This document shows, piece after piece, positions 1 to 64,000 of a stretch of 64,000 nucleotides of DNA. Source of the stretch: a virus. The notes below the pieces were generated by a model. It did no database searches and was not told the origin of the DNA. It saw nothing but the letters and a program-made list of their open reading frames with translations. The position numbers and the translations under genes are program-made. The stretch lies in IMG/VR virus record IMGVR_UViG_3300041964_000083, positions 1-64,000 of that record. One strand, given 5' to 3'. The stretch's first letter is position 1, and each line of letters opens with the position of its first letter.

Positions 1-2
1 CT

Positions 3-503
3 GATGATGGTGAGAGTGGATTTAAAAAAGCTAAAAGGCTCCAACCCGATCTCATCATCTCAGACGTTTTAATGCCCCGCATGAGTGGCTTTGAGCTAGC
101 CAAGGCAATTCGGCAAGAAGAAACGCTAGAACTAACACGATTTGTCTTCCTCACAGCCAAAGCTGAACCAGCGTCAATCCGAGAAGGAATGCGTTATGGG
201 GACGACTATCTAACTAAACCGTTCACTCGACTAGATTTGCTTGAGGTAATTGAAAATCAGCTACAGCGAGCAAAAGCAGTTGCAGAATTTAAAGCCAAAA
301 CCACCAAGGAAATTAAGCTGGAAATCGCTAAAAACTTTGGCGATCGCGTCGGCAACCTACTCAGTGGTGCATTTAACTGCTTCTACGAGCTATATGAAGC
401 AACAACACCCGATGAAAAGACTTTGGCGTACACGGATGGCAAACGAGTGCTAGTTGAATTACTAGCGATCTGGACAATTTACCAAAAGAAACCCAGAAAT
501 TAA
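3..503 (+). CDS. Response regulator receiver-domain protein (5'-truncated by window)
   Basis: Frame is open from window start: LQPDLIISDVLMPRMSGFEL...FVFLTAK...DDYLTKPF, the canonical REC motifs. Confidence 0.85.
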   Translation, partial: DDGESGFKKAKRLQPDLIISDVLMPRMSGFELAKAIRQEETLELTRFVFLTAKAEPASIREGMRYGDDYLTKPFTRLDLLEVIENQLQRAKAVAEFKAKTTKEIKLEIAKNFGDRVGNLLSGAFNCFYELYEATTPDEKTLAYTDGKRVLVELLAIWTIYQKKPRN

Positions 504-659
504 CTATTCCTTTTGATAGATGAATCACAATATTGACGTGACTAGGTACTATATAATACTCCGTATAAATACGTAGAAAACACCAGATATGAGATTTAGT
601 TAAAAAGGCATCTCCGTACAAACAAGGTTGTCTAAAATTAATAAGAAGCTGAAAATGCC

Positions 660-1220
660 TTGTTACAAACCTATTGTCTGTGTGAAATGACCCCACAGGT
701 GCAAATATCGGAAGGGAAACCCGATCGTCAAGTTTTTTTTCAAGGCGCTATGCTTGATATTTATCAGGCTGAAAATCACCTATTTGGTTTTACATACTAC
801 AAATACATGGAATTTTGGGCGATTTTCAACGTAGACCCCATATACTTATCCGCTGAAGTTGCACTCCGATATGCAAAACTCTACGCAATTAAGGCAAATG
901 TAACAGAAGATACAAAATCAATAAAATTTGCCGTTGATTCTAAAACCGACGAAATATTGCACCAAAGTCCGCCAGCTAAAAAAACTTTTGGCAAAGCTCA
1001 AGGTTATGCCGCGCAAGAACTTTATCTAAACCATTGCGATCGCGCAACTATCCGAAAAAAAACACTCTTAACTGGCAAAACTTGTGATCAGGTTTTATTG
1101 CAAAGTCTAGATGGCAAGCAGCTTTACGGAACTATTGAGATAGAAGTAATGACAATAGATAGCAGTACGGTACTATCTATAGAAACGTTTACACTCGGTT
1201 TGGATTCCCGTTTTCACTGA
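660..1220 (+). CDS. Hypothetical protein
   Basis: 186-aa ORF, no motif recognised; start uncertain. Confidence 0.5.
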   Translation: MLQTYCLCEMTPQVQISEGKPDRQVFFQGAMLDIYQAENHLFGFTYYKYMEFWAIFNVDPIYLSAEVALRYAKLYAIKANVTEDTKSIKFAVDSKTDEILHQSPPAKKTFGKAQGYAAQELYLNHCDRATIRKKTLLTGKTCDQVLLQSLDGKQLYGTIEIEVMTIDSSTVLSIETFTLGLDSRFH

Positions 1221-2073
1221 GCGATCGCTTAAACGTTTCAACGCGATCTTTAAATGTTCGGTTTGTTAAACCCACGAGTTGGTCACCACGCCAACCTGTG
1301 GGTTCAAAGCATATCACAGCCATAGCGTTCCACTCAGGCGTAAACAAACGATGCCCGTAAGTTTCACCAATCGTACCTTCTGCTGCGGCTTCAACAGCCA
1401 AAATGCTATACGTTCCTAGATGTACGCCCTGCCGCTCTGCAATCTCGTCTAAATCAAGATTTTCATTTGCTATGCGACTATGTTTCTCTTGTGATGCAAT
1501 TAATAAAATCCGCAGACGTTTAGCCATATGAGGGGATAAGCCTTCCCCTATAGAACTAGCCATCAACCTATCCTCGCCATCTAATACATTAGTAGTAGAG
1601 GATACAGCATGAAATCGCTTGCTATTCTTCTGTGAAGAAAAATTTCCCACTTCTAAGGCGCGATCGCGCAACAAAAGTGCTAAAACCGTGTCTTTTTCTC
1701 TTTCGTCTAATGAATGAAATATATTGTAAACTTCGTCAGGTGTAGAAGCTTTAGGTTTTATGGACAGCAAGTCTCTAAGAGAGATAACGCCTGTTAGGTA
1801 ATCAGATAAGTCCTGCTCTTTGACTTTCAGTAGATTTTTAGCGATAGATCTCAAGTTACCCGGCTGCGGCATTGAAGCGCCATCTCGCCACTCATAGAAG
1901 GTTTTGCGCGATACTCCGATGCATTTAGCAATATCTTCCACCCGCATCGGTGGGCGAACAACCTTCCCTTCTATTCCACCAAGTTGAATGGTTTTAAATA
2001 GGTTACTCAGTCGCTGAAGATTATTATCCGAAGTTTCTATCTGCACTTTGCGTCGAGCCACAGCTATATTCAT
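1189..2073 (-). CDS. XRE-family HTH regulator (candidate repressor)
   Basis: MRVEDIAKCIGVSRKTFYEWRDGASMP HTH; divergent from the replication operon. Confidence 0.75.
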   Translation of the reverse strand: MNIAVARRKVQIETSDNNLQRLSNLFKTIQLGGIEGKVVRPPMRVEDIAKCIGVSRKTFYEWRDGASMPQPGNLRSIAKNLLKVKEQDLSDYLTGVISLRDLLSIKPKASTPDEVYNIFHSLDEREKDTVLALLLRDRALEVGNFSSQKNSKRFHAVSSTTNVLDGEDRLMASSIGEGLSPHMAKRLRILLIASQEKHSRIANENLDLDEIAERQGVHLGTYSILAVEAAAEGTIGETYGHRLFTPEWNAMAVICFEPTGWRGDQLVGLTNRTFKDRVETFKRSLSENGNPNRV

Positions 2074-2144
2074 TTATTGTACCAAACACATATATATCTA
2101 CACGTTTTGATGGTACGGCATCGCTCAGTAGTTGCAACAATTTT

Positions 2145-2180
2145 GTTACCTCTGTGACGAGCAAATATCACAAAGGTAAC
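2145..2180. promoter_or_regulatory. Inverted repeat in divergent intergenic region (candidate operator)
   Basis: GTTACCTCTGTGA-N10-TCACAAAGGTAAC, one mismatch. Confidence 0.4.
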
Positions 2181-2329
2181 GTACAATTTTGAAGTAAGTT
2201 TAAATCTACCAAACGCCTACTATGGCGCAGTTTTTGCGCGGGAATGACTTAAAGGTATTGAGGTTTATTGCCTCACATCCTCAAGTTCAAGCCCGATAGA
2301 GCATCAAACAACACACAACACATTGTAGC

Positions 2330-2785
2330 ATGACCACTACAACATCAAAATACGTAGCAGAACTACTTAACCCAGAGTCGTTTGAAGGGTTATTAGAACG
2401 GTTACTTAAGCGCGACCCAGAATTTATCAAAAGAAATTGGGATTCAGGTACATACCAGATTCGGTTAAACGACTATTGGATGGTGGTTTCTGGCAACAAT
2501 CCAGACGATTTTGATTTCATGCGCTTAGACCGTGCAATCCGATCGCGCATTAATGAAAGAGGCTGGAAATACGGGCTAGGAATAATGTCGGGCGTGGCTT
2601 TAAATAGTCAATTAGCACGTATCTATATCCCTGGAAACGATGATTTAAATCCAATGATGCCAAGAGCTTTATGGATATGGGAGAGCCATAGCACAGAAGA
2701 TGCGATCGCACTCCTTAGGGCCTACGTAAAAGCAGTAGAAACAATATCGGAATCAAAAAATGCTGATACAACAGAAGCAGCATAA
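2330..2785 (+). CDS. Hypothetical phage protein
   Basis: First ORF of long rightward operon; overlaps next gene. Confidence 0.6.
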   Translation: MTTTTSKYVAELLNPESFEGLLERLLKRDPEFIKRNWDSGTYQIRLNDYWMVVSGNNPDDFDFMRLDRAIRSRINERGWKYGLGIMSGVALNSQLARIYIPGNDDLNPMMPRALWIWESHSTEDAIALLRAYVKAVETISESKNADTTEAA

Positions 2786-4169
2786 GTACACCGCACTCCA
2801 TAAACCCAACCAGCTTATTTATGGTACGGGAACGGTTGTGGTTGTGACAGGTTGGACGCCTAAAGAACGGGTAGCGAAGTTGCTCAAACCAGAGCAGTAT
2901 GCTGTAATCGGTAACCTTTACTCACCTGCGGGTGTTGACTTAATTGTTCGCAATGTCCTTAACAATCCCCATGTCACAGGATTGCTAATTATTGACGCCA
3001 CTCAGCAGGATAAAGCATCAGGGGCGATAGAAGCGTTGATTCAGTTCCTTGCGGGTGCAGAAAATGTTGGAAACGATATTGCACCTTCAGACATTGAGCG
3101 TGTACAGAGAATGCGATGGACAGCTCTTTTTGGTTTAGACCGCTCACAACTACGCGATCGCATAGACTTACTAGAAAATAACAAACCCCTTGGTGGGGAA
3201 CCCAAGGTTTGCCCAATCCCTGAAATTAAAAGCAATATCGTTCCTAGTCCTTTGTATGGACATCGGGTGGAAGGAGCGACAATTGCCGAGACTTGGGTAA
3301 AAATATTGCATCGTATCCGTACTGGTGGCGTGCTACGACCAACAGGTTATGACGGGCAATGGCAAGAGCTGATTGATTTGATGGCTGTGGTTACAGATGA
3401 ACCGGAGGAGTTTTATTTTCCCGAACCAAACTACTTACCCTGCGATCGCGAGTTCATAAAAAACTACATTCCATCAATTCTTGAAGATGCACCCTATATA
3501 CAAGGAGTAAAGTACACATACGGACAACGGTTGCGATCGCATTTTGGCTACGACCAAGTTGAGCAGGTCGTGCAGAAATTAGCAGGTGAGATCGACGCCG
3601 CTAGTGCCGTTATGAGTTTATGGGATGCGGCTGATCATGAACGGGGTGGCAGTCCTTGCTTAAATCAAGTTTGGGTGCGAGTGGTTAATGGTGAATTATC
3701 CCTGACTGCCGTATTGCGCTCAAACGATATGTTTAACGCTTGGGCATCCAATGCTTTTGGTCTAAGAGCACTACAGATGCACATCCGAGAGCGTATCGAG
3801 TGTGAAACCAATCAAACGTTCACGCTTGGTCCACTCATCACCCTCTCTCAATCCGCGCATTTATACGACCATTCATTTGCATACGCCGATGAAGTGGTGC
3901 AAGAGTACTACGGCAAGGCTCCAAAAACATACTCAGACCCTGTGGGGAACTACCTAATTGAAGTGGTGGAAAACCAAATCAAAGTTTCTCGAATGGACGC
4001 GACAGGTAACACGGTGCGGGAATACGTTGGGCGAAATGTTGCGGCGTTGCAAGATGCGATCGCACTTGATGCTCCAGCCATGCAGGTTCAACACGCCATG
4101 TATTTAGGCTCTCAACTTGACAAAGCTTGGAATGCATTGCGATACAACGAAAAATTCATACAGGGGTAA
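2760..4169 (+). CDS. thyA: Thymidylate synthase with extra N-terminal (MtrA-like) and C-terminal (DUF4346-like) domains
   Basis: YTYGQRL, SPCL catalytic Cys, RSNDMFNAWASN, SAHLY; N-terminal GWTPKE..YAVIGNLYS; C-terminal DPVGNY..HAMYLG. Confidence 0.85.
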   Translation: MLIQQKQHKYTALHKPNQLIYGTGTVVVVTGWTPKERVAKLLKPEQYAVIGNLYSPAGVDLIVRNVLNNPHVTGLLIIDATQQDKASGAIEALIQFLAGAENVGNDIAPSDIERVQRMRWTALFGLDRSQLRDRIDLLENNKPLGGEPKVCPIPEIKSNIVPSPLYGHRVEGATIAETWVKILHRIRTGGVLRPTGYDGQWQELIDLMAVVTDEPEEFYFPEPNYLPCDREFIKNYIPSILEDAPYIQGVKYTYGQRLRSHFGYDQVEQVVQKLAGEIDAASAVMSLWDAADHERGGSPCLNQVWVRVVNGELSLTAVLRSNDMFNAWASNAFGLRALQMHIRERIECETNQTFTLGPLITLSQSAHLYDHSFAYADEVVQEYYGKAPKTYSDPVGNYLIEVVENQIKVSRMDATGNTVREYVGRNVAALQDAIALDAPAMQVQHAMYLGSQLDKAWNALRYNEKFIQG

Positions 4170-4171
4170 AT

Positions 4172-4441
4172 ATGCAAGTTGAATTCACAAACCTTATCAG
4201 AGCTGTCTGTGACGATGATGTTCACGCAATAACTAAAGCAACAAACGATATTTTTGACGCAAATTATTTAACGCATGGTGATTGCATGGAAGGACACCAA
4301 GAAGCAAAAAAAGACTTACAAGACATTAAGGCTGGATTAATAGAAGCTGGACTGACCGAAGAAGCTGATTCTTTCAGACGCACTCTTGATGGACAAATGG
4401 ATATTCGTTTAGACAGTGGCGGTTACAACAAACGCTATTGA
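4172..4441 (+). CDS. Hypothetical protein
   Basis: ATG immediately after thyA stop. Confidence 0.55.
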   Translation: MQVEFTNLIRAVCDDDVHAITKATNDIFDANYLTHGDCMEGHQEAKKDLQDIKAGLIEAGLTEEADSFRRTLDGQMDIRLDSGGYNKRY

Positions 4442-4480
4442 CATTACTGTCCATCTAGTTCATGTAAAAGGTTAAAAACA

Positions 4481-5836
4481 TTGATACAAGTTCCGAAATA
4501 CTTAAGCGTCACGGGACGCATTGAAGATTGGTTGAAGAATCCAGAAAGTAGACTTCCTGTATCTTGCACTGTACTTGAAGTTAAAGACTCGATGGAAGGT
4601 CGAGACGGAATTGAAGATAGCTGGTTATTTACTAGCAAAGCACTACGCTATGCCGCAGGAGTTGCACTGGAGCTATCCAACATCCGACCCAAAGGGTTAA
4701 GTAATGGTCGGGGACTTGTCGCATCGGGTCCTGTAAGTTTCTGTCAGATGTATTCTAAGCTCAACGAAATACTGCGTCGGGGTGGAATATATAAAAATGG
4801 CGCTATCACCACTTACCTTGACTACCTCCACCCAGATGCTGCCGAATACCTCAATGCCACACGCAATGAGTTGCCGTGGGTGAAGAGAGCATTGTATGTT
4901 GACAAAGATTTTTTAACATCGCCCTTGTTTCCGGTCATTAAAGCCAAAGTTGACGATGGGACGGTGTGGTTGGCTAAAAAAAAGTGGGATAAAAACGGTA
5001 ATCGCCTATTCTCCCAAGTTTGTTTAGAAATACTACTGCGATCTCGTGGTACGTGCCTACTCGTCCACGTAAATTTAGGAAAAACACCCATCTCGAAAAT
5101 TCCAGAAGCGTTTAAAACAGGGATGCAGTTTTTATGTGAGATTCATAGTCGAACCGGTGTTGGTGAATCTGGCATTTACCTTTCACCTGAAGAAGACCGT
5201 CAGGTGGGATTGGGTGTACTGGGTCTTGCCAATTTACTAGCCATTGAAGGTGTATCTTACATTGAGTTAGTTGAAGCGATGGAGCAAGTTCTGTCTCCAC
5301 ACCATCACGCCTACACTGGAACAAAAACTGAAGAAATTGCCTTTGCGCTATTTGAAGGGTTCTATCAAGCCGCCAATGTTGCGCGATTTTATGGAATGGA
5401 ACGCGCCTTTACAATCGCGCCAACCGCCAGTTGTTCCTATCGATACCGAGACAGAGAAGGCTACACCACCGCGCCAGAGATTTCCCCTCCCAACTGCCAT
5501 CCGGTTACCAAAGAGGTAGACCGTGACTCCGGTACGTTTGGCGTGATGACGTACCAGTACCACCCTGACACCGAAACAGCCGCATCTGTTGAATGGGATA
5601 CCCAATGGCGGTTACTTAATGTGTGGCAGCGCTATATGGAAAGTACAGGATTGGCGCACTCCATCAGTGCCAATATCTGGGATAAGCAACCTGTTGATGA
5701 TAATTTTCTAAGCGATTGGTGGGAATCAGACCTTGTTACCACCTATTACCGATTAGTCACACAGCAAGCCGCTGTGGACAAAAGTACGGTTTGGAATCAG
5801 TGCGACGAAAACGTTTGTATAGCCTGTGCAGAGTGA
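4481..5836 (+). CDS. Minimal ribonucleotide reductase catalytic subunit (cyanophage class O-slash / Cyano SP type)
   Basis: RLPVSCT, ASGPVSF, RRGGIYKNGA, QVCLE finger loop, RGTCLL, IAPTASCS, C-terminal CIACAE; only 451 aa. Confidence 0.88.
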   Translation: MIQVPKYLSVTGRIEDWLKNPESRLPVSCTVLEVKDSMEGRDGIEDSWLFTSKALRYAAGVALELSNIRPKGLSNGRGLVASGPVSFCQMYSKLNEILRRGGIYKNGAITTYLDYLHPDAAEYLNATRNELPWVKRALYVDKDFLTSPLFPVIKAKVDDGTVWLAKKKWDKNGNRLFSQVCLEILLRSRGTCLLVHVNLGKTPISKIPEAFKTGMQFLCEIHSRTGVGESGIYLSPEEDRQVGLGVLGLANLLAIEGVSYIELVEAMEQVLSPHHHAYTGTKTEEIAFALFEGFYQAANVARFYGMERAFTIAPTASCSYRYRDREGYTTAPEISPPNCHPVTKEVDRDSGTFGVMTYQYHPDTETAASVEWDTQWRLLNVWQRYMESTGLAHSISANIWDKQPVDDNFLSDWWESDLVTTYYRLVTQQAAVDKSTVWNQCDENVCIACAE

Positions 5837-5843
5837 TAAAGAG

Positions 5844-6566
5844 ATGTCAGTTTACAGTAATTTAGCAGCAAAAAAGCGGTTATGGTCCCCGACGATGGGC
5901 GACAAACAGCCAGTGATGCCAGGTAGTGAGGGCACAATCGGTCGGTGTTTGGCACTGCGGGTGTTGGAGATTCCTGTGGGAAATTGGGTAATCGACACCG
6001 AAGCCCAAGAATTAGGCAAACTACACCCGGATGCGATCGCGCTTCTTAAGTCCAATGCCGAGGATGAAATAAAACACGATAGGTTGCTCGAAATGGCGGC
6101 AACAACCTACCAATTAACCACACCTACAGATCAAGAAGAGGCGTATGCGATCGCTTCAGAATGGTTAGTACACCCAGACCATCCCATCGTCAAAGCATAC
6201 GTGTTGGAGAATGCCATTTTCTTCGTTATCCTGCCAATACTCCGTCGATTCGGTGGACAAGGGTTAAGAAACGCGGCATTTGATATCAGTTCAGACGAAA
6301 GCATCCACGCGCCATGTAATCGCTTAGTAGCACAGGAATTGAAGTACAGTTTTAGCCAAAGTTTAGATGCTTTGCGCGATCGCACCGTCCGATTTTTGGT
6401 ACGTGACCTCAACGCACAAGGAAAACTCGGTTTACCTCAAGTTTGGATAGACGCCTCAGAAAACCTTCTACACAAAGGGTTTGCCCCGCAACTCGAAGAA
6501 ACCAAAAACTACATCATGCCCGCATTCTTCGAGTCCCATGCCGCCGACTTACCTCAATATTCATAA
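5844..6566 (+). CDS. Ferritin-like RNR small (beta) subunit
   Basis: LE..., DEIKH, LENAIFF, DESIH carboxylate/His metal ligands; directly after the RNR large subunit. Confidence 0.8.
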   Translation: MSVYSNLAAKKRLWSPTMGDKQPVMPGSEGTIGRCLALRVLEIPVGNWVIDTEAQELGKLHPDAIALLKSNAEDEIKHDRLLEMAATTYQLTTPTDQEEAYAIASEWLVHPDHPIVKAYVLENAIFFVILPILRRFGGQGLRNAAFDISSDESIHAPCNRLVAQELKYSFSQSLDALRDRTVRFLVRDLNAQGKLGLPQVWIDASENLLHKGFAPQLEETKNYIMPAFFESHAADLPQYS

Positions 6567-6569
6567 GCC

Positions 6570-7028
6570 ATGCTACTCAAATATATCCATCAACTTAGTG
6601 AATTTCTTGCTCGAAAAGACAGGAAGCGTACCATTTTGGATAGAGAAGAGAAAAGCGTCTACCTAGAGCGCTATTACCTACTTTGGGGTAGCAATCAAGG
6701 TGACTATACTCGTCCAAAGTGGTGTCCTATCAATGTCATGCTGCACCACCTATGTCGTTCAGACGAAGACGAACTACATGACCACCCTTGGTGGAACTGT
6801 AGCTTAATTCTGACAGGCGGCTATTGGGAAACCACACCCAAAGGGCGGTTCTGGCGTCCTCCTGGAACCATCTTATTTAGACGAGCTATATCCCAACATC
6901 GATTAGAGATTGACCCAGCTAAAGGCGAAGTGTGCACTTTGTTCGCGATCGGTCCACGCATCCGCGATTGGGGATTTATCGCATCTGGTCGTTGGGTGCA
7001 ATGGCAGCAACACCTTACTCAGAAATGA
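6570..7028 (+). CDS. Cupin-fold phage protein
   Basis: LHDHPW..SLILTGGYWE...HRLE...GPR..WGF pattern. Confidence 0.7.
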   Translation: MLLKYIHQLSEFLARKDRKRTILDREEKSVYLERYYLLWGSNQGDYTRPKWCPINVMLHHLCRSDEDELHDHPWWNCSLILTGGYWETTPKGRFWRPPGTILFRRAISQHRLEIDPAKGEVCTLFAIGPRIRDWGFIASGRWVQWQQHLTQK

Positions 7029-7073
7029 CATCGTTTCGATGTCATTTAACATTTCGCAACAAAGGGAGAAATT

Positions 7074-7373
7074 GTGGCTGAAACTTGGAAAGCTGTCAAT
7101 CACGCTTACTTCAGTCTATCGGAGGAAGGGCGCGAAAAAGTGAAAGAGGTTGCGATCGCGTACATCGCTCACCTTCCCGAACGTTGCCCTAATCCAAAAC
7201 TCTTCAACGTTACTTGTCCAAATCCGATGTGTGCGTCACTTCTTCCGATACTTGAAACAGAACAAGGTGAAAGTATCTGTAGCTGCCGTAGTTACAATGT
7301 CTGGGTTGCGTGGAGAAACAATAAACCCATTGTGGGGTTGCTTAGTCCTGTTATTCACGACGAAGAAACATGA
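7074..7373 (+). CDS. Hypothetical Cys-rich protein
   Basis: CPNPMC...CSC; stop overlaps next start. Confidence 0.5.
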   Translation: MAETWKAVNHAYFSLSEEGREKVKEVAIAYIAHLPERCPNPKLFNVTCPNPMCASLLPILETEQGESICSCRSYNVWVAWRNNKPIVGLLSPVIHDEET

Positions 7374-7852
7374 CACAGCTAAGTTTAGACTTTGCGCGAT
7401 CGCCTATCCCCAACTATCCAAAGTACACGATTGACCGCAACGGAACAGTTTACGGAATTAGCGGAAAGCCTTTAATCGGTGACACAACAGATGGCTACCG
7501 CAAAGTGAAGCTTGGTAATAAGTGGGAGTACGTCCACCGATTAGTTCTCCTAACCTTTGTTGGGGAATGCCCGCTAGGGTTTCAAGCGTGTCATAGGAAT
7601 AGCGATCGCACGGACAATCGACTCTCAAATTTGGTTTGGGGTACTCGCAAACGAAATGCTAACGACAGGAAGAAAATAGGAAACTACACCTGCAAAGGGT
7701 TGTCAGCAACGGAAAAACAACGCGCTCAGTACTTGTATGAGCAAGGCTACTCATATCAACAACTAATGAAGGAATTTGATGTAGATGGTCGCACATTGCG
7801 TAGATACGGAAAGCGTTACAACTGGCAACGACAAGCCACAGAAGCCGCTTAA
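7370..7852 (+). CDS. HNH homing endonuclease-like protein with C-terminal HTH
   Basis: VHRLVLLTF...ACHRNSDRTDNRLSNLVWGTRKRN. Confidence 0.85.
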   Translation: MTQLSLDFARSPIPNYPKYTIDRNGTVYGISGKPLIGDTTDGYRKVKLGNKWEYVHRLVLLTFVGECPLGFQACHRNSDRTDNRLSNLVWGTRKRNANDRKKIGNYTCKGLSATEKQRAQYLYEQGYSYQQLMKEFDVDGRTLRRYGKRYNWQRQATEAA

Positions 7853-8077
7853 AGCCAACAAAAGAGCAAGACTCGTTCGTCACATCGAAAAGCACCCACG
7901 ATTGTCACCAGGTCAAAAAGAGCAGGCGCTGTACTTTCTGTTGTCGCCTAGCTATTCAAAAGACGGATACGCGATCGCAAAACGATACTGCCAACTTTGC
8001 CTCAACCCCAAATACACCACTCGTGGCACGGCTTGGCATGGGGAAAAGATGAAAGACAAGCATCCAGGTCTTTGGAT

Positions 8078-8098
8078 TTGACAACTAAACGTTGTCAA
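8078..8098. repeat. Dispersed palindrome TGACAAC-N5-GTTGTCA, copy 1
   Basis: TTGACAACTAAACGTTGTCAA; other copies at 8661, 21284, 21521, 22180, 28220, 37246, 54626. Confidence 0.8.
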
Positions 8099-8201
8099 CT
8101 GGATTTCAACTTCTTGAGTTTTGGTTCAAGGGATTGGTAGAATTTCCGTCGTCTGCAATGTCACGAAAGTAACATAAAGCTATTTCATTTGAAAAAAAAC
8201 A

Positions 8202-8663
8202 ATGAGTGAAACAATGCTAATCCACAAAATCAAAATCACCAAAGTAGGCGTCAGCTTAACCTACGACGACCCCACATTCTCAGCCGAACCGGATGGGGTG
8301 GCGCGGGAAGGAAAGGGGGATGCACGCCCAAGCTTCTACAAGGCAATGAACGCGCTGATCGATGATGTTATTAACCTCTGTCTCCTCGATGCTGATGGTT
8401 GGGAGGACGCCGAAGTTACAGGTGTTACATTGAAACATCTTGAAGGGGATATCGGTTGCGTCATCACCGCTCAAAACAAATCTGAGCGAGTATCATCACC
8501 CATCATCATCAACACGCCATACCTCGACCCATCGTTAGTCTCCAAAGAGTTAAGAGTGAAATTGGAAACTATACAAGACGAAGCAAGGGATTATTTAGCG
8601 GGCAAACGCGCTCAAGCTAGTTTGTTTGATTCTGAACCTGTTCAGGAATTGAGTTTGGTTTGA
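8202..8663 (+). CDS. Conserved-type phage hypothetical protein
   Basis: Ends EARDYLAGKRAQASLF, resembling a clamp-binding QxxLF motif. Confidence 0.65.
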   Translation: MSETMLIHKIKITKVGVSLTYDDPTFSAEPDGVAREGKGDARPSFYKAMNALIDDVINLCLLDADGWEDAEVTGVTLKHLEGDIGCVITAQNKSERVSSPIIINTPYLDPSLVSKELRVKLETIQDEARDYLAGKRAQASLFDSEPVQELSLV

Positions 8664-8716
8664 CAACGATTAGTTGTCATTGAGATTAAAAAGGAGCAGA
8701 TTCGGTTTGCTCCTTT
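8661..8716 (+). terminator. Palindrome copy 2 followed by intrinsic terminator
   Basis: TGACAACGATTAGTTGTCA then AAAGGAGCAGA-ttcggt-TTGCTCCTTT hairpin. Confidence 0.6.
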
Positions 8717-8793
8717 GCTTTCAAAAATTCCTAGGTACACACTCGTTAGTCTACACGTTGTTGTTTTAATTGTGCGATCGCGTTACTTTAGCC

Positions 8794-9372
8794 ATGATTA
8801 TTGCTCGTGTCGAAGAATCGAAAAGAGGAAATTGGTTTGGTCCCGTTGTCGCCATAGCTTCTATCCCCTACGACGAGAACAGTCGCGAACTCGTTGGGCT
8901 ACTTAAAGGGCGCAAAGGACAGCTGCGGGATTCCAAAAAGCTATCTAAGAGTACTCGACAGAAACTATTGCCTCAAATTCAAAACTCTATTATTTGGCGA
9001 ATCGGCTATGCCACGACGTTTGAGATAGAACTAGATGGCATTTATTTTGCGTGGTGTATGGCTTGCGTCAGAGCCGTTAAAAAGCTCCCTGTCAAACCAG
9101 ATCGGCTAATCATCGACGGTTCGCAAACAATCCCTTACCTAACTATCCCACAAACCACCCTAGTAGATGGAGATAGACGGGATTTTTGCCTTGCAGCTTC
9201 AAGCGTGATCGTCAAAGAGTGGTCTGACGCTTTGGTGGAGCGGTTAGGAAAGCGATACCCACACCAACTAGCCAAGCACCACGGCTACGGAACCGAACTG
9301 CATCGACAAGAGTTAGCCCAACACGGGTTAACACCCCAGCACCGCGCTAGTTTTTGTAAGCGATATGTTTGA
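8794..9372 (+). CDS. rnhB: Ribonuclease HII-like protein (first motif diverged)
   Basis: VEESKRG..FGPVV, LRDSKKLS, IIDG, DGD..AASSVIVK, KHHGYGT..H, HRASF. Confidence 0.8.
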   Translation: MIIARVEESKRGNWFGPVVAIASIPYDENSRELVGLLKGRKGQLRDSKKLSKSTRQKLLPQIQNSIIWRIGYATTFEIELDGIYFAWCMACVRAVKKLPVKPDRLIIDGSQTIPYLTIPQTTLVDGDRRDFCLAASSVIVKEWSDALVERLGKRYPHQLAKHHGYGTELHRQELAQHGLTPQHRASFCKRYV

Positions 9373-9384
9373 TTTTGTAGATGA

Positions 9385-9663
9385 TCAATGTACATTTTCG
9401 TTTTTGGGTGGGGATGTCGCCTTGTATGCTGCCAGCATCTCCTCTAGCATTTCTCTTCTAATCTCTAGTTCTGGATGGTCTAGGAGAAAACCAATGTATT
9501 CTCGAAGAATGTCGGATTTTGTTTGGTTTACGCGATCGCACAAGTCTGTAAACTCCTCTAGCAACTTGGGTTCAAGCCAAATCGCCATCTGCTTCGACTT
9601 AATACGTTTTTTTGAATTACTTTTTCTAGACTTGGGATCTGGCAACTTGCGCTGTTTACACAC
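9385..9663 (-). CDS. Ribbon-helix-helix (CopG-like) regulator
   Basis: QMAIWLEPKLLEEFTDLC..TKSDILREYI pattern. Confidence 0.6.
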   Translation of the reverse strand: MCKQRKLPDPKSRKSNSKKRIKSKQMAIWLEPKLLEEFTDLCDRVNQTKSDILREYIGFLLDHPELEIRREMLEEMLAAYKATSPPKNENVH

Positions 9664-9780
9664 TAAGGTTACAATTCAGACAAGGAAGTTTTTCGCCACA
9701 AACATGGCGAAACACCTCTGCCAGGAGGTGTCCCCAAGTCGCTATAAATTTACTAAGCTACCAAGTAGCTACCGTTAATC

Positions 9781-10251
9781 ATGAGTATACAGCCTGATGT
9801 ACCCCCAGTGCAAGGGGTATCAAGTTTTCCTAGACCATTCGATGTCGTTTTAGGTGGCAACCCGCTACAAGCTACTATTCGACTAACCCAAACAAAGATT
9901 GAGACATCAAGAGGCAAGATATCCACGCCTGCGATCGCGATAGATCAGCTTGTTGTCAACCCAAATTTTATAGACGGCAAAGAGTGTTGGACAGTTACAC
10001 ACGCTAGGACAGGATTCTTGGTAATCAAAAGAACCAATGCGTTTGATACTGTTCTAGGTGCGTTACACGCTGCGATCGCGCTGGAGAAACTGGATTGGTC
10101 TTGGATTCCAGACAGCGTACCTATTAGAGACATGAAAGGTGTAGCCCCCAAACCACCTAGAGGTTTAATCAAACAAATAAAGGCAATTGTCCGTAACGCC
10201 CAAAACTATGAAAAAACTGCTATGGAAAGTTTAAAAGAGGTGCTGCAATGA
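9781..10251 (+). CDS. Hypothetical protein
   Basis: 156-aa ORF overlapping next start. Confidence 0.55.
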   Translation: MSIQPDVPPVQGVSSFPRPFDVVLGGNPLQATIRLTQTKIETSRGKISTPAIAIDQLVVNPNFIDGKECWTVTHARTGFLVIKRTNAFDTVLGALHAAIALEKLDWSWIPDSVPIRDMKGVAPKPPRGLIKQIKAIVRNAQNYEKTAMESLKEVLQ

Positions 10252-10847
10252 ATCCACCAGAACAAGTTAAATATTCTCGAAAAGAGTTCGCAGCCACCCT
10301 GAATCTACTTGCTATAGATGGCGTTGCTTACGAGAAGAGGAATACCGAGATTGTTACCCGCTTCAACAGTACTTTCTTTAAAGACTACCCAACACATCCA
10401 GACTGTCTGTACTGGGTGATGGATACCACCAGCGCTGAAGAAGTGGGGCGTGGATTTGTGTTTCTGACCTTCAGGGGTTGGGGCTACATTATCCGTCAAG
10501 ATAAAACGTTTTACTGGTGTCCATTCCCCAGTACTTCCGGTATTGCGTATGCCATGTGGGGAACATCGCGATCGCAAGCCACAGCTTATGTCATCCGACA
10601 AAGCAGAGCCAACTGGGATAAAGGAAACCCAAATACAGAAACACAGCAACAGCGAGTTTACCAGCATTTCAATAAACTAAGCCGCGATCGCGAAATATTA
10701 GGACTTCCCCAAAATTTTACTCACGATGAGCTTAAGCGGTCATATCGCCAGCTTTGCCTCAAGCACCATCCAGACAAGGGTGGTGATACAGCAAAGTTTC
10801 GCGAAGTGAATGAAGCTTACAAGCGACTCATTTCAATTGTTCGGTGA
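10248..10847 (+). CDS. J-domain (DnaJ-like) protein, C-terminal J domain
   Basis: ILGL...ELKRSYRQLCLKHHPDKGG...FREVNEAY. Confidence 0.85.
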   Translation: MNPPEQVKYSRKEFAATLNLLAIDGVAYEKRNTEIVTRFNSTFFKDYPTHPDCLYWVMDTTSAEEVGRGFVFLTFRGWGYIIRQDKTFYWCPFPSTSGIAYAMWGTSRSQATAYVIRQSRANWDKGNPNTETQQQRVYQHFNKLSRDREILGLPQNFTHDELKRSYRQLCLKHHPDKGGDTAKFREVNEAYKRLISIVR

Positions 10848-11125
10848 TTTGCGATAACTGTGCAGTCACAAAAGAAACACTTACCCATTTCTCTTTACAC
10901 ATCATGGAAAAGATTGACACACTTACAACCTTACAAATCCAAGCTATGTCTGATGGCAAAACTTATGTGGTCATCAAGCAAGTTGTGGAATATCCATCTG
11001 GAAAGAAGGAATCGATAATCGTCCTCACGCCTGATGGCTTTGAGGATATGGTCGCAACTTATCAAGCCACAAAGTCAAGCGCGATCACAACTATCAATGC
11101 TTTAAATGATTTGGGAGATGTGTGA
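10844..11125 (+). CDS. Hypothetical protein
   Basis: Coupled to neighbours by GTGA overlaps. Confidence 0.5.
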   Translation: MICDNCAVTKETLTHFSLHIMEKIDTLTTLQIQAMSDGKTYVVIKQVVEYPSGKKESIIVLTPDGFEDMVATYQATKSSAITTINALNDLGDV

Positions 11126-11496
11126 TGAAGACATCTTACTTCGGTGTTACTCCAGCAAAAACACCAGGCGCGATCGCAATTAGCCTGTATCTTCCCAGAG
11201 GTAAAAAGTACGTCCATTACCCTCAGTTAGCACCAACACCTGAACTATTGAAGACATACAAAAGCCCATCAGCTTGGGGATTGATAGATGTGGAGCGGTA
11301 CTACATCTCCAACTATTTTGACCAGCTAATGGTATTGGATGCCCGAACAATTTGGGATGAGCTACACGAGTTAGCTAATGGAGCGGAACCAGTTTTGCTG
11401 TGCTACGAAAAACCGGGAGAGTTTTGCCATCGGCGATTAGTTGCAAAGTGGTTTGAGGTTGAACTAGGTGAATCAGTTGAGGAGGTAGAGATATGA
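11122..11496 (+). CDS. DUF488-like phage protein
   Basis: TSYF, LAPT..LL, LLCYEKPGEFCHRRLVAKW. Confidence 0.75.
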   Translation: MMKTSYFGVTPAKTPGAIAISLYLPRGKKYVHYPQLAPTPELLKTYKSPSAWGLIDVERYYISNYFDQLMVLDARTIWDELHELANGAEPVLLCYEKPGEFCHRRLVAKWFEVELGESVEEVEI

Positions 11497-12107
11497 ATTT
11501 TAGTACTGGGCACGCTACTGTCGATATTGTTGGTCAACTGCACTTAACAGGAAACATTGTTCACCACAGCTGGTATCAACACATTAGATACAGTAACAAA
11601 CGTGGAGTGTTTACAGATCCTTGGGCGGTTCTTATTCTTGCGGTAATAACTGACGACTTCATTGTAAAAAACGATTCAGGCATTGCAATTGGTATTCATC
11701 TGTCTTGGCAAACAGGGGTGTTAGCACTAACGCCCGACGCTTGTAGTGTGATGTCAGACTTGCTCGGAATAACCACCAAGATTTTTAAAAACAGTCTACA
11801 AGTCTTGATCAACAGAGGTTTTGTGGTAATGTTGCCTCCCTTGTCAAGAGTGGAAGTAGCAAAACTACTAAAGCAAAAAACTCCACAAACTTTGTCGTCT
11901 AGGCAAAAGGCTTTTAGGTCGTGCGAGTGGTGTAAATCATTGACCAATATCTTACACCAGCATCACTTCCCGGATTCTCGCCTAGAAGGCGGGACTGAGA
12001 CTGTCGGTATCTGTCCAAATTGCCATAGCGAGTATCATGCCCTCGAATCCGCCCCACAACTTCAGCTAACAAGCAAAGCTTTTGAGTTGATGGAGGTGGA
12101 GCAATGA
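11493..12107 (+). CDS. Replication-protein-like N-terminus fused to an HNH-like Cys/His domain
   Basis: TGHATVD..GQLHLTGNIV..SWY N-terminus; CEWC...HQHH...GG....CPNCH C-terminus. Confidence 0.6.
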   Translation: MNFSTGHATVDIVGQLHLTGNIVHHSWYQHIRYSNKRGVFTDPWAVLILAVITDDFIVKNDSGIAIGIHLSWQTGVLALTPDACSVMSDLLGITTKIFKNSLQVLINRGFVVMLPPLSRVEVAKLLKQKTPQTLSSRQKAFRSCEWCKSLTNILHQHHFPDSRLEGGTETVGICPNCHSEYHALESAPQLQLTSKAFELMEVEQ

Positions 12108-13258
12108 GCAATGCAGCTACCGCACTCTACAAGGCACTCCACAAGAAAAGAGCCTACACCAAACTCTACTGGGATATTGCCAATGCAATCGGCATCTATG
12201 AGGCTTTGCTCATTGAAATTGTTGAACGCTGGTGTGAGCTTAACGAAGAAAGAGGAAAACTCAACTATTTTCAGCAAGATGAGTGGTGGACTTCTGCTAC
12301 CTACCAAGAATGGGCTGAAATGTATCCCAAGATGGGAACGTGGAAGTCAATTCAAAAAATGTTCCTTGCACTAGAGAAGCAAGGATATGTTTTAAGCGGC
12401 AAATTCACAAAAGGAAGTCAAGTTAAGTACTACAGAGTCAATCCAGAGTCAATAGGCGGACTGCTGTTAAGTGGCACATTAAAATTTGAAACTGGCATAG
12501 TCTCTAAAAGTGACGGTACTGTCTCTAAAAGTGACGGTACTGTCTCTAAAAGTGACGATCAATATATAGAAGATCAGATCATTCAAAAAGATCATTCAAA
12601 TACTCCCCATATCCCCTCAAACGAAGATGAAGAACCAAGCATAAAGACACAAGCTCTAATCGAAGAGGAAGAACCAAGCAATACTCTTCCTACTTCGGAA
12701 GGAAATCAGCAAAGTTTGCCGCAAGCCAGTAACTTTCATGATGAGACAGAATATTCCGCAGCCCCTCGTGAGAATGATTCTCAATCCCAAAACAACAATC
12801 GCATCAGCAAGACACGACGTAGCCCTAGAGGCGATCGCAACTTCGGAGCAATTGCACAAGAGCGCTACCAAAAATCACTGGCTGCAAGGGTGCATCAAAA
12901 TAAACCCACAGTGCTTGAGTTAGGTGAAATGAAGGGGCTTTGGCAAACGCAGGAAGAGTTGCAGCAATTTGAATCTTTCTTGCTGGATAAAGCCAAGCAA
13001 GGGGGCTGGGCTAAAGACCCTATCCAATTCGTGGCAATTCGTATAAGCAAGATTGCCAACGGTGAATTTAGTGATTTGGAGTTTCGCGAATGGAAGCAAG
13101 AGCAGACTAAACCCAAAGTCGAACCGATCGCGTATCACCCAGCACCCGAACCCACAGCGCCACAACCACCACTCACAAAACCTCAACCTGAGTGGAGTGA
13201 AGAACAGCACGACGCATTTAGACAACAACTACTCGCTAAAAGAGCAGGGACGTTATGA
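12104..13258 (+). CDS. Phage replication initiator (lambda O-like organisation)
   Basis: N-terminal wHTH-like WWTSATYQEW..YYRVN, internal iteron repeats, directly upstream of dnaB. Confidence 0.7.
   Translation: MSNAATALYKALHKKRAYTKLYWDIANAIGIYEALLIEIVERWCELNEERGKLNYFQQDEWWTSATYQEWAEMYPKMGTWKSIQKMFLALEKQGYVLSGKFTKGSQVKYYRVNPESIGGLLLSGTLKFETGIVSKSDGTVSKSDGTVSKSDDQYIEDQIIQKDHSNTPHIPSNEDEEPSIKTQALIEEEEPSNTLPTSEGNQQSLPQASNFHDETEYSAAPRENDSQSQNNNRISKTRRSPRGDRNFGAIAQERYQKSLAARVHQNKPTVLELGEMKGLWQTQEELQQFESFLLDKAKQGGWAKDPIQFVAIRISKIANGEFSDLEFREWKQEQTKPKVEPIAYHPAPEPTAPQPPLTKPQPEWSEEQHDAFRQQLLAKRAGTL
12500..12557 (+). repeat. 21-bp tandem repeats (candidate iterons / origin)
   Basis: GTCTCTAAAAGTGACG(GTACT) at 12500, 12521, 12542. 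Confidence 0.8.
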
Positions 13259-14637
13259 CATACACGCAACAGCAGCAAGAAAACCTTGTCAAAGTAGATT
13301 TCACAAACGCTCATCGCAGACTGCCTCCACAGAATGTGGAAACAGAAGAGTGGATTCTTGGTGGTATTATGCTCGACCCAAATGCGATCGCACGTATTGC
13401 TGATGTTTTAGAACCCGAAGCGTTTTACATAAATGCTCATAAAGAAATCTACAAAGCGGCGTTGGCGCTGCATTCACTCAACCGCCCAACCGACTTGGTA
13501 TGTGTGATGACTTGGCTTTACGACAATGACTTGTTGGAGAAAGTCGGAGGACAAAACAAGCTGGTGCAATTAGTTGACCGCACGGTGTCATCAATCAACA
13601 TCGACGTTTACGCAAAGCTTGTGACTGATAAGTATTTGCGGCGTCAGCTGATATATGCGGGTAACGAAATAGTGCAACTGGGCTATGAAACCCATTTAGA
13701 CCTAGAAGAGGTGCTAGATAGTTCCGAACAAAAAGTCTTTAGCATTACCGAGGCGAGTGAAGCAGCTGCGACTGAGGTAGAAGCGCCTATAGACATCATG
13801 CTTCGTGTTTATGACCAATTACGTCAACCAAAGCTTAAAGGGCATCCTACGGGGATTATAGAGCTGGATGCGCTAATTGGCGGATTGAAGCGCAAACGGT
13901 TCTACATTGTTGCAGGCAGAAGTTCGATGGGAAAGACCCAGTTTGCTACCTATTGCGCGGCACACTTACTGAAAGCGAAGCAACCTGTAATCTTTTTCTC
14001 AGCTGAGATGGATCGCGACCAGATAATGACCCGCGTACTTGCTTGGGAATCTGGCGTAGACTCTAAAGCTATCGATGAAGGTACTGTGACTAGCGCAGAA
14101 GATTTCAACAAGCTTGGTGCGGCTATAAATACGCTTTCGGATATTCCTTTGTGGTTAGACGACACGGACGGTTCCTCCCTCACGCCAATGAAGATTCGAT
14201 CAACCATCCGACGAGCTGCATCAAAATATGGCAAACCCGCGCTAGTTGTCTTAGACTACCTGCAATTGCTAGGAGACGAGTCGGGTAAATCAAATCGTGT
14301 AACCGAGCTAGATGGTCTTTCGAGAGCTTGCAAATCGATTTCTCAAGAGTTTGATGTTCCTTTCATGGCATTGGCGCAAATTAACCGCTCTACAGAACAG
14401 CAGTCAAATAAGCGTCCTGGTATTTCTCAAATTCGAGAATGCGGCGCAATTGAACAAGATGCTGATGTAATTATTTTGTTGTACCGAGAAGACTATTACA
14501 ACCCAAATACTAACGACAAAGGTATTTGTGAAATTATTGTCGGCAAGCAGCGGGGTGGACCTACTGGAACCGTCAAAACAATCTTTAAGCCGGAAACAAG
14601 CCGATTCTTAAACATTGCAAAACGAGATTTTGACTAA
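13255..14637 (+). CDS. dnaB: Replicative DNA helicase
   Basis: LPPQNVETEEWILGG, Walker A GRSSMGKT, FSAEM, LDYLQL, LAQINR, IEQDAD, KQRGGPTG; no intein. Confidence 0.95.
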   Translation: MTYTQQQQENLVKVDFTNAHRRLPPQNVETEEWILGGIMLDPNAIARIADVLEPEAFYINAHKEIYKAALALHSLNRPTDLVCVMTWLYDNDLLEKVGGQNKLVQLVDRTVSSINIDVYAKLVTDKYLRRQLIYAGNEIVQLGYETHLDLEEVLDSSEQKVFSITEASEAAATEVEAPIDIMLRVYDQLRQPKLKGHPTGIIELDALIGGLKRKRFYIVAGRSSMGKTQFATYCAAHLLKAKQPVIFFSAEMDRDQIMTRVLAWESGVDSKAIDEGTVTSAEDFNKLGAAINTLSDIPLWLDDTDGSSLTPMKIRSTIRRAASKYGKPALVVLDYLQLLGDESGKSNRVTELDGLSRACKSISQEFDVPFMALAQINRSTEQQSNKRPGISQIRECGAIEQDADVIILLYREDYYNPNTNDKGICEIIVGKQRGGPTGTVKTIFKPETSRFLNIAKRDFD

Positions 14638-14990
14638 TGACCACTACAGAGCTAGAAATTGACGATTTATCAGACTTAACTTTTGTCTGTGGTTTTGAAC
14701 TCAAGCGCATTGGAGAAACTTGGCGATCGCGCAGAACAAAACAATATTGCAAAGCCAACACTGGGTATGAAGACGCACATCATTTAACGCGATCGCAACT
14801 AGAAAAACTCCTTACCAAACTTCAATCATTGCCCACAGCTAACTTCAGTCTGCGGGAAGGAACAAGAGTAAAAGTCTATGGTGTGATCGGTGTAGTCAAG
14901 ACATGGGATGAAGACATAAATGCTTGGATTGTGTCCTGCGATGGAAAGCTAGAACCTTACCAGACCGAAGAACTGGAGCTAGTCAAATGA
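14637..14990 (+). CDS. Hypothetical protein
   Basis: TAATG coupling with dnaB. Confidence 0.6.
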   Translation: MTTTELEIDDLSDLTFVCGFELKRIGETWRSRRTKQYCKANTGYEDAHHLTRSQLEKLLTKLQSLPTANFSLREGTRVKVYGVIGVVKTWDEDINAWIVSCDGKLEPYQTEELELVK

Positions 14991-15313
14991 CCGAAATTAA
15001 CCGACTTGAATCCGACTTGAGGAAAATCAAAGCTGTTAAGAACACAGAAGGGCTAATCAAGCTCCACCAACTGATAGGACAAGACCGATTCTCAACAGCA
15101 TGGGAAGAATTGGAGAAAGACCCAGTAGAAGCAGCATTGGTTGCCATTCATTACTGCAACAACTGGAATGAATTTCTAGAAATGCTTAACACTTACGAAG
15201 TTAGTAGTGCATTGAATGTTGTGTTAAACGGGAAATTCCGCGATCGCGTTCGTGAAAACAAAAATCTTTCAACCTTAATTGCAACCTGGGATAGCCAGAA
15301 GGATGTCGCCTAA
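14987..15313 (+). CDS. Hypothetical protein
   Basis: ATGA / TAATG coupling on both sides. Confidence 0.6.
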   Translation: MTEINRLESDLRKIKAVKNTEGLIKLHQLIGQDRFSTAWEELEKDPVEAALVAIHYCNNWNEFLEMLNTYEVSSALNVVLNGKFRDRVRENKNLSTLIATWDSQKDVA

Positions 15314-18300
15314 TGTACGCATTAAAACCATCAGTTCAAGAACTAGCTTGGAGTCAGGCAGAATTTGAAACCGTATCAGAAGACGGCACTCGATACCGCT
15401 GGAAGTGGGTGGAGAAGCGAGGGAAGAATACCAAACTGCTGAGGTGTAAGTTAGGCGATCGCATGGTCGAATTAATCGGCATTATTCCACCTGCGTCAAA
15501 TGTGATTGAGCTACCACAACAAGACACGCCAGCACCAAAAAAGACACTGCAAGATTTATTCGTCAACCTGCATGGGCATACCGAGTATAGCGATGGCTTG
15601 ATGTCAACGGAGCAATACCTTGACCAAATTGACAAGCAAGGACAGTCTGCCGCAGCCATTACCGACCACGGCACGATGGCGGGGGTAGCTGAGTTTTTAT
15701 TAGCTTGCAAAAAGAAGGGTAAAAAAGGCATTGCTGGCAACGAACTATACATGAGAGTGCCAGAGGTAACTAAACATTTGAAGGAAAGCGAGTTAAAGGG
15801 CGATTACAAAGTCAAGGATACATTTCATCAACTTGCGATCGCGCTTAATCCAACTGGTTACCGCAACCTCTCACGACTAACCACTCTAGCCAATGCACTT
15901 AACGACAAACGTTCGGTCACCTTTGACCAACTAGAGAAACACCAAGAAGGGTTGATTATCACAAGTAGCTGTCTTGCCGGAGTAATCCCTCAACTTTTGC
16001 TGCTTGGCAAGGACGAGATGGCGTATCAATGGGCAGAACGTTATCAAAAGATTTGGGGGAATCGTTTTTACATTGAACTACAAGACCACCAGCAGTCGAT
16101 GTACGTAGAGTTAAATCAAAAGCTGCTTGCGATCGCGACTGAATTCAACATCGAGTGTATTATCACTGCTGACAGCCACTATTTGACCAAAGAAGATTAT
16201 TTGTCACACTCAATCTTTCAGTCAATTAAGTGGGGCAAAACCCTAAACGACCCCGCACGAACGGCTTACGACGGTGATTTGTTTGTCTCTGGTAGCATCG
16301 AGCTTAAATCGCGGTTTCCTTACCTGCCCAAAGATGTTTTAGATAGAGCGATTCAGAATACTAACGCGATCGCACAGAAAGTAGAAGACTACAACATCTT
16401 TCGCAAACCCACCGCTCCTCCTTTCCCAATACCAACAGGTTATCAGGATAACAACGAGTATTTAGAGGTGTTGGCGCAGGAGCACTTAGACAAGCGTTTT
16501 CCTAATGGTTGTGGAGATGAGTATCGCGATCGCTTAAAGTTTGAGCTTTCTGTTATTGCTCAGATGGGTTTTTCTGATTACTTTCTTGTCGTTTGGGACT
16601 TAGTGCGGTTTGCTAGAAACAGAAAGATTCCGGTAGGTGCTGGTCGGGGTTCGGCAGCAGGTAGTTTGGTTACCTATGTATTAGGCATTACCAATATTGA
16701 CCCAGTGCATCATGGCTTGCTATTTGAGCGCTTCCTCAACCCAGAGCGGGTATCAATGCCTGATATCGATTTGGATTTCTGCCCAGAACGTCGCAAGGAA
16801 ATTATTGCTTACCTAGTAGAACGCTACGGGCAAGATCGAGTAGCGCAAATCAGTACCTCCAATACCATGAAATCCAAAGCGGTGCTTCAGGATGTTGGCA
16901 GGGTTTTGGATATACCGCCCAAAGAGCGTGATGCACTGTGCAAATTAATCCCCACAAGTCGTGGCAAAGTAACCCAGTTAGCTAAAATGCTGGAGCAACC
17001 GTTAGAAAAATTTAAACCTAATGATCGCAAACTAGTAGAGCAGTTTCGCAATCTTTACCAAACTGACCCAAAGATTAAAGATTGGGTAGACAAGTCTCGA
17101 CCTTTAGAAGGGAAGCGCAAAACAGCAGGAGTTCATGCAGCCGCTGTGGTCATTGCTGATATTCCAATTACCGATCTTGCTCCAATTAGACGCGCCAAAG
17201 ATGATGACGAGAATGAAGTGTTGGCGACAGAATACTCGATGGCAGAGATTGAGGAACTTGGCTTTATCAAGATGGATATCTTGGGTATTGCTAACTTAAC
17301 TTTGCTTGAAAATGTTGTTGAGTTAGTCAAGCAGGATTTCGGCATTGAAATAGATCCAGATGCTATTCCTTGGCATGACCCCAAAATTTTTGATTTGTTT
17401 GCCAAAGGAGAAACAGACGGAATATTTCAATTTGAAAGCGACGGAATGAAACAATTATTGGTTCGATTAAAACCGTCTCAATTTGAAGACATTGTGGCAG
17501 CTAATGCCTTATTTCGTCCAGGTTGTATCGATAGCGGAATGTTAGATCGGTTTGTTGAAGGCAAACATGGGGGAGTCGTGACTTATCCTGCTCCACAAGC
17601 TAAACCCACTTTAGAGGTAACCTATGGGCAAGCAATTTATCAAGAGCAGCTGATGAAGCTTGCTCAAGATATTGCGGGTAATTCGTTGGGACAAGCCGAC
17701 TTACTCCGTCGAGCCTGCGGAAAAAAGAAAATGTCAGAGATGATTAAGCACGAAGGGATGTTTACTCAAGGTTGCTTGAATCAAGGACATTCTGAAAAAG
17801 TAGCATCTGAATTGTGGCAAATTATCCTTAACTCGGCAGAATATTCGTTTAACCGCTCTCACTCGCTTTCTTATTCAAGGTTGGGGTGGCAGTGTGCTTA
17901 CTTCAAGGTGTATTACCCTCTACAGTTTATGGCAGCACTGTTAACTGCCAATGCTGGCAAAACAGTAAAGCTTGCTCAGTACTTAAATATCACTGCCAAG
18001 TACTCCATCAAAACACTACCACCTGATATCAACAAGTCTGCTGGTGAGTTTATAACGGTTGATGGGGCTATTTTGTACGGATTTAAAGGCATAAGTGGTT
18101 TGGGTGATGCCGCGATCGCGTCTATTCTCACTGCCAGAGAAGAAAAACCATTTGAAAGCCTAGCAGATTTTTGCGATCGCGCAGCTTTATCTGCTACTTC
18201 TACAGAAGGATTGATTAAAGTTGGTGCTTTTGACGAATTGATTCCAAATCGAGCTAGCGCGATCGCTGCACTTCCAGCTATTAAACAGTGGGCAGAAGAG

Positions 18301-18756
18301 AAGCACGAAAGCAACAAAAAAAGCAACAAAGCCCAATTGGCTTTATTTTCTATGGATTTGGTTGCCGTGCCACCTCCTAAAATCACCGAACGAAAAGAGT
18401 ATTCGTTGATTGAGCAATTGGAGTTTGAATATGACATCTTAGGCGCTTATTTATCGGGTCACCCATTAGACTTCCTGCCAGAAGGTACACCTTTGTCTAA
18501 GCTAAAAGCGCGAACCAAGCCTAAGATTTCGGTTCGTGTTGTTGCTTGCTACCCCAAAGAGTCTAAAAATGGTGTGTTTGCAAATCTTGAACTAGAAGAC
18601 AAATGGGGCGATCGCATTAAAGGCGTTTGTTGGGCTGACGAGTACTTGCAATACTCCTACGCACTAGATAAAGGTAGCTTTGTTCACTTAGACGGGCGAG
18701 TTACCGAATGGAATGATCAAACACAATACACCATTTCTCATGTTTTGCAATCTTAG
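15313..18756 (+). CDS. dnaE: DNA polymerase III alpha subunit, single polypeptide
   Basis: PHP HGHTEYS..DG, ITDHG, GRGSAAGS, FERFLNPERVSMPDIDLD, KMDILG, AEYSFNRSH, C-terminal OB fold. Confidence 0.95.
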   Translation: MYALKPSVQELAWSQAEFETVSEDGTRYRWKWVEKRGKNTKLLRCKLGDRMVELIGIIPPASNVIELPQQDTPAPKKTLQDLFVNLHGHTEYSDGLMSTEQYLDQIDKQGQSAAAITDHGTMAGVAEFLLACKKKGKKGIAGNELYMRVPEVTKHLKESELKGDYKVKDTFHQLAIALNPTGYRNLSRLTTLANALNDKRSVTFDQLEKHQEGLIITSSCLAGVIPQLLLLGKDEMAYQWAERYQKIWGNRFYIELQDHQQSMYVELNQKLLAIATEFNIECIITADSHYLTKEDYLSHSIFQSIKWGKTLNDPARTAYDGDLFVSGSIELKSRFPYLPKDVLDRAIQNTNAIAQKVEDYNIFRKPTAPPFPIPTGYQDNNEYLEVLAQEHLDKRFPNGCGDEYRDRLKFELSVIAQMGFSDYFLVVWDLVRFARNRKIPVGAGRGSAAGSLVTYVLGITNIDPVHHGLLFERFLNPERVSMPDIDLDFCPERRKEIIAYLVERYGQDRVAQISTSNTMKSKAVLQDVGRVLDIPPKERDALCKLIPTSRGKVTQLAKMLEQPLEKFKPNDRKLVEQFRNLYQTDPKIKDWVDKSRPLEGKRKTAGVHAAAVVIADIPITDLAPIRRAKDDDENEVLATEYSMAEIEELGFIKMDILGIANLTLLENVVELVKQDFGIEIDPDAIPWHDPKIFDLFAKGETDGIFQFESDGMKQLLVRLKPSQFEDIVAANALFRPGCIDSGMLDRFVEGKHGGVVTYPAPQAKPTLEVTYGQAIYQEQLMKLAQDIAGNSLGQADLLRRACGKKKMSEMIKHEGMFTQGCLNQGHSEKVASELWQIILNSAEYSFNRSHSLSYSRLGWQCAYFKVYYPLQFMAALLTANAGKTVKLAQYLNITAKYSIKTLPPDINKSAGEFITVDGAILYGFKGISGLGDAAIASILTAREEKPFESLADFCDRAALSATSTEGLIKVGAFDELIPNRASAIAALPAIKQWAEEKHESNKKSNKAQLALFSMDLVAVPPPKITERKEYSLIEQLEFEYDILGAYLSGHPLDFLPEGTPLSKLKARTKPKISVRVVACYPKESKNGVFANLELEDKWGDRIKGVCWADEYLQYSYALDKGSFVHLDGRVTEWNDQTQYTISHVLQS

Positions 18757-18775
18757 TGTGTTTTTGGTGTAACGA

Positions 18776-19495
18776 ATGAAACACAACGCTATTACATCTG
18801 CAACAATATTAAAGATGAATGCTCCAAACTTTGCCAAGCGCTCTAAACCTATACTCCCATCAAATGCCCCTACCTTAGTCACGGCATTTACTTGTGGGGG
18901 ACTGTTTGAGATCGGGGCAATGTATGCGGGGTTCCGTCCTGTTTTAGGCGTTGAGTTTTATCCAGCTAAAGGCAAGAAAGACGATAAGGTGAAGCAGCGT
19001 CAATCCGCTGCCGCTGCCGACAACTACGAGCGGAACTTTGGTACGCACATAATTCGACAAAGCATTGAAGACGCTGTACGCGATCGCGTCTTCGTTTCAT
19101 ACCGCCCCAATGCTTTTCACTGCTCCCCCAGCTGTACGAATTTAAGCCAAGGGAATACCAAAGGAAGTGAAGACGACGGTGATGTTAGTGCGGCAACAGC
19201 AATTACGCAAGCTATAGCTCAACTGGGGTATCCAGAAATCTTCACGTTAGAGAATGTTGAAGCTTACCAAAAGTCAGAATCATGGCTCATCATTTGCAAT
19301 TTCCTTTACGCCAATGGGTACGGAGTATCAGCAGATGTAGTTTGGGCAAGTGACTACGGAAATTTAGAGACAGGCGAAGGCGTACCCCAAGATCGGAAGC
19401 GCTTTATCGTCCGTGCCGTGAGAAATCATTTTGCACCACCACTCCCCCTTAAAGTTTCAAACGGATGGGATGGTACTGTGCAATCGCAGACTTGA
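18776..19495 (+). CDS. C5-cytosine DNA methyltransferase, N-terminal part (motifs I-VIII)
   Basis: FTCGG (I), SPSC (IV), LENV (VI), PQDRKR (VIII); lacks IX-X. Confidence 0.8.
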   Translation: MKHNAITSATILKMNAPNFAKRSKPILPSNAPTLVTAFTCGGLFEIGAMYAGFRPVLGVEFYPAKGKKDDKVKQRQSAAAADNYERNFGTHIIRQSIEDAVRDRVFVSYRPNAFHCSPSCTNLSQGNTKGSEDDGDVSAATAITQAIAQLGYPEIFTLENVEAYQKSESWLIICNFLYANGYGVSADVVWASDYGNLETGEGVPQDRKRFIVRAVRNHFAPPLPLKVSNGWDGTVQSQT

Positions 19496-22182
19496 TTGAT
19501 GAATTACCCAATGGTGAGCTTGCCCCGTGGCAAATTTACCGTCTACCTAAATTAGCCAAAAACTTACTGATTGACCCCAATAATCCCAGTCGCAATTACA
19601 CCGCGACTGATTGTTCGCGAGGGGTTCCGTCTGCTCTGTTACTTAACGGGCAGAATGCCTCTAACAAGGAAGTTCCCCACAAACAAGATAATGAGCCAGC
19701 ATTTTCCATCACCTCTGGAGCTAAATGGGCATCAGCGCTACTAATCGAACGCGCCGGCGCAAGTGATGCTCGTATCACTACCCGCACCCAGGACGAACCC
19801 GCATGGACACTTCGCTCATCTATTGGTACTGACCAAGCTGGACGTAATCGGAACGAGGTAATGAACGCTCTAGTTGGAGGTCGGGTTAAAAAATTAAATG
19901 CTCGTGCGATCGCGCGGCTGCAATCTGTTCCCGATTGGTATATCCTCCCCGACCAAATGAAAGATGCTGGACCACTCATCGGTAATGGCGTGCCTCCGTT
20001 ATTGAGCGAAGCCATTATGCGATCGCTTCTTCCTTATGTTCGCCAAAATCAAACTGAACTCAAACTGAACTCACCCTGCATTCAGACTGAACCGCAACTG
20101 AATATTCAATCAACATTCACACCAAGTTCAGATCAAGTTCAAACCAAGTTCAGCCTGAACTCAGTCGCACCTCATCCTGAACTGGCAAATGTAGAGGAAT
20201 CATTGAATGTTGAGCAAAAACCAGAGTTTACCCACAATTCAGCCATACTTCAGCCTGAGTTCACTCTGAGTTCAGACCAAGTTCACCACAATTTCAATAA
20301 CAATTCATATGGAGTTCAACCCACAACAGTTTCCCAAGGGGAGCGAAGCTCGTGCGCGAAGTCAAGAGCGACGGCAGAGAATTCAAGAACGTTTGGAAGA
20401 GGAACCAGCGACAACACCAGAATTAGCCGAGGAAGTTTACGGGGATTCGAGCAAGGTGAGGCAACGTCAAGTAGTCAAAGCTTACCTAGAGCCTTTGAAA
20501 ATCGAAGGGGAAATCGAAAAGGACGACAACGGCGTCTGGAAAAAGAAGAAATAATTCAGTGCAATTCTATTGAACCTACATTGAAGGTTCAATCAGCATT
20601 CACTGACAGTTCAGACCGAGTTCAGACTGAGTTCAGTCGAAGTTCAGTCGAAGTTCAACCAATTATTGAAAAACACAAGGAGAAAATTATGGTAGCTGCA
20701 CCAATAAACATTGTTTCTAAAGAAGCAGATGAGCAATACACACCTAACACCAAAGACCAACCTGTTGTTAACTTGGTAATTCAAGTGTTAGGTCAAATCG
20801 GTGTAGACGTTACCGCAGACTCAAACCGCCATGTTCCTGCAACGCATCACATCACTCAACAAGAGAATTACTTGCTAACAAGTGTCGAAGGGATGGGTAC
20901 GGCATTTATGAACCCACCTTATTCATGCCCTCTTCCATTTGTCCAAAAACTCTGCGCTGATTTTGCCGCCGAACATATTACCGAAGCGATCGCGCTTCTC
21001 AAAGCAGGGACTGCTCACAACCAAGGTACTGGCACACTCATTAAACAGCACGCTTCAGCTCAGTGCCAATGGGGCGTACATACCGGGCGTATTGGATTTA
21101 TTAAAGATGGCAAACAACGTAAAGGCGCTGATTTTGACTGCACACTTTACTACTTTGGCTCCAGCTGGCAGAAGTTTAAAGAAGTATTCGACGCTTGGGG
21201 ACTAGTGAGCTTGTTGCCTAAAGCTCAATCTCAGTTAATTCATATCAGCGACTTCCGAGAACAACGCGCTACTGACGACCAATTGACAACGGATAGTTGT
21301 CAGTCTGATCTAACCTACGACGAACAGCGCGATCGCCTACACCTCGAAAGAGAAGTAGAACAGGGTTTTCACAAAGCTGGCAAGGCACTGATGCATTTGC
21401 GTGATCGACGCCTCTACCGCTCCACACACCCGTCATGGGAAGCTTACTGCCAAGATAGATTTGTTTTTTCTCACCAGAACGCAGATAAGAAGATTGCCGC
21501 AGCGCGGGTTGTGGATGTATTGACATCGAATCATTGTCAACTATTACCTAGCTGTGTCGAACAAGCTTATCCCTTATCGAAACTGAAAGAAGAAAAAGAA
21601 ATTGTTGAATCGTGGGAGGAGTTGACCCAAGAAGGTAAGCGTCCATCCGGTCGGCGTGTGAGTGCCGTTGTTGCTGAAATATGCGATCGCCAACTAGCAC
21701 GCGGCGAGTACCACAACCCTTGGAAAGTCGGAGATATCTGCCAAATTCACAAAAAAGGTGACGCGACACTAGCAAAGTACGACGGATTATGGTCTGTTGT
21801 TAGTGAAGTAAAACCTAGACAGTGCGTTGTCAAGGTTTGGAACAAGGAGGTCTTGGTGAAAGCAGAAAATTTAGAAGAGCTACAAGTTGGGGAAGATTTT
21901 TTAAGTGTGTGCGATCGCATCCGTTCTCTTATGTCGCGACACATCAACGGCGATATCGAACTTAAGCGCGGACAGCTACGCTTTCTAGAAGCATTGGGTG
22001 AGCAGTCATCAATGTTTGAACCAGAAGACTTACAAATTCTTAAGTGTATTGAAGCGATAGCAAATAATCGTGATGCATCACTGGTGCAGGCTGCTGCATT
22101 GATTGTGGATAATATTGAGTATTTGATTCCAGAAGAAGTTCAAGATTTATCCGTAGCTTTACGCTCAACGCATGGCTTTTGA
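19465..22182 (+). CDS. C5-MTase C-terminal part (TRD, motifs IX-X) + low-complexity linker + N6-adenine MTase + cyanobacterial-type C-terminal domain; probable internal start at 20689
   Basis: ARLQSVPD..IGNGVPP; DEQYTP...FMNPPYS; LRDRRLYRSTH..WEAYCQDRF; AAGGAG Shine-Dalgarno before in-frame ATG 20689. Confidence 0.7.
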   Translation: MGWYCAIADLIDELPNGELAPWQIYRLPKLAKNLLIDPNNPSRNYTATDCSRGVPSALLLNGQNASNKEVPHKQDNEPAFSITSGAKWASALLIERAGASDARITTRTQDEPAWTLRSSIGTDQAGRNRNEVMNALVGGRVKKLNARAIARLQSVPDWYILPDQMKDAGPLIGNGVPPLLSEAIMRSLLPYVRQNQTELKLNSPCIQTEPQLNIQSTFTPSSDQVQTKFSLNSVAPHPELANVEESLNVEQKPEFTHNSAILQPEFTLSSDQVHHNFNNNSYGVQPTTVSQGERSSCAKSRATAENSRTFGRGTSDNTRISRGSLRGFEQGEATSSSQSLPRAFENRRGNRKGRQRRLEKEEIIQCNSIEPTLKVQSAFTDSSDRVQTEFSRSSVEVQPIIEKHKEKIMVAAPINIVSKEADEQYTPNTKDQPVVNLVIQVLGQIGVDVTADSNRHVPATHHITQQENYLLTSVEGMGTAFMNPPYSCPLPFVQKLCADFAAEHITEAIALLKAGTAHNQGTGTLIKQHASAQCQWGVHTGRIGFIKDGKQRKGADFDCTLYYFGSSWQKFKEVFDAWGLVSLLPKAQSQLIHISDFREQRATDDQLTTDSCQSDLTYDEQRDRLHLEREVEQGFHKAGKALMHLRDRRLYRSTHPSWEAYCQDRFVFSHQNADKKIAAARVVDVLTSNHCQLLPSCVEQAYPLSKLKEEKEIVESWEELTQEGKRPSGRRVSAVVAEICDRQLARGEYHNPWKVGDICQIHKKGDATLAKYDGLWSVVSEVKPRQCVVKVWNKEVLVKAENLEELQVGEDFLSVCDRIRSLMSRHINGDIELKRGQLRFLEALGEQSSMFEPEDLQILKCIEAIANNRDASLVQAAALIVDNIEYLIPEEVQDLSVALRSTHGF
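20050..20660. repeat. Degenerate 11-bp tandem arrays (consensus about CAGnCTGAGTT / CAnnCTGAACT)
   Basis: e.g. caaactgaact caaactgaact; cagcctgagtt cactctgagtt cagaccaagtt; cagaccgagtt cagactgagtt cagtcgaagtt cagtcgaagtt. Confidence 0.8.
20309..20554 (+). CDS. Small winged-helix-like protein nested out of frame inside the 905-aa ORF
   Basis: RIQERLEEEPATTPELAEEVYG..VKAYLEPLKIEGEIEKDDNGVW; the overlapping frame is low-complexity there. Confidence 0.55.
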   Translation: MEFNPQQFPKGSEARARSQERRQRIQERLEEEPATTPELAEEVYGDSSKVRQRQVVKAYLEPLKIEGEIEKDDNGVWKKKK

Positions 22183-22235
22183 CATCGAATCGTTGTCAAT
22201 TCAAAAACAAACCCTTCAACGTTGAAGGGTTTGTT
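22179..22235. terminator. Palindrome copy plus 30-bp perfect palindrome / terminator
   Basis: TTGACATCGAATCGTTGTCAA overlapping the stop codon, then AACAAACCCTTCAAC|GTTGAAGGGTTTGTT. Confidence 0.65.
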
Positions 22236-22454
22236 ATATAGAAATTAAGTAAATGAAAAAACTTCGTATTCTTGCATTAAAAAATATCTACAAACTCAAT
22301 AACATCAGTCTCTATGAGATTTTTGTGATCGCGTGTGAAGATGTCAGCATGATTCGTTATTCTAGTGTTTCGCCTATTGTTCAATGTCGAGTTAGGGCAG
22401 ACCAAATTGCATTTCCTTTTGTTGCGATGTGGTTAGATTTGAATGAAACTGTAA

Positions 22455-22829
22455 TTAGACAGGCAAATACACAGTAATTATTTTTGTCTCGCAATCATTA
22501 CTAACAACGTCTACAATTGCGGTAGATGTCCATTTTCCGTAATTATCAGCCCACAAATGCGTGTCTGGTGTCATTCGGTAGCTTCCACCTTTATAGCCTT
22601 GGAATGTTTCGTATTGGGCATCTCTTGCGTTATATAGAAGTGTTGCTACTGATACAGATGCAACACCAGTATCAAACCCTAGTGCTAGCTGATCATAAAA
22701 ACCACGATAACTATCAAACGTGGTTGGAATGTAACCACCAAAGTCAAATGTAATTTCATTTTCTTGAGGTTGTTGCTCAAGCTTGGTGATGAATTGTCCA
22801 ATTGTTAATGGTTGTGTGTGTTCGGTCAT
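22455..22829 (-). CDS. Conserved-type phage hypothetical protein
   Basis: DSYRGFYDQLA...FQGYKGG pattern. Confidence 0.65.
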   Translation of the reverse strand: MTEHTQPLTIGQFITKLEQQPQENEITFDFGGYIPTTFDSYRGFYDQLALGFDTGVASVSVATLLYNARDAQYETFQGYKGGSYRMTPDTHLWADNYGKWTSTAIVDVVSNDCETKIITVYLPV

Positions 22830-23290
22830 ACCATAAATGGAAGTGCTAGCTTTTGTTCTAATAATAAATCATTGAGACATCGCTCGTCAGGGAAAAATAT
22901 TCGCCCTAGATACCGTCCATATTTCTCTTGTTTAGTCTTAGCTTTTACCCGAATCGTCTCCAGCGTGATGATTGTATCGACAGGAAGTATCGCTTCTACA
23001 AACGTCCGCGATTCTTTCCCAGCATCTGTATTTTTCTCAGGCGCGTTAATACCATAGAATCTGATTGATTCACCCTTAAGCCAGATAGGTGTACCTGCCA
23101 AAATTGGTGCAAGAAAGTCTCTAGATACAGATAGCGAAAACCCTAAATCTATCAACCAATCATCGTGTGGTATTTCTCGAAGTTGAGAAAGACTAGCAAG
23201 GTTAATGTCAACACTAATCGTATCACCATCCTTCACTTGTTTCACTATCGCTTGATAACACCATTTCGTTGGTTCTGGTTTCGTTTTCAT
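22826..23290 (-). CDS. Thermonuclease (SNase-like)
   Basis: VKDGDTI, IRFYGINAPE, EKYGRYLG, LNDLLL..LA. Confidence 0.85.
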   Translation of the reverse strand: MKTKPEPTKWCYQAIVKQVKDGDTISVDINLASLSQLREIPHDDWLIDLGFSLSVSRDFLAPILAGTPIWLKGESIRFYGINAPEKNTDAGKESRTFVEAILPVDTIITLETIRVKAKTKQEKYGRYLGRIFFPDERCLNDLLLEQKLALPFMV

Positions 23291-23519
23291 GATTGTTGGG
23301 GTTTAGTTGTTTTTTAATTGCATCTGCCCACGAATTGGCTTCTAGCCAATTAATTTCTCGAAAACTCAATACGTTTTGGGTTAGTGCGTCTATTAACGTT
23401 CGGTAGTCGCGATCGCACATCAACATTTTAAATAATGGACGCTTGCTCTCAACATCGCGTTGCACCATCTGCCGAGCTAGTAGCATATTCATGGGTGCGC
23501 TGATTAGGCTTGCTTTCAT
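23223..23519 (-). CDS. Hypothetical protein
   Basis: 98-aa ORF in leftward operon. Confidence 0.45.
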   Translation of the reverse strand: MKASLISAPMNMLLARQMVQRDVESKRPLFKMLMCDRDYRTLIDALTQNVLSFREINWLEANSWADAIKKQLNPNNHENETRTNEMVLSSDSETSEGW

Positions 23520-23597
23520 AAAATAAAACCCTCGTATTATCGAGGGTTTGAGCTATTGACTGATAATAAAGTTAGGTAACCTAATTATAGCAAAAAC

Positions 23598-25055
23598 CTA
23601 ACTTGGAGGCATCCAACGCGATCGCACATTACTATTCTTTGCCAGTTCAATCACTTCATCAATTTGCGACTTCAAAAGCTCCCCAGCACGAGTAATTCCA
23701 TACTCTTCATAAAACATCGCCATTATAGCTTTTGCATTCCATTTATTTTGTTGAAACACAGGATAGATAACGTTTTCCCAATCTGACGCAGTAATGGTTT
23801 TAATCTCAACTTCAGCATCTATCGTAAACGCTTGATCGTTCCATTGCCTAGCAGCTTCTGGATTACCAGCAATTAGTATTAGTTCTAGTTGCTGCTCCTG
23901 TGTGAGCTGCGTGAGGCTTGAGATTTTGTAATGCTCAAGTAGCTTTGCGATCGCGTCATCAGTCCACCCATTTTGGTTAAACGTGTCTTCTAGCTGCATT
24001 ATCATTTGCTGATTAGCAGGACGATCTTTTGGTGCAGTAGGAATAAGTGTTGGGGTAGCTTCCTCAATATTTGGAACTTCTGACGCGACTGGAAGTAGAA
24101 CTTGTGTTTGAACAGTAGAAGACGCGATCGCTTTGGCATCAACAGTTATATCTCCCGTCATTAACCCAACAATAACTTCTCTGGTAGGGTTTAAGCCTCG
24201 ACTAATCAGCTCTTGGGCAAGCTGCTGTTTTCTATACCAGTCCATCCAAATAGGGTCAATCTGCAAATCCAAATCCCAAAACTTAGACTCGCTCTTTTTA
24301 CCCGTAAACTCATACTCTTTTTTACCAGCACGCTTCCACTGATTTTCAGGCTTGAGTGCCGCAGTCGGACGTTTACGTAGTCTTTCTATCCGGGTTAGAA
24401 CCAAGGGTATCTTATGTCTAGTCCAGTAACACGGATATGGAGATTGGGTGATTGAGCCTAGCTCACGTTGAATTTGGCGTATCTGTTTAATGATATTACT
24501 CACATCACCATACGCTTTCATCTCGAACTGGCAGTGAATCATCAAGTCAGAGTCCAGCAACTCTCTAATGTAGAAGTGGAGCATTCCATCTGGTTTACAC
24601 TCATTGGGGCAATCCCAACTATCTTCACCGCGCAGCGGACAAGGGCTATCACAACTCTTTAATACACGTCGTTTACCTCGGTGCGTGGTAATGGTTTCGG
24701 CTTGTTTGTAGATTGTGTCACGATCGCACAACATTAATATGCCAGAACCGTCAAACGCTTTCATTTGCGTTTCAAAAGTTAAGTCTGGATCTTCCAATGC
24801 TAAATAGAGATTGATTTTGTCAACAATGAAGTCGCCTTCTTTATTAGCTTCTCCATATGTTTCGGCAAGAGTCATGGCTACTCTTTTGTGTGAAGTAACT
24901 ATTCTGATTTTTTCTTGAAGGTCAGCCCCTGGTCGAGTGCTGTCACCCATACCTGTTTTTCTTGCGCCTTTGTAGCATTTTACATCTGCTACACCGAGCA
25001 TTTCATAGACTGGATTCGATTCTTCGTTTACGTCGGTTAGTCCTACTATTGGCAT
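23598..25055 (-). CDS. Gp3-like (recombination directionality factor-like) phage protein
   Basis: MPIVGLTD..KG.RK N-terminus, CD..., CPL..CP..CKP.G.L Cys cluster, IPLVL.R. Confidence 0.55.
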   Translation of the reverse strand: MPIVGLTDVNEESNPVYEMLGVADVKCYKGARKTGMGDSTRPGADLQEKIRIVTSHKRVAMTLAETYGEANKEGDFIVDKINLYLALEDPDLTFETQMKAFDGSGILMLCDRDTIYKQAETITTHRGKRRVLKSCDSPCPLRGEDSWDCPNECKPDGMLHFYIRELLDSDLMIHCQFEMKAYGDVSNIIKQIRQIQRELGSITQSPYPCYWTRHKIPLVLTRIERLRKRPTAALKPENQWKRAGKKEYEFTGKKSESKFWDLDLQIDPIWMDWYRKQQLAQELISRGLNPTREVIVGLMTGDITVDAKAIASSTVQTQVLLPVASEVPNIEEATPTLIPTAPKDRPANQQMIMQLEDTFNQNGWTDDAIAKLLEHYKISSLTQLTQEQQLELILIAGNPEAARQWNDQAFTIDAEVEIKTITASDWENVIYPVFQQNKWNAKAIMAMFYEEYGITRAGELLKSQIDEVIELAKNSNVRSRWMPPS

Positions 25056-25069
25056 GGGTTAGTCCTTAG

Positions 25070-25516
25070 CTATGTGCGAGTTATTGCAGAACTTAGTCTG
25101 AGTTCAGTGTTTTGTAGTTCTCGAATACTAGTGGCGATGTCGTGAATCCAAGGTGAGTCAGGGAATACGCGATCGCGTGTCAGTCGGTGTAATTTGAATC
25201 CCAACTTGTAGGCAACATCTTCCTTCTGCCTATCTTCATCAAACTTGATTCGATGAACTCCCCCATCGCATTCGATTAAGACGGTAGGGGGAGCAATAAA
25301 CAAGTGCGGCTTACAACCAATAAATCGTTTACCGTTATCCCAAGCAAAATCCGCTTTCAGCTTCCCGCGCCTAACAACAGTACGACCAGACCATGCGATC
25401 GGTGCTTGGGTTATTAGGTTTAGATCTGGGTACATTTCGATCCAGATATTAGCAAAGTCTTGCTCTAATACAGACTTTGCCATATCCGCGATCGCTAGAG
25501 GGTGGATGTTTTGCAT
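25070..25516 (-). CDS. PD-(D/E)xK (DUF559/Vsr-like) nuclease
   Basis: KADFAW...LIECDGGVH...DRQK...LGFKLHR. Confidence 0.7.
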   Translation of the reverse strand: MQNIHPLAIADMAKSVLEQDFANIWIEMYPDLNLITQAPIAWSGRTVVRRGKLKADFAWDNGKRFIGCKPHLFIAPPTVLIECDGGVHRIKFDEDRQKEDVAYKLGFKLHRLTRDRVFPDSPWIHDIATSIRELQNTELRLSSAITRT

Positions 25517-25521
25517 GGACG

Positions 25522-26055
25522 TTAGAAAAAGATTGGGTTAGGGACAATTTGATTGTTCGATCCATCCCAGAGCAAAATTCCGTAAGCTGTGAGTTTTGAA
25601 ACAACCTTCTGTTCCATTTGTGACACTGGAATGTTTAGCTTTTCCCGAAATGTTGCTTTTGTGTTAGAGCGTATTTCGTTGAGAGTCCATTCAACGGGTG
25701 TTTTTGCTGCTGGTTTTAGCGGTACTTCTGCTAGCACACGCCAAGCCCAATAAGTGGTTAGGCATTTTTGCTCTAGAAGTTTGGCTTCGTCTTCTCCAAT
25801 AAGATGAGGAAGTATTTCGGGGTCAGTCAAGCTAATATTTTCAATTTTGTCAATCATAGGGTAAAGATGAATCCCTATGCTTTGGATTACTGATGAAGTA
25901 GAAATAACAACACTACGATGTAATCCACTTTTAACTTTTTGAGCTTGAGCAAGTTGATACAGTGTTTTAGAGTATTGTTCGTTAAGCATGAGTTTGGTAT
26001 GACTTATGGGTGAGTTCAGCGTGAGTTCGGTGTTCTTTGCGGATAGCGCGATCAT
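25522..26055 (-). CDS. Hypothetical protein (start uncertain, possibly 25989)
   Basis: ORF in leftward operon. Confidence 0.5.
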   Translation of the reverse strand: MIALSAKNTELTLNSPISHTKLMLNEQYSKTLYQLAQAQKVKSGLHRSVVISTSSVIQSIGIHLYPMIDKIENISLTDPEILPHLIGEDEAKLLEQKCLTTYWAWRVLAEVPLKPAAKTPVEWTLNEIRSNTKATFREKLNIPVSQMEQKVVSKLTAYGILLWDGSNNQIVPNPIFF

Positions 26056-26179
26056 ACGCGGCTTTAGCTTGGGACTCTACTTCATCTGGTGTTGCCCCTA
26101 CATCTTCAAACATTTTGCGGGTGCAATCTGCGTATTTTACTGGATCGAGCTTTAGAGTGTCCTGACACATGGTATTCAA
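25982..26179 (-). CDS. Hypothetical protein
   Basis: 65-aa ORF in leftward operon. Confidence 0.4.
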   Translation of the reverse strand: MNTMCQDTLKLDPVKYADCTRKMFEDVGATPDEVESQAKAAYDRAIRKEHRTHAELTHKSYQTHA

Positions 26180-26272
26180 TAGGTGTGGGTGTACAGGAGC
26201 ACCGAAACAAGAGCAGCTAACCTCGGCATTAGTTAGTATTGACGCTGAGGTTAGCCTGAGTTAAGTCTGAGT

Positions 26273-26392
26273 TCAGCGTCGAGAGCAACCCGGAGGGGGC
26301 GATGCTGTGTTGTTGCAGTCGGTTTGCGCGATCGCAACACTATAGTTACTGAAAATGATTAGCGCGATCGCAAAATAGATTCTAGTTTTCAC
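26273..26392 (-). CDS. Small secreted peptide (39 aa; below the ORF-track cutoff)
   Basis: GAGGT RBS + GTG; MKTRIYFAIALIIFSNYSVAIA|QTDCNNTASPPPGCSRR, signal peptide with AxA site. Confidence 0.55.
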   Translation of the reverse strand: MKTRIYFAIALIIFSNYSVAIAQTDCNNTASPPPGCSRR

Positions 26393-26588
26393 TAACTACC
26401 TCGTCTTGCTGCTCTTGTTGCAGAGTATTGAGATTGTCCGCAAGTATTTGAATTTGCTCAATATCGCTGGAATTATTAGCTTCCGCGATCGCGTTATTGA
26501 TTGTTTCTTTCAAGACTTCTACATTCAGTGTCATGCTGTTAATACCTCTTGTGTTTGCTTGAGGCACTAACGCTGCTTGCTTTGTCAT
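26382..26588 (-). CDS. Hypothetical protein
   Basis: 68-aa ORF. Confidence 0.45.
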   Translation of the reverse strand: MTKQAALVPQANTRGINSMTLNVEVLKETINNAIAEANNSSDIEQIQILADNLNTLQQEQQDEVVSEN

Positions 26589-26750
26589 TGGCGAAAGCAG
26601 CGTTAGTTAACCTTGAGTTCAGGATGAACTCTGTTGAGGTGAGTCACCTCTGTCCGCCGACTGGACACAGAAGGGCTGATAGCGTAACTCACACGTTATT
26701 CAATGTGAGTTCAGCCTGAGTTCAGGCTGAACTCGGTGATCGCTAATCAG

Positions 26751-27005
26751 TTAGAACGGTAGTGATTCTTGCTGGCGAAGTGCTTGTCTGCGCTCCCAAT
26801 CAATTAACAGATTTTGAGCAGCTATCTCTGGATTAAGGTAGCGGGTATCGTCGTCACCGCTAGTCAGCCAGCGTGGGAATGCGATGGATTTAAAGACTTG
26901 ACCAACGTAGATATCGTTGTAGTATACGATATATGCTTGGGTTATATCCTCGACGGGTTCGAGGTACAATGTGGTGTTGCAATCGGTTTTGGCTTGTTGT
27001 AGCAT
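26751..27005 (-). CDS. Hypothetical protein, first gene of leftward early operon
   Basis: AAGGAA RBS before ATG. Confidence 0.6.
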   Translation of the reverse strand: MLQQAKTDCNTTLYLEPVEDITQAYIVYYNDIYVGQVFKSIAFPRWLTSGDDDTRYLNPEIAAQNLLIDWERRQALRQQESLPF

Positions 27006-27110
27006 TTTTGGTTCCTTATGTTGAGGCGATCGCGTGTCTTGTCGGAGTGCGCGATCGCTTTTTGCGTTGTGGAGCTTCCGTGTGGTTGCTTGTCATGTCA
27101 CTATCTTATT

Positions 27111-27153
27111 AACCCGCTAATATTTTGTCAACGGGTTGACACGAACCCGTTAA
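27111..27153. promoter_or_regulatory. Divergent promoter / operator cluster
   Basis: AACCCG(C/T)TAA at 27111 and 27144, inverted CGGGTT at 27132 inside GTCAAC-GG-GTTGAC; between divergent genes. Confidence 0.55.
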
Positions 27154-27178
27154 TGTTTTTAGATAGAAGGATGAGTTA

Positions 27179-27409
27179 GTGACAGACATGAAAGGATTGA
27201 GAAAAAAACTAAATTTAAGGGTTGAAGACGTTGCTTATCCGCTAGGCGTATCAGTTTCTAGCGTTAGGAACTGGGAAGCAGGTCGCACTATACCCAAACT
27301 AAGACTCGATCAATTTGCGTTTTTGTGTCGAATGTATCAAGTAGGAATAGAAGAACTTGAAGCAGCGGCTATGGAATCACAAAATAAATTGGAGACAAAT
27401 GATGGCTAA
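27179..27409 (+). CDS. Cro-like XRE HTH regulator
   Basis: LRKKLNLRVEDVAYPLGVSVSSVRNWEAGRTIP. Confidence 0.85.
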   Translation: MTDMKGLRKKLNLRVEDVAYPLGVSVSSVRNWEAGRTIPKLRLDQFAFLCRMYQVGIEELEAAAMESQNKLETNDG

Positions 27410-27752
27410 AGAATGGCATTTAGAAAGAACGATGCAGTGCGATAAGTGTCCTTGGAAAGTTTCTACCAATCCGCTTGAAATACCTAATGGGTATTCAATA
27501 GAAAAGCACCAAGGATTGCGTAACACTATTTCAGATGGCTCCATCAACATAACTTCTACCCTGAATGCAATGGCGTGTCACGAATCAAAATTGGATAATC
27601 CAGTCTACTGTGTTGGTTGGCTTGAAAATCAGTTAGGTGTGGGTAACAATATTGCGCTTCGGTTAAAAATGTACAGTTGTGCTAACGCAGGAGACATAAC
27701 TATTGTAGGAGAACAGCATTTGAGTTTTGAAGATACTTTGCCAAAGCAGTGA
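27399..27752 (+). CDS. Cys/His-rich phage hypothetical protein
   Basis: QCDKCPWK...MACHES...CVGWL. Confidence 0.65.
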   Translation: MMAKEWHLERTMQCDKCPWKVSTNPLEIPNGYSIEKHQGLRNTISDGSINITSTLNAMACHESKLDNPVYCVGWLENQLGVGNNIALRLKMYSCANAGDITIVGEQHLSFEDTLPKQ

Positions 27753-27961
27753 ATATGACTAGAGATGAAGCATTAGAACATCAAATCAATGGCAATCAGT
27801 TAATTTTCCAAAACAGAATTATCTACATCAGTCAATTGTGTATGCCTTGGGCACAACCTGCTTGGGCGTATGTTGTTGAGAAAAATGAGAGGGGTTCGTT
27901 GATTTGGGGACAGAAGGTTCTGTTGTCTGAGTTGCTAGTTAACGAAAAAGTACGCGAATGA
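27749..27961 (+). CDS. Hypothetical protein
   Basis: Coupled to upstream gene. Confidence 0.45.
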   Translation: MNMTRDEALEHQINGNQLIFQNRIIYISQLCMPWAQPAWAYVVEKNERGSLIWGQKVLLSELLVNEKVRE

Positions 27962-28219
27962 AACCCATTTACTATCAAAGGTTAACTTTGTCACAGCTTC
28001 AGTCTTTAGCAACAGACCGTTTTGGCTCCTTGCAATCTGCTTCGCTTATGGCGCAAAGAGCCTGTCAGCTAGGCGAGTCAATTACGAGGAACAAAGCGCC
28101 TTGGATTTGAGCTTTAGAAGAGCCACTTAATCCAGAAGACTTAGGCGCGATCGCGACACATGAGCGTTGGGCAAAAGATATGCGCGATCGCAGTAATCCC
28201 ACTATCACTACTTAGAAAC

Positions 28220-28272
28220 TGACAACTAATTGATGTCAAAAAACTAACCCCCTCAACGTCGAGGGGGTTTTG
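28220..28272. terminator. Palindrome copy plus terminator hairpin
   Basis: TGACAACTAATTGATGTCA then AACCCCCTC-aacgtc-GAGGGGGTT. Confidence 0.6.
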
Positions 28273-28302
28273 TTATGGGTGTGTGGTGAGCAAGTGTGCT
28301 AA

Positions 28303-29070
28303 CTAAGCTGTAATTTGCGGACGCTCAATAATTTCAGACGACACGTTCATACCGACAAGATACTTATTATCAACCAAGCGGTAACGGTTCACCAGCTTTT
28401 TCCAGCTTCCATCACCCACACAAGTTGCGTAATCGATTTCAAATGCCGACTCCCCAGCATCTCGTACCATTTGGCGTTTACGTTCTAAATCAACAGGAAG
28501 CCAGTCACGAGAAGTATCTCGTGGAACCGCGTCTTCCATTGAAGTTAGTTTAAAAAGCCTTACAGCAGCTGGATTCAACCATACTTGGATGTTGTCCGTT
28601 GTTACCAAGCCTTGCGGTTGATCGCTATCAATCATTTCGCCTAAAGCATTATACAAAGGACGACTCATTTCTACGTATCCACCCATCCATATCTTGTCCA
28701 GACTATACGGTGAGCGTTGGCTTGGTTCATTCATGGTAAAATCTCCTGACTGACATTTGTCTAAACACGATCGCACCAAAGGCGTAGCTGCAATTGGAAT
28801 TGGGTGACTACGCTCTGGGCTAAAAATCTCGACAACTTGCTGATTCCAGTCCCTACAGGCATCTGCGAGTTGTTTCTTTTTGTCTTTGAATAGTAACTTT
28901 GCTGCTTTGAAACTGGGAGTAAAAACGCGAACGAGATCCAAGCAAAAATCGGTTGGATACTCAATCCCCACTTCGTCGGCAAATAACCGACCCGCAGTGG
29001 AATTAAAAATTTGCGTCAAATCCCTGATGAGAATTTCCATTTCCGAATCTTTTTTTTCGCATTTGTTCAA
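28303..29070 (-). CDS. Hypothetical protein with PAS-like C-terminal region
   Basis: QGLVTTDNIQVWLNPAAVRLF resembles a PAS N-terminal motif. Confidence 0.5.
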   Translation of the reverse strand: MNKCEKKDSEMEILIRDLTQIFNSTAGRLFADEVGIEYPTDFCLDLVRVFTPSFKAAKLLFKDKKKQLADACRDWNQQVVEIFSPERSHPIPIAATPLVRSCLDKCQSGDFTMNEPSQRSPYSLDKIWMGGYVEMSRPLYNALGEMIDSDQPQGLVTTDNIQVWLNPAAVRLFKLTSMEDAVPRDTSRDWLPVDLERKRQMVRDAGESAFEIDYATCVGDGSWKKLVNRYRLVDNKYLVGMNVSSEIIERPQITA

Positions 29071-29587
29071 GTTCGCCCAATCCTCGTGATAAAGCTACCG
29101 AGAGCAGTGACAGTTCATCATCGGTAGGGCGTTCACCTCTGATGATTGCATCTACACGATCAAGAGCAATGATGTCCTCGAATGCTTCAATACAAGCCGC
29201 TCTATTGTTTTTAACTAGTTCAGCAATAGTTTCCAGTTCATCTCCTTTGACCATATAAGTCGCGAGTTGTTCTTCTTCAACATTGAGCAAATCTAAGCAG
29301 AGTCGTGCAATGTTGATCCATTCCCGACGAGAGAAAGACGCGATCGCGTCTTTGACTTGCTGGGCATCCAAAGGACGAGAGAGTAAAGCGTTTACTAACT
29401 CAGATTCTCCTAAACGTCCTCGACTGAAACGTTCCATCAGTTCCGCAAGCGAAACATCTATATCCACAGCCTGTTTCTGGAGAAGCGTTTTACAGGTCTT
29501 GGTGACCTGTATGTTTATGCGCTCTGTTTTTGGTTCATCCCAAGATTCGCCCTTCCCTTTGCGCGACTTGATTCCTTTTTTACCCAT
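29003..29587 (-). CDS. Putative regulator (RHH-like N-terminus, HTH-like C-terminus)
   Basis: KTERINIQVT..K.LL...A....VSLAELMERFSR; IIRGERPTDDEL. Confidence 0.55.
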   Translation of the reverse strand: MGKKGIKSRKGKGESWDEPKTERINIQVTKTCKTLLQKQAVDIDVSLAELMERFSRGRLGESELVNALLSRPLDAQQVKDAIASFSRREWINIARLCLDLLNVEEEQLATYMVKGDELETIAELVKNNRAACIEAFEDIIALDRVDAIIRGERPTDDELSLLSVALSRGLGELEQMRKKRFGNGNSHQGFDANF

Positions 29588-29637
29588 ACTTTAAATTTAA
29601 GGTATTGCAGCACGCCTAAAGCAAAGCGCTAGAAAAC

Positions 29638-30014
29638 ATGAACTACTCCGACTTGCTATCGCTGATGCCGGAGTTTCCAACAGCAGCAGATCGTCGTTTC
29701 TCACGCTTCTTTGCCCCTAGTTGCCGCATACTTGCGCAGGCGGTAGAGCTAGGCGACTCTGCGTGTAAAGAGGACAGTTCCTGCCCCCTTGCCCAAGTGA
29801 TGTTGACTTGGGCGGCATTAACGTCCCTATCCTCGACGTGATTACAGTTGGAATTAGAGCAAATATGAACTCTGTCTGCCAATGTCTTTGGTGTTAATCC
29901 CCAACATTTAGCGCATCGTTGAGTCGGCTTGAGTGTTTGAGTTGGAGACTCTATGTAGAACCCTCCATAGCAAACCACTTTATCAACTTCTTATGTCTTC
30001 AACAAGACCTCTTG
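29638..30014 (-). mobile_element. Internally deleted IS200/IS605 element (tnpB 3' remnant)
   Basis: TnpB C-terminal Zn ribbon and RuvC-III: PTQRCAKCW..KTLADRVHIC..C.H.EDRDVNAA; right-end-like GGAGTAGTTCAT at 29638 on the minus strand; left end approximate. Confidence 0.75.
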
Positions 30015-30101
30015 ACACACCTCGTGCAAGTCACTATGCTGGTAAGCAATCAAACAAAACGCGATCGCACAGCTACTCAAATTCACAAACAAGGAGCCGC
30101 T

Positions 30102-30434
30102 TTGACACAAGAAACAATCACAAGAACAACTCAAGCATCAGCACCAGTAGTAGTTCCGACTTACCAAGTAGCGTTAACTGAAATCGCAAGAGTGTATCAA
30201 AAACTTGCGAACAGTGCAGGAGAGATACCTACACGTATTACTTGGTCAGAAGACCAGGAAGCTTACTTGGTAACCCTCCCGACGCCAACACTAAAAGTCA
30301 CAAAGTCGGAAGAAGGTAATGTTTTTTCAGTAACTCTTCCGAATTTTCCGTTCAAGCCGATCGCGCAAGGCTCAACAATGAATGAAGCTTTAGCAAACGC
30401 TATGGATGTTATCCAAGGTTACATGGAAGACTGA
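30102..30434 (+). CDS. Protein with HicB-like C-terminal fold
   Basis: AAGGAG RBS + TTG; FSVTLPNFP..IAQGSTMNEALANAMDVI. Confidence 0.6.
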   Translation: MTQETITRTTQASAPVVVPTYQVALTEIARVYQKLANSAGEIPTRITWSEDQEAYLVTLPTPTLKVTKSEEGNVFSVTLPNFPFKPIAQGSTMNEALANAMDVIQGYMED

Positions 30435-30537
30435 TTTGTGAGATTCGCGCACTGACCCTTCTCTTTGTTAGAAGGGTGAATGAGCGAAAGCTCTCTCAAT
30501 AAATGCAGTAAGTAATCAATCAAGGCACTAACTAATC

Positions 30538-30777
30538 ATGCAAACCTTATTGCAACGCCAACGTAGCGTTCAAATTCGTGTGCGTCGGTATCGCTTGCGT
30601 TGTATTGCACAGCTACTCAAACACGGTGCATCAGAATCTTTATGCGATCGCGTTCTCTATATCTGGGAAAACGGATCTGCGGGCAAGGATACGCCAGATG
30701 ACAAAGTATTAAATGATGCCCACAAGATTCTTGCTAGAGCTGCTAGAGTTCCTAGTCAGCAGCGCATTGCTGCTTAA
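30538..30777 (+). CDS. Hypothetical protein
   Basis: 79-aa ORF. Confidence 0.5.
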   Translation: MQTLLQRQRSVQIRVRRYRLRCIAQLLKHGASESLCDRVLYIWENGSAGKDTPDDKVLNDAHKILARAARVPSQQRIAA

Positions 30778-30779
30778 AA

Positions 30780-30983
30780 ATGCCGAGATCTAATTTTTCT
30801 GAAATTGTAGCGTTTGCTAAGAAGCATGGCTTTTCTGTTCAACGGCATCCTGTAAAAGGCTTCCGTGTTTGGTACACGGAATACCCCCGTGACAAACACT
30901 TGAATCCCGTGAAACGCACTTTAACGGGCGTTAAGAACTTTATCGAGGCTGAAATTCAAAAAGAAAATGCAAGTGTCAATTAG
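30780..30983 (+). CDS. Hypothetical protein
   Basis: 67-aa ORF. Confidence 0.5.
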   Translation: MPRSNFSEIVAFAKKHGFSVQRHPVKGFRVWYTEYPRDKHLNPVKRTLTGVKNFIEAEIQKENASVN

Positions 30984-31017
30984 CTTGCTGGGTGGAGTGT
31001 GGCGTGGAGATTGATTA

Positions 31018-31049
31018 TCGATTGACTAATAACGTTATTAGTCAATCGA
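31018..31049. repeat. 32-bp perfect palindrome
   Basis: TCGATTGACTAATAAC|GTTATTAGTCAATCGA. Confidence 0.85.
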
Positions 31050-31077
31050 CTTATATCGTCAAAAGCAAGGAGGGACA

Positions 31078-31872
31078 TTGAGTTTCCAACGAAACACTTT
31101 AAGTAGTTTTTTTGCAGATGTCGAAGATGAAGCTCCAAAAACAGCTCCATCTATTAGAGCTGTTTCCAAACCTCAGCCTACTGTAGAAGCAGGGGAAGAG
31201 GAAGAAGCGGTAGAGCCAGAACAAGTTACGAGTACCGTGCTTCGAGAAGCCTCAGCAACCGTAACTAACTTTTCTCCGATAAGCTTCAGCAATCATGGTG
31301 GTTACAACCCAGTAACCTACCTATCTCCTGATGGTTCTTTAATGTATCTATCCCAAGAAGAAAAACAGCGACTTGGGATAAAACCAGGAATCAAAAAAAT
31401 AAACGTAATCGCCCCTGAGTTTTTAGGGAAATCAAACAAAACAGGGATGAAGTATTACCGAGTTATTCGGTTTTTTTACCCACCAAGCTATCTAGCCAAA
31501 GGTAGCGATCGCTCCCCTGATTTAACTCCTGAAGGTATTGCGGCTTTAGTAAGCTACAGCAATTGCCCAGAAGAAGAACGAACTGCGTACCTTGAGCAGT
31601 TGAAAGAAACCTATCAAGCATGGCTTCGAGCGTGCGGGGCGATAGATTCTACTGATACAGGAATTGAAGTATTTCAAAACCAAAGCATTCAGTTAGAAAT
31701 TACTGACACAGCTGCCAAGGTTTTTAATCTTTGCAAAAGACTTTGCGAAGGAATTGCAGAGGAAGCTTTAGCTAATGCTCGGCAGTTTGCTAAGACACTT
31801 CCTGCGCGAATCAACAAAGAAATTAACTCTCAGCTAACAGAAGAATTAGGAGAATACGATGAGTCAAACTAA
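31078..31872 (+). CDS. Hypothetical protein (candidate adaptor of the actin-like protein)
   Basis: GGAGGG RBS + TTG; acidic disordered N-terminus; overlaps the actin-like gene. Confidence 0.6.
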   Translation: MSFQRNTLSSFFADVEDEAPKTAPSIRAVSKPQPTVEAGEEEEAVEPEQVTSTVLREASATVTNFSPISFSNHGGYNPVTYLSPDGSLMYLSQEEKQRLGIKPGIKKINVIAPEFLGKSNKTGMKYYRVIRFFYPPSYLAKGSDRSPDLTPEGIAALVSYSNCPEEERTAYLEQLKETYQAWLRACGAIDSTDTGIEVFQNQSIQLEITDTAAKVFNLCKRLCEGIAEEALANARQFAKTLPARINKEINSQLTEELGEYDESN

Positions 31873-33121
31873 ATTAAAGAAAGCCGAGTATCCTTTGTCT
31901 TGGGAAATTAAGGATGATGCCATGCACGTCACCTTAAGTCCCCAAATGTCTAATTCGTTAGTGCTTGCTCAAGAGGGTACAAGAATCTGTGTTGCTGATT
32001 TAGGTCGCTCTGGAGTAAAGATTACTGACGTAGCTGTTGACTCAGAAACTGGAATTGTTACGATTATCATTCGTAAAATCACATCTCACTTAGCTGAAGT
32101 TCCAGCAGAGAAACTGGTAAAAGCGACTGGATTTTTCAAGCAGCAGAAGACTTCAGCTAAAAAGATTTGTTTCAAAGCAACCGACGACAAAGGCGTCACA
32201 AAAACTTATGCAGTTGGTGAGCGTGCAGCATCGCTGGGTGGTGCGGCTGGCTTAAACCAAGCTAAAACGGTTGACATGGATAAACGGTTGATGGGTGTAA
32301 TGACTGCCCTCGGCATTTTCTCTGGTGAAATTGCCTTAGGTGTTCAAATACCGTTTGCTTCTGGAAAACAGTTTCAGGGAGAATCAGAAAAAGCACAGCA
32401 CCTAGTTAAGGACGGGTTACGGTGGGAGTTGGAAAACAAACCACGCCAGCTAACTCTTCAGGATGACAACTTGCGTGTAGCCCCTGAAGATTATTACTCG
32501 GAATACCTGACTTGGGAGTTGAAGTATGACCGAGCAGGTAATGAGTATCCCTGCTGGCAAGGGATGGGGAGGTTGATTGTTGGTCTTGGTTTTCAAACGA
32601 CCAACATTGGGGTTATTGATGAAGATGACGCTTTTGACCCTATGCTTAGTCAGTCCATTCAGTTTGGGGTCAATCAGTTCTATAAATACTGTGCTGAACC
32701 GATGGGCAACAACGTCAACTTTGAAGACCCTAAGTTTATTGAGCTAATTAATTCGATTGCTACAATCTCTCCAGCAGACGAACCTCCTTTCGAGACTTCA
32801 ATTCAAGTACCAGGACAGGCTAAACCATTAGAGTTTGGTGAACTAAAAGGTTTTGTTGAATCGGCTAAGAACTCATTTTTTGCCGAGTTAATGGCAAAGC
32901 TCGGACTCAGTTCAGATTTTGATTCTAGTTCAAGCAAGGCTACGGATATTGCTAGTTTGTTTGCTGCTTATGGTCGGTTCAGTGTTGTGGGCGGTGGCGC
33001 TTATTTATTTGGCGATCGCTTAATTGAAACCCTCGACAACTTTGAAGGGTTCGTCTGCCCTCTACCTGATGTAGCATCAGCGCTGGGTATGACGTTGGCA
33101 GTTGCTAGAGGGGAATTTTAA
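31859..33121 (+). CDS. ParM/StbA-family actin-like ATPase
   Basis: ADLGRSGVK (phosphate 1), YAVGE.A, VAPE, GLGFQTTN (phosphate 2, Asp lost), VVGGGAY (adenosine). Confidence 0.75.
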   Translation: MSQTKLKKAEYPLSWEIKDDAMHVTLSPQMSNSLVLAQEGTRICVADLGRSGVKITDVAVDSETGIVTIIIRKITSHLAEVPAEKLVKATGFFKQQKTSAKKICFKATDDKGVTKTYAVGERAASLGGAAGLNQAKTVDMDKRLMGVMTALGIFSGEIALGVQIPFASGKQFQGESEKAQHLVKDGLRWELENKPRQLTLQDDNLRVAPEDYYSEYLTWELKYDRAGNEYPCWQGMGRLIVGLGFQTTNIGVIDEDDAFDPMLSQSIQFGVNQFYKYCAEPMGNNVNFEDPKFIELINSIATISPADEPPFETSIQVPGQAKPLEFGELKGFVESAKNSFFAELMAKLGLSSDFDSSSSKATDIASLFAAYGRFSVVGGGAYLFGDRLIETLDNFEGFVCPLPDVASALGMTLAVARGEF

Positions 33122-33594
33122 TGTATTCCAAGAAAAACATTCATGCGTTTCCACACTTCAAAGTTCGAGAAGGGTTTGAGACTATCTTCCCTTTTGACAA
33201 CCTAGAAGAAAGGTTAGAGCAGGAGTTACGGGTTATTGGGTTAACCGAAGAGAACCTAACCAAAGCTGAAAAGCTAAATGCTGAAAAAGCAGCAAAGCTT
33301 AAAACTAGGGTTGAAGTCGTCAAGGCAAAAGCACTTAAAGCTGGGGTTCTAATCGATTCTATTGAGTCAATCGCCTACAGTGACGCTAAAGTTGACGCTT
33401 TAGAGAAAGTCATTGAAAGACTTGGGGTTCTAGAGAAGCAAGTTGAAGACCAGTTAGTCCCTTGGACAAAATCTCAATTCAAGTCAGCCTTACCCTGGTT
33501 GCTTTTAGGGATTGTGGTCACGATTTTTGGTTTGACAGCTGTGGTTAGCCGTGGGTCAACGCCCACTCTTGAAACTAAAACACAAGTGAAGTAG
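33121..33594 (+). CDS. Coiled-coil protein with C-terminal transmembrane segment
   Basis: ALPWLLLGIVVTIFGLTAVV; TAATG-coupled to the actin gene. Confidence 0.65.
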   Translation: MYSKKNIHAFPHFKVREGFETIFPFDNLEERLEQELRVIGLTEENLTKAEKLNAEKAAKLKTRVEVVKAKALKAGVLIDSIESIAYSDAKVDALEKVIERLGVLEKQVEDQLVPWTKSQFKSALPWLLLGIVVTIFGLTAVVSRGSTPTLETKTQVK

Positions 33595-33684
33595 TTTTCC
33601 CACCCTGCCATCTATCTTACCTATTTTGGTTAGGAAGTTGGCAGGTTGAGGGAAACCTTCTTACTTTTAATTTCATAAACGCAA

Positions 33685-34920
33685 ATGGTTGTAACACTTG
33701 ATCGTTCTAGCCATAAAGTTGCTCATGCCTTAAGGATTGAGATTGATAATTTAGCCTATGCCCTACAGCGGCAGCAAACCGTAAAGGATGTTGAACAACG
33801 GCTCTTAGAAATCAATCGAAAATTGGGAGGAGTAAAATCAGACCCCCAGTACAAAGAACTTCGAGAACACTTCTTAGCTCTTACTGCTGCGGCTGGAATC
33901 TTCCTAACTGTGGCAACTACTAGTCACTACCAAGTTAATCCGCAGATTTTCCAGCCTACTTCAATTGAACTCCGAGCGGACACTTCGGCTGGAATCCGTC
34001 TGACATCTACGACTCAAATCCTTAATGAAGTCCAAGCGGACTTCGGAACCACTTCGAGTCAACTCAGCATAACCGCATTGATGCACGCCATCATTGGTCA
34101 GGAATCAAACGGAAAATTCAACATCACCAACCCACATTCAGGAGCATTAGGTTATGGGCAAGTGATGCCAGAGAATGTTACTCCTTGGAGCTTAGAAGCT
34201 CTGGGGTATGCCCTTACTCCCAAGGAGTTTCTCAATAGCCCCAAGTTACAACTCAAAATCATCAAATTTAAGTTGGGGCAGGCGATCGCATCCCAAACCC
34301 AACCCGACCGGAGCGAGGAAGAGGTGATTCGTCGTGCTGCTGCTATTTGGTATTCAGGTCAAGCTCGGTTATGGAATAGCAACAGACCGGAATATTACAA
34401 CGGGCATCCCTACCCGTCTATTGCTGAGTACACCCAGAGTGTTTGGGAGAAGTACCAAGCAGAATTATCCCCCGCATCTTCGGAGTTAAGCGACTGGACG
34501 GCAGATGATAAATCTACCCCAGCTAAAGGGGAGAAGATTGCAGGGTATGAGGTAACCTCCCCTTGGGGTAATCGAAAAGGGGCGAATCTTCCTGTAGGAG
34601 CCAGCACTTTCCATAAGGGAACGGACGTGGGGATGCCAGAAGGAACCCCCCTTTACGTTATTGGGAGTGCCCAAAACTTTAATTGTTCTTGGGATGCCAA
34701 GGCGGGGAATATTGCCAGCTTTGATTCCCCTGAATTAGGCAAGAGTTTTGATTACTACCATCTATCGAAGTGCGATCGCACAACCCGTGAAATGAGGGTT
34801 GGTAATACGGGGATAGATGGAGGAGCGCACCTCCACATTAATCAGCGAAATCCTCAAACCTTGGAAAAAGAACCACCTTGGCGTGGTTTTATTAGATGGG
34901 CTATTCGAGGCAAGAAATAG
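33685..34920 (+). CDS. Lytic transglycosylase (SLT-like) + M23 peptidase fusion
   Basis: AIIGQESNG..GALGYGQVMP..WYSG; FHKGTD..HL..GNTG..AHLH; N-terminal hydrophobic segment. Confidence 0.8.
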   Translation: MVVTLDRSSHKVAHALRIEIDNLAYALQRQQTVKDVEQRLLEINRKLGGVKSDPQYKELREHFLALTAAAGIFLTVATTSHYQVNPQIFQPTSIELRADTSAGIRLTSTTQILNEVQADFGTTSSQLSITALMHAIIGQESNGKFNITNPHSGALGYGQVMPENVTPWSLEALGYALTPKEFLNSPKLQLKIIKFKLGQAIASQTQPDRSEEEVIRRAAAIWYSGQARLWNSNRPEYYNGHPYPSIAEYTQSVWEKYQAELSPASSELSDWTADDKSTPAKGEKIAGYEVTSPWGNRKGANLPVGASTFHKGTDVGMPEGTPLYVIGSAQNFNCSWDAKAGNIASFDSPELGKSFDYYHLSKCDRTTREMRVGNTGIDGGAHLHINQRNPQTLEKEPPWRGFIRWAIRGKK

Positions 34921-35310
34921 CCAATATGTTTACTTTGATTCAGGTCGTGCCAATTAATGGGATGCGCTATCCGCTCAACACTAAACATTAGTGGACAAGA
35001 TAGCCAGACTCAGGCGCAAGCCTACGTTATAGAAGTCATGACACCCATGAATGCTTTCCAGTTTGTGGCAACTGTCGTCAAAAGTTAAACAGATTTATTG
35101 AGCAATGAATTGGCGATTAGAGGTATAGCGATCGCACAGAGAATTTATGGAAATCGTGAAGCGCGATCGTAGGTATCAAACCAACAATCGATTTGTTTTC
35201 ACCGCGACAGTTATCGATTCGTCCAAACTTTGAGTAATAATTGACTGCACTCTTCTAACTGGTGGCAGTGGTTGGGGAGTTGGAGTCAATCAACAAGGAG
35301 AACTTTAGTA

Positions 35311-35514
35311 ATGAGTAAACCATCTCTCAAACAATTTGCTGCTACTTCTGTGATAGCGTTAGCTACCTCTGTAGGATTGAATGCCGTTGACGCTCATGTT
35401 GGAATTCATGCTACTGCGGGTGCAGCTATAGGTATAGGTTCCGCAGCCATAGCCGGATTAAAAGACGGCTTAAAAGCAGCCAAGGAAAAGGAAGACGCTG
35501 ACAAGAAAGGTTAA
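35311..35514 (+). CDS. Small hydrophobic Gly/Ala-rich membrane peptide
   Basis: AAGGAG RBS; AGAAIGIGSAAIAG. Confidence 0.55.
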   Translation: MSKPSLKQFAATSVIALATSVGLNAVDAHVGIHATAGAAIGIGSAAIAGLKDGLKAAKEKEDADKKG

Positions 35515-35584
35515 TTGCCTGCATCCCTTCAGCTAGTGACAGGAGTTAGGGGACTGGAGTTAATTAATTTTAAGAGGGTGATTC

Positions 35585-35719
35585 ATGTTTGAAAAGCAAA
35601 TAACCGAGATTTGCATGATTTTGATTGTGGCGTTCTTTGCCTTAATTGCTCCACAAGTTTTTGTTCCAGTTTTAGCTGGAATGTTAATTGCAACCGTACA
35701 GGAGAAGAAGAATGGCTGA
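35585..35719 (+). CDS. Small membrane peptide (44 aa)
   Basis: GAGGG RBS; MFEKQITEICMILIVAFFALIAPQVFVPVLAGMLIATVQEKKNG. Confidence 0.5.
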   Translation: MFEKQITEICMILIVAFFALIAPQVFVPVLAGMLIATVQEKKNG

Positions 35720-35906
35720 TTTAGGTAAGTTGAATGTAGGCGATCGCGTAAAAGACGAAGAACGCGAATATGAAGTTGTTGGTTACCACCCAAATGGTGC
35801 AGTTAAAATTGCGTTTGGTGAACCCGAATCGGGTGGCGACTGGGGATTTTTGCACTACACACCTGAAGAACTTGCAGAAGCTGGGATTACAAAAACCGAT
35901 GCTTAA
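35712..35906 (+). CDS. Hypothetical protein (SH3/KOW-like)
   Basis: GGAG RBS; LNVGDRVK..YEVVG. Confidence 0.5.
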   Translation: MADLGKLNVGDRVKDEEREYEVVGYHPNGAVKIAFGEPESGGDWGFLHYTPEELAEAGITKTDA

Positions 35907-36309
35907 ACCAAAAGAAACTGAGATAATAACGATACCTGAACCTCCTGAAGGTTCTTACCTCCACTCCGAGGTCATAACTCATGCCAAACAAGACTTTTTT
36001 GGGCGCACATGGATGCTTAAGTATCGTGGGTGGACATTAAACAATCGCGCTGTGTACGTTCAAGTTCAAGATTATCTAGGCTACTGCTTCTACACTCCGG
36101 AAGGCGTTGGCAAGTTATCTAGAATAGTTCCTCGTGATAACGAAAATGCGGCTCTGAATGAAATGTTTAGATACTTCGACTGGTTTATTTTCTCCTATGA
36201 ATCTAAGCTGATTGAAGTTGATATTGAGGATAAGACAACTCAAAAGCCTGCTGTGCAGAATGTTAAAAGACTGACGGGTAAGCGAACCAACATCAAGGAG
36301 GTAAGCTAA
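35899..36309 (+). CDS. Hypothetical protein
   Basis: Overlaps upstream stop. Confidence 0.5.
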   Translation: MLKPKETEIITIPEPPEGSYLHSEVITHAKQDFFGRTWMLKYRGWTLNNRAVYVQVQDYLGYCFYTPEGVGKLSRIVPRDNENAALNEMFRYFDWFIFSYESKLIEVDIEDKTTQKPAVQNVKRLTGKRTNIKEVS

Positions 36310-36376
36310 AACTATTCAAAATAATCCGTGCCAGTTTGACTAAGAAGCTGATGTAGACAAAAAAAGAGAAAAGCAA

Positions 36377-36715
36377 ATGACCTTACAACCACACGAATTA
36401 AAGCTAGCAGCAGAACTGTTAGAATTAGCCGCCGACCAATTCAGCAATCACGGTTGCAATGATTTTGATTTAGTGACAGAAGCTGGATTAACTCTAGAGC
36501 AAGCCTATGAAGTCAACAAAGCATATGTGGAATGGAATGGTGAAGCTGGACAATACGAAGATAGTGAACTACGAACAACAGAAGCATGGTCTGGTAATGA
36601 CGGGATGATGCGTTGGTTATCAGCAAGGATGAAACAAGAATTAGAGGTGGGCGACTCTCTTGGAGCAGAAACTTACGAGGAATACGCAAAAAGAACGGGA
36701 TGCGATCGCACATGA
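36377..36715 (+). CDS. Hypothetical phage protein
   Basis: LAAELLELAADQFSNHGCND. Confidence 0.6.
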   Translation: MTLQPHELKLAAELLELAADQFSNHGCNDFDLVTEAGLTLEQAYEVNKAYVEWNGEAGQYEDSELRTTEAWSGNDGMMRWLSARMKQELEVGDSLGAETYEEYAKRTGCDRT

Positions 36716-37026
36716 CTAACCCACTACCATACACAATCTCGGATATCTTGTTAAACCATGAGCGCGGTGAGTTTTTACGCAAACGCAATATCAAGGTTTC
36801 TCAAGTCTTGGAGTCTAAAGCTGATGAATTCTATCAATACTTTGGAATCCACCTCGTTTTCTTTATCGATCCAATAATAGGATTTAATTATTGCTCTTTC
36901 ACTAATACTGTTCTTAGTCCTACACCAAACGGTATAAGTGACTACAACGTGGTTTTAAGTCGATACGGGGTAAGAGCAGCTGAATTGATTGACGAATTAA
37001 TTAATGCTATAACGGATTGCAAATGA
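36712..37026 (+). CDS. Hypothetical protein
   Basis: ATGA coupling. Confidence 0.5.
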   Translation: MTNPLPYTISDILLNHERGEFLRKRNIKVSQVLESKADEFYQYFGIHLVFFIDPIIGFNYCSFTNTVLSPTPNGISDYNVVLSRYGVRAAELIDELINAITDCK

Positions 37027-37210
37027 TTAATCCACACATATGCGATCGCGTATACAACGTTCTTCTTGTTACATTGGTTTGATGCTGTTAAAATAAACAA
37101 CGATACACAGCAATTTGCATACAGCGTATCTTGCCTTCTGAGTACATCGGAAGGTTTTGTTTTGTTTGTAGTGCTGTAAAATTAGATGTGATTAAATTTT
37201 TGATGAGAGC

Positions 37211-37265
37211 AGACCCGTGGCGTGTAACACGGGTTTTTGTTTGACTGACAACTAATCGTTGTCAG
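37211..37265. terminator. Terminator hairpin plus palindrome copy between convergent operons
   Basis: ACCCGTG-gcgtgtaa-CACGGGTTTTT then CTGACAACTAATCGTTGTCAG. Confidence 0.6.
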
Positions 37266-37368
37266 CACGAATATAAAGAAGCGATATCATTAAAATATAG
37301 ATGCACCCTTGACCAAAGAGACGATTATTTTTTTGCCTAAGCTGCAAGGAAGCGATCGCCTCTTTTCC

Positions 37369-37845
37369 TTATTTAGAAACGAAATGTATCCATAGCTCCC
37401 CATCTGCACTGCAAGTGCGTGCCATCAGATTGTAAGAATACGTCAAGCCTGCTCCTGATCGCGTGGTGTCATAGCCATCAGTGAAAAATTCGCCAAAAGG
37501 ATCGTTCACCACAAACCCTTTTTCGTTATAGCCAATGATTACGATAATATGACCAAATTCGGTGAAGTACCCATGAACAATACACGGGTTTTCTTTGTCT
37601 AACCACGCTTTAACAGCATCCCAGTTGGTATGCCGAGTAAATTCATCTTTATACCCATACAGCCTGAATAATTCAGCTAAATCTTCTCCAACGTGTCGGT
37701 TTAACCCGCTGTCGATGCAATATTGATAAAGCTCATCTTCTAATTGGACACCAGCGTTATTCCTAATGGGGTAACCAAAAAATGCCATACACATCGCTAC
37801 AGACGTTACATTGCAGCTACCGTAAGGGTTTTCTGAGTTGTCCAA
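37369..37845 (-). CDS. C39-like cysteine peptidase domain (probable frameshifted C-terminus of the endolysin)
   Basis: (LKVPYLLQ)LDN..GSCNVTSVAM...GHIIVIIGY...VNDPFG. Confidence 0.8.
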   Translation of the reverse strand: MDNSENPYGSCNVTSVAMCMAFFGYPIRNNAGVQLEDELYQYCIDSGLNRHVGEDLAELFRLYGYKDEFTRHTNWDAVKAWLDKENPCIVHGYFTEFGHIIVIIGYNEKGFVVNDPFGEFFTDGYDTTRSGAGLTYSYNLMARTCSADGELWIHFVSK

Positions 37846-38771
37846 TTGCAGTAAGTATGGAACTTTAAGTAGTTTTGAGTTACTTGCTCTTGAACTGAAG
37901 TTGGCGTACTGGCAGCAGCAGGCGCATTAACAGGCTCTAGTTTAATGAAGTCTGTGCTATCGAAGGCATACCATGTGTTGTAATGCCCCAAAGCAAAATT
38001 GTTTTCTTTTGCCCAAGCTAAGTCGAGCGTAAATCGGATATGGCGATCTTCTTTTATCCAACACGCGATCGCAAACTCTAATCCTTTTTTTACTAAATAC
38101 TTTTGATCGTCTGGTAATTGACTCGATTGGGCGATTGAGCGCTTGAGATAGCCTTGATCTGTTTCCACCCTTATCCAAGCAAAACCACCTTTATCGGGTA
38201 CTGGTAATGCTAAATTAGGGGTTACATGGGGTGTTGTAGAAATGGTAGGGATAGACAGATTACTTTGCTGTGGTCGATTTGTGAGTAGTGCATTAAACTG
38301 TGCTACGTTATCTAAAACGGTTTCATTTGTAACAATTTTTCCTGTTTTCCATAGAATAGCTTCAGCTCTACGTCGCCGCACTAATCCTAATTCTTGTACT
38401 CGCTCTCCATTAACGTAAGTGTTTACATACAAGAGCATTCGCTCAAGCGCACCATCAAAATTACCTTGATTGAGTAGTTCTAAAAATCGCGAACTGTAAA
38501 TTTGCTCTGGTACAGCATTGTAAAAAAAACTCAAAACGGCGTTGTAAATATTTTCTTCAAGTTTTATTTTTACAAAATCTTCAAGCATTGTTTCTTTCTC
38601 GGTTACCACCTGCCGTAGGTAGTCTTCTGCTGTTTCAAGACTCATTACCAACCCTTCTGTTACCCAGCTTCCGGTAAAACCATACCCAATTGTCCATTGG
38701 TCGTAATGATAAGCCTTCTCGCTGAAGCCTTCAAAGAATTTAATGAGTGCGATCGCGTTATCAATATTCAT
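37806..38771 (-). CDS. Endolysin, GH24 lysozyme domain + SH3-like region
   Basis: LIKFFEGF..AY..WTIGYG...SFFYN...GLVRRRRAE. Confidence 0.85.
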   Translation of the reverse strand: MNIDNAIALIKFFEGFSEKAYHYDQWTIGYGFTGSWVTEGLVMSLETAEDYLRQVVTEKETMLEDFVKIKLEENIYNAVLSFFYNAVPEQIYSSRFLELLNQGNFDGALERMLLYVNTYVNGERVQELGLVRRRRAEAILWKTGKIVTNETVLDNVAQFNALLTNRPQQSNLSIPTISTTPHVTPNLALPVPDKGGFAWIRVETDQGYLKRSIAQSSQLPDDQKYLVKKGLEFAIACWIKEDRHIRFTLDLAWAKENNFALGHYNTWYAFDSTDFIKLEPVNAPAAASTPTSVQEQVTQNYLKFHTYCNWTTQKTLTVAAM

Positions 38772-39165
38772 CGTCAGGAGGCAGTGCGTTTCTAGTACCA
38801 ATTCTTGATGAGCGTACTTTTTGTTCTAATGGCGGCTCAATGTACGTCTCTTCTCTAGGAAGTGTTTGAGAAATTCGGGTTGCTTGGGTTACAACATTTT
38901 CTTTATTAGGTCCCCACACACCACGAGGGGTATAAGCAAGAGAGCCATTTGCACCAACTCTTGATGCCATCACTACACTTTGCCCAGTAATTGTAAGCAC
39001 TACCGTAGATACCCCAACAACCCAATCAGTCGCTGTTAATTTCCCATTAGCATCAAATCGATTTGCCATAGAAATTGCAACTGACGCGATCGCACTTAAG
39101 GTTGTAACGTATACACCCAGAGCGGTTCGTGTTAAAAATAGGTTGCGAATTTCTAATTTAGACAT
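38761..39165 (-). CDS. Holin-like membrane protein
   Basis: Two hydrophobic segments, directly upstream of the endolysin. Confidence 0.5.
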   Translation of the reverse strand: MSKLEIRNLFLTRTALGVYVTTLSAIASVAISMANRFDANGKLTATDWVVGVSTVVLTITGQSVVMASRVGANGSLAYTPRGVWGPNKENVVTQATRISQTLPREETYIEPPLEQKVRSSRIGTRNALPPDDEY

Positions 39166-39177
39166 AACCTAAAACTA

Positions 39178-39540
39178 TTATTTGTCAATTAATTCTTTGA
39201 TTTTCTGCAATAACTCTTGCCAATAAAAAGGCTTAGTGATAAATGTTGCACCTAACGCAATACCTTTTTCAATGCTTTCGCTATCAGCAATAGCGGATAA
39301 GAAAGCAACAGGGATATCCTTAGTGTTAGAGGTTTTTTTTAATTGCTCAATAACTTGGAACCCATTTAATTCTCGCATAACAACATCGCAAATTATTAAG
39401 TTAGGCATAAATTTAGTTGCTAGTTGTAATCCGCTGATTCCATTGTCTGCCGATAACACAGTATAATTTTCCATCTTTAATAACTCAGATAGAACATCTA
39501 AAATATCTTTGTTGTCTTCAATTATTAGAATTGTCGGCAT
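39178..39540 (-). CDS. Stand-alone response regulator receiver (CheY-like)
   Basis: ILIIEDN, PNLIICDVVM..LNG, IPVAFLSA, FITKPF. Confidence 0.9.
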   Translation of the reverse strand: MPTILIIEDNKDILDVLSELLKMENYTVLSADNGISGLQLATKFMPNLIICDVVMRELNGFQVIEQLKKTSNTKDIPVAFLSAIADSESIEKGIALGATFITKPFYWQELLQKIKELIDK

Positions 39541-40108
39541 TTTTTCTATCGTTTTCTAAAACAACAAGCTTCATTTCATGTTTTGTTACTTGTTCTATGA
39601 TTTTAATTAACGCACCACTACCTAAAATATCATTAATTCGCCCTTGAGCACCTTGTGCGATCGCGAGTGCAACATCAGCTATTTTGCCCGCGTTCTGGGT
39701 TTCTCCTTTTGTACTGTATATTTCTCCTCGTAGTTGCTCTAATGTATTTGAGGTTGATGTTACAGCTTCTCGATTGCTGTCTACAATATTGCGTAGAGAT
39801 GGGATTAAAGCTTCGAGTGAATCAATTCGCATATCAAGAACCATGCGAATATCTTTAATTTCTTGCTCTAATTTATCGATTTTTCCGTCTTTTTGTTTAA
39901 TCTGGTCTATTATTTGCTGACTTTTAGCTTTAAGTAGACTTTTAACATAATTTAAAATATATGGTGCAGCAAAACCAACAATACCTACAATAAACGACCA
40001 CTGCGAATTACCCAATCGTTTTGATTCGGTGAAGATAAACGCGATTGCACAACCACTCAATAGCGCGGTCCCAAGTTGGGTGAAATTAAGCGATCGCATC
40101 CGTTTCAT
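39518..40108 (-). CDS. Two-TM membrane protein with coiled coil
   Basis: Two N-terminal hydrophobic helices then heptad repeats. Confidence 0.65.
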   Translation of the reverse strand: MKRMRSLNFTQLGTALLSGCAIAFIFTESKRLGNSQWSFIVGIVGFAAPYILNYVKSLLKAKSQQIIDQIKQKDGKIDKLEQEIKDIRMVLDMRIDSLEALIPSLRNIVDSNREAVTSTSNTLEQLRGEIYSTKGETQNAGKIADVALAIAQGAQGRINDILGSGALIKIIEQVTKHEMKLVVLENDRKNADNSNN

Positions 40109-40538
40109 CGTAGTTAAAACCTAATGTGTCATCTTCGGTTCGCTCAATCTTCTCTTCTACTATTGTATAAATTATTTCTAAAGGCAAAGGCGGTACTTTT
40201 AGGTAATCGCCATCACGCAGGATGTGGTCTTGCTCTATTGGTTTTTCGTTAACAACTAATTTTTGTTTTAGGGTTTTTAGTAGATGAATATCACCGTGAT
40301 TGGTAGAAACACAAATAATTTTACCTAAATTTGAAGTAATTGCAGGGTTATAAATTGGTATGATATTTTCAATACTTAAAGAGGGATGTTCTACTACAGG
40401 ACGACGACCAATAAACCACGTCAAACCACGTTCAAACGGTAGTTTAACATACATATCAAATTGATAACCCACTGCGTCATTAGAAATGCGGTGAGTCGGC
40501 TGACGAATACGAAGTTCTGCAAATTTCATTATTCCCAA
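40086..40538 (-). CDS. FHA-like domain protein (degenerate)
   Basis: WFIGRR....VNEKPI...ILRDGDYL; conserved SxxH not evident. Confidence 0.5.
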   Translation of the reverse strand: MGIMKFAELRIRQPTHRISNDAVGYQFDMYVKLPFERGLTWFIGRRPVVEHPSLSIENIIPIYNPAITSNLGKIICVSTNHGDIHLLKTLKQKLVVNEKPIEQDHILRDGDYLKVPPLPLEIIYTIVEEKIERTEDDTLGFNYDETDAIA

Positions 40539-40677
40539 AATACAAAACTGGTATTAATTGCGAAATAAATAAAACTAATTCCATCCCGCTATTAAGATTG
40601 ATTGCTTCTAGTTCTTCTACGGAACTGGCTAACTTTATTAGTTCTTCAATTCCGCCAGCTCTTTCAATAATCTAAAT

Positions 40678-40740
40678 GAAGGTAAAGAAGGTAAAGAAGG
40701 TAAAGAAGAAGGAATCTCTCTTCTCCTTTACCTTTCTCTT
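40678..40740. repeat. GAAGGTAAA x3 with imperfect inverted pyrimidine arm (hairpin / terminator)
   Basis: gaaggtaaa gaaggtaaa gaaggtaaa ... ctcctttacctttctc just after the 40742 stop. Confidence 0.55.
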
Positions 40741-40741
40741 G

Positions 40742-42553
40742 TTACGAGTAAAATTCAATTTCCGCTATATTCCCGTAACCGCGTTCAGGGGAAACGTATC
40801 GTCCGTATTGAGCTGAAACATTTACCTCCACTTCTTGCCAATCTCTTGTGTTAATTCCAGTCGGAACTGTGTGAGCATTTACGTAGTTGATTCCATCCGA
40901 CGAAAATTCAAATCGACCACCTATGATGCGATCAGCTGTTGTATCATTTTCTCGTCGAGCAAGGTAGCGGATTTTTCGTACTTGCTTAACGCTTCCAAAA
41001 TTTAAACCGCAAATAGCACCGCTGGACGTATTTGAGTCAAAGAAAGTCTCTGGATTTCCATCAAAAACGGAAGCATAGCTGTTTTGCGGGTTGTTACCAT
41101 GAAACCCTTCGGTTCCGAAAGGTGTACCCGTTATTTTTACTCCTGTAGCTTGTTGTACAGTTTGTGCAGATTGTACAGGTGGAGGTGGTGTAGGCGTCGA
41201 ACCTAGCCTGAATCCCTTATGAAACCAAGCCTCAAAACTATCATTCGGAACGGGTCCCTCACCAGGTTGAGGACTAGCCGGATTGGCAGGCTCACGAGTA
41301 TAGAACTTCAAGATAGACTGTGTCCCGGGGTAAGAGATTTCCGGTTTACGAACGGATTGATAAGGTGCTAGAGCTTCGCTTAATTCTGTTAAGCGGAAGT
41401 CACGCTCTCCTAATTCGATGGTGAAAGTTGTAGTAATTATGTTGTAGTTAACTGCTGCTCCAGTATTCGGATCGGTTCCAGAAACAGGGATACTGGCAAC
41501 CACTCGATTTGTTAAAGTTTTAATCGGGTTGTACCGCTGGAACAACGCTAAGAAAGCTGCTTCAGCTTCGGTTAACGTTGTTTTGGTTGCAACTTCTGTT
41601 TGTAATCCTTGAATCGCCGTATTTTGAGCTTCGTTAACTTGTTGTACGCCAGCAATGGCTGTATTTTGAGCTTCGTTAACCTGCTCAATCTGGGTAACCT
41701 GAGAATTAAGAGAGGAAATTTCCGCGTCTTGTGCCAAATCTTTGGCTTGAATAGATGCGATTGACTGCTGCTGACTCTCGTTAAGCTGCTGAACGCTTGT
41801 AACATCATCTCGCAACGTATCCAAGTTGCGGTCAACACCATTTCTCCAATCGATAAAAGCTTGAGAGAAATCGAGCGAGTTTACGCCATCAATTGACAAA
41901 ACCCTGAAAAATTCAGAATTAACGTGTGCAGTCAGTCGATTTGCGGTTAGCGTTAGAAAAGTGGCGGGGTTAACACCTAAGTCTTGAACCCGACCAAAAG
42001 GCTGTAGAGGAAGCGCTGTAGCGGTAGGCTCGTCGCTGACGTACCAATGAGAATTAGCAGCTGTACCCGCATCAACAAAAATTAACTGACCGTTTTGGAA
42101 GGCGTCAGTTGTTGGGAATCTAGGGTCGCGGCTTCCATTTGGTAGATAGATCCCATTGTCGGCGGGGTTTGCGGGGTCATAGACCAAAATTAAATTGCTG
42201 TAGCCATCGGTTGCTGCCGGATCGATTCCTGGCACGGTTGGGGCAACTTCTTCCGCAGAACCAACCATTGCACTAACAACAATGCGATCGCGTACTCCCT
42301 CAACTGCTGCGGTTAGTCGTTGATTAACTTGGTTAATAGCTTGTTGCAGCTGGGCATTAAGTGCGTCGTCCCCAGCGCGTTGAGTAGCTTCAGCATTAAC
42401 AATTAAATTAGTAAGGCTTCCTTTTAACTGTTCAAGTTGGATAACCGCAACTTGATCGCTTGGGGCAATACCGGAATTAATTCGTGAAGGGGGTGTTCCT
42501 GTCAGAATTGAGCCTGTGTACTCGATTTGGCGTCCTTCAAAAACTTGCACCAT
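40742..42553 (-). CDS. Fibre / receptor-binding-like structural protein with coiled coil and C-terminal discoidin (F5/8C) domain
   Basis: DNGIY segment, repeated QVNEAQNTAI coil, VFDGNPETFF...IRYLAR...GRYV..NIAEIEFY. Confidence 0.65.
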   Translation of the reverse strand: MVQVFEGRQIEYTGSILTGTPPSRINSGIAPSDQVAVIQLEQLKGSLTNLIVNAEATQRAGDDALNAQLQQAINQVNQRLTAAVEGVRDRIVVSAMVGSAEEVAPTVPGIDPAATDGYSNLILVYDPANPADNGIYLPNGSRDPRFPTTDAFQNGQLIFVDAGTAANSHWYVSDEPTATALPLQPFGRVQDLGVNPATFLTLTANRLTAHVNSEFFRVLSIDGVNSLDFSQAFIDWRNGVDRNLDTLRDDVTSVQQLNESQQQSIASIQAKDLAQDAEISSLNSQVTQIEQVNEAQNTAIAGVQQVNEAQNTAIQGLQTEVATKTTLTEAEAAFLALFQRYNPIKTLTNRVVASIPVSGTDPNTGAAVNYNIITTTFTIELGERDFRLTELSEALAPYQSVRKPEISYPGTQSILKFYTREPANPASPQPGEGPVPNDSFEAWFHKGFRLGSTPTPPPPVQSAQTVQQATGVKITGTPFGTEGFHGNNPQNSYASVFDGNPETFFDSNTSSGAICGLNFGSVKQVRKIRYLARRENDTTADRIIGGRFEFSSDGINYVNAHTVPTGINTRDWQEVEVNVSAQYGRYVSPERGYGNIAEIEFYS

Positions 42554-42607
42554 TCTTTTTCCTTGCCTTAAATTTGCTAATGTCTGTCACCATCCTAGAG
42601 TTGTAAT

Positions 42608-42946
42608 GTGGTTAAAATTAAGTATGTTAAAAAATACTGCATTATGCTCTCAAATGTGCAGCCTACAAGCGTTCTAGCCGCATCAAAAAAGAAAGGGCGT
42701 CCAAAAAAGTCTCCAGAAAAAATAGCAATAGAGACTTTAGGACGCAAAATCAAGAGACGACGTGAAGCAAAAAGAATGAGCAAATCTCAACTAGCTCAAG
42801 AAGCCGGACACGGTTTGTATCGACAAGCAATTGATAAAATAGAGCGCGGTAAACAGCTACCTTCTATTTTTCAGTTAGTCGCGATCGCAAAAAAATTAGA
42901 CGCTGACCTTCTCCATTGGTTAAGTATTTTCGACTCTGTTAATTAA
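42608..42946 (+). CDS. XRE HTH regulator
   Basis: LGRKIKRRREAKRMSKSQLA...IDKIERGKQLPS. Confidence 0.8.
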   Translation: MVKIKYVKKYCIMLSNVQPTSVLAASKKKGRPKKSPEKIAIETLGRKIKRRREAKRMSKSQLAQEAGHGLYRQAIDKIERGKQLPSIFQLVAIAKKLDADLLHWLSIFDSVN

Positions 42947-43272
42947 GGTTGAGCTATGATGCAGACTTCAAATATACCTTTTGCAATAGGTTCGCCTTTT
43001 GACCAAAATTGACACTCTAGATAATCACCTCGAACACAAACAGCCTTAACGCTTACCTCTGCTTGACTTTCGGAATAAGAAGCGGTTTCCCTAAATGGTC
43101 CCCATTGGAATCGATTATCCCCCAATCCGGTGGGGACTCGAAAAGTTGTGACTATGAATTCACCCGATGACACTTCGGTTTTGTTTATTAAAGGTAGCCA
43201 TTCGGGATAACCAATTCTAAGCTTAAGTTGTCCTCGTCGTGGGTGTCGTCCTGGTGAAAGTGAAGTTGTCAT
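42943..43272 (-). CDS. Hypothetical (likely structural) protein
   Basis: Leftward late block. Confidence 0.5.
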   Translation of the reverse strand: MTTSLSPGRHPRRGQLKLRIGYPEWLPLINKTEVSSGEFIVTTFRVPTGLGDNRFQWGPFRETASYSESQAEVSVKAVCVRGDYLECQFWSKGEPIAKGIFEVCIIAQP

Positions 43273-43733
43273 CTTTCTTCATCGACTATAAAGCTGATTT
43301 GAAAGGGTTGTCCTTTTGGGTCATAACTGGTGCTGACAAGATAATTTCCATCGGTAGCCGCTGCTGAAACAATGGCATCAGGCTTTAGAGGTTGTCCATC
43401 TACTTCTCCTACATCATCTCCATCATTTTTAATTGAAAAAGCTGATATCCCATAAGGCGTCTCTCCTGGTTCTTGGGTTGTAATAATCTCAAGGCGTTGT
43501 GCTTTTTTTTGGGTTAGACTACTAACACTTCCACCTGTTGAAGTACTACGACTGTTATTCCACAGCAATCGTAATACCAGTTTTTGCCAATCAGACAGCA
43601 GCGTTTCTTTCCACCCGCTAGGCGTCCAATATTTTAAATACGCGATCGCCTCTTCTGGCAAGGGTGCAACAAGCTTATCTAATTGAGCTGTTATTTTTTC
43701 GCGGTTTGGGTTGGCAACCATAATACTACTCAA
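43269..43733 (-). CDS. Hypothetical (likely structural) protein
   Basis: Leftward late block; ATGA overlap. Confidence 0.55.
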   Translation of the reverse strand: MSSIMVANPNREKITAQLDKLVAPLPEEAIAYLKYWTPSGWKETLLSDWQKLVLRLLWNNSRSTSTGGSVSSLTQKKAQRLEIITTQEPGETPYGISAFSIKNDGDDVGEVDGQPLKPDAIVSAAATDGNYLVSTSYDPKGQPFQISFIVDEER

Positions 43734-43795
43734 AATTGAATCAAAAATATATTGAAGCGACTTATACGATTAAGTTGGGGTTTCTCCTCAATTTT

Positions 43796-44224
43796 ATGCC
43801 CAAAACTCTATCTGAGCATTATAAAAGTTACGATCACGCAACATCCCAAAAAATGACTGAACACAACAAGTCTGGTGGAGATGTTCGCAAGCCCGTGCGG
43901 AAGGTCGGCAACGCATCAACGCAAGGTAAATATGATCGCGCAAAATTTAATCATCGCAAAGCTATGCAAATTCTCAAGCGTGGCGACCCGTTAACTGATA
44001 AAGATGGGATGCCAACTCCTGCGGCTATGCAATTTAAGCGATGGGCAGAGAAGGTTCCGAAAACAATGGAAGACGTAAAGGGAATACGCGATCGCGCCGA
44101 GAAACAAAAAGCCTCCTACAGTAAAAAACTAGGTAAGGGTGATTGTGGCGGAACGTGTGCTTGCAATAGCTGCTCTGGGCGTAGTGACGCTTATTTAGCT
44201 GGATTTTGGAGCGTGTCTCGATGA
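43796..44224 (+). CDS. Basic protein ending in Cys cluster and RSDAYLAGF
   Basis: CGGTCACNSCSGRSDAYLAGF. Confidence 0.6.
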   Translation: MPKTLSEHYKSYDHATSQKMTEHNKSGGDVRKPVRKVGNASTQGKYDRAKFNHRKAMQILKRGDPLTDKDGMPTPAAMQFKRWAEKVPKTMEDVKGIRDRAEKQKASYSKKLGKGDCGGTCACNSCSGRSDAYLAGFWSVSR

Positions 44225-45399
44225 TTAATCGTTGGTTTCAAGAACAAATACTTGCGTACCTCGACCCAGATAATGCCAAGGCACTGGCACGATTAGATAG
44301 CAAAAGCCTTGAAGAGGAGTTTCAAACGGTTGTTCAACTCCTTGTTGATGCTCCTGATGACATCCGAATAGATGATGGGGTTGAGCCAACTGAAACATTG
44401 GTTGAGCAGATAAGCGATCGCGTAACATCCACGGTTATTAATCTGTTTGCGCCAGTTCTCGCCAAAATTGAATCCAAGTTATCTAGATCTGACAACGAAA
44501 CGTTGTCAACTGAAGAACTATTACCTGCAATTACCCGATCAGATGCTAACGTTCCTATTAAACGTGTAGTCAAACATCAAGGATTTGAGATTGGCATTAC
44601 GCACGAGAAGGATGCCATACGTTTCCCTTACTCGTTACCCCTATCGGCTGGGTATGGGCATATTCGACGCTCATACGGCGCAGCCGAGGACAAGAAGGCT
44701 ATCGATGTGTACTGGGGTGGGGATGAATCGGCTACAGATGTATATAGAGTGCGCCAACTCAACCCTGATACAGGGTTTGTAGCAGAACACGACTACTTCA
44801 TGGGGTTTGGTGGAGAAGATGCTCCTAAAGCGATTAGGGAGCTATATCTTCGACATTTAGGACAAAAGCGGTTTGGTGGGTTAGAGAAAGTAGATTTATC
44901 TCAGATTACCCAATATCAAGATAAACCATCAGAAGTGATTCCAGAAGGACATCATTGGGTAAAAAACGATAACGTCGTGGGTGGTGGTTACATCCGACGA
45001 AATTGGCGAGAACAAAAAAAAACTGACAACGATGCGTTGTTAACCGATTGGGATAATCTTCGCTACGATTCTCCAAATCAAGATGATTGGGATGATTCAG
45101 ACTACATAATTGACCACACAATGCAGCAATCGGGCAAAGTGTTCAATCGTTGGCTATCTAAGATTCAAGACTGGGTGGGCGAACAAGGAAGTTTAGAGAA
45201 TGCACGCGATCGCATTCATGAACTTTACCAACACCTTGACGGAAAACAACTCGCCCAAGTTTTAGAGCAAGGAATGACATTAGCAGATTTGAGCGGACGT
45301 TTAGCTGTGGTAACCGAAAGTGCCGAAGACGAAGAAGAAGCCAACACTGGCGCAGAAGAAGAAAGTCAAGACCGTGATGCATCGATGGAAAGAGGGTAA
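44221..45399 (+). CDS. Head-associated protein with inorganic-pyrophosphatase-like (InPase) domain and Mu-portal-like C-terminal segment
   Basis: GYGHIRR..AAED..AIDVY...Q.NPDTG...EH..FMGF; LY..LD..LAQVLEQGM..ADL.GR; several RxD motifs. Confidence 0.6.
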   Translation: MINRWFQEQILAYLDPDNAKALARLDSKSLEEEFQTVVQLLVDAPDDIRIDDGVEPTETLVEQISDRVTSTVINLFAPVLAKIESKLSRSDNETLSTEELLPAITRSDANVPIKRVVKHQGFEIGITHEKDAIRFPYSLPLSAGYGHIRRSYGAAEDKKAIDVYWGGDESATDVYRVRQLNPDTGFVAEHDYFMGFGGEDAPKAIRELYLRHLGQKRFGGLEKVDLSQITQYQDKPSEVIPEGHHWVKNDNVVGGGYIRRNWREQKKTDNDALLTDWDNLRYDSPNQDDWDDSDYIIDHTMQQSGKVFNRWLSKIQDWVGEQGSLENARDRIHELYQHLDGKQLAQVLEQGMTLADLSGRLAVVTESAEDEEEANTGAEEESQDRDASMERG

Positions 45400-47062
45400 G
45401 CTTCATGTCGGCAAGTCTGACAAAATCGTGACTTCACAAAAACAGGCGGTCGTGATCGCGTTAAATCAATCGGGGTTATCCAATCGCAAAAAAAAGGCTC
45501 ATAGAAAAGATGCTGATAATGCTATTAATATCAGTCTTGCGCTCAAGCGAATTATTGGTTCGGTATATCGCGATGGTGTAGACGCAGTTCTTTCTTATGA
45601 TACGGATGCGACAGGTGGGATATCAGGGTTATTCCGTGATGGTCGTGAAGTATTTGATTACAGTATTGCCCCAACCGGACAAATCATGTATGTTGAAGTT
45701 GCTGATGCGAGACGGGATGCTTACCTAGAAGGGTTTTATCTGGCAGGGCGAGTACCTGATTGCAGCATTAGTAATACGTATACAAAATCAGTTTTAGAGA
45801 CAGAGCTAACACGAATAGATACTAAAAAATCACGCAAATGTAGTAGTGGTAAGTCTTGTGGCGGTAGTTGTATCGCTAAAGGTTTTAGGTGTGTTCAACA
45901 ACTTGGTCAAGGCGAACAACTTGCAGTTAAACGAATATCTCAAACTATAAAAGCCCAAAAAAGCAAAAAACAATCTCCGTTAGATACATTGAAACGTCAT
46001 GCACCAATTCTTGCTGGGATTGCAGGCGCAGGGTTGTTAGGTGCTGCGGCAGTAGGAGTCGCAATGGCAAACCAAGGCAAGCCATCTCCTACAACTACGC
46101 CTGTTAAACCTAAAGAGTATTCACCTACAACTCCTGCACAAAATCCGACATCACAACCCAAGCCACAAGCACCAGCAACAAAAAAACAATCCGGTGTAGC
46201 TGACCCGTGGGATGGACCAGAACCCGATCCTTGGGAAGGGCAAGTCACGCCAAGACCAGATACACCTCAACCTAAAACAACTCCCAAAATTACACCAGGC
46301 GCTACACCACAATTAGTACCATCACCACAACCAAAACCCCAAAACGAGGAATTTCTTCGGGAATCCACAGCTAGTGAGGCTGAAGCTGCTAAAAACACGT
46401 TACTTAATAAAAATACCGGATATAAACTTAATGAAGCTCTGGATATCCAAGGATTTGATAGCGATACAGCAAGCAAGCTAAACCATACTGTTAATCAAAT
46501 TCATAAAACAGTAAATATTCCTAATTTGTCCAAAATCCCTGTTCAGCCGTCTACGGATGGTAAAGACGACGGTAATTATTATTCTGCAACTTGTACTGAC
46601 GGTAAAACAGGTGCGTTTTTAGGACGAGTACCATTAAAGATTGAACTAGATCCAAACGGTAATCGCAAAGAATCAGCGCTTGTTCACGAAGTTGGACATT
46701 TTATTCACCATTCTGCAATTGGCGATCCTAAAGAAGGGTATAAGGGCAAAATAAAGCCTGAAATGCAAGAGTTATTTAATGCTGTAAACAAGACAAATGC
46801 TGTAAAAAAACTCGATAAGTTAGTACGTACTGCTCGAAACCAAGATATTCGTGAGCGGGCAAATTATCTCAACCAACCAGAAGAATTGTTTGCTCGTGCT
46901 TTTACTCAATACATTGCTAAAAAATCTGGTTCTAAGATATTACAAGTGCAAGTCAAGATGGGGCAAAAAGGCAAAGCCGTTGAATACTGGGATGATCGCG
47001 AATTTAGTCGTACTGTAGAACCTGCAATGGATAAATTTGCTAAAGATATGGGATGGAGATAA
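45320..47062 (+). CDS. Modular cargo-family protein: DUF6496-like + shared N domain + Cys4 + TM + Pro-rich + HExxH zincin (LPD1-like)
   Basis: KVKTVMH..K.GKLH.GKS..V.S.KQA..IAL; CSSGKSCGGSCIAKGFRC; HEVGHFIH...YL..PEELFARAFTQY. Confidence 0.7.
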   Translation: MPKTKKKPTLAQKKKVKTVMHRWKEGKLHVGKSDKIVTSQKQAVVIALNQSGLSNRKKKAHRKDADNAINISLALKRIIGSVYRDGVDAVLSYDTDATGGISGLFRDGREVFDYSIAPTGQIMYVEVADARRDAYLEGFYLAGRVPDCSISNTYTKSVLETELTRIDTKKSRKCSSGKSCGGSCIAKGFRCVQQLGQGEQLAVKRISQTIKAQKSKKQSPLDTLKRHAPILAGIAGAGLLGAAAVGVAMANQGKPSPTTTPVKPKEYSPTTPAQNPTSQPKPQAPATKKQSGVADPWDGPEPDPWEGQVTPRPDTPQPKTTPKITPGATPQLVPSPQPKPQNEEFLRESTASEAEAAKNTLLNKNTGYKLNEALDIQGFDSDTASKLNHTVNQIHKTVNIPNLSKIPVQPSTDGKDDGNYYSATCTDGKTGAFLGRVPLKIELDPNGNRKESALVHEVGHFIHHSAIGDPKEGYKGKIKPEMQELFNAVNKTNAVKKLDKLVRTARNQDIRERANYLNQPEELFARAFTQYIAKKSGSKILQVQVKMGQKGKAVEYWDDREFSRTVEPAMDKFAKDMGWR

Positions 47063-47307
47063 TGTTTAACTCTATAGAACAGATACAACAAGATTATAAA
47101 ATTGGTGTTGGAACCGCCAGTTTTCTTTATACGCTTGGGTACATACCAGCGCTTGAACGTTTTCCTAAATCAATCCCGATAGAAGATTTAGTAAGTATTT
47201 TTCAAAAAGAAGAGACATTAACTCCAGAAGAATCCCAGCTTATGGTGCGATGGAATAGAGGTGATATTCATCGCAGTCGTGCTGTCAATGTGCTTGTGGA
47301 GGTTTAG
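47053..47307 (+). CDS. Hypothetical protein
   Basis: Small ORF after the zincin gene. Confidence 0.5.
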
Positions 47308-47312
47308 ATATT

Positions 47313-48203
47313 ATGACAAGTTCAGCTTACTATCAGAGTTTTGTTGAAACAACTAATAGGGTGAGACGCGATCGCATTAAAGAACGTACTGGTCGTGTGC
47401 GTTTTACAAAAGCAAAGTGCAAAAAAGGTAAGCCTTGTGGCGATATCTGCATACCTCAAAAAGCTAAATGTAATGAAGGAAATGTTCGCCCACCTAAATC
47501 ACAAGCAAATAGCATAGCCGCAAATGCTATTAGGGGTGCGGTGGCGGTAGCTGGTTTGGCTTTAGGGGCTAAAATGATTCAAGATATACAAAAAGAAGGC
47601 GAAGAAATAAAACAAGCTAAAGAAAAAGTAGCTGCTGCTGGCAAGTACAACGAAAATTTAAATAATTGGAATAAAAAATATGCAGGTAAACAATATACCG
47701 AGTTCACAACAGAAGAATGGGAACAAGCCCGTGATGAGTTTCAAAAGAATCGAGAAGAATTTAAGCGCAAAGCTGGCTTTGACCCAGATCCAGGATTTGA
47801 TGACCGATGGAAACAATCTGTAGGTTCAGGAAAACACAAACCAGATCCCGTCAAAAACGAACAAGGTAAAGCTTATTATGACGTGTTAGGTGTGCCTAAA
47901 AATGCGTCACCTCAACAAATCAAAGCGGCTTACCGCAAGCTTGCAGCACAGCTTCATCCGGATAATCGTGAAACAGGCAACCCAGATAAGTTCAGAGAAG
48001 CGACTGAAGCTTATGAAAAAGCTCAAGCACACAAAGGTTCTGCAAGAGGCAAAGGTAATCGCAAGGATAGCGTTTGGGACGACATTGAATCTGCTTATAA
48101 TGAGGCAATAGCACAACATCCAGCAATGCCCAGTAGCTACTGGTACAACTTTTCAACATACGACCCATACAACGCTTGGCGTAAGCCACTTGATTTGCTA
48201 TGA
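47313..48203 (+). CDS. Modular cargo-family protein: Cys4 + TM + J-domain
   Basis: [18 protein letters not shown]; [12 protein letters not shown]; [22 protein letters not shown]. Confidence 0.8.
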
Positions 48204-48550
48204 ATAGTGCCGCTTATTACACCAGTTTTATTCAGACAACTGCTAGGGTAAGACGTGATCGTGCCTTACGTGCTAAACCCAAATGTAAACCCGGAAATAA
48301 ACCTTGTGGGCAACGCTGCATCCCACAAGAAGACATATGTCGTCAAAATAGCGCGGGTATGCGAGGAGCTATTCCTGCTGCACTAGCAGCTACGGCTGTC
48401 CTAGCAACAGCTGGAACTTTGTATGCTAAAAACAAGCAACGCCAAAAAAGTCAAACTGAAGATAAAGAACTTGACGAAGGATGGAACCGTCTAGGACATG
48501 AAAGTACTGAAATTTTGAGAAGAGTGCAAGGAAAAAAGAAAAGAAGCTAG
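48200..48550 (+). CDS. Minimal cargo-family protein: Cys4 + TM
   Basis: [22 protein letters not shown]; [19 protein letters not shown]. Confidence 0.7.
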
Positions 48551-48568
48551 TTTTGAGTTATCTTTACA

Positions 48569-49318
48569 GTGCCAAAGCGACCAGAATATTTAAACCAACC
48601 ATTTCAGGAAGCAATTGATTACTTTAAAGACAAAGTACCTTTTCCAACGCAACGTGGGCAGAAAGTGCCTGAAGGTTTCCACGACCACGCTTTCACTATC
48701 ACAGGACTTACCAAAGGCAGTTTACTAGAAGATGCCAAGTGGCTTATTGAACGGGCAATGGAAGACGGTACAGGACTAGACGACTTCACCCGTCAATTTA
48801 ATCGCTTAATTGGGCGCAAGGGATGGCAACCTGGTGATCGCCGCATTCAAACTATTTTTGACACTAATATTCGTCGCAGTTATAGTGCAGGACGGCGTGA
48901 GCAAATGCTTGACCCCGACATAGCTGATCGTCGTCCGGGTTGGATGTGGATTCATAGGACGCCAGGGAAAGAAGAAGGTGGAACACCCAGACTACACCAC
49001 CAAGCGTTGCATCGCAAAGTATTTAGGAATACTGAGACATTTTGGGATAAAGCCTTTGCTCCCTGCGGATTTGGCTGTCGCTGTACTGTTATGACGTTAA
49101 GCGAGAAACAAATGGAACGCATGGGTGTTACGTATGAAACTCCACCTAATCCTAATACCATTGCAGAACCTGGGTTTAGGAGTGCCGCAGGTTCATCGCC
49201 TAAAGAATCGCGACAACAAATCCTAAAAGACGGATTAACGGGTCTTTCTCCTAGCATTAGAGAAGTGGTGGAAAAAGACCTTAGCGCCAAAGGAGTTTTG
49301 GACGATGGTAACGATTAG
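48569..49318 (+). CDS. Phage Mu F-like minor head morphogenesis protein
   Basis: PFQEAIDYF..K, AFTITG, RIQTIFDTN, R..H..L, FW....PCGFGCRC. Confidence 0.88.
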   Translation: MPKRPEYLNQPFQEAIDYFKDKVPFPTQRGQKVPEGFHDHAFTITGLTKGSLLEDAKWLIERAMEDGTGLDDFTRQFNRLIGRKGWQPGDRRIQTIFDTNIRRSYSAGRREQMLDPDIADRRPGWMWIHRTPGKEEGGTPRLHHQALHRKVFRNTETFWDKAFAPCGFGCRCTVMTLSEKQMERMGVTYETPPNPNTIAEPGFRSAAGSSPKESRQQILKDGLTGLSPSIREVVEKDLSAKGVLDDGND

Positions 49319-49760
49319 TGCTGCAATAAGCGATCGCGAACTCAAAGATAAACTTACCCAACTTCAGCAGGTTACAGCCGATTTAGGTAAACTCAAGCTT
49401 GTTGTAGGAACTCCTATCAAATACATGAAACAGCATCAGTTAGGTACAAATGGAATGACAAAACGAGAGTTTTTGGGGATTAGTCGAACTGATCGCCAAG
49501 AAATAATTGAAATTTTTGATGATGCTATAGCCGAGCCTGTACCAAGAGGTGCTGAAATTGCTTTACGTGAATGCGGTGAAACGTTACTCCTAAGTATAGA
49601 TACCCGTTGGGATAGAGAAATTGCGCCAGATGGTACACCTTGGAAGAAAAACACACCTTACACAAGAAGGTTAAAAAAAGCCAAAGGACGAATACTAAAA
49701 ACATTGCAATCTACAGGTCTAGCACGCGCAAGCATTAACTACCAAATCATTCGTGAGTAA
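49305..49760 (+). CDS. Mu gpG-like virion morphogenesis protein, apparently permuted
   Basis: VGT..Y...HQLG..REFLGIS precedes PDGTPW...L..TG...SI. Confidence 0.7.
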   Translation: MVTISAAISDRELKDKLTQLQQVTADLGKLKLVVGTPIKYMKQHQLGTNGMTKREFLGISRTDRQEIIEIFDDAIAEPVPRGAEIALRECGETLLLSIDTRWDREIAPDGTPWKKNTPYTRRLKKAKGRILKTLQSTGLARASINYQIIRE

Positions 49761-50282
49761 GTCACAAAGAGCATCATCTAACTGCTTAAATTCCTCACAC
49801 TCTCGCAGTATTCGTGCGATCGCCCACACCTCAAGCAAATAAATTCGGACGAAGCCTGATTCAATTCGCCACAACAAAGCAGCGTCTATTCCTGTTCGTC
49901 TTGACAGTTCGTTTCTATTTATTCCAACGTTCAGTCTAGACTTGCAAATTAAAACACCTGTTTGTTTATGGATATCACGAGTTCCGTGATTTCCTTTGGG
50001 AAAATGTGTATCTAAAACTAATTTAAGCTGTGCAATTTCAGGTGAATACACACTAAACAGGCTAGCAATATCCTTGACTTCAAATAAATCTAATTTTCTG
50101 ATTCCATGTTCTATATATTCAACGCTAGTGCGATTTAGGTTAATTAATTCCCCTAGTTTTTCTTGCGTAATTATGTTTCGATGATTACGCCGACGCAGGT
50201 TATAGATAATTTTCCCCAATGCTTTATATGGGTTCACACCTAAATAGGATATATTTTTTTCTGAGATTTTACGCTGCATCAC
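49719..50282 (-). CDS. Tandem XRE HTH regulator
   Basis: ITQEKLGELINLNRTSVEYIEHG and INRNELSRRTGID...WRIESG. Confidence 0.75.
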   Translation of the reverse strand: MMQRKISEKNISYLGVNPYKALGKIIYNLRRRNHRNIITQEKLGELINLNRTSVEYIEHGIRKLDLFEVKDIASLFSVYSPEIAQLKLVLDTHFPKGNHGTRDIHKQTGVLICKSRLNVGINRNELSRRTGIDAALLWRIESGFVRIYLLEVWAIARILRECEEFKQLDDALCDLLTNDLVVNACAC

Positions 50283-50409
50283 AGTTCAACTACTAATACC
50301 CATCCTCACTTTAATTCGATAAAACCTGCTTAAGTGATGCAAAACTGAGTAGTTCCACCAATTTGCTTGTTGAAATCTTTAGTATTTAGCTAGCGATTTT
50401 ATAAGTATT

Positions 50410-51969
50410 TTGGTGGCTACACGCTACGACTCAGGCAAACTTCGTAAAGCTCATAAAACTGCCGAAGGCGCATTGTTTTCGGAAGCTATTTATGCGCGAG
50501 ATGGCGTTTTAGAGTATCGCCTTCCCAACGGTGGGACAAGGCGAGAACTTCGCTTACCAGAAACCAACTACGACGAGGAAACGCTGACTAGTTACGGCTC
50601 AAAACCTATAACGGTCGAGCATCCACCTGTTTTAGTGACAGCGGATAATGCAAAAACTTATCAAGTTGGAGCATCAGATGCTGAACCAATGTATGAACGT
50701 CGCTACGAAAAGGGTTTTGTTGGCGGCATTGTTCGTATTTGGCATAGCGATGGCGTGAATGCTGTTGAGTGCAATGGGAAGAAAGAAGTATCCATTGGTT
50801 ACACCTGTGACATTGAACCCGTTGGTGGCATCTACTACCCAAAAACAGGCACTTATGTTGTTACCGATGCTGCTCCAGATAAGGGTGGTGAACGATTTGA
50901 CGCCATTCAGCGCAACGTTCGCGTAAACCATATTGCACTTACTTCTAAAGGTCGTGCTGGTCCAGAAGTCTGCTTGCGAATTGATAGCGAAGACGATGAT
51001 GTTGCCATCCTTGCCAAACCGTTTGAATTTCGCAAAGACGAATATGTAATTCCTGATTCTCCTTTACCTACTACTAACTCACCCACAAAACGCATGGCTG
51101 TCATCCGTATCGACAACATGGATTTTTCTGATGTGCCGGAAACTGTTGCGGTACTGATGAACCAAAAACTCAACGCTCTTGTAGAGCTTCAATCTCGCAA
51201 AGACGCTTTAGAGATTCAATTTCAAGAGCGCGAAGAACAACTCGATGAATTGCGAGAACAAGTAGACGAAGTTGCCGACGAGCGCGATCGCGAACGTGGT
51301 AGGGCTGACGCTTTAGAAATTCAACTCGCTGAAGCTGAAAGTAGGCAAGATGCTGCGATGCCATACAAAGGCAAGAAAAAAGGCAAAGCTCCCATTGTTG
51401 AGGTTGACGAAGACGAAGATTTTGACCCAGATGATATCGACGAGCTGGGTGACGATGACGAAGCTGACGATGAGGACGATGACGAAGATATGGAACCTAC
51501 GCCAATACCAAAGAAAAAAGGGGGACGGAAGGATTCTGATTTTGTTGATGTTGACCCTCATCAGCTGTTTGTTGCTTACGTTGATGCCAACAAAATTGTC
51601 CCTGGTTTGATTTCTGAAGACAAACTTGATTCGTTTGCCACACCTACCGATGTTCGTCGGCTGGCTATAGAAACGCTTAATCCCGATATTGACTTAACAA
51701 ATCGGAGTGATGCCTATGTTGATGGGGTTTATGACTTTATCAAATCTCAAAAGCTTCAAACTACCGAACAGTACCCGGAGCAGCTAGAACGTAACGACAG
51801 TATTAACACTACTTCCTATATCGGTTCTCATACACCACCTAGCGAAATTCAAACTGCGATCGCGCAAGCTCGCTCAAATAGCACTCCTACTTCCCCGCTG
51901 CAAGGTGCAGCAGAAAAGCAACGCGACCTCTACATGAATTCTTGGAACAAACCCCTCGACTTGGTTTAA
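50410..51969 (+). CDS. DUF2213-type prohead protease / scaffold
   Basis: ARDGVLEY...ELR.PE...PITVEHP, EVSIGY, DAIQRNVRVNHIAL..KGRAG...RID; acidic coiled-coil scaffold tail with RSDAY. Confidence 0.85.
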   Translation: MVATRYDSGKLRKAHKTAEGALFSEAIYARDGVLEYRLPNGGTRRELRLPETNYDEETLTSYGSKPITVEHPPVLVTADNAKTYQVGASDAEPMYERRYEKGFVGGIVRIWHSDGVNAVECNGKKEVSIGYTCDIEPVGGIYYPKTGTYVVTDAAPDKGGERFDAIQRNVRVNHIALTSKGRAGPEVCLRIDSEDDDVAILAKPFEFRKDEYVIPDSPLPTTNSPTKRMAVIRIDNMDFSDVPETVAVLMNQKLNALVELQSRKDALEIQFQEREEQLDELREQVDEVADERDRERGRADALEIQLAEAESRQDAAMPYKGKKKGKAPIVEVDEDEDFDPDDIDELGDDDEADDEDDDEDMEPTPIPKKKGGRKDSDFVDVDPHQLFVAYVDANKIVPGLISEDKLDSFATPTDVRRLAIETLNPDIDLTNRSDAYVDGVYDFIKSQKLQTTEQYPEQLERNDSINTTSYIGSHTPPSEIQTAIAQARSNSTPTSPLQGAAEKQRDLYMNSWNKPLDLV

Positions 51970-51972
51970 ATT

Positions 51973-52848
51973 ATGGCTGAATTCTTTCCCACACATAACC
52001 CAGTCGGAGGGCAAACCGACTATCGCACTGATATGTTTGTTGCCTTACCCGGAATGCTTTCCGGTATGGGTAGCTCACGTATTCTCCCTCACGTTAATGA
52101 CGTTGGTGCTGTTGACACGTACACAATAACCACTGGCGCAGTTACAGCAAACACCGAATACAGCGCAATGATTCAAGGGCAACGCATCAGTTATATGTCA
52201 GATGCTGATCCGACTATTGCTGAAGTCATTACTGGAATCTACAACGAGATTAGGTTAAAACCTACGGTGTATCGTCTTGCCGACTTGACTAAAAACGATA
52301 CAACCAACACGCTTACACTAACTGGACGCATTCAAGGCGTACCGTTAAGCATTACGGGGCAAGGACTAACCGTTACCAAAGTGGTAACGGGTTCTAACCT
52401 ATGTGACGCATCTAATCTTGTCATTCCCTTCGGTCGTTTTGTTGGTCGAAAAACCGATTACAAACTCGACCCGCGTGAAGGTGTGAGTTCAGCAACATTG
52501 ATTGACTCGCTCACTGACGAAATCTTGGGCATCACCAAACGTACTCATCACACCGAACAAGTTGGGTATTTCCACTGCGCTCAAAGTGGATATATGTTCG
52601 GGGACACCATGAACGTCATGGAAGACACCGGAACGATTAAGGGTATCTGGACAGAGTGTGTTGAAGCTGATTTAAAGATTGGCGAGAAAGCCTATTGCGC
52701 GATCGCACCCGGTTTAAAAGGCAAGCTCACTCGCGACACTACGGGCAAAGACATTTCTGCAATGTGCCGAATTGTGGGAGCAACCGAACCTACGGTTGGC
52801 GGACTTTTCATGGCGTTATGCCAGTTCAACCGCTACGGAACTTGGTAG
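51973..52848 (+). CDS. Head decoration / cement-like structural protein
   Basis: Between scaffold and capsid; ALPGM..., IPFGRFV, GIW. Confidence 0.6.
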   Translation: MAEFFPTHNPVGGQTDYRTDMFVALPGMLSGMGSSRILPHVNDVGAVDTYTITTGAVTANTEYSAMIQGQRISYMSDADPTIAEVITGIYNEIRLKPTVYRLADLTKNDTTNTLTLTGRIQGVPLSITGQGLTVTKVVTGSNLCDASNLVIPFGRFVGRKTDYKLDPREGVSSATLIDSLTDEILGITKRTHHTEQVGYFHCAQSGYMFGDTMNVMEDTGTIKGIWTECVEADLKIGEKAYCAIAPGLKGKLTRDTTGKDISAMCRIVGATEPTVGGLFMALCQFNRYGTW

Positions 52849-52889
52849 GCAAAACAGCTAATAACGAACGACTAACAACCAATAATTAA

Positions 52890-53825
52890 ATGGCAATCAA
52901 ATCCTATCAAGCTGAACTTAGAACCGACTCTCCAGGCGTCATGGCATTTGCTCGTGACCTTGAGTACAAAGAAGCTAGGGTAATCGAGCAAGTTTATCCG
53001 GAGAAAAAAGCCGCCAACGGCTTGATGATTCAAATTGAAGAGGTCGAGATGCCGTGGGCGCTCTCCACCAGCTTCCGCATGACAGATGGAGTTGGTAGCT
53101 TCGAGCTAGCCGACGACTTCACCACCAACCTCCCATTCGTGGATATGGTGGCTACCGAATTCAAGAACGATGTTAAATCTTATCGTTCTGGCTACTACTA
53201 CTCCGAAAAAGAAGTAGCAGCTTTTAATCACTTAGGCTTACCTATTGATGAACAAAAGATTGCGCTAGTTCGTAAGGCTTATGTTCAAACACTCAATAGG
53301 CTAATACTGTTTGGCGATCGCAAGACGGGAATGCCGGGATTTGTTAACCATCCTGCGTTCTTGCGTTCAATCTCTCCCTATAAACTCGACGGTTCTGTAG
53401 GAAATGCCAACCAGCTTATCTCCGCACTTACATTTGGGATGAGTGCTGTATCTGACTCTACAATCGACGCGCTCGAATGTGACACCATCTGGCTTCCACG
53501 TAAACAGTTTACGTTTATGAACTCCCAAGCCCGGATGGATGGTGCTCTGGAAAAAACTGTACTCAAGTTCTTTAAGGAGAACAACACTAACCCAAACGTT
53601 CAGATCGGCTGGATGCGGGAATTAGAAGGTTGTGGACCTAACGGGGAAGACGTAGCACTCTTCTACTCTAGAAACCCCATGTATGTAAAGGCGCGTATTA
53701 CTGACCCCTTCCGCTTCCGTCAGCTGATGGTCTACCCGTTCATGCTGTATCGCCCTGTGGCGTTTGATTGGAACGGCATCCAAGTTTACAACCCCTACTC
53801 CGTTCATGTCATGATCGGAGTTTAA
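52890..53825 (+). CDS. Major capsid protein (DUF2184 / HK97-fold type)
   Basis: FARDLEY...YP, Y.YS..E, LFGD..TGM.GFVNHP, G..VY.P; position after decoration gene. Confidence 0.85.
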   Translation: MAIKSYQAELRTDSPGVMAFARDLEYKEARVIEQVYPEKKAANGLMIQIEEVEMPWALSTSFRMTDGVGSFELADDFTTNLPFVDMVATEFKNDVKSYRSGYYYSEKEVAAFNHLGLPIDEQKIALVRKAYVQTLNRLILFGDRKTGMPGFVNHPAFLRSISPYKLDGSVGNANQLISALTFGMSAVSDSTIDALECDTIWLPRKQFTFMNSQARMDGALEKTVLKFFKENNTNPNVQIGWMRELEGCGPNGEDVALFYSRNPMYVKARITDPFRFRQLMVYPFMLYRPVAFDWNGIQVYNPYSVHVMIGV

Positions 53826-53832
53826 TCCTATA

Positions 53833-53856
53833 GTACTCACTACTCACTACTCAGCA
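53833..53856. repeat. STRR-like heptamer repeat TACTCAC x3
   Basis: tactcac tactcac tactcag after the capsid stop. Confidence 0.5.
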
Positions 53857-53870
53857 CCAACGACTAAACA

Positions 53871-54398
53871 ATGCCTGAAACAGAATCTAAAGTACAAGTT
53901 AAAGTTGTCGAAAAACGACTACCCGAATATTACGCAGTGGCACATCGTCCTAAACTCGATCAACCTCAGCGTATGGGACATCTCATTTTTGCTTACCCAA
54001 AAGAAAATGAGTTTGAGTTTAACAAAAATGTCCAAACCCAAGTCTTGATGGGTGTTTTAACCTTAAAAGAGGGATGTACGTTTGTTGACTACGCAATTTG
54101 GCAAGCTGCCATGTCCTTTCCACAGAATCAGAAAGAAGTGGAACGAATGCAGGGTGTAGGTGCGATCGCAATCTTCATACCTAACGCAGAAACTACATCA
54201 CGCGACAGCACCGATTTTACGACTATTGGTGCTGCGGTATCCGTGATTGGCTTCTGTAATGATTTGAGTTGGCTAGAGAAGTCTAGGAATCGGGACAAGC
54301 GCTTAGAAATTGATAAAGCGATCGCAGCGCGGCTAGAACAAGTTGCAGAAAAGACCAAGAACCCACAACAATCGTTTCCAGTAGGTTCATTTATCTAG
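53871..54398 (+). CDS. Hypothetical head-region protein
   Basis: After capsid; ends DKR..I.KAI..RL. Confidence 0.6.
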   Translation: MPETESKVQVKVVEKRLPEYYAVAHRPKLDQPQRMGHLIFAYPKENEFEFNKNVQTQVLMGVLTLKEGCTFVDYAIWQAAMSFPQNQKEVERMQGVGAIAIFIPNAETTSRDSTDFTTIGAAVSVIGFCNDLSWLEKSRNRDKRLEIDKAIAARLEQVAEKTKNPQQSFPVGSFI

Positions 54399-54406
54399 GT
54401 TAAATC

Positions 54407-54607
54407 ATGGTACTTAACATCAAATCTAAGGAATTACCTTTTGATCTCGTTGGCGATCAGGTTCGTTATCCTAACGGGCAGTTAGAGCCTGTTAATGGTA
54501 CACATTTGGCATTGGTTCAAATATTTCTACTCAAAGAAATACTAGCTGAACAAAAAAAGTCAAATGAAACACCTGAGCCGTCTCCACCAGCAACCAAAAC
54601 AAAATAG
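54407..54607 (+). CDS. Hypothetical protein
   Basis: 66-aa ORF. Confidence 0.5.
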   Translation: MVLNIKSKELPFDLVGDQVRYPNGQLEPVNGTHLALVQIFLLKEILAEQKKSNETPEPSPPATKTK

Positions 54608-54646
54608 TATAAATTAACGTAATTTTGACAACGCATCGTTGTCAGT

Positions 54647-54832
54647 TTGATTTTTATGACTACTCAACAAGACAGAGAACACGCACAGAAGTTACTCGAT
54701 ATTCGTAATGCCGGACGCCCCAAGCGCACTATTGTCGGCAATACATTGGTAATTACCAACGGTTCAGATACGATCAATTTATCCATGTTTACCAGCAACG
54801 TTCAGTCAGAACGAACGGCAATATTCCGATGA
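54647..54832 (+). CDS. Hypothetical protein
   Basis: Short ORF with ATGA overlap; preceded by palindrome copy 54626-54644. Confidence 0.45.
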   Translation: MIFMTTQQDREHAQKLLDIRNAGRPKRTIVGNTLVITNGSDTINLSMFTSNVQSERTAIFR

Positions 54833-55248
54833 CTCGTGAAGAATTTCTACTCAGCTATCCTGAGTTTGCTCGTCTGAGAGCTTCTATAATTACAAGCACT
54901 ATAACGCTTGCTGAAATAAGCTGCCCTGTTGCCAAATGGGGGACAATGCAGCCGATCGCGGTTGGGTTATTTACAGCGCACACGCTATCAGCACGCTACA
55001 ACCAACTATCAGTCACTGCTTCAACAGCCGGTGCGATCGCGGCAGGCAATCAGGTGAGTTTTCCATCTGTTCCGACTAGTGGTGGTAGTGGTGCTGAGGA
55101 TGATGCGTTCTTGGGGATGACAACTTATGGTGTTCGGCTCAAACAGTACAAAGATCAGCTTGGAGAATTAGCAAAGCTAGGTATGTTAGGCGATGAAGCC
55201 AAGGGTTATCAAGAATCTGTATCGGCTAATACAGGATTTGCTTTCTGA
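54829..55248 (+). CDS. DUF4054-like head-tail adaptor
   Basis: F...YPEF...L.TAH.L...TTYG. Confidence 0.75.
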   Translation: MTREEFLLSYPEFARLRASIITSTITLAEISCPVAKWGTMQPIAVGLFTAHTLSARYNQLSVTASTAGAIAAGNQVSFPSVPTSGGSGAEDDAFLGMTTYGVRLKQYKDQLGELAKLGMLGDEAKGYQESVSANTGFAF

Positions 55249-55667
55249 TGTGGGGAGAACATCTCAGTGACATGATTGGGTTAAGAGATGAGCTAGCAGC
55301 TGAAGCTGAAGGACTCGACACAATTCGATCGCTTATCATCCGTCGTCGTAATCGAGACGATGAAACATTCCTGGAAATAACACCTAAGCCCCACATTACC
55401 TACACATCGCCACAAGAGAAGGGGTTAGAAGGCGCTACTCAAATTCAAGCCGCTAACCAGCAATTTCAGGTAAAGGGTATTAGTAAACGGTATTTGTACG
55501 GGGATTTAGTTGGGCAGCGACTTGACTATTGGATAGATGGCGTTGTTGTAGACGAACAGCTTACCGAAGGTATTCAGTGTAGCTTTGTCTCGATTGAGGA
55601 GAAGAGTACTACGTGGGATATGGTGTTAGAGAGCAAAATAGGAGAGCAGCAAGTCTATGTTTATTGA
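55248..55667 (+). CDS. Putative head-closure protein
   Basis: Position after adaptor; TGATG coupling. Confidence 0.5.
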
Positions 55668-55872
55668 CGACTCACACCTTAAGAAATCGCTATTTAGTGA
55701 CATCTGCACCAAATGCAAGCACTTAGACTTAGAATCTGCCAAAACAGATAAGAAAATCTGTACAGCATTCCCCGATGGTATCCCATTTGAAATATGGTCG
55801 GGTAAGAATGACCACAAGAAACCCTATCCAGGTGATCGCGGTATTCAATTTAAGCTCAAAACCATTAAATGA
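55657..55872 (+). CDS. Small Cys/His-rich phage protein
   Basis: CTKCKH...[25 protein letters not shown]. Confidence 0.65.
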
Positions 55873-57311
55873 ACGCAGCAACTCTCCCTAAACTTAGCCC
55901 TCAGCAACGCATTCGATTAATGCTCAAGCGTGTTATCGAGAGCGGATTTACGTCAGGGATTAATGGGGTGTTGAGTTTTGATTTGGAAGAAGATGGAAAG
56001 ATAACGGGAAAGTTTTTAGAGAATCGTCAGGTTTATGACTTCGCGATTACACCTAACAATATTTTGAGTTATGTAGAATCAAAAGTTAGGAGTGATGCTT
56101 ACCTTATTGGCTACTACGGAGATAGCGGTTTATTAAAATATGGAGCAAGACTAGACACAAGTAGTAGCAAGCGTCGTTGTGTAGCAGGTAAGCCATGCGG
56201 AAAGACTTGTATTACCAAAGGCAAGAAGTGTTCGATTAAGCTTGGCAATGTCGCAGCTAAAACAATGGGTGCAATTCGCACTCAATTAAAATCTGCACCG
56301 CCTGACACAAATAAGCAAGATGTTGCCAAAAAATATAATGTAACTCCATTAATAGCAGCCGGTGCTATAGCAGGTGCTGCTGTAATTGGGATGTCCGCAG
56401 CTAGCTATATGGCATTTCGTTCTGAATATCGAGAAGGATTTAAGGAGTCTGCCGAAAAGGTAAAAACAGCTGTTAAAGAGAAGCTTGACAAGGATTCTGA
56501 TACTACACCGCTTAAGACAGGCTTGAATGGTGACAAAGACATTGATGCTGATGAAATAACACTTGTTGTTGGTGGTTTTGCTGGACAAGATGGAAAAAAT
56601 TCTGAAAAATGGGCAAAACAATTACTAGGTAATGATGGATTATTTGATAATCATTATGTAGAGCCTATTGAAAATAAAGAATTTGATGTAGATTTTCAAG
56701 AACATATTGAAAACACTAAAAAAGGTCAGTTTAGTCCTGGAACAATTACAGGAAATAATAAAATTTTAGCAATGGAAATGTCTTGGGCAAAGATGCTCAA
56801 TACAGCTATTGGTAAAAAACATAACCCTGTTTCAGTGAACCTTGCAACCCAAGCTTATTATTATCACCAAAAATATCCAGATAAACCTATTAACTTGATG
56901 GGTTATTCGGCGGGTGGGATGGTTACACACGAAGCTGCGGAGATATTAAAAGAGTTGGGTGTTACTAAAAATGTAAAAACCGCTAATTTTGGTAGCCCTT
57001 ATTGGGGGTTGACAGAAAAAGTTGGAGATTCAATTACATTTGCATCTGATAACGATCAGAATATGACAGGAATGCCCATTCGCGATCGCGTAGAAGTAAG
57101 TTCAGTACATAATCATTTTGATTATTTAAAAAACCCTACGGTTAGAAAACAACTCAAAGGATTCTTGGGTGGTAAAGCCGTATCTGGTGAAAAAATTAGC
57201 AAAGAGCAAGAAGAGCGCATTAAAAAAGCTCAGTCACGACGGGAAAAACGTAATCCTGAAGAATTGAAGCGAAAATTAGAAGAGCGCAATAGACGGAGAA
57301 AACAAAACTAA
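55869..57311 (+). CDS. Modular cargo-family protein: N domain + Cys4 + TM + alpha/beta hydrolase
   Basis: RSDAYLIGY; [21 protein letters not shown]; VGGF; GYSAGG; FGSP; D...H. Confidence 0.8.
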
Positions 57312-59569
57312 TGGTTGCAACTTCAGTTTCTACACCGTCTAGACAACAGACCGCATTAGCTTTAAAAAAGATTATTGAGTCTTCATTTACTAGCGGTATA
57401 GATGCTGTACTTAGTTTTGCGTTGGATGAAGACAATACGATTACAGGTAAATTTTTAGAAAATCGTCAAGTTTATACTTTTGAGATATCTCCAAAAAACA
57501 GAATTCGGTATGTTGAAGCACAAGCAAAAAGCGATGCATATCTAGCGGGTTTTGTTGAAGTTATGCCTATCCGCTTAGACAAAATGAACGGAGGTAAGAA
57601 GAAGCGCTGTATTGTTGGTAAAGCGTGTGGTGGTACTTGTATAGCAAAAGGAAAGGTGTGCGATCGCGAACTATCACCTAAAGCTGCCCAATTAAGTAAC
57701 GCAGTGCGAAAGGTGTTAGGTGGCAGCACAACTAAACCACCCGAACAGAAATTTCCAAAGATTAATCCAGGTCTTGTCGGTGCAGCTGTATTTGCAGCTG
57801 GGGTATTAGGTGTGCCTGTTGCTGGATATTTAGCAACAAGAGCAACATACCGCGCAGGCTTTAGTGAATCTGCGGAGATTGCTAAAAAAGAAGCTGAAAA
57901 ATTAGCAACTCAAAATTATAAATGGACTAAACGAGACAAAAAGCTTATTGCAGCTTCAAAGTTTAAAGGCGAAGGTGTTCCTGAACCTAAAAGTGAAGGA
58001 GAGCCAGCAATTCCAGATGTACTCTACGGTGGAACTCCTAATGAACGGTATTTTTTAGGGGAAGTCGGAAAACGCTACGGCAAAGAACCAAGCGAAATGT
58101 ACAAAAAAGCTAAGCAAATTACGTTAGTTGCTAATGGGTTTGCCGGAGAAGACAACACGGACTCAGGCGTCAGTGTTTCAGGCGATTTGATGGGTAACGA
58201 TGGTCTATTTGACGATCACCACGTTGTTCCTATTGATGCGTCTGGTTTTTCCCCTAATTTCATGAAAGGTGAAGAAATTGCCAAAAACGTTTTAGAAAAA
58301 GTATTTAAAGAAGGTCGTAACCCCGTAGCCGTCAGAATGGCGTCACACGCCTACGCATTTAGTAAAAAACATCCAGATGTACCTATTAACCTAATTGGTT
58401 ATTCTGGTGCTGGAATGGCAACCCATGAGGCACAGGAAATATTAAAACAAATGGGTGTTAAGGTACGTGTTGCTAACTTTGGCTCACCTTACGGGGGGTT
58501 AACTGAAAAAGTAGGTGACTCGGTAACATTTAACAGCCCATCAGATTTTGTTACTCGTCATACACCTGTTCGAGACGAAATTAATGTTCCTCATGTAGAT
58601 GGACATTTTAAATATTTATTAGATAGCAAAGTCAGAGGAAAACTTCGGGATTACTTTGACGGCAAGAAAATTAAAGGTGAGCCAACATCTCTTGAGCAAG
58701 AAAGACACGCTCAAAATGTACTGAAAAAAGAGACATCGGCGTTTGCTGAAAAACAAGCTCGGTTAAGAGAAATTGACCGTAAGCGGAAAGAGCGTGGAGC
58801 AAAACGTAGTAAAAAAAAACTAGATAGCATCAAACCAAATTGTTCACCTAAAAGTAAATTGTGTGGCACTCGCTGTGTTCCTAAAGAATACAATTGCAAA
58901 CAAACTAAACAAAAACCATTCAATGCAACAAATGCTGTTTCTATAGGTGTTGGAATAGCTGCTACTGTGGGACTTGGGGCAGCTATAGCCATTCCGGCAT
59001 CGATGGCTCTACATACAGAAATTGCAAAAAATCGTGCTGAAACTGTAAAACGCAACGTTGAAAAAGAAGAAGATGCAATTAAAGACTCACCTGTTGAGCA
59101 TTTTGTAATTATTAATCCCAAAACAGGAAAGACAATAGCAAAAGGTTCTAGCAACGAAGCAACAAGAGTGGATATTCCTACTGAAGCTATGGGTAAAATG
59201 AAGGGCGCTATTTTTACCCATAATCATCCCAAAGCTCTTAATTTTCCAGAATCTCATCCTCAAGGTAAAGGTACTAGTTTTTCTGAAGCTGATATTCGTA
59301 TTTCTTGTCAAATGAATGTTAAAGAGATGCGTGCTGTGAGCCGAAAATATCGTCATAGCTTAAGCGTAGGTGCTAAGGGTTGGGGGGATTGGGATAATCA
59401 AGTAAAACCTATATACGACAAACACGACGAACAACTTCTAAAGGAATGTCAAGATCATATACTTTCTCGCAAATACAAAGCCGCAGAGCTAAACGCAATT
59501 TATCACCACGAACTCAATAAGCGTGTAGCTAAAGATATGGGATGGACTTACATACGAACACCTATTTAA
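57311..59569 (+). CDS. Modular cargo polyprotein: N domain + Cys4 + TM + hydrolase // Cys4 + TM + JAB/MPN-like
   Basis: KSDAYLAGF; two Cys4 modules; GYSGAG; EH...THNHP...SFSEADI. Confidence 0.8.
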   Translation: MVATSVSTPSRQQTALALKKIIESSFTSGIDAVLSFALDEDNTITGKFLENRQVYTFEISPKNRIRYVEAQAKSDAYLAGFVEVMPIRLDKMNGGKKKRCIVGKACGGTCIAKGKVCDRELSPKAAQLSNAVRKVLGGSTTKPPEQKFPKINPGLVGAAVFAAGVLGVPVAGYLATRATYRAGFSESAEIAKKEAEKLATQNYKWTKRDKKLIAASKFKGEGVPEPKSEGEPAIPDVLYGGTPNERYFLGEVGKRYGKEPSEMYKKAKQITLVANGFAGEDNTDSGVSVSGDLMGNDGLFDDHHVVPIDASGFSPNFMKGEEIAKNVLEKVFKEGRNPVAVRMASHAYAFSKKHPDVPINLIGYSGAGMATHEAQEILKQMGVKVRVANFGSPYGGLTEKVGDSVTFNSPSDFVTRHTPVRDEINVPHVDGHFKYLLDSKVRGKLRDYFDGKKIKGEPTSLEQERHAQNVLKKETSAFAEKQARLREIDRKRKERGAKRSKKKLDSIKPNCSPKSKLCGTRCVPKEYNCKQTKQKPFNATNAVSIGVGIAATVGLGAAIAIPASMALHTEIAKNRAETVKRNVEKEEDAIKDSPVEHFVIINPKTGKTIAKGSSNEATRVDIPTEAMGKMKGAIFTHNHPKALNFPESHPQGKGTSFSEADIRISCQMNVKEMRAVSRKYRHSLSVGAKGWGDWDNQVKPIYDKHDEQLLKECQDHILSRKYKAAELNAIYHHELNKRVAKDMGWTYIRTPI

Positions 59570-59650
59570 CAACATTGATTCAATTTTGAGTAGTTTTTAT
59601 AACCATCACGTACACGACCCTAAACTTAAGAAGTCGCGCTATGTCTTGTT

Positions 59651-60415
59651 TTGGCAGATTTATCAGACACCTACGTTGAGGCGTTACTCTTGCAGTTGGC
59701 TAGGGGTGATTCTGCTTGTAATGCTACTGAGCGTGTGCGATCGCGTGCTTATCGTCAAGGATTTTTGAGAATTGACCGCACAACCCCTAACTGTTCGCCC
59801 AAAAGCAAGTTGTGCGGAAATGCTTGTGTGCCTAAAACCAAAAAATGCAAATCGACAACAAAGCTATCTAGAGCAAGCTCACCAGACTTTGTTAGACAGA
59901 GAGTTGAGGCTGAAGAAGACAAACTAAAAGATCTTCCATACGAACACTTGTTAATAATCGATTCTAAGACTGGCGATGTACTAGCTCACCGTACTGACAA
60001 TCACCCTACACAGGTAGGTTTTGATGCTAGCGACTTTCCCAAGATAAAAGGCGCGATCGTTACCCACAATCATCCAAATGCTTACGGGTTCCCACCTAGC
60101 CATCCTGCTTCTAAAGGTATAAGTCTATCCCCTCCTGATATTCAAGTGGCTTGTACTTTTCGTCCAAAAGAAATGCGGGCTGTAAGCGCAGGCTATCGAC
60201 ACGTTCTTAGTCCGGGTGAAAAAGGTTGGGGGGATTGGAACTGGCGGGTAAAGCCAGTTTACGAGAAACACGAACGTCAAGTGATGAATGAATTTCAAAC
60301 AGATTTAATTTTAGGGAGAAAAGCAGCGTCACAGCTAGAAGCAGATTACCACCATGAAATAAATACTCGAACCGCAAAAGAGTTGGGATGGAAATACGAA
60401 AGGCAGGTTATTTAG
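59651..60415 (+). CDS. Modular cargo-family protein: Cys4 + JAB/MPN-like (paralogue of 57311 C-terminus)
   Basis: RID..CSPKSKLCGNACVPKTKKC; YEH...THNHP...SLSPPDI. Confidence 0.78.
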   Translation: MADLSDTYVEALLLQLARGDSACNATERVRSRAYRQGFLRIDRTTPNCSPKSKLCGNACVPKTKKCKSTTKLSRASSPDFVRQRVEAEEDKLKDLPYEHLLIIDSKTGDVLAHRTDNHPTQVGFDASDFPKIKGAIVTHNHPNAYGFPPSHPASKGISLSPPDIQVACTFRPKEMRAVSAGYRHVLSPGEKGWGDWNWRVKPVYEKHERQVMNEFQTDLILGRKAASQLEADYHHEINTRTAKELGWKYERQVI

Positions 60416-61018
60416 ATGGAGTTTAGAAAGCTTGTTCAACCCATAGCAGAAGCGATCGCGCTAACTTTTGATGCTCCTGTGGATGAAATTTTAACAGCTA
60501 ACCTTGATTCTGAAGGTATTGTGTTTGGACAACTTTTGTCTGAAGGTAAATTTTATTCTTATGCATCAAATGGTAATGAAGTTGTTACAAGCTACCACCA
60601 AGACGCAACTGATTATTTAGATGAATACGCAAAAGGTTTTTTAAATAATATAAATATTCATGTTGATTCATCAAATACTTATGATTACGCTTGTGGCTTC
60701 TTCCGAGTTGATGCACAAGTAAAATGTAGTCAAGGTAATCAACCTTGTGGAAATCGCTGTATTTCTAGAAAAAAGCGATGTCGTAAAAATATGAAAAACC
60801 CTGCTAAAAACGCGATGAGACAAGGACTTGTTAGTCTTAAAAATCCAGCTAATCAAGCATTTGGAGCAGCCGCAGGTATTGCAGGAACTGTAGGAACTGC
60901 TGTTTTAATGGGTGCGGGTATGGCTGCGGGTTCCGCACTTTACGAAAACAGAGAAACAATTATGCGAGATGTTCAATCAGGTATCGACAAAGCAAAGCAA
61001 CGTATTCAAGGCAAGTAA
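60416..61018 (+). CDS. Modular cargo-family protein: N domain + Cys4 + TM
   Basis: RVD..CSQGNQPCGNRCISRKKRC; AFGAAAGIAGTVGTAVLMGAG. Confidence 0.75.
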   Translation: MEFRKLVQPIAEAIALTFDAPVDEILTANLDSEGIVFGQLLSEGKFYSYASNGNEVVTSYHQDATDYLDEYAKGFLNNINIHVDSSNTYDYACGFFRVDAQVKCSQGNQPCGNRCISRKKRCRKNMKNPAKNAMRQGLVSLKNPANQAFGAAAGIAGTVGTAVLMGAGMAAGSALYENRETIMRDVQSGIDKAKQRIQGK

Positions 61019-61043
61019 GAATTACGAAAGGAAGGTTATTTAA

Positions 61044-62075
61044 ATGAACGACAGAGAAATTACACAACCAATTGCTGAAGCAATTACGCTAACATTTGAT
61101 GCTCCTGTTGATGCAGTATTAACCGCGAACCTAGATTCTGATGGTGTTTTGTTTGGTCAAATAATGTCCGGGGGAAACTTTTACTCATACATTGCCGATT
61201 CCGACACAATCACTACTTATTATCATCCCGAAGAAACTGAGTATCTAAACGAATACGCTCATGCCGTACTCGACAACATAGGTATTCATACTGATGCTTG
61301 GGAGACATACGATTATGCATTGGGGTTTTTCCGTGTTGATGCACAGATGAGATGCAAACCAGGAAACAAACCCTGTGGTAGGCGTTGTATCCCTCAGCAA
61401 ATGAAATGTAGAAGTGCAATGGGCGGTGGGGCGCAAGCAAAAATGCGACAAGGGCGTGCTAACTTACGCGCTCCTGGCGCAGGTGCAATTGCCGCTGGCG
61501 TTGTTGGTGCTGCGGCATTAGCTGCGGGTGGTGCTGCGGCTTATCAAAACAGAGAAGAGATTGCTAAAGGTGCAAAAAAAATTGGGCGACAGGTACAAAA
61601 AACCGCACTTGTAGCAAAGCGGGAAGTAGAAGGGAAAGCCGCAGAACTTGCTAGCAATGTCAACAAAGGTGTAGAGGTGGCTAAAGAAAACATTCAACAA
61701 GCTGCAAAGAAAACGGGTCAAGCGGCACGAATAGCTGGCAAGAAAGCGACACGCGCTGTAGAACGTACAAAAAAAGAAGTCGATAAAAATTACAAAGAAA
61801 CAAAAAAAGAAGTCGATAAGAAATACCATGAAACTCGTAAAGCGGCTATAAGAACAGCTAAAGAAGTAGGAGTCGCTGGCAAAAGACTTCAAAAACAAGC
61901 TGAACGGAAAGTAGCTGAAGTTACAAAAGGTGCTGAAAATACAGGTAAGAAGATTCAACAACAAGCACGCAAAAGCAAGAAGCGTGGTGAACGTTATGCT
62001 GCTGACCCAGAAAGAGTACAGAAAGTGGGTAAACGCTTAGGCGATCGCTGGGCAAGAAATATGGGAGCAAAATAA
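61044..62075 (+). CDS. Modular cargo-family protein: N domain + Cys4 + TM + Lys/Ala-rich helical repeats
   Basis: Paralogue of 60416 N-terminus; [19 protein letters not shown]; TKKEVDKNYKE TKKEVDKKYHE. Confidence 0.75.
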   Translation: MNDREITQPIAEAITLTFDAPVDAVLTANLDSDGVLFGQIMSGGNFYSYIADSDTITTYYHPEETEYLNEYAHAVLDNIGIHTDAWETYDYALGFFRVDAQMRCKPGNKPCGRRCIPQQMKCRSAMGGGAQAKMRQGRANLRAPGAGAIAAGVVGAAALAAGGAAAYQNREEIAKGAKKIGRQVQKTALVAKREVEGKAAELASNVNKGVEVAKENIQQAAKKTGQAARIAGKKATRAVERTKKEVDKNYKETKKEVDKKYHETRKAAIRTAKEVGVAGKRLQKQAERKVAEVTKGAENTGKKIQQQARKSKKRGERYAADPERVQKVGKRLGDRWARNMGAK

Positions 62076-64000
62076 TGATTGCTGTTCGCTATGATCGTGC
62101 CAAACCTAATTGCAAAAAAGGTAAGCCTTGCGGTAGCGTTTGCATTCCGCAAAAAGCTAAATGTCGTAAAGAATCTCCACAAGAAACTAATACAGGTGGG
62201 GATGGCGCAATCAAAGCAGCGGGCTGGGCAGTTGCGGCTGCCGCAACTGCCGCATTAATTGGTGTGCCTGTAGCCACTTACGCTGGTGTGCGATCGCGTT
62301 ATCGAGAAGGGTTTAAAGAATCTGCCAAAATGGCACAGTCAATGGCAAAGGATATAGAACCTATCAATGTAAAGGAAAAACAGCACTCTGTTGTATTTTG
62401 TGTTGGTGGAATGGACTATGGGCATGAAAACACTAATCCTAATATTAGTGGCAGAATAATTTCTTTAGCCGTTAATAAGTCTTTATCCCAAAAAGATAAA
62501 GGACTAAAGACAATTCCTATTTCTACACAAGGTAGTAATTTAGATAAGAAAGAGAAACCAGAAGGTATTCATCAATTTGTTGCTGATGGATTTAAGCGAA
62601 CTGTTTACAAAAATGTGGTAGAGCAAGGTAGAAATAAAGCTGCGGTAAGGCTTGCTGCACAGGCGATCGCGTATCACGATAAATACCCAGATAAGCAAAT
62701 CGTCATGTTTGGTACTTCTATGGGTGGGATGATTGTCAATGAAGCACAGGAGATACTAAAACAAGCCAAACCGTCTATGAAGAGCAAGCTTAAGTCAATG
62801 ACGGTTGGAACTCCTTATTTTGGGCTAACTGAGCCTTGGGGAGAAACGACAGAGATTGCTGCACACGAAGACAAATTTACAACCGTTTTACCGACGCGAT
62901 CAAAGACTAAGTTATTTAATCTCAAGCACGTAAACACTAAATCTACGGATGTGCTTCATGGACATTTGTTAAGTGATTATTTTCAGTCAGATGAGGTGAA
63001 AAAACATTTATCAGATTTTATTTATAAAGATGTTAAAACAACTAAAAATACCAAAAAAGACTCAGCTAACGAACCTAAATGTCGGACAGGACAACCATGT
63101 GGGGAGATTTGCATACCTAAAACACATAAATGCAGAATAGGTTCTTATTCTCCTGCAAAAAAAGCAAAAGTTGAAGCTGTAAAAAGAAAACGACGACAAG
63201 TCGCATTAATGAAATTTTCTGCCGCAATAGGCGTACTTGTGGCATTTGAAGCTGCGGTTGTTGCCACGAATTACGCAATTGACAGAAGGAATGAGCAAAC
63301 AATAGCTGAAGAAAAAGAGGTTAAAGACGATTTTCAATCAGATGTCGACAATTTTGTAGATTTTCGTTCCGAAATGAGAGATAAGGCTCGATCATGGGGT
63401 GTTGGTCGAGGATATACGGATATTGAGCTTGTAGATGATTGGTATTGGGGCTTTCCTCCTACAGGGTATATGCAAGAACCTATTCAAAGTGAAAACCAAG
63501 AACTAGAACAAGTTAAAAAATCACTACAAGACATGGAAAAGAAGTGGCGCGATCGCGCTAACGTTGAGCATTTTAACAATATCCCTGATACAGCGCATAG
63601 CAAGAATAGAAAAAAAGCTACTACAGATTCTATTGCTGTCACCAATCCACATTATCAAAAACTTATATTTCAATTAAAAACTATTCTAAATCGTGTTTAT
63701 ACAGATGGTATTGATCATTTTATAAAAGTAGAAGTTGATAAGGCTAATACTATAACTGGGTTATTCAGAGATGGTACAAAAATATTAGAGTTTACGATTA
63801 AAGGTAACGACATTACTTATAAAAAAGCAGGATTTAAAAACAAAAAAGACTCAACTTATTATGATTCTTTGGCATTAGAGTTAACGTTACGTAGTGATGC
63901 GATCAAGAAAAAAGATAAATGCGTAAAGGGTATATCTTGTGGGGCAGCTTGTGTTGCTTCTAATAAATCATGTCGATTGAAAGCTAACGCGATCGCGTCA
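62075..64000 (+). CDS. Modular cargo polyprotein with at least three Cys4 modules and a GxSxG hydrolase (3'-truncated; not in ORF track)
   Basis: ATG 62075 [30 protein letters not shown]; GTSMGG at 62711; KKDSANEPKCRTGQPCG at 63080; N-domain copy then RSDAIKKKDKCVKGISCG at 63920; all in one frame. Confidence 0.8.
   Translation, partial: MIAVRYDRAKPNCKKGKPCGSVCIPQKAKCRKESPQETNTGGDGAIKAAGWAVAAAATAALIGVPVATYAGVRSRYREGFKESAKMAQSMAKDIEPINVKEKQHSVVFCVGGMDYGHENTNPNISGRIISLAVNKSLSQKDKGLKTIPISTQGSNLDKKEKPEGIHQFVADGFKRTVYKNVVEQGRNKAAVRLAAQAIAYHDKYPDKQIVMFGTSMGGMIVNEAQEILKQAKPSMKSKLKSMTVGTPYFGLTEPWGETTEIAAHEDKFTTVLPTRSKTKLFNLKHVNTKSTDVLHGHLLSDYFQSDEVKKHLSDFIYKDVKTTKNTKKDSANEPKCRTGQPCGEICIPKTHKCRIGSYSPAKKAKVEAVKRKRRQVALMKFSAAIGVLVAFEAAVVATNYAIDRRNEQTIAEEKEVKDDFQSDVDNFVDFRSEMRDKARSWGVGRGYTDIELVDDWYWGFPPTGYMQEPIQSENQELEQVKKSLQDMEKKWRDRANVEHFNNIPDTAHSKNRKKATTDSIAVTNPHYQKLIFQLKTILNRVYTDGIDHFIKVEVDKANTITGLFRDGTKILEFTIKGNDITYKKAGFKNKKDSTYYDSLALELTLRSDAIKKKDKCVKGISCGAACVASNKSCRLKANAIAS

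Follow-up and report, generated by a model that had tools for sequence, protein, structure and literature searches.

The internal proteins and Alt of phage T4 carry a capsid targeting sequence that is removed by the prohead protease after (L/I)-x-E, and phiKZ-type inner body proteins are processed by gp175 at (S/A/G)-x-E. Both the phiKZ inner body proteins and the Dar/Ddr proteins of phage P1 are families of head-internal paralogues that have N-terminal regions and a protease motif in common, and they are packaged in the head. Podovirus ejection proteins (T7 gp14-16; P22 gp7, gp16, and gp20) and tape measure proteins have latent membrane-active segments and leave with the DNA. Polyvalent proteins, described in a study that also discusses DdrB of P1, carry several unrelated effector domains per protein or gene array; they are encoded in the head/packaging module and are predicted to be packaged and processed by peptidases (Iyer et al. 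2017, PMC5512222). In MuF-fused polymorphic toxins of phages and prophages, C-terminal toxin or enzyme domains are swappable, and loading into the head is predicted to occur via a conserved N-terminal part (Zhang et al. 2012, PMC3482391).

We analyzed a locus of nine genes in the window (the whole 64,000-nucleotide stretch), which is the start of a 154-kb phage genome akin to that of Aphanizomenon phage CL131. As in the T4 system, an N-terminal leader would bring unrelated proteins into the procapsid core and would then be cut off after an acidic residue, here at a proposed [RH]-x-D site. However, there is no sequence similarity to the T4 proteins, the leader can be a folded 95-residue domain, the cut itself is a proposal, and a four-cysteine (Cys4) knuckle and a hydrophobic helix come after the site. 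The phiKZ and P1 families are similar in that paralogous head cargo shares N-terminal regions and a protease motif, but their folds, protease family, and motif are different, and we know of no member with a Cys4 knuckle or a Gly/Ala-rich helix. As with podovirus ejection and tape measure proteins, the products of this locus would be virion proteins that bear latent membrane-active segments and exit with the DNA; the genes follow head-completion genes, and some products carry enzymatic domains. Those systems use a few fixed structural components, whereas here a dozen paralogous carriers bear interchangeable enzymes; no homology between the two groups was detected. MuF-fused toxins (PMC3482391) likewise place swappable C-terminal domains on a conserved N-terminal carrier. 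That carrier is the MuF domain, whereas here MuF is encoded by a separate gene and the carrier is a leader-R-x-D-Cys4 unit. With polyvalent proteins (PMC5512222), the locus shares its multiple unrelated effector domains, its position in the head/packaging module, the InPase and MuF genes as neighbors, and predicted packaging and peptidase processing. Its cargo also includes domains typical of that class: zincin with LPD1, ParB-like, and RadC/JAB-like. It differs in that nine genes provide each effector with its own carrier unit, to which a hydrophobic helix is added in the present lineage. The main text of PMC5512222 never mentions cysteine, transmembrane, ribbon, or knuckle, and none of the polyvalent-derived Pfam LPD models matches the N-terminal domain or the knuckle. 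We concluded that the nine genes are probably a lineage-specific expansion of virion-packaged polyvalent-type effectors on a shared, undescribed carrier unit.

The original prediction had listed 12 copies of the pattern C-x5/6-C-G-x2-C-[IV]-x5-C in nine genes, each preceded by (R/K)-x-D. We translated the nine genes and scanned the entire record (153,952 bp) for this motif. Every predicted first-Cys coordinate was reproduced exactly, giving 12 copies in nine + strand genes of the window, and (R/K)-x-D was found 4 to 16 residues upstream of every one of them. Three additional copies lie past the window, at 65414 (where Lys replaces Gly), 82415, and 127872. The strict pattern matched 14 times in the real genome, always on the + strand and inside a long open reading frame, and had no match in any of 20 shuffled genomes. 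In the alignment of the modules, the four cysteines are invariant and the Asp of R-x-D is nearly so. Given this conservation and the absence of matches after shuffling, the Cys4 module is real. Seven copies are preceded by a conserved domain of ~95 residues (the N-domain) that was absent from the original prediction.

Three of the genes lie between a gene for an InPase-domain virion protein (44206..45399, + strand) and one for a MuF-like minor head protein (48569..49318, + strand). Cargo gene 1 (45320..47062; 580 amino acids [aa]) encodes the N-domain, RID (45812-45820), the knuckle (45839..45892), a Gly/Ala-rich helix (46001-46069), a Pro-rich linker, and an HExxH zincin with LPD1 (25.4 bits, slightly below the 27-bit Pfam cutoff); the protein matches phrog_4529, "minor head protein and DNA pilot" (E = 4e-16). 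Cargo gene 2 (47313..48203; 296 aa) has a short AYYxSF leader, RRD (47364-47372), the knuckle (47418..47471), a helix (47511-47570), and a J-domain (DnaJ; Pfam E = 7.7e-15). Cargo gene 3 (48200..48550; 116 aa) consists of a leader, RRD (48251-48259), the knuckle (48284..48340), a helix (48365-48427), and hardly anything more.

The other six genes follow the last recognizable head gene, which encodes a DUF4054 head-completion (adaptor-like) protein (54829..55248, + strand). Cargo gene 4 (55869..57311; 480 aa) encodes the N-domain, RLD (56148-56156), the knuckle (56178..56231), a helix (56340-56417), and a GxSxG alpha/beta hydrolase. Cargo gene 5 (57311..59569; 752 aa) has two modules: the N-domain, RLD (57572-57580), a knuckle (57608..57661), a helix (57767-57838), and a hydrolase are followed by KLD (58817-58825), a second knuckle (58841..58897), a helix (58934-59011), and a JAB/RadC-like domain. 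Cargo gene 6 (59651..60415; 254 aa) joins an AYRQGF leader, RID (59768-59776), and the knuckle (59792..59848) to a JAB/RadC-like domain with an invariant HNHP ... SxSxxD; it has the only complete copy in the window that lacks the hydrophobic helix. Cargo gene 7 (60416..61018; 200 aa) encodes the N-domain, RVD (60704-60712), the knuckle (60725..60781), and a helix (60857-60943). In cargo gene 8 (61044..62075; 343 aa), the N-domain, RVD (61332-61340), the knuckle (61353..61409), and a helix (61470-61544) precede Lys-rich helical repeats. Cargo gene 9 (62075..64000 in the window) continues to position 66724 of the record. The full product of ~1,549 aa contains four modules and two hydrolase domains and ends in a J-domain. 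The next gene encodes a 3,821-aa tape measure protein; neither the extension nor this neighbor had been noted before. Its first two copies comprise RYD (62087-62095), a knuckle (62111..62164), and a helix (62216-62290), and KKD (63053-63061), a knuckle (63080..63133), and a helix (63200-63268). The third knuckle (63920..63973) is preceded by an internal N-domain and RSD, and the next hydrophobic segment is ~138 residues further on, past the window end.

The C-terminal parts had been described as unrelated and swappable, and Pfam and Foldseek searches recovered the J-domain, the zincin, the hydrolases, and the JAB/RadC-like domains; the Lys-rich helical tail is also present. The three GxSxG alpha/beta-hydrolase regions gave weak Pfam matches to Cutinase, Thioesterase, and Lipase. 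The two HNHP domains are paralogous to each other, and the ten best Foldseek matches of an AlphaFold model were all to JAMM/RadC proteins (probability, 0.84 to 1.0; E = 4e-3 to 3e-2). Further along the genome, the effectors include a ParB-like domain. On other viral contigs, from uncultured phages, 49 Cys4 proteins contained LPD1 (5), ADP-ribosyltransferases (4+3+1), protein kinases (4), Mu or lambda portals (3+1), Endonuclease I, SNase, DnaJ, and InPase. These data support the swappability of the effector parts.

CL131 has at least seven Cys4 copies, in gp044, gp045, gp047, and gp048, which are homologous to genes of the window; cargo genes 8 and 9 are the counterparts of gp045 and gp048, respectively. 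All four proteins were detected by LC-MS/MS of CsCl-purified CL131 virions, with 123 peptide-spectrum matches (PSMs) for gp045 and 175 for gp048, compared to 86 for the capsid protein, placing gp045 among the most abundant virion proteins by spectral count (PMC6293099 Table S5). These proteomics data report coverage, not N-termini (PMC6293099). The predicted modular family of virion proteins is thus borne out by the related phage. Because the matching proteins sit in purified particles, the leader-RxD-Cys4-helix unit most likely marks proteins for packaging in the virion and delivery to the host.

An uncharged segment of 20 to 29 residues follows the Cys4 motif by 8 to 36 residues in 10 of the 11 complete copies in the window, the same count as originally given for a Gly/Ala-rich helix. 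It is 35 to 76% Gly plus Ala, with a 19-residue Kyte-Doolittle mean of 1.5 to 2.1. The net charge is +7 to +13 ahead of the helix and about 0 to +4 behind it, as expected from the positive-inside rule for N-in single-pass proteins. This charge pattern would fit late, non-virion proteins anchored in the host membrane for lysis, superinfection exclusion, or membrane remodeling, inserted cotranslationally so that the basic Cys4 side is cytoplasmic. We consider such a role highly improbable: the genes belong to the virion module, all four module-bearing CL131 proteins are in virions (two with some of the highest spectral counts), and the helices, judged by composition, are only marginally hydrophobic, Gly/Ala-rich, and glycine-zipper-like. 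The helix is missing from most Cys4 copies on other viral contigs. We concluded that it is specific to the present cyanophage lineage and that the knuckle is far more common than the knuckle-helix pairing.

The predicted proximity to head genes held both in the window and in other phages. Most genes within 6 kb of the 49 Cys4 proteins on other contigs encode MuF, terminase, Mu G-like, portal, capsid, or cement proteins. The order of capsid, head completion, Cys4 giant, and tape-measure-sized giant was the same in all four metagenomic relatives checked, two of whose contigs extend back to the capsid gene. Six of the nine cargo genes fill the stretch between the head-completion genes and the tape measure gene, an arrangement that would also suit components of an ejectosome or the tail lumen that travel with the tape measure protein. 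Their glycine-zipper helices would oligomerize to build or line a DNA channel across the host envelope, with the Cys4 knuckle as an assembly joint and the enzymatic domains as accessories (e.g., envelope-digesting hydrolases). Tape measure proteins and the T7 and P22 ejection proteins also pair hydrophobic segments with enzymes, and the uncharged helix is rich in small-xxx-small motifs in 12 of the 15 modules of the record. The annotation of CL131 gp047 notes similarity to a tape measure domain protein. In contrast, three members are flanked by the InPase and MuF genes, whose products match residues 637-924 and 931-1169, respectively, of CL131 gp012, a single portal-InPase-MuF fusion protein that is split in the present phage. 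In other phages, the knuckle is joined to the C-terminal side of portals, the side that faces the head interior. Moreover, the J-domain, JAB/RadC, ParB-like, kinase, and ADP-ribosyltransferase domains suggest cytoplasmic targets, and most relatives lack the helix. Hence, we regard an ejectosome role as unlikely, and head cargo as the better reading.

The head genes include one for a DUF2213 (PF09979) scaffold and candidate maturation protease (50410..51969, + strand), whose conserved domain has LRIDS at its end. [RH]-x-D-[SGA] closes this domain in 11 of 12 homologues, which also retain a conserved His, Ser, and His. The major capsid protein (PF09950; 52890..53825, + strand) has R-T-D at residues 11 to 13, and R-x-D occurs 3 to 13 residues from the start in 8 of 9 related capsid proteins. 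Of the 18 knuckles on DUF2213-positive contigs, 17 have R-x-D upstream, compared to 6 of 36 on others (Fisher P = 3e-8, uncorrected for relatedness); 4 of those 6 come from one fragment of a DUF2213 lineage. In phages without DUF2213, a related motif at this junction, h-D-F-A, has no Arg. Since the Asp is kept there, it may have a structural role. In the DUF2213 phage Pa193, the capsid protein was modeled only from residue 66, the portal lacks its first 93 residues, which "may be cleaved," and the DUF2213 protein was treated as a scaffold retained in the virion, with no protease named (PMC11456595). The PHROGs label of DUF2213 homologues, "head maturation protease," is an annotation only; no S78 or ClpP protease was found in the genome searched.

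An AlphaFold model of the cargo gene 7 protein (52-sequence alignment; pLDDT, 82) predicted both the N-domain and a three-stranded knuckle with confidence. The pLDDT fell to 67 over residues 91 to 100, the region holding R-x-D, and below 50 in the Gly/Ala segment. The resemblance of the N-domain to the scaffold is confined to a short helix (2.4 bits; E = 0.027 in a two-sequence search). The scaffold has an SDAY helix near its C terminus and ends in WNKPLDLV, a W-x-x-P-L-x-L tail that is kept between the present phage and CL131. A similar tail (WRKPLDLL) ends the J-domain protein of cargo gene 2, and a partial one ends CL131 gp047. The carrier unit comprises a leader, which is either the folded ~95-residue N-domain or just its final helix, (D/S)AYxxGF; an exposed R-x-D; a basic stretch; and the small three-stranded knuckle, with the Gly/Ala helix added in the present lineage. 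We propose that the leader contacts the DUF2213 scaffold core, which would draw the protein into the procapsid. The N-terminal domain of DUF2213 or, less likely, the packaged zincin might then cut after the Asp of [RH]-x-D, a specificity suggested by motif conservation. Such a cut would remove the leader and split multimodule polyproteins into single effectors that start with the basic knuckle, presumably a mini-domain stabilized by Zn or disulfides rather than the signal itself. The proteins would exit with the DNA, and the helix could hold them at, or insert them into, the host cytoplasmic membrane.

The Cys4 module is not represented in Pfam, NCBIfam, or the PDB, and our database and literature search found no curated family or published description of it. 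The claim that no described system has this architecture therefore stands for the module and not for the system, which is a variant of the polyvalent, virion-delivered effector theme. A new kind of system was rejected because the InPase and MuF neighbors are polyvalent signature domains and LPD1 is just below the cutoff in one cargo gene. From the fusions to injected-type enzymes and portals and the MuF, portal, and terminase neighbors, we concluded that the Cys4 unit is an undescribed carrier or junction module of this known class. The strategy, virion delivery of effectors, is known; the module from which it is built seems to be undescribed.

The proposed co-occurrence with DUF2213 was partial: DUF2213 was found on 10 of 37 motif-bearing contigs, and the knuckle is present in phages with several head types. 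Bare knuckles, with neither leader nor helix, are also found in short proteins with a signal peptide in Caulobacterales, sphingomonads, and Pseudobdellovibrio. By itself, the knuckle therefore cannot act as an ejection signal; it is a general mini-domain. These unrelated settings, which include a protein with ten tandem copies, and the retention of Asp in the flank even without DUF2213 raise the alternative that the knuckle and its flank are a sturdy interdomain joint reused in domain shuffling, uncut and without targeting function, with packaging resting on other parts (MuF, portal contacts, or effector domains). This alternative is doubtful. In DUF2213 phages, the flank is specifically R-x-D, as at the DUF2213 boundary and the capsid protein N terminus; the leader helix is conserved even in short-leader forms; and the unit lies at the extreme N terminus of small, near-empty proteins, such as the 116-aa product of cargo gene 3, where there is nothing to join. 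Among 1.84 billion representatives, the module profile matched 763 clusters at E ≤ 1e-3, 88 of them at E ≤ 1e-10; the matches include giant proteins, and a single protein can have as many as 7 stretches.

The original prediction described twelve copies of C-x5/6-C-G-x2-C-[IV]-x5-C (the Cys4 knuckle) in nine genes. All twelve were recovered on the plus strand, with first Cys codons at about 45839, 47418, 48284, 56178, 57608, 58841, 59792, 60725, 61353, 62111, 63080 and 63920. No strict copy occurred in 20 shuffles of the genome, and we rejected chance or low complexity as the source of the motif. Recent gene conversion between modules of this genome was also not seen; the top DNA identity was ~80% over 60 to 70 nt. 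The (R/K)-x-D reported ahead of the knuckle was found upstream of every in-window copy, with a nearly invariant Asp, and a hydrophobic Gly/Ala-rich helix followed 10 of the 11 complete in-window copies, as described. The segment after these 10 copies is uncharged, 20 to 29 residues long, 35 to 76% Gly plus Ala, and rich in small-xxx-small spacing. A conserved domain of ~95 residues (the N-domain) precedes seven copies, and short leaders retain only its last helix, (D/S)AYxxGF or AYYxSF. Three extra copies lie beyond the window: a fourth in the last cargo gene, one at 82 kb in an N-domain/ParB-like protein (record positions 82076-84139; 1414-3477 of locus L003) that has the N-domain, RLD, Cys4 and helix, and one at 128 kb, a bare copy ending a small ORF (127581-127970, plus strand) that has neither R-x-D nor helix and is far from virion genes. 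In its C-terminal part (HGHHR, ParB-like), the 82-kb member resembles giant portal proteins of phrog_21, matching their C-terminal extension.

The record is 153,952 bp long and an estimated 98% complete, the window being its first 64 kb. The left 43 kb of the window carries replication genes (ribonucleotide reductase, DnaB, DNA polymerase III alpha, and methylases). A 905-aa protein at 19465-22182 (plus strand) carries a C-5 cytosine and a Dam-type adenine methyltransferase domain. The virion module starts at ~43.7 kb and runs from an InPase protein through three Cys4 genes, MuF, a Mu G-like gene, DUF2213, cement, PF09950 capsid, and DUF4054 head-completion genes to six further Cys4 genes. The tape measure protein (3,821 aa; record positions 66725-78190, or 2725-14190 of locus L010) directly follows the cargo array, just past the window end; at the usual 0.15 nm per residue, its length implies a tail of well over 500 nm. 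The nearest isolate is Aphanizomenon phage vB_AphaS-CL131 (CL131), whose capsid protein is 50% identical, and the next is Planktothrix phage PaV-LD. By tblastn, the CL131 “portal” gp012 (1,393 aa) is a portal-InPase-MuF fusion, whereas here it is split into a distant portal and separate InPase and MuF genes, with three Cys4 genes between the latter two. The portal domain gene is on the minus strand at 121833-123285 of the record, outside the window and ~75 kb from the head module. A 162-aa ORF at 43736-44224 (plus strand) shares 19 nt with the start of the InPase ORF and has a C-terminal Cys cluster, C-x3-C-x-C-x2-C, that differs from Cys4 and is followed by RSDAYLAGF. This ORF may represent part of a portal-InPase-MuF protein that has been split or frameshifted. 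A 71-aa Cys-rich protein of phrog_33375 (unknown function) is encoded at 55657-55872 (plus strand), after the last of the head-completion genes and ahead of the first gene in the cargo array.

We folded the 200-residue member (60416-61018) with a 52-sequence alignment (mean pLDDT, 82; pTM, 0.68). In the model, the N-domain is a helix packed against four strands and followed by two helices, with pLDDT above 90. The pLDDT falls to 67 across residues 91 to 100, which contain R-V-D. The four Cys residues lie on three short strands (residues 108 to 125; pLDDT above 80), with a helix after them, and the Gly/Ala-rich segment has a pLDDT below 50. A conserved R-x-D in what is predicted to be an exposed linker would fit a role in cleavage or one in docking. 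The four Cys are invariant, and their spacing (x5/6, x3, x6) is unlike the usual CxxC knuckle pair. Neither N-domain nor knuckle matched any Pfam or NCBIfam family, and PHROGs gave only weak matches to unnamed entries. Sequence searches of the PDB returned LDL-receptor class A modules and a conotoxin at E values of 0.22 to 0.5 (the best, 0.22, being an LDL-A module), which we took as chance likeness among Cys-rich peptides. By fold, Foldseek found no PDB match at an E value of ≤1e-3, and the best hit of a wide VIA-align search (Z, 4.7; latexin/cystatin-like, to the N-domain) was unconvincing. No description of the module was found in literature on DUF2213, cysteine, MuF, cargo, and polyvalent proteins.

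The effector domains behind these modules were as originally listed, with unrelated C termini. Pfam recognized the J-domain and HExxH/LPD1 in cargo proteins; LPD1, in cargo gene 45320, scored 25.4 bits, just below the 27-bit cutoff, and adjoins the HExxH motif. The hydrolase regions gave weak Cutinase, Thioesterase, and Lipase matches around GxSxG. The C-terminal domains of genes 57311 and 59651 had no Pfam match. We folded their HNHP domain with 16 homologues (pLDDT, 81) and compared it with the JAMM criteria, which are the motif E ... HxH ... S-x-x-D and an MPN fold. The ten best Foldseek matches were all of the JAMM1, RadC, or Rpn11 MPN type, with probabilities of 0.84 to 1.0 and modest E values (4e-3 to 3e-2). 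HNHP and SxSxxD are invariant across the 16 homologues, and the spacer is longer than in RadC. The ESM Atlas gave only weak leads for this JAB-like domain (Prok-JAB, 0.82; RadC, 0.81).

To place these genes among known classes, we considered the signature domains of polyvalent proteins (MPTase zincin, LPDs, InPase, MuF, ParB, ART, and others). Polyvalent proteins (Iyer et al., 2017) are multieffector polypeptides with signature domains and a head-gene location, and each of these features was found here. At least two unrelated effectors share a polypeptide in gene 57311 (hydrolase and JAB-like) and gene 62075 (two hydrolases and a J-domain over four modules), although several other cargo members have a single effector. 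Adjacent genes encode InPase (59 bits; cutoff, 26.8) and MuF (42.8 bits; cutoff, 29.6). In MuF-fused polymorphic toxins, MuF is N-terminal in the toxin polypeptide, whereas none of the nine proteins here matched MuF, which is a separate gene at 48569-49318. In T4-type capsid-targeted cargo, the prohead protease cuts off the leader at a defined motif; here, R-x-D would be the corresponding site. The effector and portal fusions, the head-gene neighborhoods, and the virion data assign these genes to what Iyer et al. (2017) called polyvalent proteins. The text of that study mentions no cysteine, transmembrane, knuckle, or ribbon feature (PMC5512222). The original prediction of a system with no described counterpart therefore held for the module, which is in no family or description that we found, but not for the strategy, which is that of polyvalent proteins. 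We concluded that the observation is real and goes further than first described, and that it represents a new, widespread carrier module inside a known strategy rather than a new kind of system.

The claim that these are virion proteins was borne out for a relative. CL131 has at least seven motif copies, in gp044, gp045, gp047, and gp048, which by tblastn are homologous to genes in the window. LC-MS/MS of CsCl-purified CL131 particles listed 23 virion proteins, and all four are among them (PMC6293099, Table S5). In that table, gp045 is represented by 33 peptides/123 PSMs and gp048 by 105 peptides/175 PSMs, and the capsid protein by 86 PSMs. That module-bearing proteins are virion proteins is thus the best-supported part of our reading, with presence in the particle published for the CL131 counterparts, and effectors do vary behind a common unit. 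The main rival to packaging in the head is a location beside the tape measure protein in the tail lumen, where the proteins would act as channel-building ejection proteins. The gene order permits such a location, but fusions to portal domains and the presence of cytoplasm-type enzymes speak against it.

We searched 1.84 billion representative proteins with a profile of the module and obtained 763 matches at an E value of ≤1e-3, 88 of them at ≤1e-10. Many are 1,000 to 3,600 residues long with three to seven copies each, and the N-domain plus knuckle recurs within giant proteins as an internal junction. In all four relatives that we looked up, the gene stands between the head-completion genes and a gene of tape-measure size, with a PF09950 capsid gene upstream wherever the contig reaches that far; they bear J-domains and kinase-like and hydrolase-like parts. 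In IMG/VR, at least 120 stretches matched a degenerate DNA pattern, and the motif was in frame within a long ORF in ~60 of the 80 loci listed. Pfam domains among 49 such proteins included LPD1 (5), ADP-ribosyltransferases (4, 3, and 1), protein kinase (4), and Mu or lambda portals (3 and 1), as well as Endonuclease I, SNase, DnaJ, InPase, HNH, and ART-PolyVal. The expected head-gene setting was evident, the genes within 6 kb being mostly MuF, terminase, Mu G-like, portal, capsid, and cement genes. CL131 and PaV-LD were the only isolates in which we found the module, the latter having two copies of the strict pattern. When cultured phages were searched by tblastn with Cys4 proteins of viral contigs, one query matched in its portal part only and another had no match.

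The hydrophobic helix is a feature of the cyanophage lineage (this phage, CL131, and Nostoc-associated contigs), and most copies on other viral contigs have none. The bare knuckle, usually in two copies, also occurs in small signal-peptide proteins, all unnamed, of Caulobacterales, sphingomonads, and Pseudobdellovibrio. Since it is found in small secreted bacterial proteins, the knuckle is a general mini-domain and cannot itself be an ejection or insertion signal. Occurrence in secreted proteins also makes disulfides as likely as zinc for the knuckle, and more likely in the secreted proteins themselves. The small bacterial proteins may be periplasmic metal or redox proteins; P0099, P0108, P0110, P0152, and others (loci L136, L137, L139, and L146) have two knuckles, often with a 12-residue sequence (not shown) and a later C-H. 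In P0017, a metagenomic protein of 527 aa, ten knuckles stand in tandem, together with extra Cys and a hydrophobic segment at the C terminus; its setting is unlike that of the phage proteins.

To compare DUF2213 proteins, we used twelve homologues from this phage, CL131, PaV-LD, and viral contigs. Their conserved N-terminal domain has an invariant His-Pro, a near-invariant Ser, and a near-invariant Asn-His, and h-[RH]-h-D-[SGA] closes it in 11 of the 12 (LRIDS in this phage). Such an arrangement would be expected of a scaffold fused to a protease and bearing a site for self-cleavage. Among nine related PF09950 capsid proteins, eight also have an R-x-D 3 to 13 residues from their start. On viral contigs of at least 20 kb, R-x-D preceded the knuckle in 17 of 18 cases with DUF2213 present versus 6 of 36 where it was not found (Fisher P = 3e-8, which is overstated because the sequences are related). 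Four of these six are from a fragment of a DUF2213 lineage, and the knuckle flank on other contigs is h-D-F-A. The link holds in at least two distant lineages, the cyanophages and a “TGY” group. The DUF2213 domain end, the capsid N terminus, and the DUF2213 link all point to R-x-D as a putative cleavage site. In the DUF2213 phage Pa193, the capsid protein is modeled only from residue 66, the first 93 residues of the portal are missing and “may be cleaved,” and the DUF2213 protein is regarded as a scaffold retained in the virion, its own cleavage being left open (PMC11456595). PHROGs labels the DUF2213 family “head maturation protease,” and the genome encodes no other prohead protease of the Peptidase_S78 or ClpP type. 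The zincin/LPD1 cargo is an alternative candidate protease, by analogy with the proposal that a zincin processes polyvalent proteins (Iyer et al., 2017; PMC5512222).

The cargo resembles the scaffold in places. The scaffold C-terminal tail, W-x-x-P-L-x-L, is kept as W-N-K-P-L-D-L-V here (50410-51969) and as W-Q-Q-P-L-S-L in CL131 (10574-12037 of locus L009). The J-domain cargo (47313-48203) ends in a repeat of it, W-R-K-P-L-D-L-L, and CL131 gp047 ends in a partial repeat. Homology of the N-domain to the scaffold was not supported by profile comparison, apart from a short SDAY helix in common (2.4 bits). We regard the resemblance as a weak lead.

The phage proteins that act earliest in a host are the virion-packaged effectors, and to our knowledge their loading signals are largely unknown outside T4, P1, N4, and phiKZ. 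Starting from the published presence of such proteins in CL131 particles, we infer that the leader would dock cargo onto the scaffold core during procapsid assembly; a protease would then cut after [RH]-x-D, removing leaders and splitting polyproteins; basic, knuckle-capped effectors would exit with the DNA; and, in this lineage, the Gly/Ala-rich helix would hold them at the host membrane. It is possible, though we hold it only tentatively, that leader-[RH]-x-D-Cys4 is a portable capsid-loading and processing tag that coevolved with the DUF2213 scaffold/protease, its passenger being packed, cut at Asp, and injected, and that the version with the Gly/Ala helix makes membrane-anchoring injected effectors (lipase-like hydrolases, J-domains, and JAB enzymes) at the entry site. 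If so, the helix-coupled version would define a class of injected effectors that anchor themselves in the host membrane. The unit is short and recognizable, occurs in at least 763 protein clusters, and flags virion-packaged effectors; with proteomic proof of virion location in one relative, it could therefore serve to annotate many “hypothetical” giant proteins of uncultured phages. It also suggests [RH]-x-D as a cleavage motif, and DUF2213 as a candidate protease, for a widespread head type, and an attempt could be made to load phage heads with foreign proteins that carry the unit as a tag. With the helix-bearing version comes the question of how hydrolases and J-domains anchored in the membrane act as DNA enters filamentous cyanobacteria. 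Genes closely related to those of the cargo, one of which encodes a 1,749-aa protein with five copies, are present on L150 (Nostoc linckia z4 scaffold15.1) and L142 (Nostoc sp. NMS7), which are likely phage or prophage contigs; coming from assemblies of heterocystous cyanobacteria, they give a hint of the host range of the lineage.

Follow-up and report, generated by a model that had tools for sequence, protein, structure and literature searches.

A putative protease-site/helix junction shared by the DUF2213 scaffold tail and the effector leaders of a cyanophage

We found that the tail of a DUF2213 protease-scaffold protein and the putatively removable leaders of a family of Cys4 effector proteins in cyanophages share one short element, a likely protease site that leads straight into the first residues of a helix, and that the scaffold copy is kept family-wide in DUF2213 tails. 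The stretch of DNA analysed (the window) covers positions 1 to 64,000 of a 153,952-bp cyanophage genome whose closest named relative is Aphanizomenon phage CL131. With moderate confidence we propose that the motif is a protease site plus a helix start and that the cargo proteins are pro-proteins clipped at [RK]xD in the procapsid. The first three motif residues, [RK]-x-D, would be the kind of site cut by the DUF2213 head-maturation protease, and the residues that follow (A/S, Tyr, hydrophobic, x, Gly, hydrophobic/aromatic) would begin a short amphipathic helix. This junction would end an N-terminal pro-region in the cargo proteins. The pro-region would be a ~70-residue alpha/beta domain or, as in two small proteins, just ~20 leader residues; after it would come a flexible linker carrying another [RK]xD, then the Cys4 knot, a membrane-like helix rich in Gly and Ala, and the effector (hydrolase, metallopeptidase, DnaJ or others). 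In the scaffold the junction would be one of ten sites, and a near-invariant RxD[SA] would follow in a disordered linker. Cargo made as pro-proteins would share the procapsid with the protease-scaffold; clipping at [RK]xD would free the Cys4-TM-effector part and discard the pro-region, and the scaffold would likewise be cut up.

The motif was searched in the six-frame translation as the strict pattern [RK][RS]DAY[LVI]xG[FYV]. All copies quoted in an earlier note on this DNA are present, and the five strict matches in the window all lie on the + strand and within open reading frames (Table 1); the 153,952-bp genome holds no additional strict match. Besides six looser variants in the window, three more were found in the 343-aa protein, in the 62075 gene past the window end, and at genome position 82415, the last upstream of a Cys4 unit. 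The recurrence is significant: of all scaffold 9-mers the motif recurs in the largest number of other proteins, namely six (197-ORF proteome, BLOSUM62 score of at least 27), a number reached by none of 150 scaffold shuffles against the same proteome with paralogs kept in, and the pattern [RK]xD[ASD]xxxGx[FYW] was observed 5 times vs 0.33 expected (0/500 shuffles). Genes 45320, 55869, 57311 and module 3 of the 62075 gene share a homologous domain, which leaves ~3 independent motif contexts: the scaffold, the C-terminal end of the 43736 gene product, and the module family taken together. This common domain of ~70 residues, which ends in the motif, contradicts the earlier description of the carriers as unrelated. 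For the Cys4 proteins the note had also placed the motif upstream of the RxD-Cys4 unit, to be removed on maturation. That placement holds: the motif precedes a conserved [RK]xD in a predicted disordered linker and would therefore be removed if the site is cut. In the 43736 gene the motif comes after a Cys-rich stretch at the extreme C-terminus and not upstream of a Cys4 unit; the stop codon of this gene overlaps the ATG of the following gene, which encodes the InPase protein.

Table 1. Positions in the window of the motif copies, [RK]xD sites and Cys4 units, with the genes that carry them.
Feature	Position	Strand	Basis or remark
Small basic protein, motif at C-terminus	gene 43736/43796-44224; motif 44177..44206 (strict match 44180-44206)	+	
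DUF6496/LPD1 metallopeptidase-like protein, motif closing N-domain	gene 45320-47062; motif 45710..45736	+	
Same protein, RID site and Cys4	RID 45809-45820; Cys4 45839-45892	+	
Cys4-DnaJ protein, minimal N-terminal leader (loose motif + RRD)	47319..47375; loose motif 47319-47342; Cys4 47418-47471	+	
DnaJ protein, C-terminal tail, copy of scaffold C-terminus	48171..48200	+	BLASTP 7/10 identical, E=3e-4
116-aa Cys4 protein, minimal leader (loose motif + RRD)	48206..48262; loose motif 48206-48229; Cys4 48284-48340	+	
DUF2213 protease-scaffold fusion protein, 519 aa	50410..51969	+	Pfam PF09979, E=3.2e-24, 86 bits vs cut-off 22
Scaffold-tail motif copy: RSD site + start of 19-residue helix	51700..51738 (strict match 51703-51729)	+	
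Near-invariant RxD[SA] of scaffold tails (RNDS here), disordered linker	51790..51801	+	tail alignment + AF2; one of the 10 [RK]xD[ASTG] sites of the protein
Conserved extreme C-terminal scaffold tail	51937..51966	+	W/Y-x-x-P-L ends nearly all homologs
Major capsid protein RTDS, probable maturation site near N-terminus	52920..52931; gene 52890-53825	+	
Hydrolase protein 1, complete module	55869..56231; gene 55869-57311	+	AF2 mean pLDDT 84
Hydrolase protein 1, parts	motif 56085-56114 (strict match 56088-56114); RLD 56148-56159; Cys4 56178-56231	+	
Hydrolase protein 2, complete module	57311..57661; gene 57311-59569	+	
Hydrolase protein 2, parts	motif 57524-57553 (strict match 57527-57553); RLD 57572-57583; Cys4 57608-57661	+	
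254-aa protein, two loose helix motifs, RID, Cys4	59660..59848; loose motifs 59660-59686, 59738-59764	+	
200-aa protein module, loose motif, RVD immediately after, Cys4	60416..60781; loose motif 60680-60700	+	
343-aa protein, paralogous module, loose motif, then RVD, Cys4	61044..61409; loose motif 61308-61328	+	
1549-aa polyvalent protein, start	62075..64000	+	Cys4 units at 62111, 63080, 63920
Same protein, third module	loose motif 63845-63871; RSD 63890-63904	+	

The cargo module runs from an N-terminal domain through the helix, [RK]xD, Cys4 and a TM-like helix to the effector, the N-terminal domain being a conserved stretch of ~70 residues with the motif at its end. This genome has ~14 copies, and 99 representative proteins were collected elsewhere; the module was matched by no Pfam family, and its carriers form a large, so far undescribed group of virion effectors from cyanophages. 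The effectors are diverse (hydrolase, peptidase, DnaJ and others without assigned type) and the leader is common to them. A regular-expression search of the genome found 13 Cys4 units; each is preceded by [RK]xD at a distance of 5-20 residues, and the helix motif accompanies 10 of them. An alignment of the 99 proteins, with 168 module copies, showed conservation of the motif (R 80/122, D 96/120, S/A 94/120, Y 59/118, L 69/115, G 67/101) and of the second site (R 65/125, D 70/126). The helix form is present in 50/98 family proteins, in 41/97 N-terminal modules vs 13/71 internal ones, and short module copies drop the helix and retain RxD. The AF2 model of hydrolase protein 1 consists of an N-domain of one helix and four strands, the motif as helix 75-86 (pLDDT ~65-78), the RLD linker (53) and the Cys4 unit (>84). 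The leader of the Cys4-DnaJ protein is identical in a 92% ortholog, P0223, which also retains the scaffold-like tail; a C-terminus of this kind is found only in the scaffold and the DnaJ protein among the 197 ORFs. The module of the 200-aa protein is homologous to that of CL131 gp045. Among the Cys4 units of the 62075 protein inside the window, only the third has an N-domain, loose motif and RSD, and a fourth motif-bearing module lies past the window end.

The N-terminal domain of the scaffold protein matches the PF09979 profile and has 259 homologs. The protein is homologous to Pa193 gp24, a 'scaffolding protein' (PDB 9B40_G, profile E=5.9e-13), shares 30% identity with gp33, the capsid maturation protease of the T1-like phage TLS, and has the coiled-coil/acidic part and conserved tail of the DUF2213 family. 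DUF2213 is annotated as a protease, an activity for which we found no published assay in the literature, and the invariant H71, S128 and H174 of alignment A3 are candidate catalytic residues only. In an alignment of 41 homologous tails, the order of helix, linker, RxD[SA] and C-terminal tail is kept as far as the enterobacterial T1-like phages. The helix itself is kept in scaffold homologs, T1-like ones included; TLS gp33 aligns with the window scaffold at this helix, and many scaffolds have R-[LI]-D-S immediately before it. The AF2 tail model gave the motif as helix H55-73 (pLDDT 82-87), followed by the RxD[SA] linker at residues 75-97 (pLDDT <50).

The N-terminus of the mature TLS capsid protein was determined by Edman sequencing (PMC11447400), and comparison of these published data with the gene sequence places it, at this one site, directly after K-N-D of the gene product. 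TLS gp33 (DUF2213, PF09979) and the TLS capsid protein (PF09950) belong to the same families as those of the window, and by analogy [RK]xD is likely the site of the DUF2213 protease and would be cut in the window's phage as well. TLS has one [RK]xD-type site in its capsid protein, exactly at the mature N-terminus, and 12 in its protease-scaffold. The window scaffold has 10 [RK]xD[ASTG] sites vs 1.8 expected, the densest of 197 ORFs (0/500 shuffles); the excess in the cargo set is modest (24 [RK]xD-type sites vs 15.5 expected, reached by 6/500 shuffles). RxD was found at residues 6-13 in 14/14 distinct capsid proteins from lineages with this scaffold type, and also at scaffold N-termini. Downstream of the helix, AF2 put RxD in a low-confidence linker in both scaffold and cargo, and these predicted [RK]xD|[AS] substrates are thus conserved sites in accessible linkers. 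The first [RK]xD, at the helix start, lies at a structured junction (pLDDT ~78) and is less accessible than the second. The C-terminal RKDS of the DnaJ protein has R replaced by H in the 92% ortholog. A PSSM of the capsid N-terminal sites did not rank the motif copies highly, which speaks against a recognition motif that reaches past [RK]xD[AS]. In "RSD|AY" a cleavage site and a helix start are probably fused, at the edge of a removable pro-region.

Cargo and scaffold are coupled in the genomes. Modules were present in 10/14 long loci with this scaffold type vs 0/8 with distant DUF2213 proteins, and in the cargo-seeded loci L049 and L051 the gene of a module protein lies immediately upstream of the scaffold, cement and capsid genes. 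Four Cys4-bearing proteins of CL131 (ORF044, 045, 047 and 048) were identified in virions by LC-MS/MS (PMC6293099 Table S5), and gp045 is abundant in this whole-virion proteome of head and tail together (PMC6293099). In PHROGs, two proteins of the window had matches annotated 'minor head protein and DNA pilot'. The cargo would be expected in the capsid rather than the tail; several Cys4 genes are flanked by the head-tail connector genes on one side and by the presumed tape measure gene on the other, and some products could therefore be tail-associated.

The earlier note read the helix as a capsid-targeting or scaffold-docking signal, by which cargo copies the scaffold helix, enters the procapsid and loses the helix on maturation. 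That interpretation is partly supported: a scaffold-tail element is indeed common to the cargo pro-regions, with the same eight-position pattern in both families (D, small, Tyr, hydrophobic, x, Gly, hydrophobic, aromatic), and the DnaJ protein also copies the C-terminal tail of the scaffold, a further element, in the lineage-specific variant that this phage's own scaffold has. Comparing the profiles of scaffold tail and cargo module gave the motif as best local match. Its small-xxx-Gly spacing suggests tight helix-helix packing, N-terminal modules are enriched in the helix form, and two small proteins have a leader of ~20 residues alone (loose motif + RxD), resembling T4 capsid-targeting sequences. 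Mimicry in the proper sense is weakened by the lack of co-variation between scaffold and cargo helices in 8 lineages, which have just the hydrophobic-x-G-hydrophobic core in common; the L003 scaffold has Thr vs the Tyr kept in its cargo, the L049 scaffold lacks the first half, and PaV-LD-type cargo has a different helix. The hhalign match covers 10 columns (P=0.032, homology probability 1.6%), a PSSM built from independent scaffolds gave no cargo match above the 95% shuffled null, only about half of the family proteins have the helix form, and the capsid-bound scaffold fragment of Pa193 is the central coiled coil/helix-turn-helix, not the tail helix. The protease site also accounts for part of the identity (RSD): motif residues 1-3 are [RK]xD, which is cut in the TLS capsid protein, and much of the 'mimicry' can thus be shared substrate status. 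The motif is a possible capsid address tag, and we consider targeting by helix mimicry doubtful. Equally conjectural is a wider version in which a pro-region with a Gly-centred helix is a portable loading tag that packs on the scaffold-tail helix until two cuts free the effectors. Either pro-region or helix could have such a docking role; the helices would form a bundle in the procapsid core, like a spacer peptide between two protease sites, and cuts at both [RK]xD sites would dissolve it, freeing many different Cys4-anchored effectors. If true, this would be a natural modular cargo loading for HK97-fold capsids, common among cyanophages and unlike both the T4 CTS and encapsulin loading peptides.

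The helix could instead be an exosite that presents the adjacent [RK]xD to the protease, acting in recognition and not in encapsidation. RxD sites flank it in scaffold and cargo alike, and both are presumed substrates of one enzyme, but helix and second site are separated by anything from 0 to ~40 residues, RxD occurs without the helix at internal Cys4 units and capsid-protein sites, and the capsid-site PSSM did not find the motif. To our knowledge prohead proteases are not known to require exosites, and we judge this reading improbable. We give similarly little credence to coincidence between two ordinary helix starts after Arg, with no common partner and no cut here. The match is short, a Ser/Thr-Asp cap with an aromatic and hydrophobic face is a common helix start, the helix is part of a folded unit in both AF2 models, and some shared 5-mer between 519 residues and ~8000 neighbouring residues is, by estimate, expected a few times. 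Chance accords poorly with the position-specific conservation of R and D across 168 modules, with the rank of the motif as top-recurring scaffold 9-mer, and with the same order, helix then RxD in a disordered linker, in both families. That the Cys4 proteins are not capsid contents but ejection proteins of the tail channel or associated with the tape measure, with a motif unrelated to procapsid entry, seems very improbable. Their genes do lie, in the window and in CL131, between connector and giant presumed tape measure genes, they bear membrane-like helices, and the CL131 proteome pools head and tail; yet the genes of other family members separate the portal/MuF genes from the scaffold gene, the PHROG matches are to minor head and DNA pilot proteins, and the conserved head-protease-type sites imply exposure to the procapsid interior.

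Among known systems, TLS has the same PF09979 protease and PF09950 capsid protein, and its mature N-terminus after K-N-D conforms to [RK]xD|A; it differs in that it has no Cys4 cargo family, its scaffold helix starts K-A-D, and no other TLS protein copies the helix. Pa193 gp24 (PDB 9B40), homologous to the window scaffold, is found in virions, part of it remaining bound to the capsid interior (PMC11456595). For no other family member has a scaffold fragment been solved in its capsid-bound state. The visible piece, residues 286-326, aligns with the central coiled coil, and an unassigned density of ~16 residues lies under the hexons. In the herpesvirus assemblin-scaffold with its M-site, lambda C/Nu3, P2 gpO and the HK97 gp4 tail, protease and scaffold have a common capsid-binding C-terminus; the window protein resembles them as a fused protease-scaffold with a predicted cleavage site ~55 residues from a conserved C-terminal tail. 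SaPI1 CpmB mimics the 80alpha scaffold C-terminus, and the DnaJ protein, a non-scaffold, similarly ends in a scaffold-tail copy, capsid binding by the tail being assumed; the SDAY element differs from the CpmB case as a copy of an internal helix, not of a C-terminal tail. Polyvalent proteins are multi-effector, head-packaged and encoded beside MuF (Iyer et al., 2017, PMC5512222). Window proteins carry domains of that study (InPase, E=5.7e-16; LPD1 and DUF6496, near cut-offs; HEF_HK, weak) in the same late/head gene context as a MuF gene (48569-49318). The effectors here are mostly split among many genes with one module each, and a text search of PMC5512222 gave no mention of cysteine/zinc-ribbon motifs or the [RK]xD leader. 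In T4, the injected effectors IPI-III and Alt, otherwise diverse, have only a short conserved N-terminal leader (CTS) in common, which directs them into the scaffolding core, is followed by a prohead-protease site and is removed by the gp21 prohead protease (PMC3012670). The two minimal leaders in the window have this layout, and throughout the family a conserved leader on diverse cargo proteins precedes a head-protease-type site. The differences are that leader sequences are unrelated, the protease is DUF2213 here and gp21 in T4, the T4 site is L/I-x-E vs [RK]xD, and the leader here is mostly a folded 70-residue domain plus helix, with modules also internal in polyproteins and targeting putative. 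Neither leader nor protease gave a T4 family match in Pfam or PHROGs, and the cargo leader is at most an analogue of the T4 CTS, not a member of its family.

The window covers 64 kb at the start of a single 153,952-bp contig with phage genes all along it; the closest named phages are Aphanizomenon phage CL131 (50% identity in the capsid protein) and Planktothrix phage PaV-LD. A head-morphogenesis block occupies 43.7-64 kb on the + strand and contains the DUF2213 protease-scaffold fusion (hereafter the scaffold) and the cargo, a set of Cys4-module effector proteins named here by gene start. The motif under study is of the SDAY type, an [RK]xD running into a helix start. A small basic protein ends in the motif, and its stop codon shares the sequence ATGA with the start codon of the InPase gene, which suggests translational coupling and not a frameshift fusion. 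A contig from a Leptolyngbya genome (L049) encodes a 1906-residue protein that joins a Phage_portal_3 domain to an InPase polyvalent domain; MuF, a 1530-residue module protein and the scaffold lie downstream of it.

Features of the head block and other positions discussed in the text
Feature	Position	Strand	Basis
InPase polyvalent-type protein	head block	+	Pfam
DUF6496/LPD1 metallopeptidase-like protein	head block	+	Pfam
Cys4-DnaJ protein	head block	+	Pfam
MuF	head block	+	Pfam
Virion-morphogenesis protein	head block	+	Pfam
DUF2213 protease-scaffold fusion	50410-51969	+	Pfam
Cement protein	head block	+	Pfam
PF09950 major capsid protein	52890-53825	+	Pfam
DUF4054 connector protein	head block	+	Pfam
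Run of large proteins, cutinase-like hydrolase signatures	head block	+	Pfam
Stop/ATG overlap at InPase gene	44206-44224		
End of DnaJ protein	48171-48200		
Extreme C-terminus of scaffold	51937-51966		
N-terminal region of window capsid protein	52890-52960		
139-aa protein	55248-55667		
1549-residue protein (gene 62075)	genome 62075-66724		
Lone Cys4-like string	genome 127866-127928		
Portal-InPase protein	L049 1-2337		
TLS capsid protein	L052 15087-16061		

The strict form of the motif, [RK][RS]DAY[LVI]xG[FYV], has five matches where the earlier note had placed them, all on the + strand and inside ORFs, and no other anywhere in the genome; the looser variants were also found at their reported positions. 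Its recurrence proved non-random in a motif-blind test, in which each scaffold 9-mer was scored against the entire 197-ORF proteome. The motif 9-mer matched more other proteins (six) than any other scaffold 9-mer, a result reached by none of 150 shuffled scaffolds; second came the 9-mer at the extreme C-terminus, a match to the end of the DnaJ protein. Among the six matches is a 139-aa protein whose gene adjoins that of the DUF4054 connector and which carries R-L-D and then Y-W-I-D-G-V-V, resembling the scaffold motif.

The carriers had been taken to be unrelated, yet genes 45320, 55869 and 57311 and the third module of 62075 have in common a domain of ~70 residues that ends in the motif. Of the 13 Cys4 units that a regular expression detected in the whole genome, 12 fall between 45.8 and 64 kb. 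The order of elements proposed for them was borne out: [RK]xD lies 5-20 residues ahead of the first Cys in all 13, with a Tyr-x-x-(Gly/Ser/Ala)-hydrophobic motif further upstream in 10. A 14th unit, in gene 62075 beyond the window, has Lys where the residue after the second Cys is usually Gly; the fourth module of this 1549-residue protein has the motif and that unit, and a DnaJ domain stands at the end of the protein. One Cys4-like string stands alone at 127.9 kb, away from the head block. In the 45.8-64 kb stretch, a Gly/Ala-rich hydrophobic membrane-like helix follows every Cys4 unit within ~20-50 residues and precedes the effector, which would put a basic stretch, a Cys4 knot and a membrane-like anchor at the front of the mature effectors.

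The first 125 residues of gene 55869, used as query in an exhaustive search, yielded a family of 99 representative proteins, many of 1000-3600 residues, with up to seven module copies each; all those whose names were looked up were 'hypothetical'. Counted over 168 module copies, the motif positions were occupied by R (80/122), D (96/120), S or A (94/120), Y (59/118), L (69/115) and G (67/101), followed by Y/F. A second R-x-D lies ~20 residues after the motif. Cys 2 and 4 of the Cys4 unit are invariant, and Cys 1 and 3 are present in ~85% of copies; short copies retain the first R-x-D and proceed at once to Cys4, without the helix. AlphaFold2, run on an alignment of 71 copies, gave a confident helix-plus-four-strand domain, the motif as helix 75-86 with moderate confidence, a poorly ordered linker (pLDDT 53) holding the second site, and a confident Cys4 hairpin knot. 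No Pfam family matched any of the 71 copies, and fold searches of the model against the PDB and the ESM Atlas, together with an Atlas feature search, returned no similar fold and nothing usable. The module family appears to be undescribed.

A scan of viral contigs with the single scaffold sequence found no relative, whereas the scaffold alignment succeeded as a seed. Across the C-terminal 125 residues of 41 homologs the plan of the tail is constant: a small helical region closing with the motif helix, a linker that is usually acidic, a near-invariant R-x-D-(S/A), a helix, and the C-terminal tail W/Y-x-x-P-L-(S/T). This plan reaches enterobacterial T1-like phages, and in many scaffolds R-(L/I)-D-S stands immediately ahead of the helix. 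The AlphaFold2 model of the window scaffold has the motif opening a 19-residue helix (pLDDT 82-87), followed by 23 disordered residues that contain RNDS. The alignments and models of both families thus indicate that scaffold and cargo have a part order in common, a helix and then [RK]xD in a flexible linker, beyond a mere string. H71, S128 and H174 are invariant among 20 diverse scaffold-protease sequences; these candidate catalytic residues may correspond, in order and spacing, to the His-Ser-His triad found in assemblin-type capsid proteases.

In lineages with this scaffold type, all 14 distinct capsid proteins have R-x-D within residues 6-13; the scaffolds have it at residues 4-6. The T1-like phage TLS (L052) has a PF09950 capsid protein and a DUF2213 protein, gp33, with 30% identity to the window scaffold, and the Edman N-terminus of its mature capsid protein is published (PMC11447400). 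Residue 28 of the gene product, straight after K-N-D, is the first of the Edman heptapeptide, so ~27 residues are removed and not 45, as the text of that paper surmised. [RK]xD[ASG] occurs exactly once in the TLS capsid protein, at the Edman position, and 12 times in its protease-scaffold. The window scaffold has 10 such sites against 1.8 expected (0/500 shuffles), the top density of the 197 ORFs; the cargo set has 24 against 15.5 expected. Given the Edman position, the shared protein families, the conservation of R-x-D near the capsid N-terminus and the site density, [RK]xD before [AS] is probably the DUF2213 protease site, shown once, in the relative TLS, and inferred in this phage. Judged by sequence, the first three residues of the motif form a putative [RK]xD site of this kind.

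In 12 of 14 related capsid proteins (from loci L001-L051) and in TLS, the N-terminal RxD has Gly at +5 and Phe/Trp at +7, a spacing that the motif has too; the window's own capsid protein departs from the pattern. The motif was also considered as an extended protease recognition site common to these N-termini and was rejected, as the motif copies do not rank highly with a PSSM built from the capsid sites.

The module family goes together with this scaffold type: among long loci, 10 of the 14 that were seeded on the scaffold contain modules, against 0 of the 8 that have distant DUF2213 proteins. In two cargo-seeded loci a giant module protein lies directly upstream of the scaffold, cement and capsid genes, and two window proteins match PHROGs of minor head/DNA pilot proteins. 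Cys4 units are present in CL131 ORF044, 045, 047 and 048, all detected in purified virions by LC-MS/MS (PMC6293099 Table S5). The module proteins may reside in the head rather than the tail.

On the preferred reading, the motif joins a probable protease site to a helix start at the edge of a removable pro-region, which would explain why scaffold and cargo have it in common. The earlier note had proposed instead that the helix is a capsid-targeting signal by which cargo imitates the scaffold. Its eight-position pattern is indeed identical in the two families, and a profile-profile comparison of scaffold tails with cargo modules placed the best local match exactly at the motif, but this match spans ten columns (P=0.032). 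A PSSM and a short HMM were built from the scaffold helices of other phages, and with both, cargo copies were in the top ten but none exceeded the shuffled null; with the PSSM, 5 of the 10 best non-self matches were cargo and the null was the shuffled 95% level. The family-level resemblance is therefore weak. Co-variation was looked for in helices paired from 8 lineages and none was seen: cargo retains R-S-D-(A/S)-(Y/F)-L-x-G while in scaffolds Thr comes in or the first half is gone, leaving only a hydrophobic-x-Gly-hydrophobic core in common, and in PaV-LD-type cargo the two sites flank another kind of helix. N-terminal modules have the helix form more often (41/97) than internal ones (13/71); half of the family's proteins do without it.

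Two small proteins have a leader of only 20 residues, with a loose motif and RRD, which recalls T4 capsid-targeting sequences. A second scaffold element, the C-terminal tail, is copied by the DnaJ protein in the unusual form that it has in the scaffold of this very phage: 7 of 10 residues are identical, both copies end at the stop codon, and no other of the 197 ORFs ends in this way. RKDS lies ~47 residues upstream of the DnaJ tail, its scaffold counterpart being RNDS. A search for orthologs, made to test co-variation with scaffold tails, returned only one (92%), in which the tail is retained and HKDS replaces RKDS. A plain sequence search of the PDB with the scaffold gave coiled-coil noise only; a profile search led to its homolog Pa193 gp24, whose fragment seen inside the capsid is a helix-turn-helix from the centre of the protein and not the helix in question. 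The Pa193 map also has a ~16-residue density under the hexons without assignment (PMC11456595). Of the proposed mimicry, the common motif thus stands, while 8-lineage co-variation and PSSM support do not, and we regard this specific mechanism as rather unlikely. The helix or the pro-domain may also dock cargo in the procapsid, which is an attractive hypothesis.

For the loading of effectors into the heads of tailed phages other than T4, these results offer a concrete leader amenable to mutation. DUF2213 head proteases, which have been little studied and are found too in T1-like and PB1-like therapeutic phages, gain a probable cleavage motif, and phages of bloom-forming cyanobacteria a large unannotated family of virion effectors with predicted processing. 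Should the leader suffice for packaging, it would be a tool for putting proteins into capsids; even if it does not, mature virion proteins of these phages could be predicted by means of [RK]xD. The concept, a leader with a protease site and copying of the scaffold tail, is known from T4 and from herpesvirus, lambda, HK97 and SaPI1 systems, but sequence family, protease family and site differ here.
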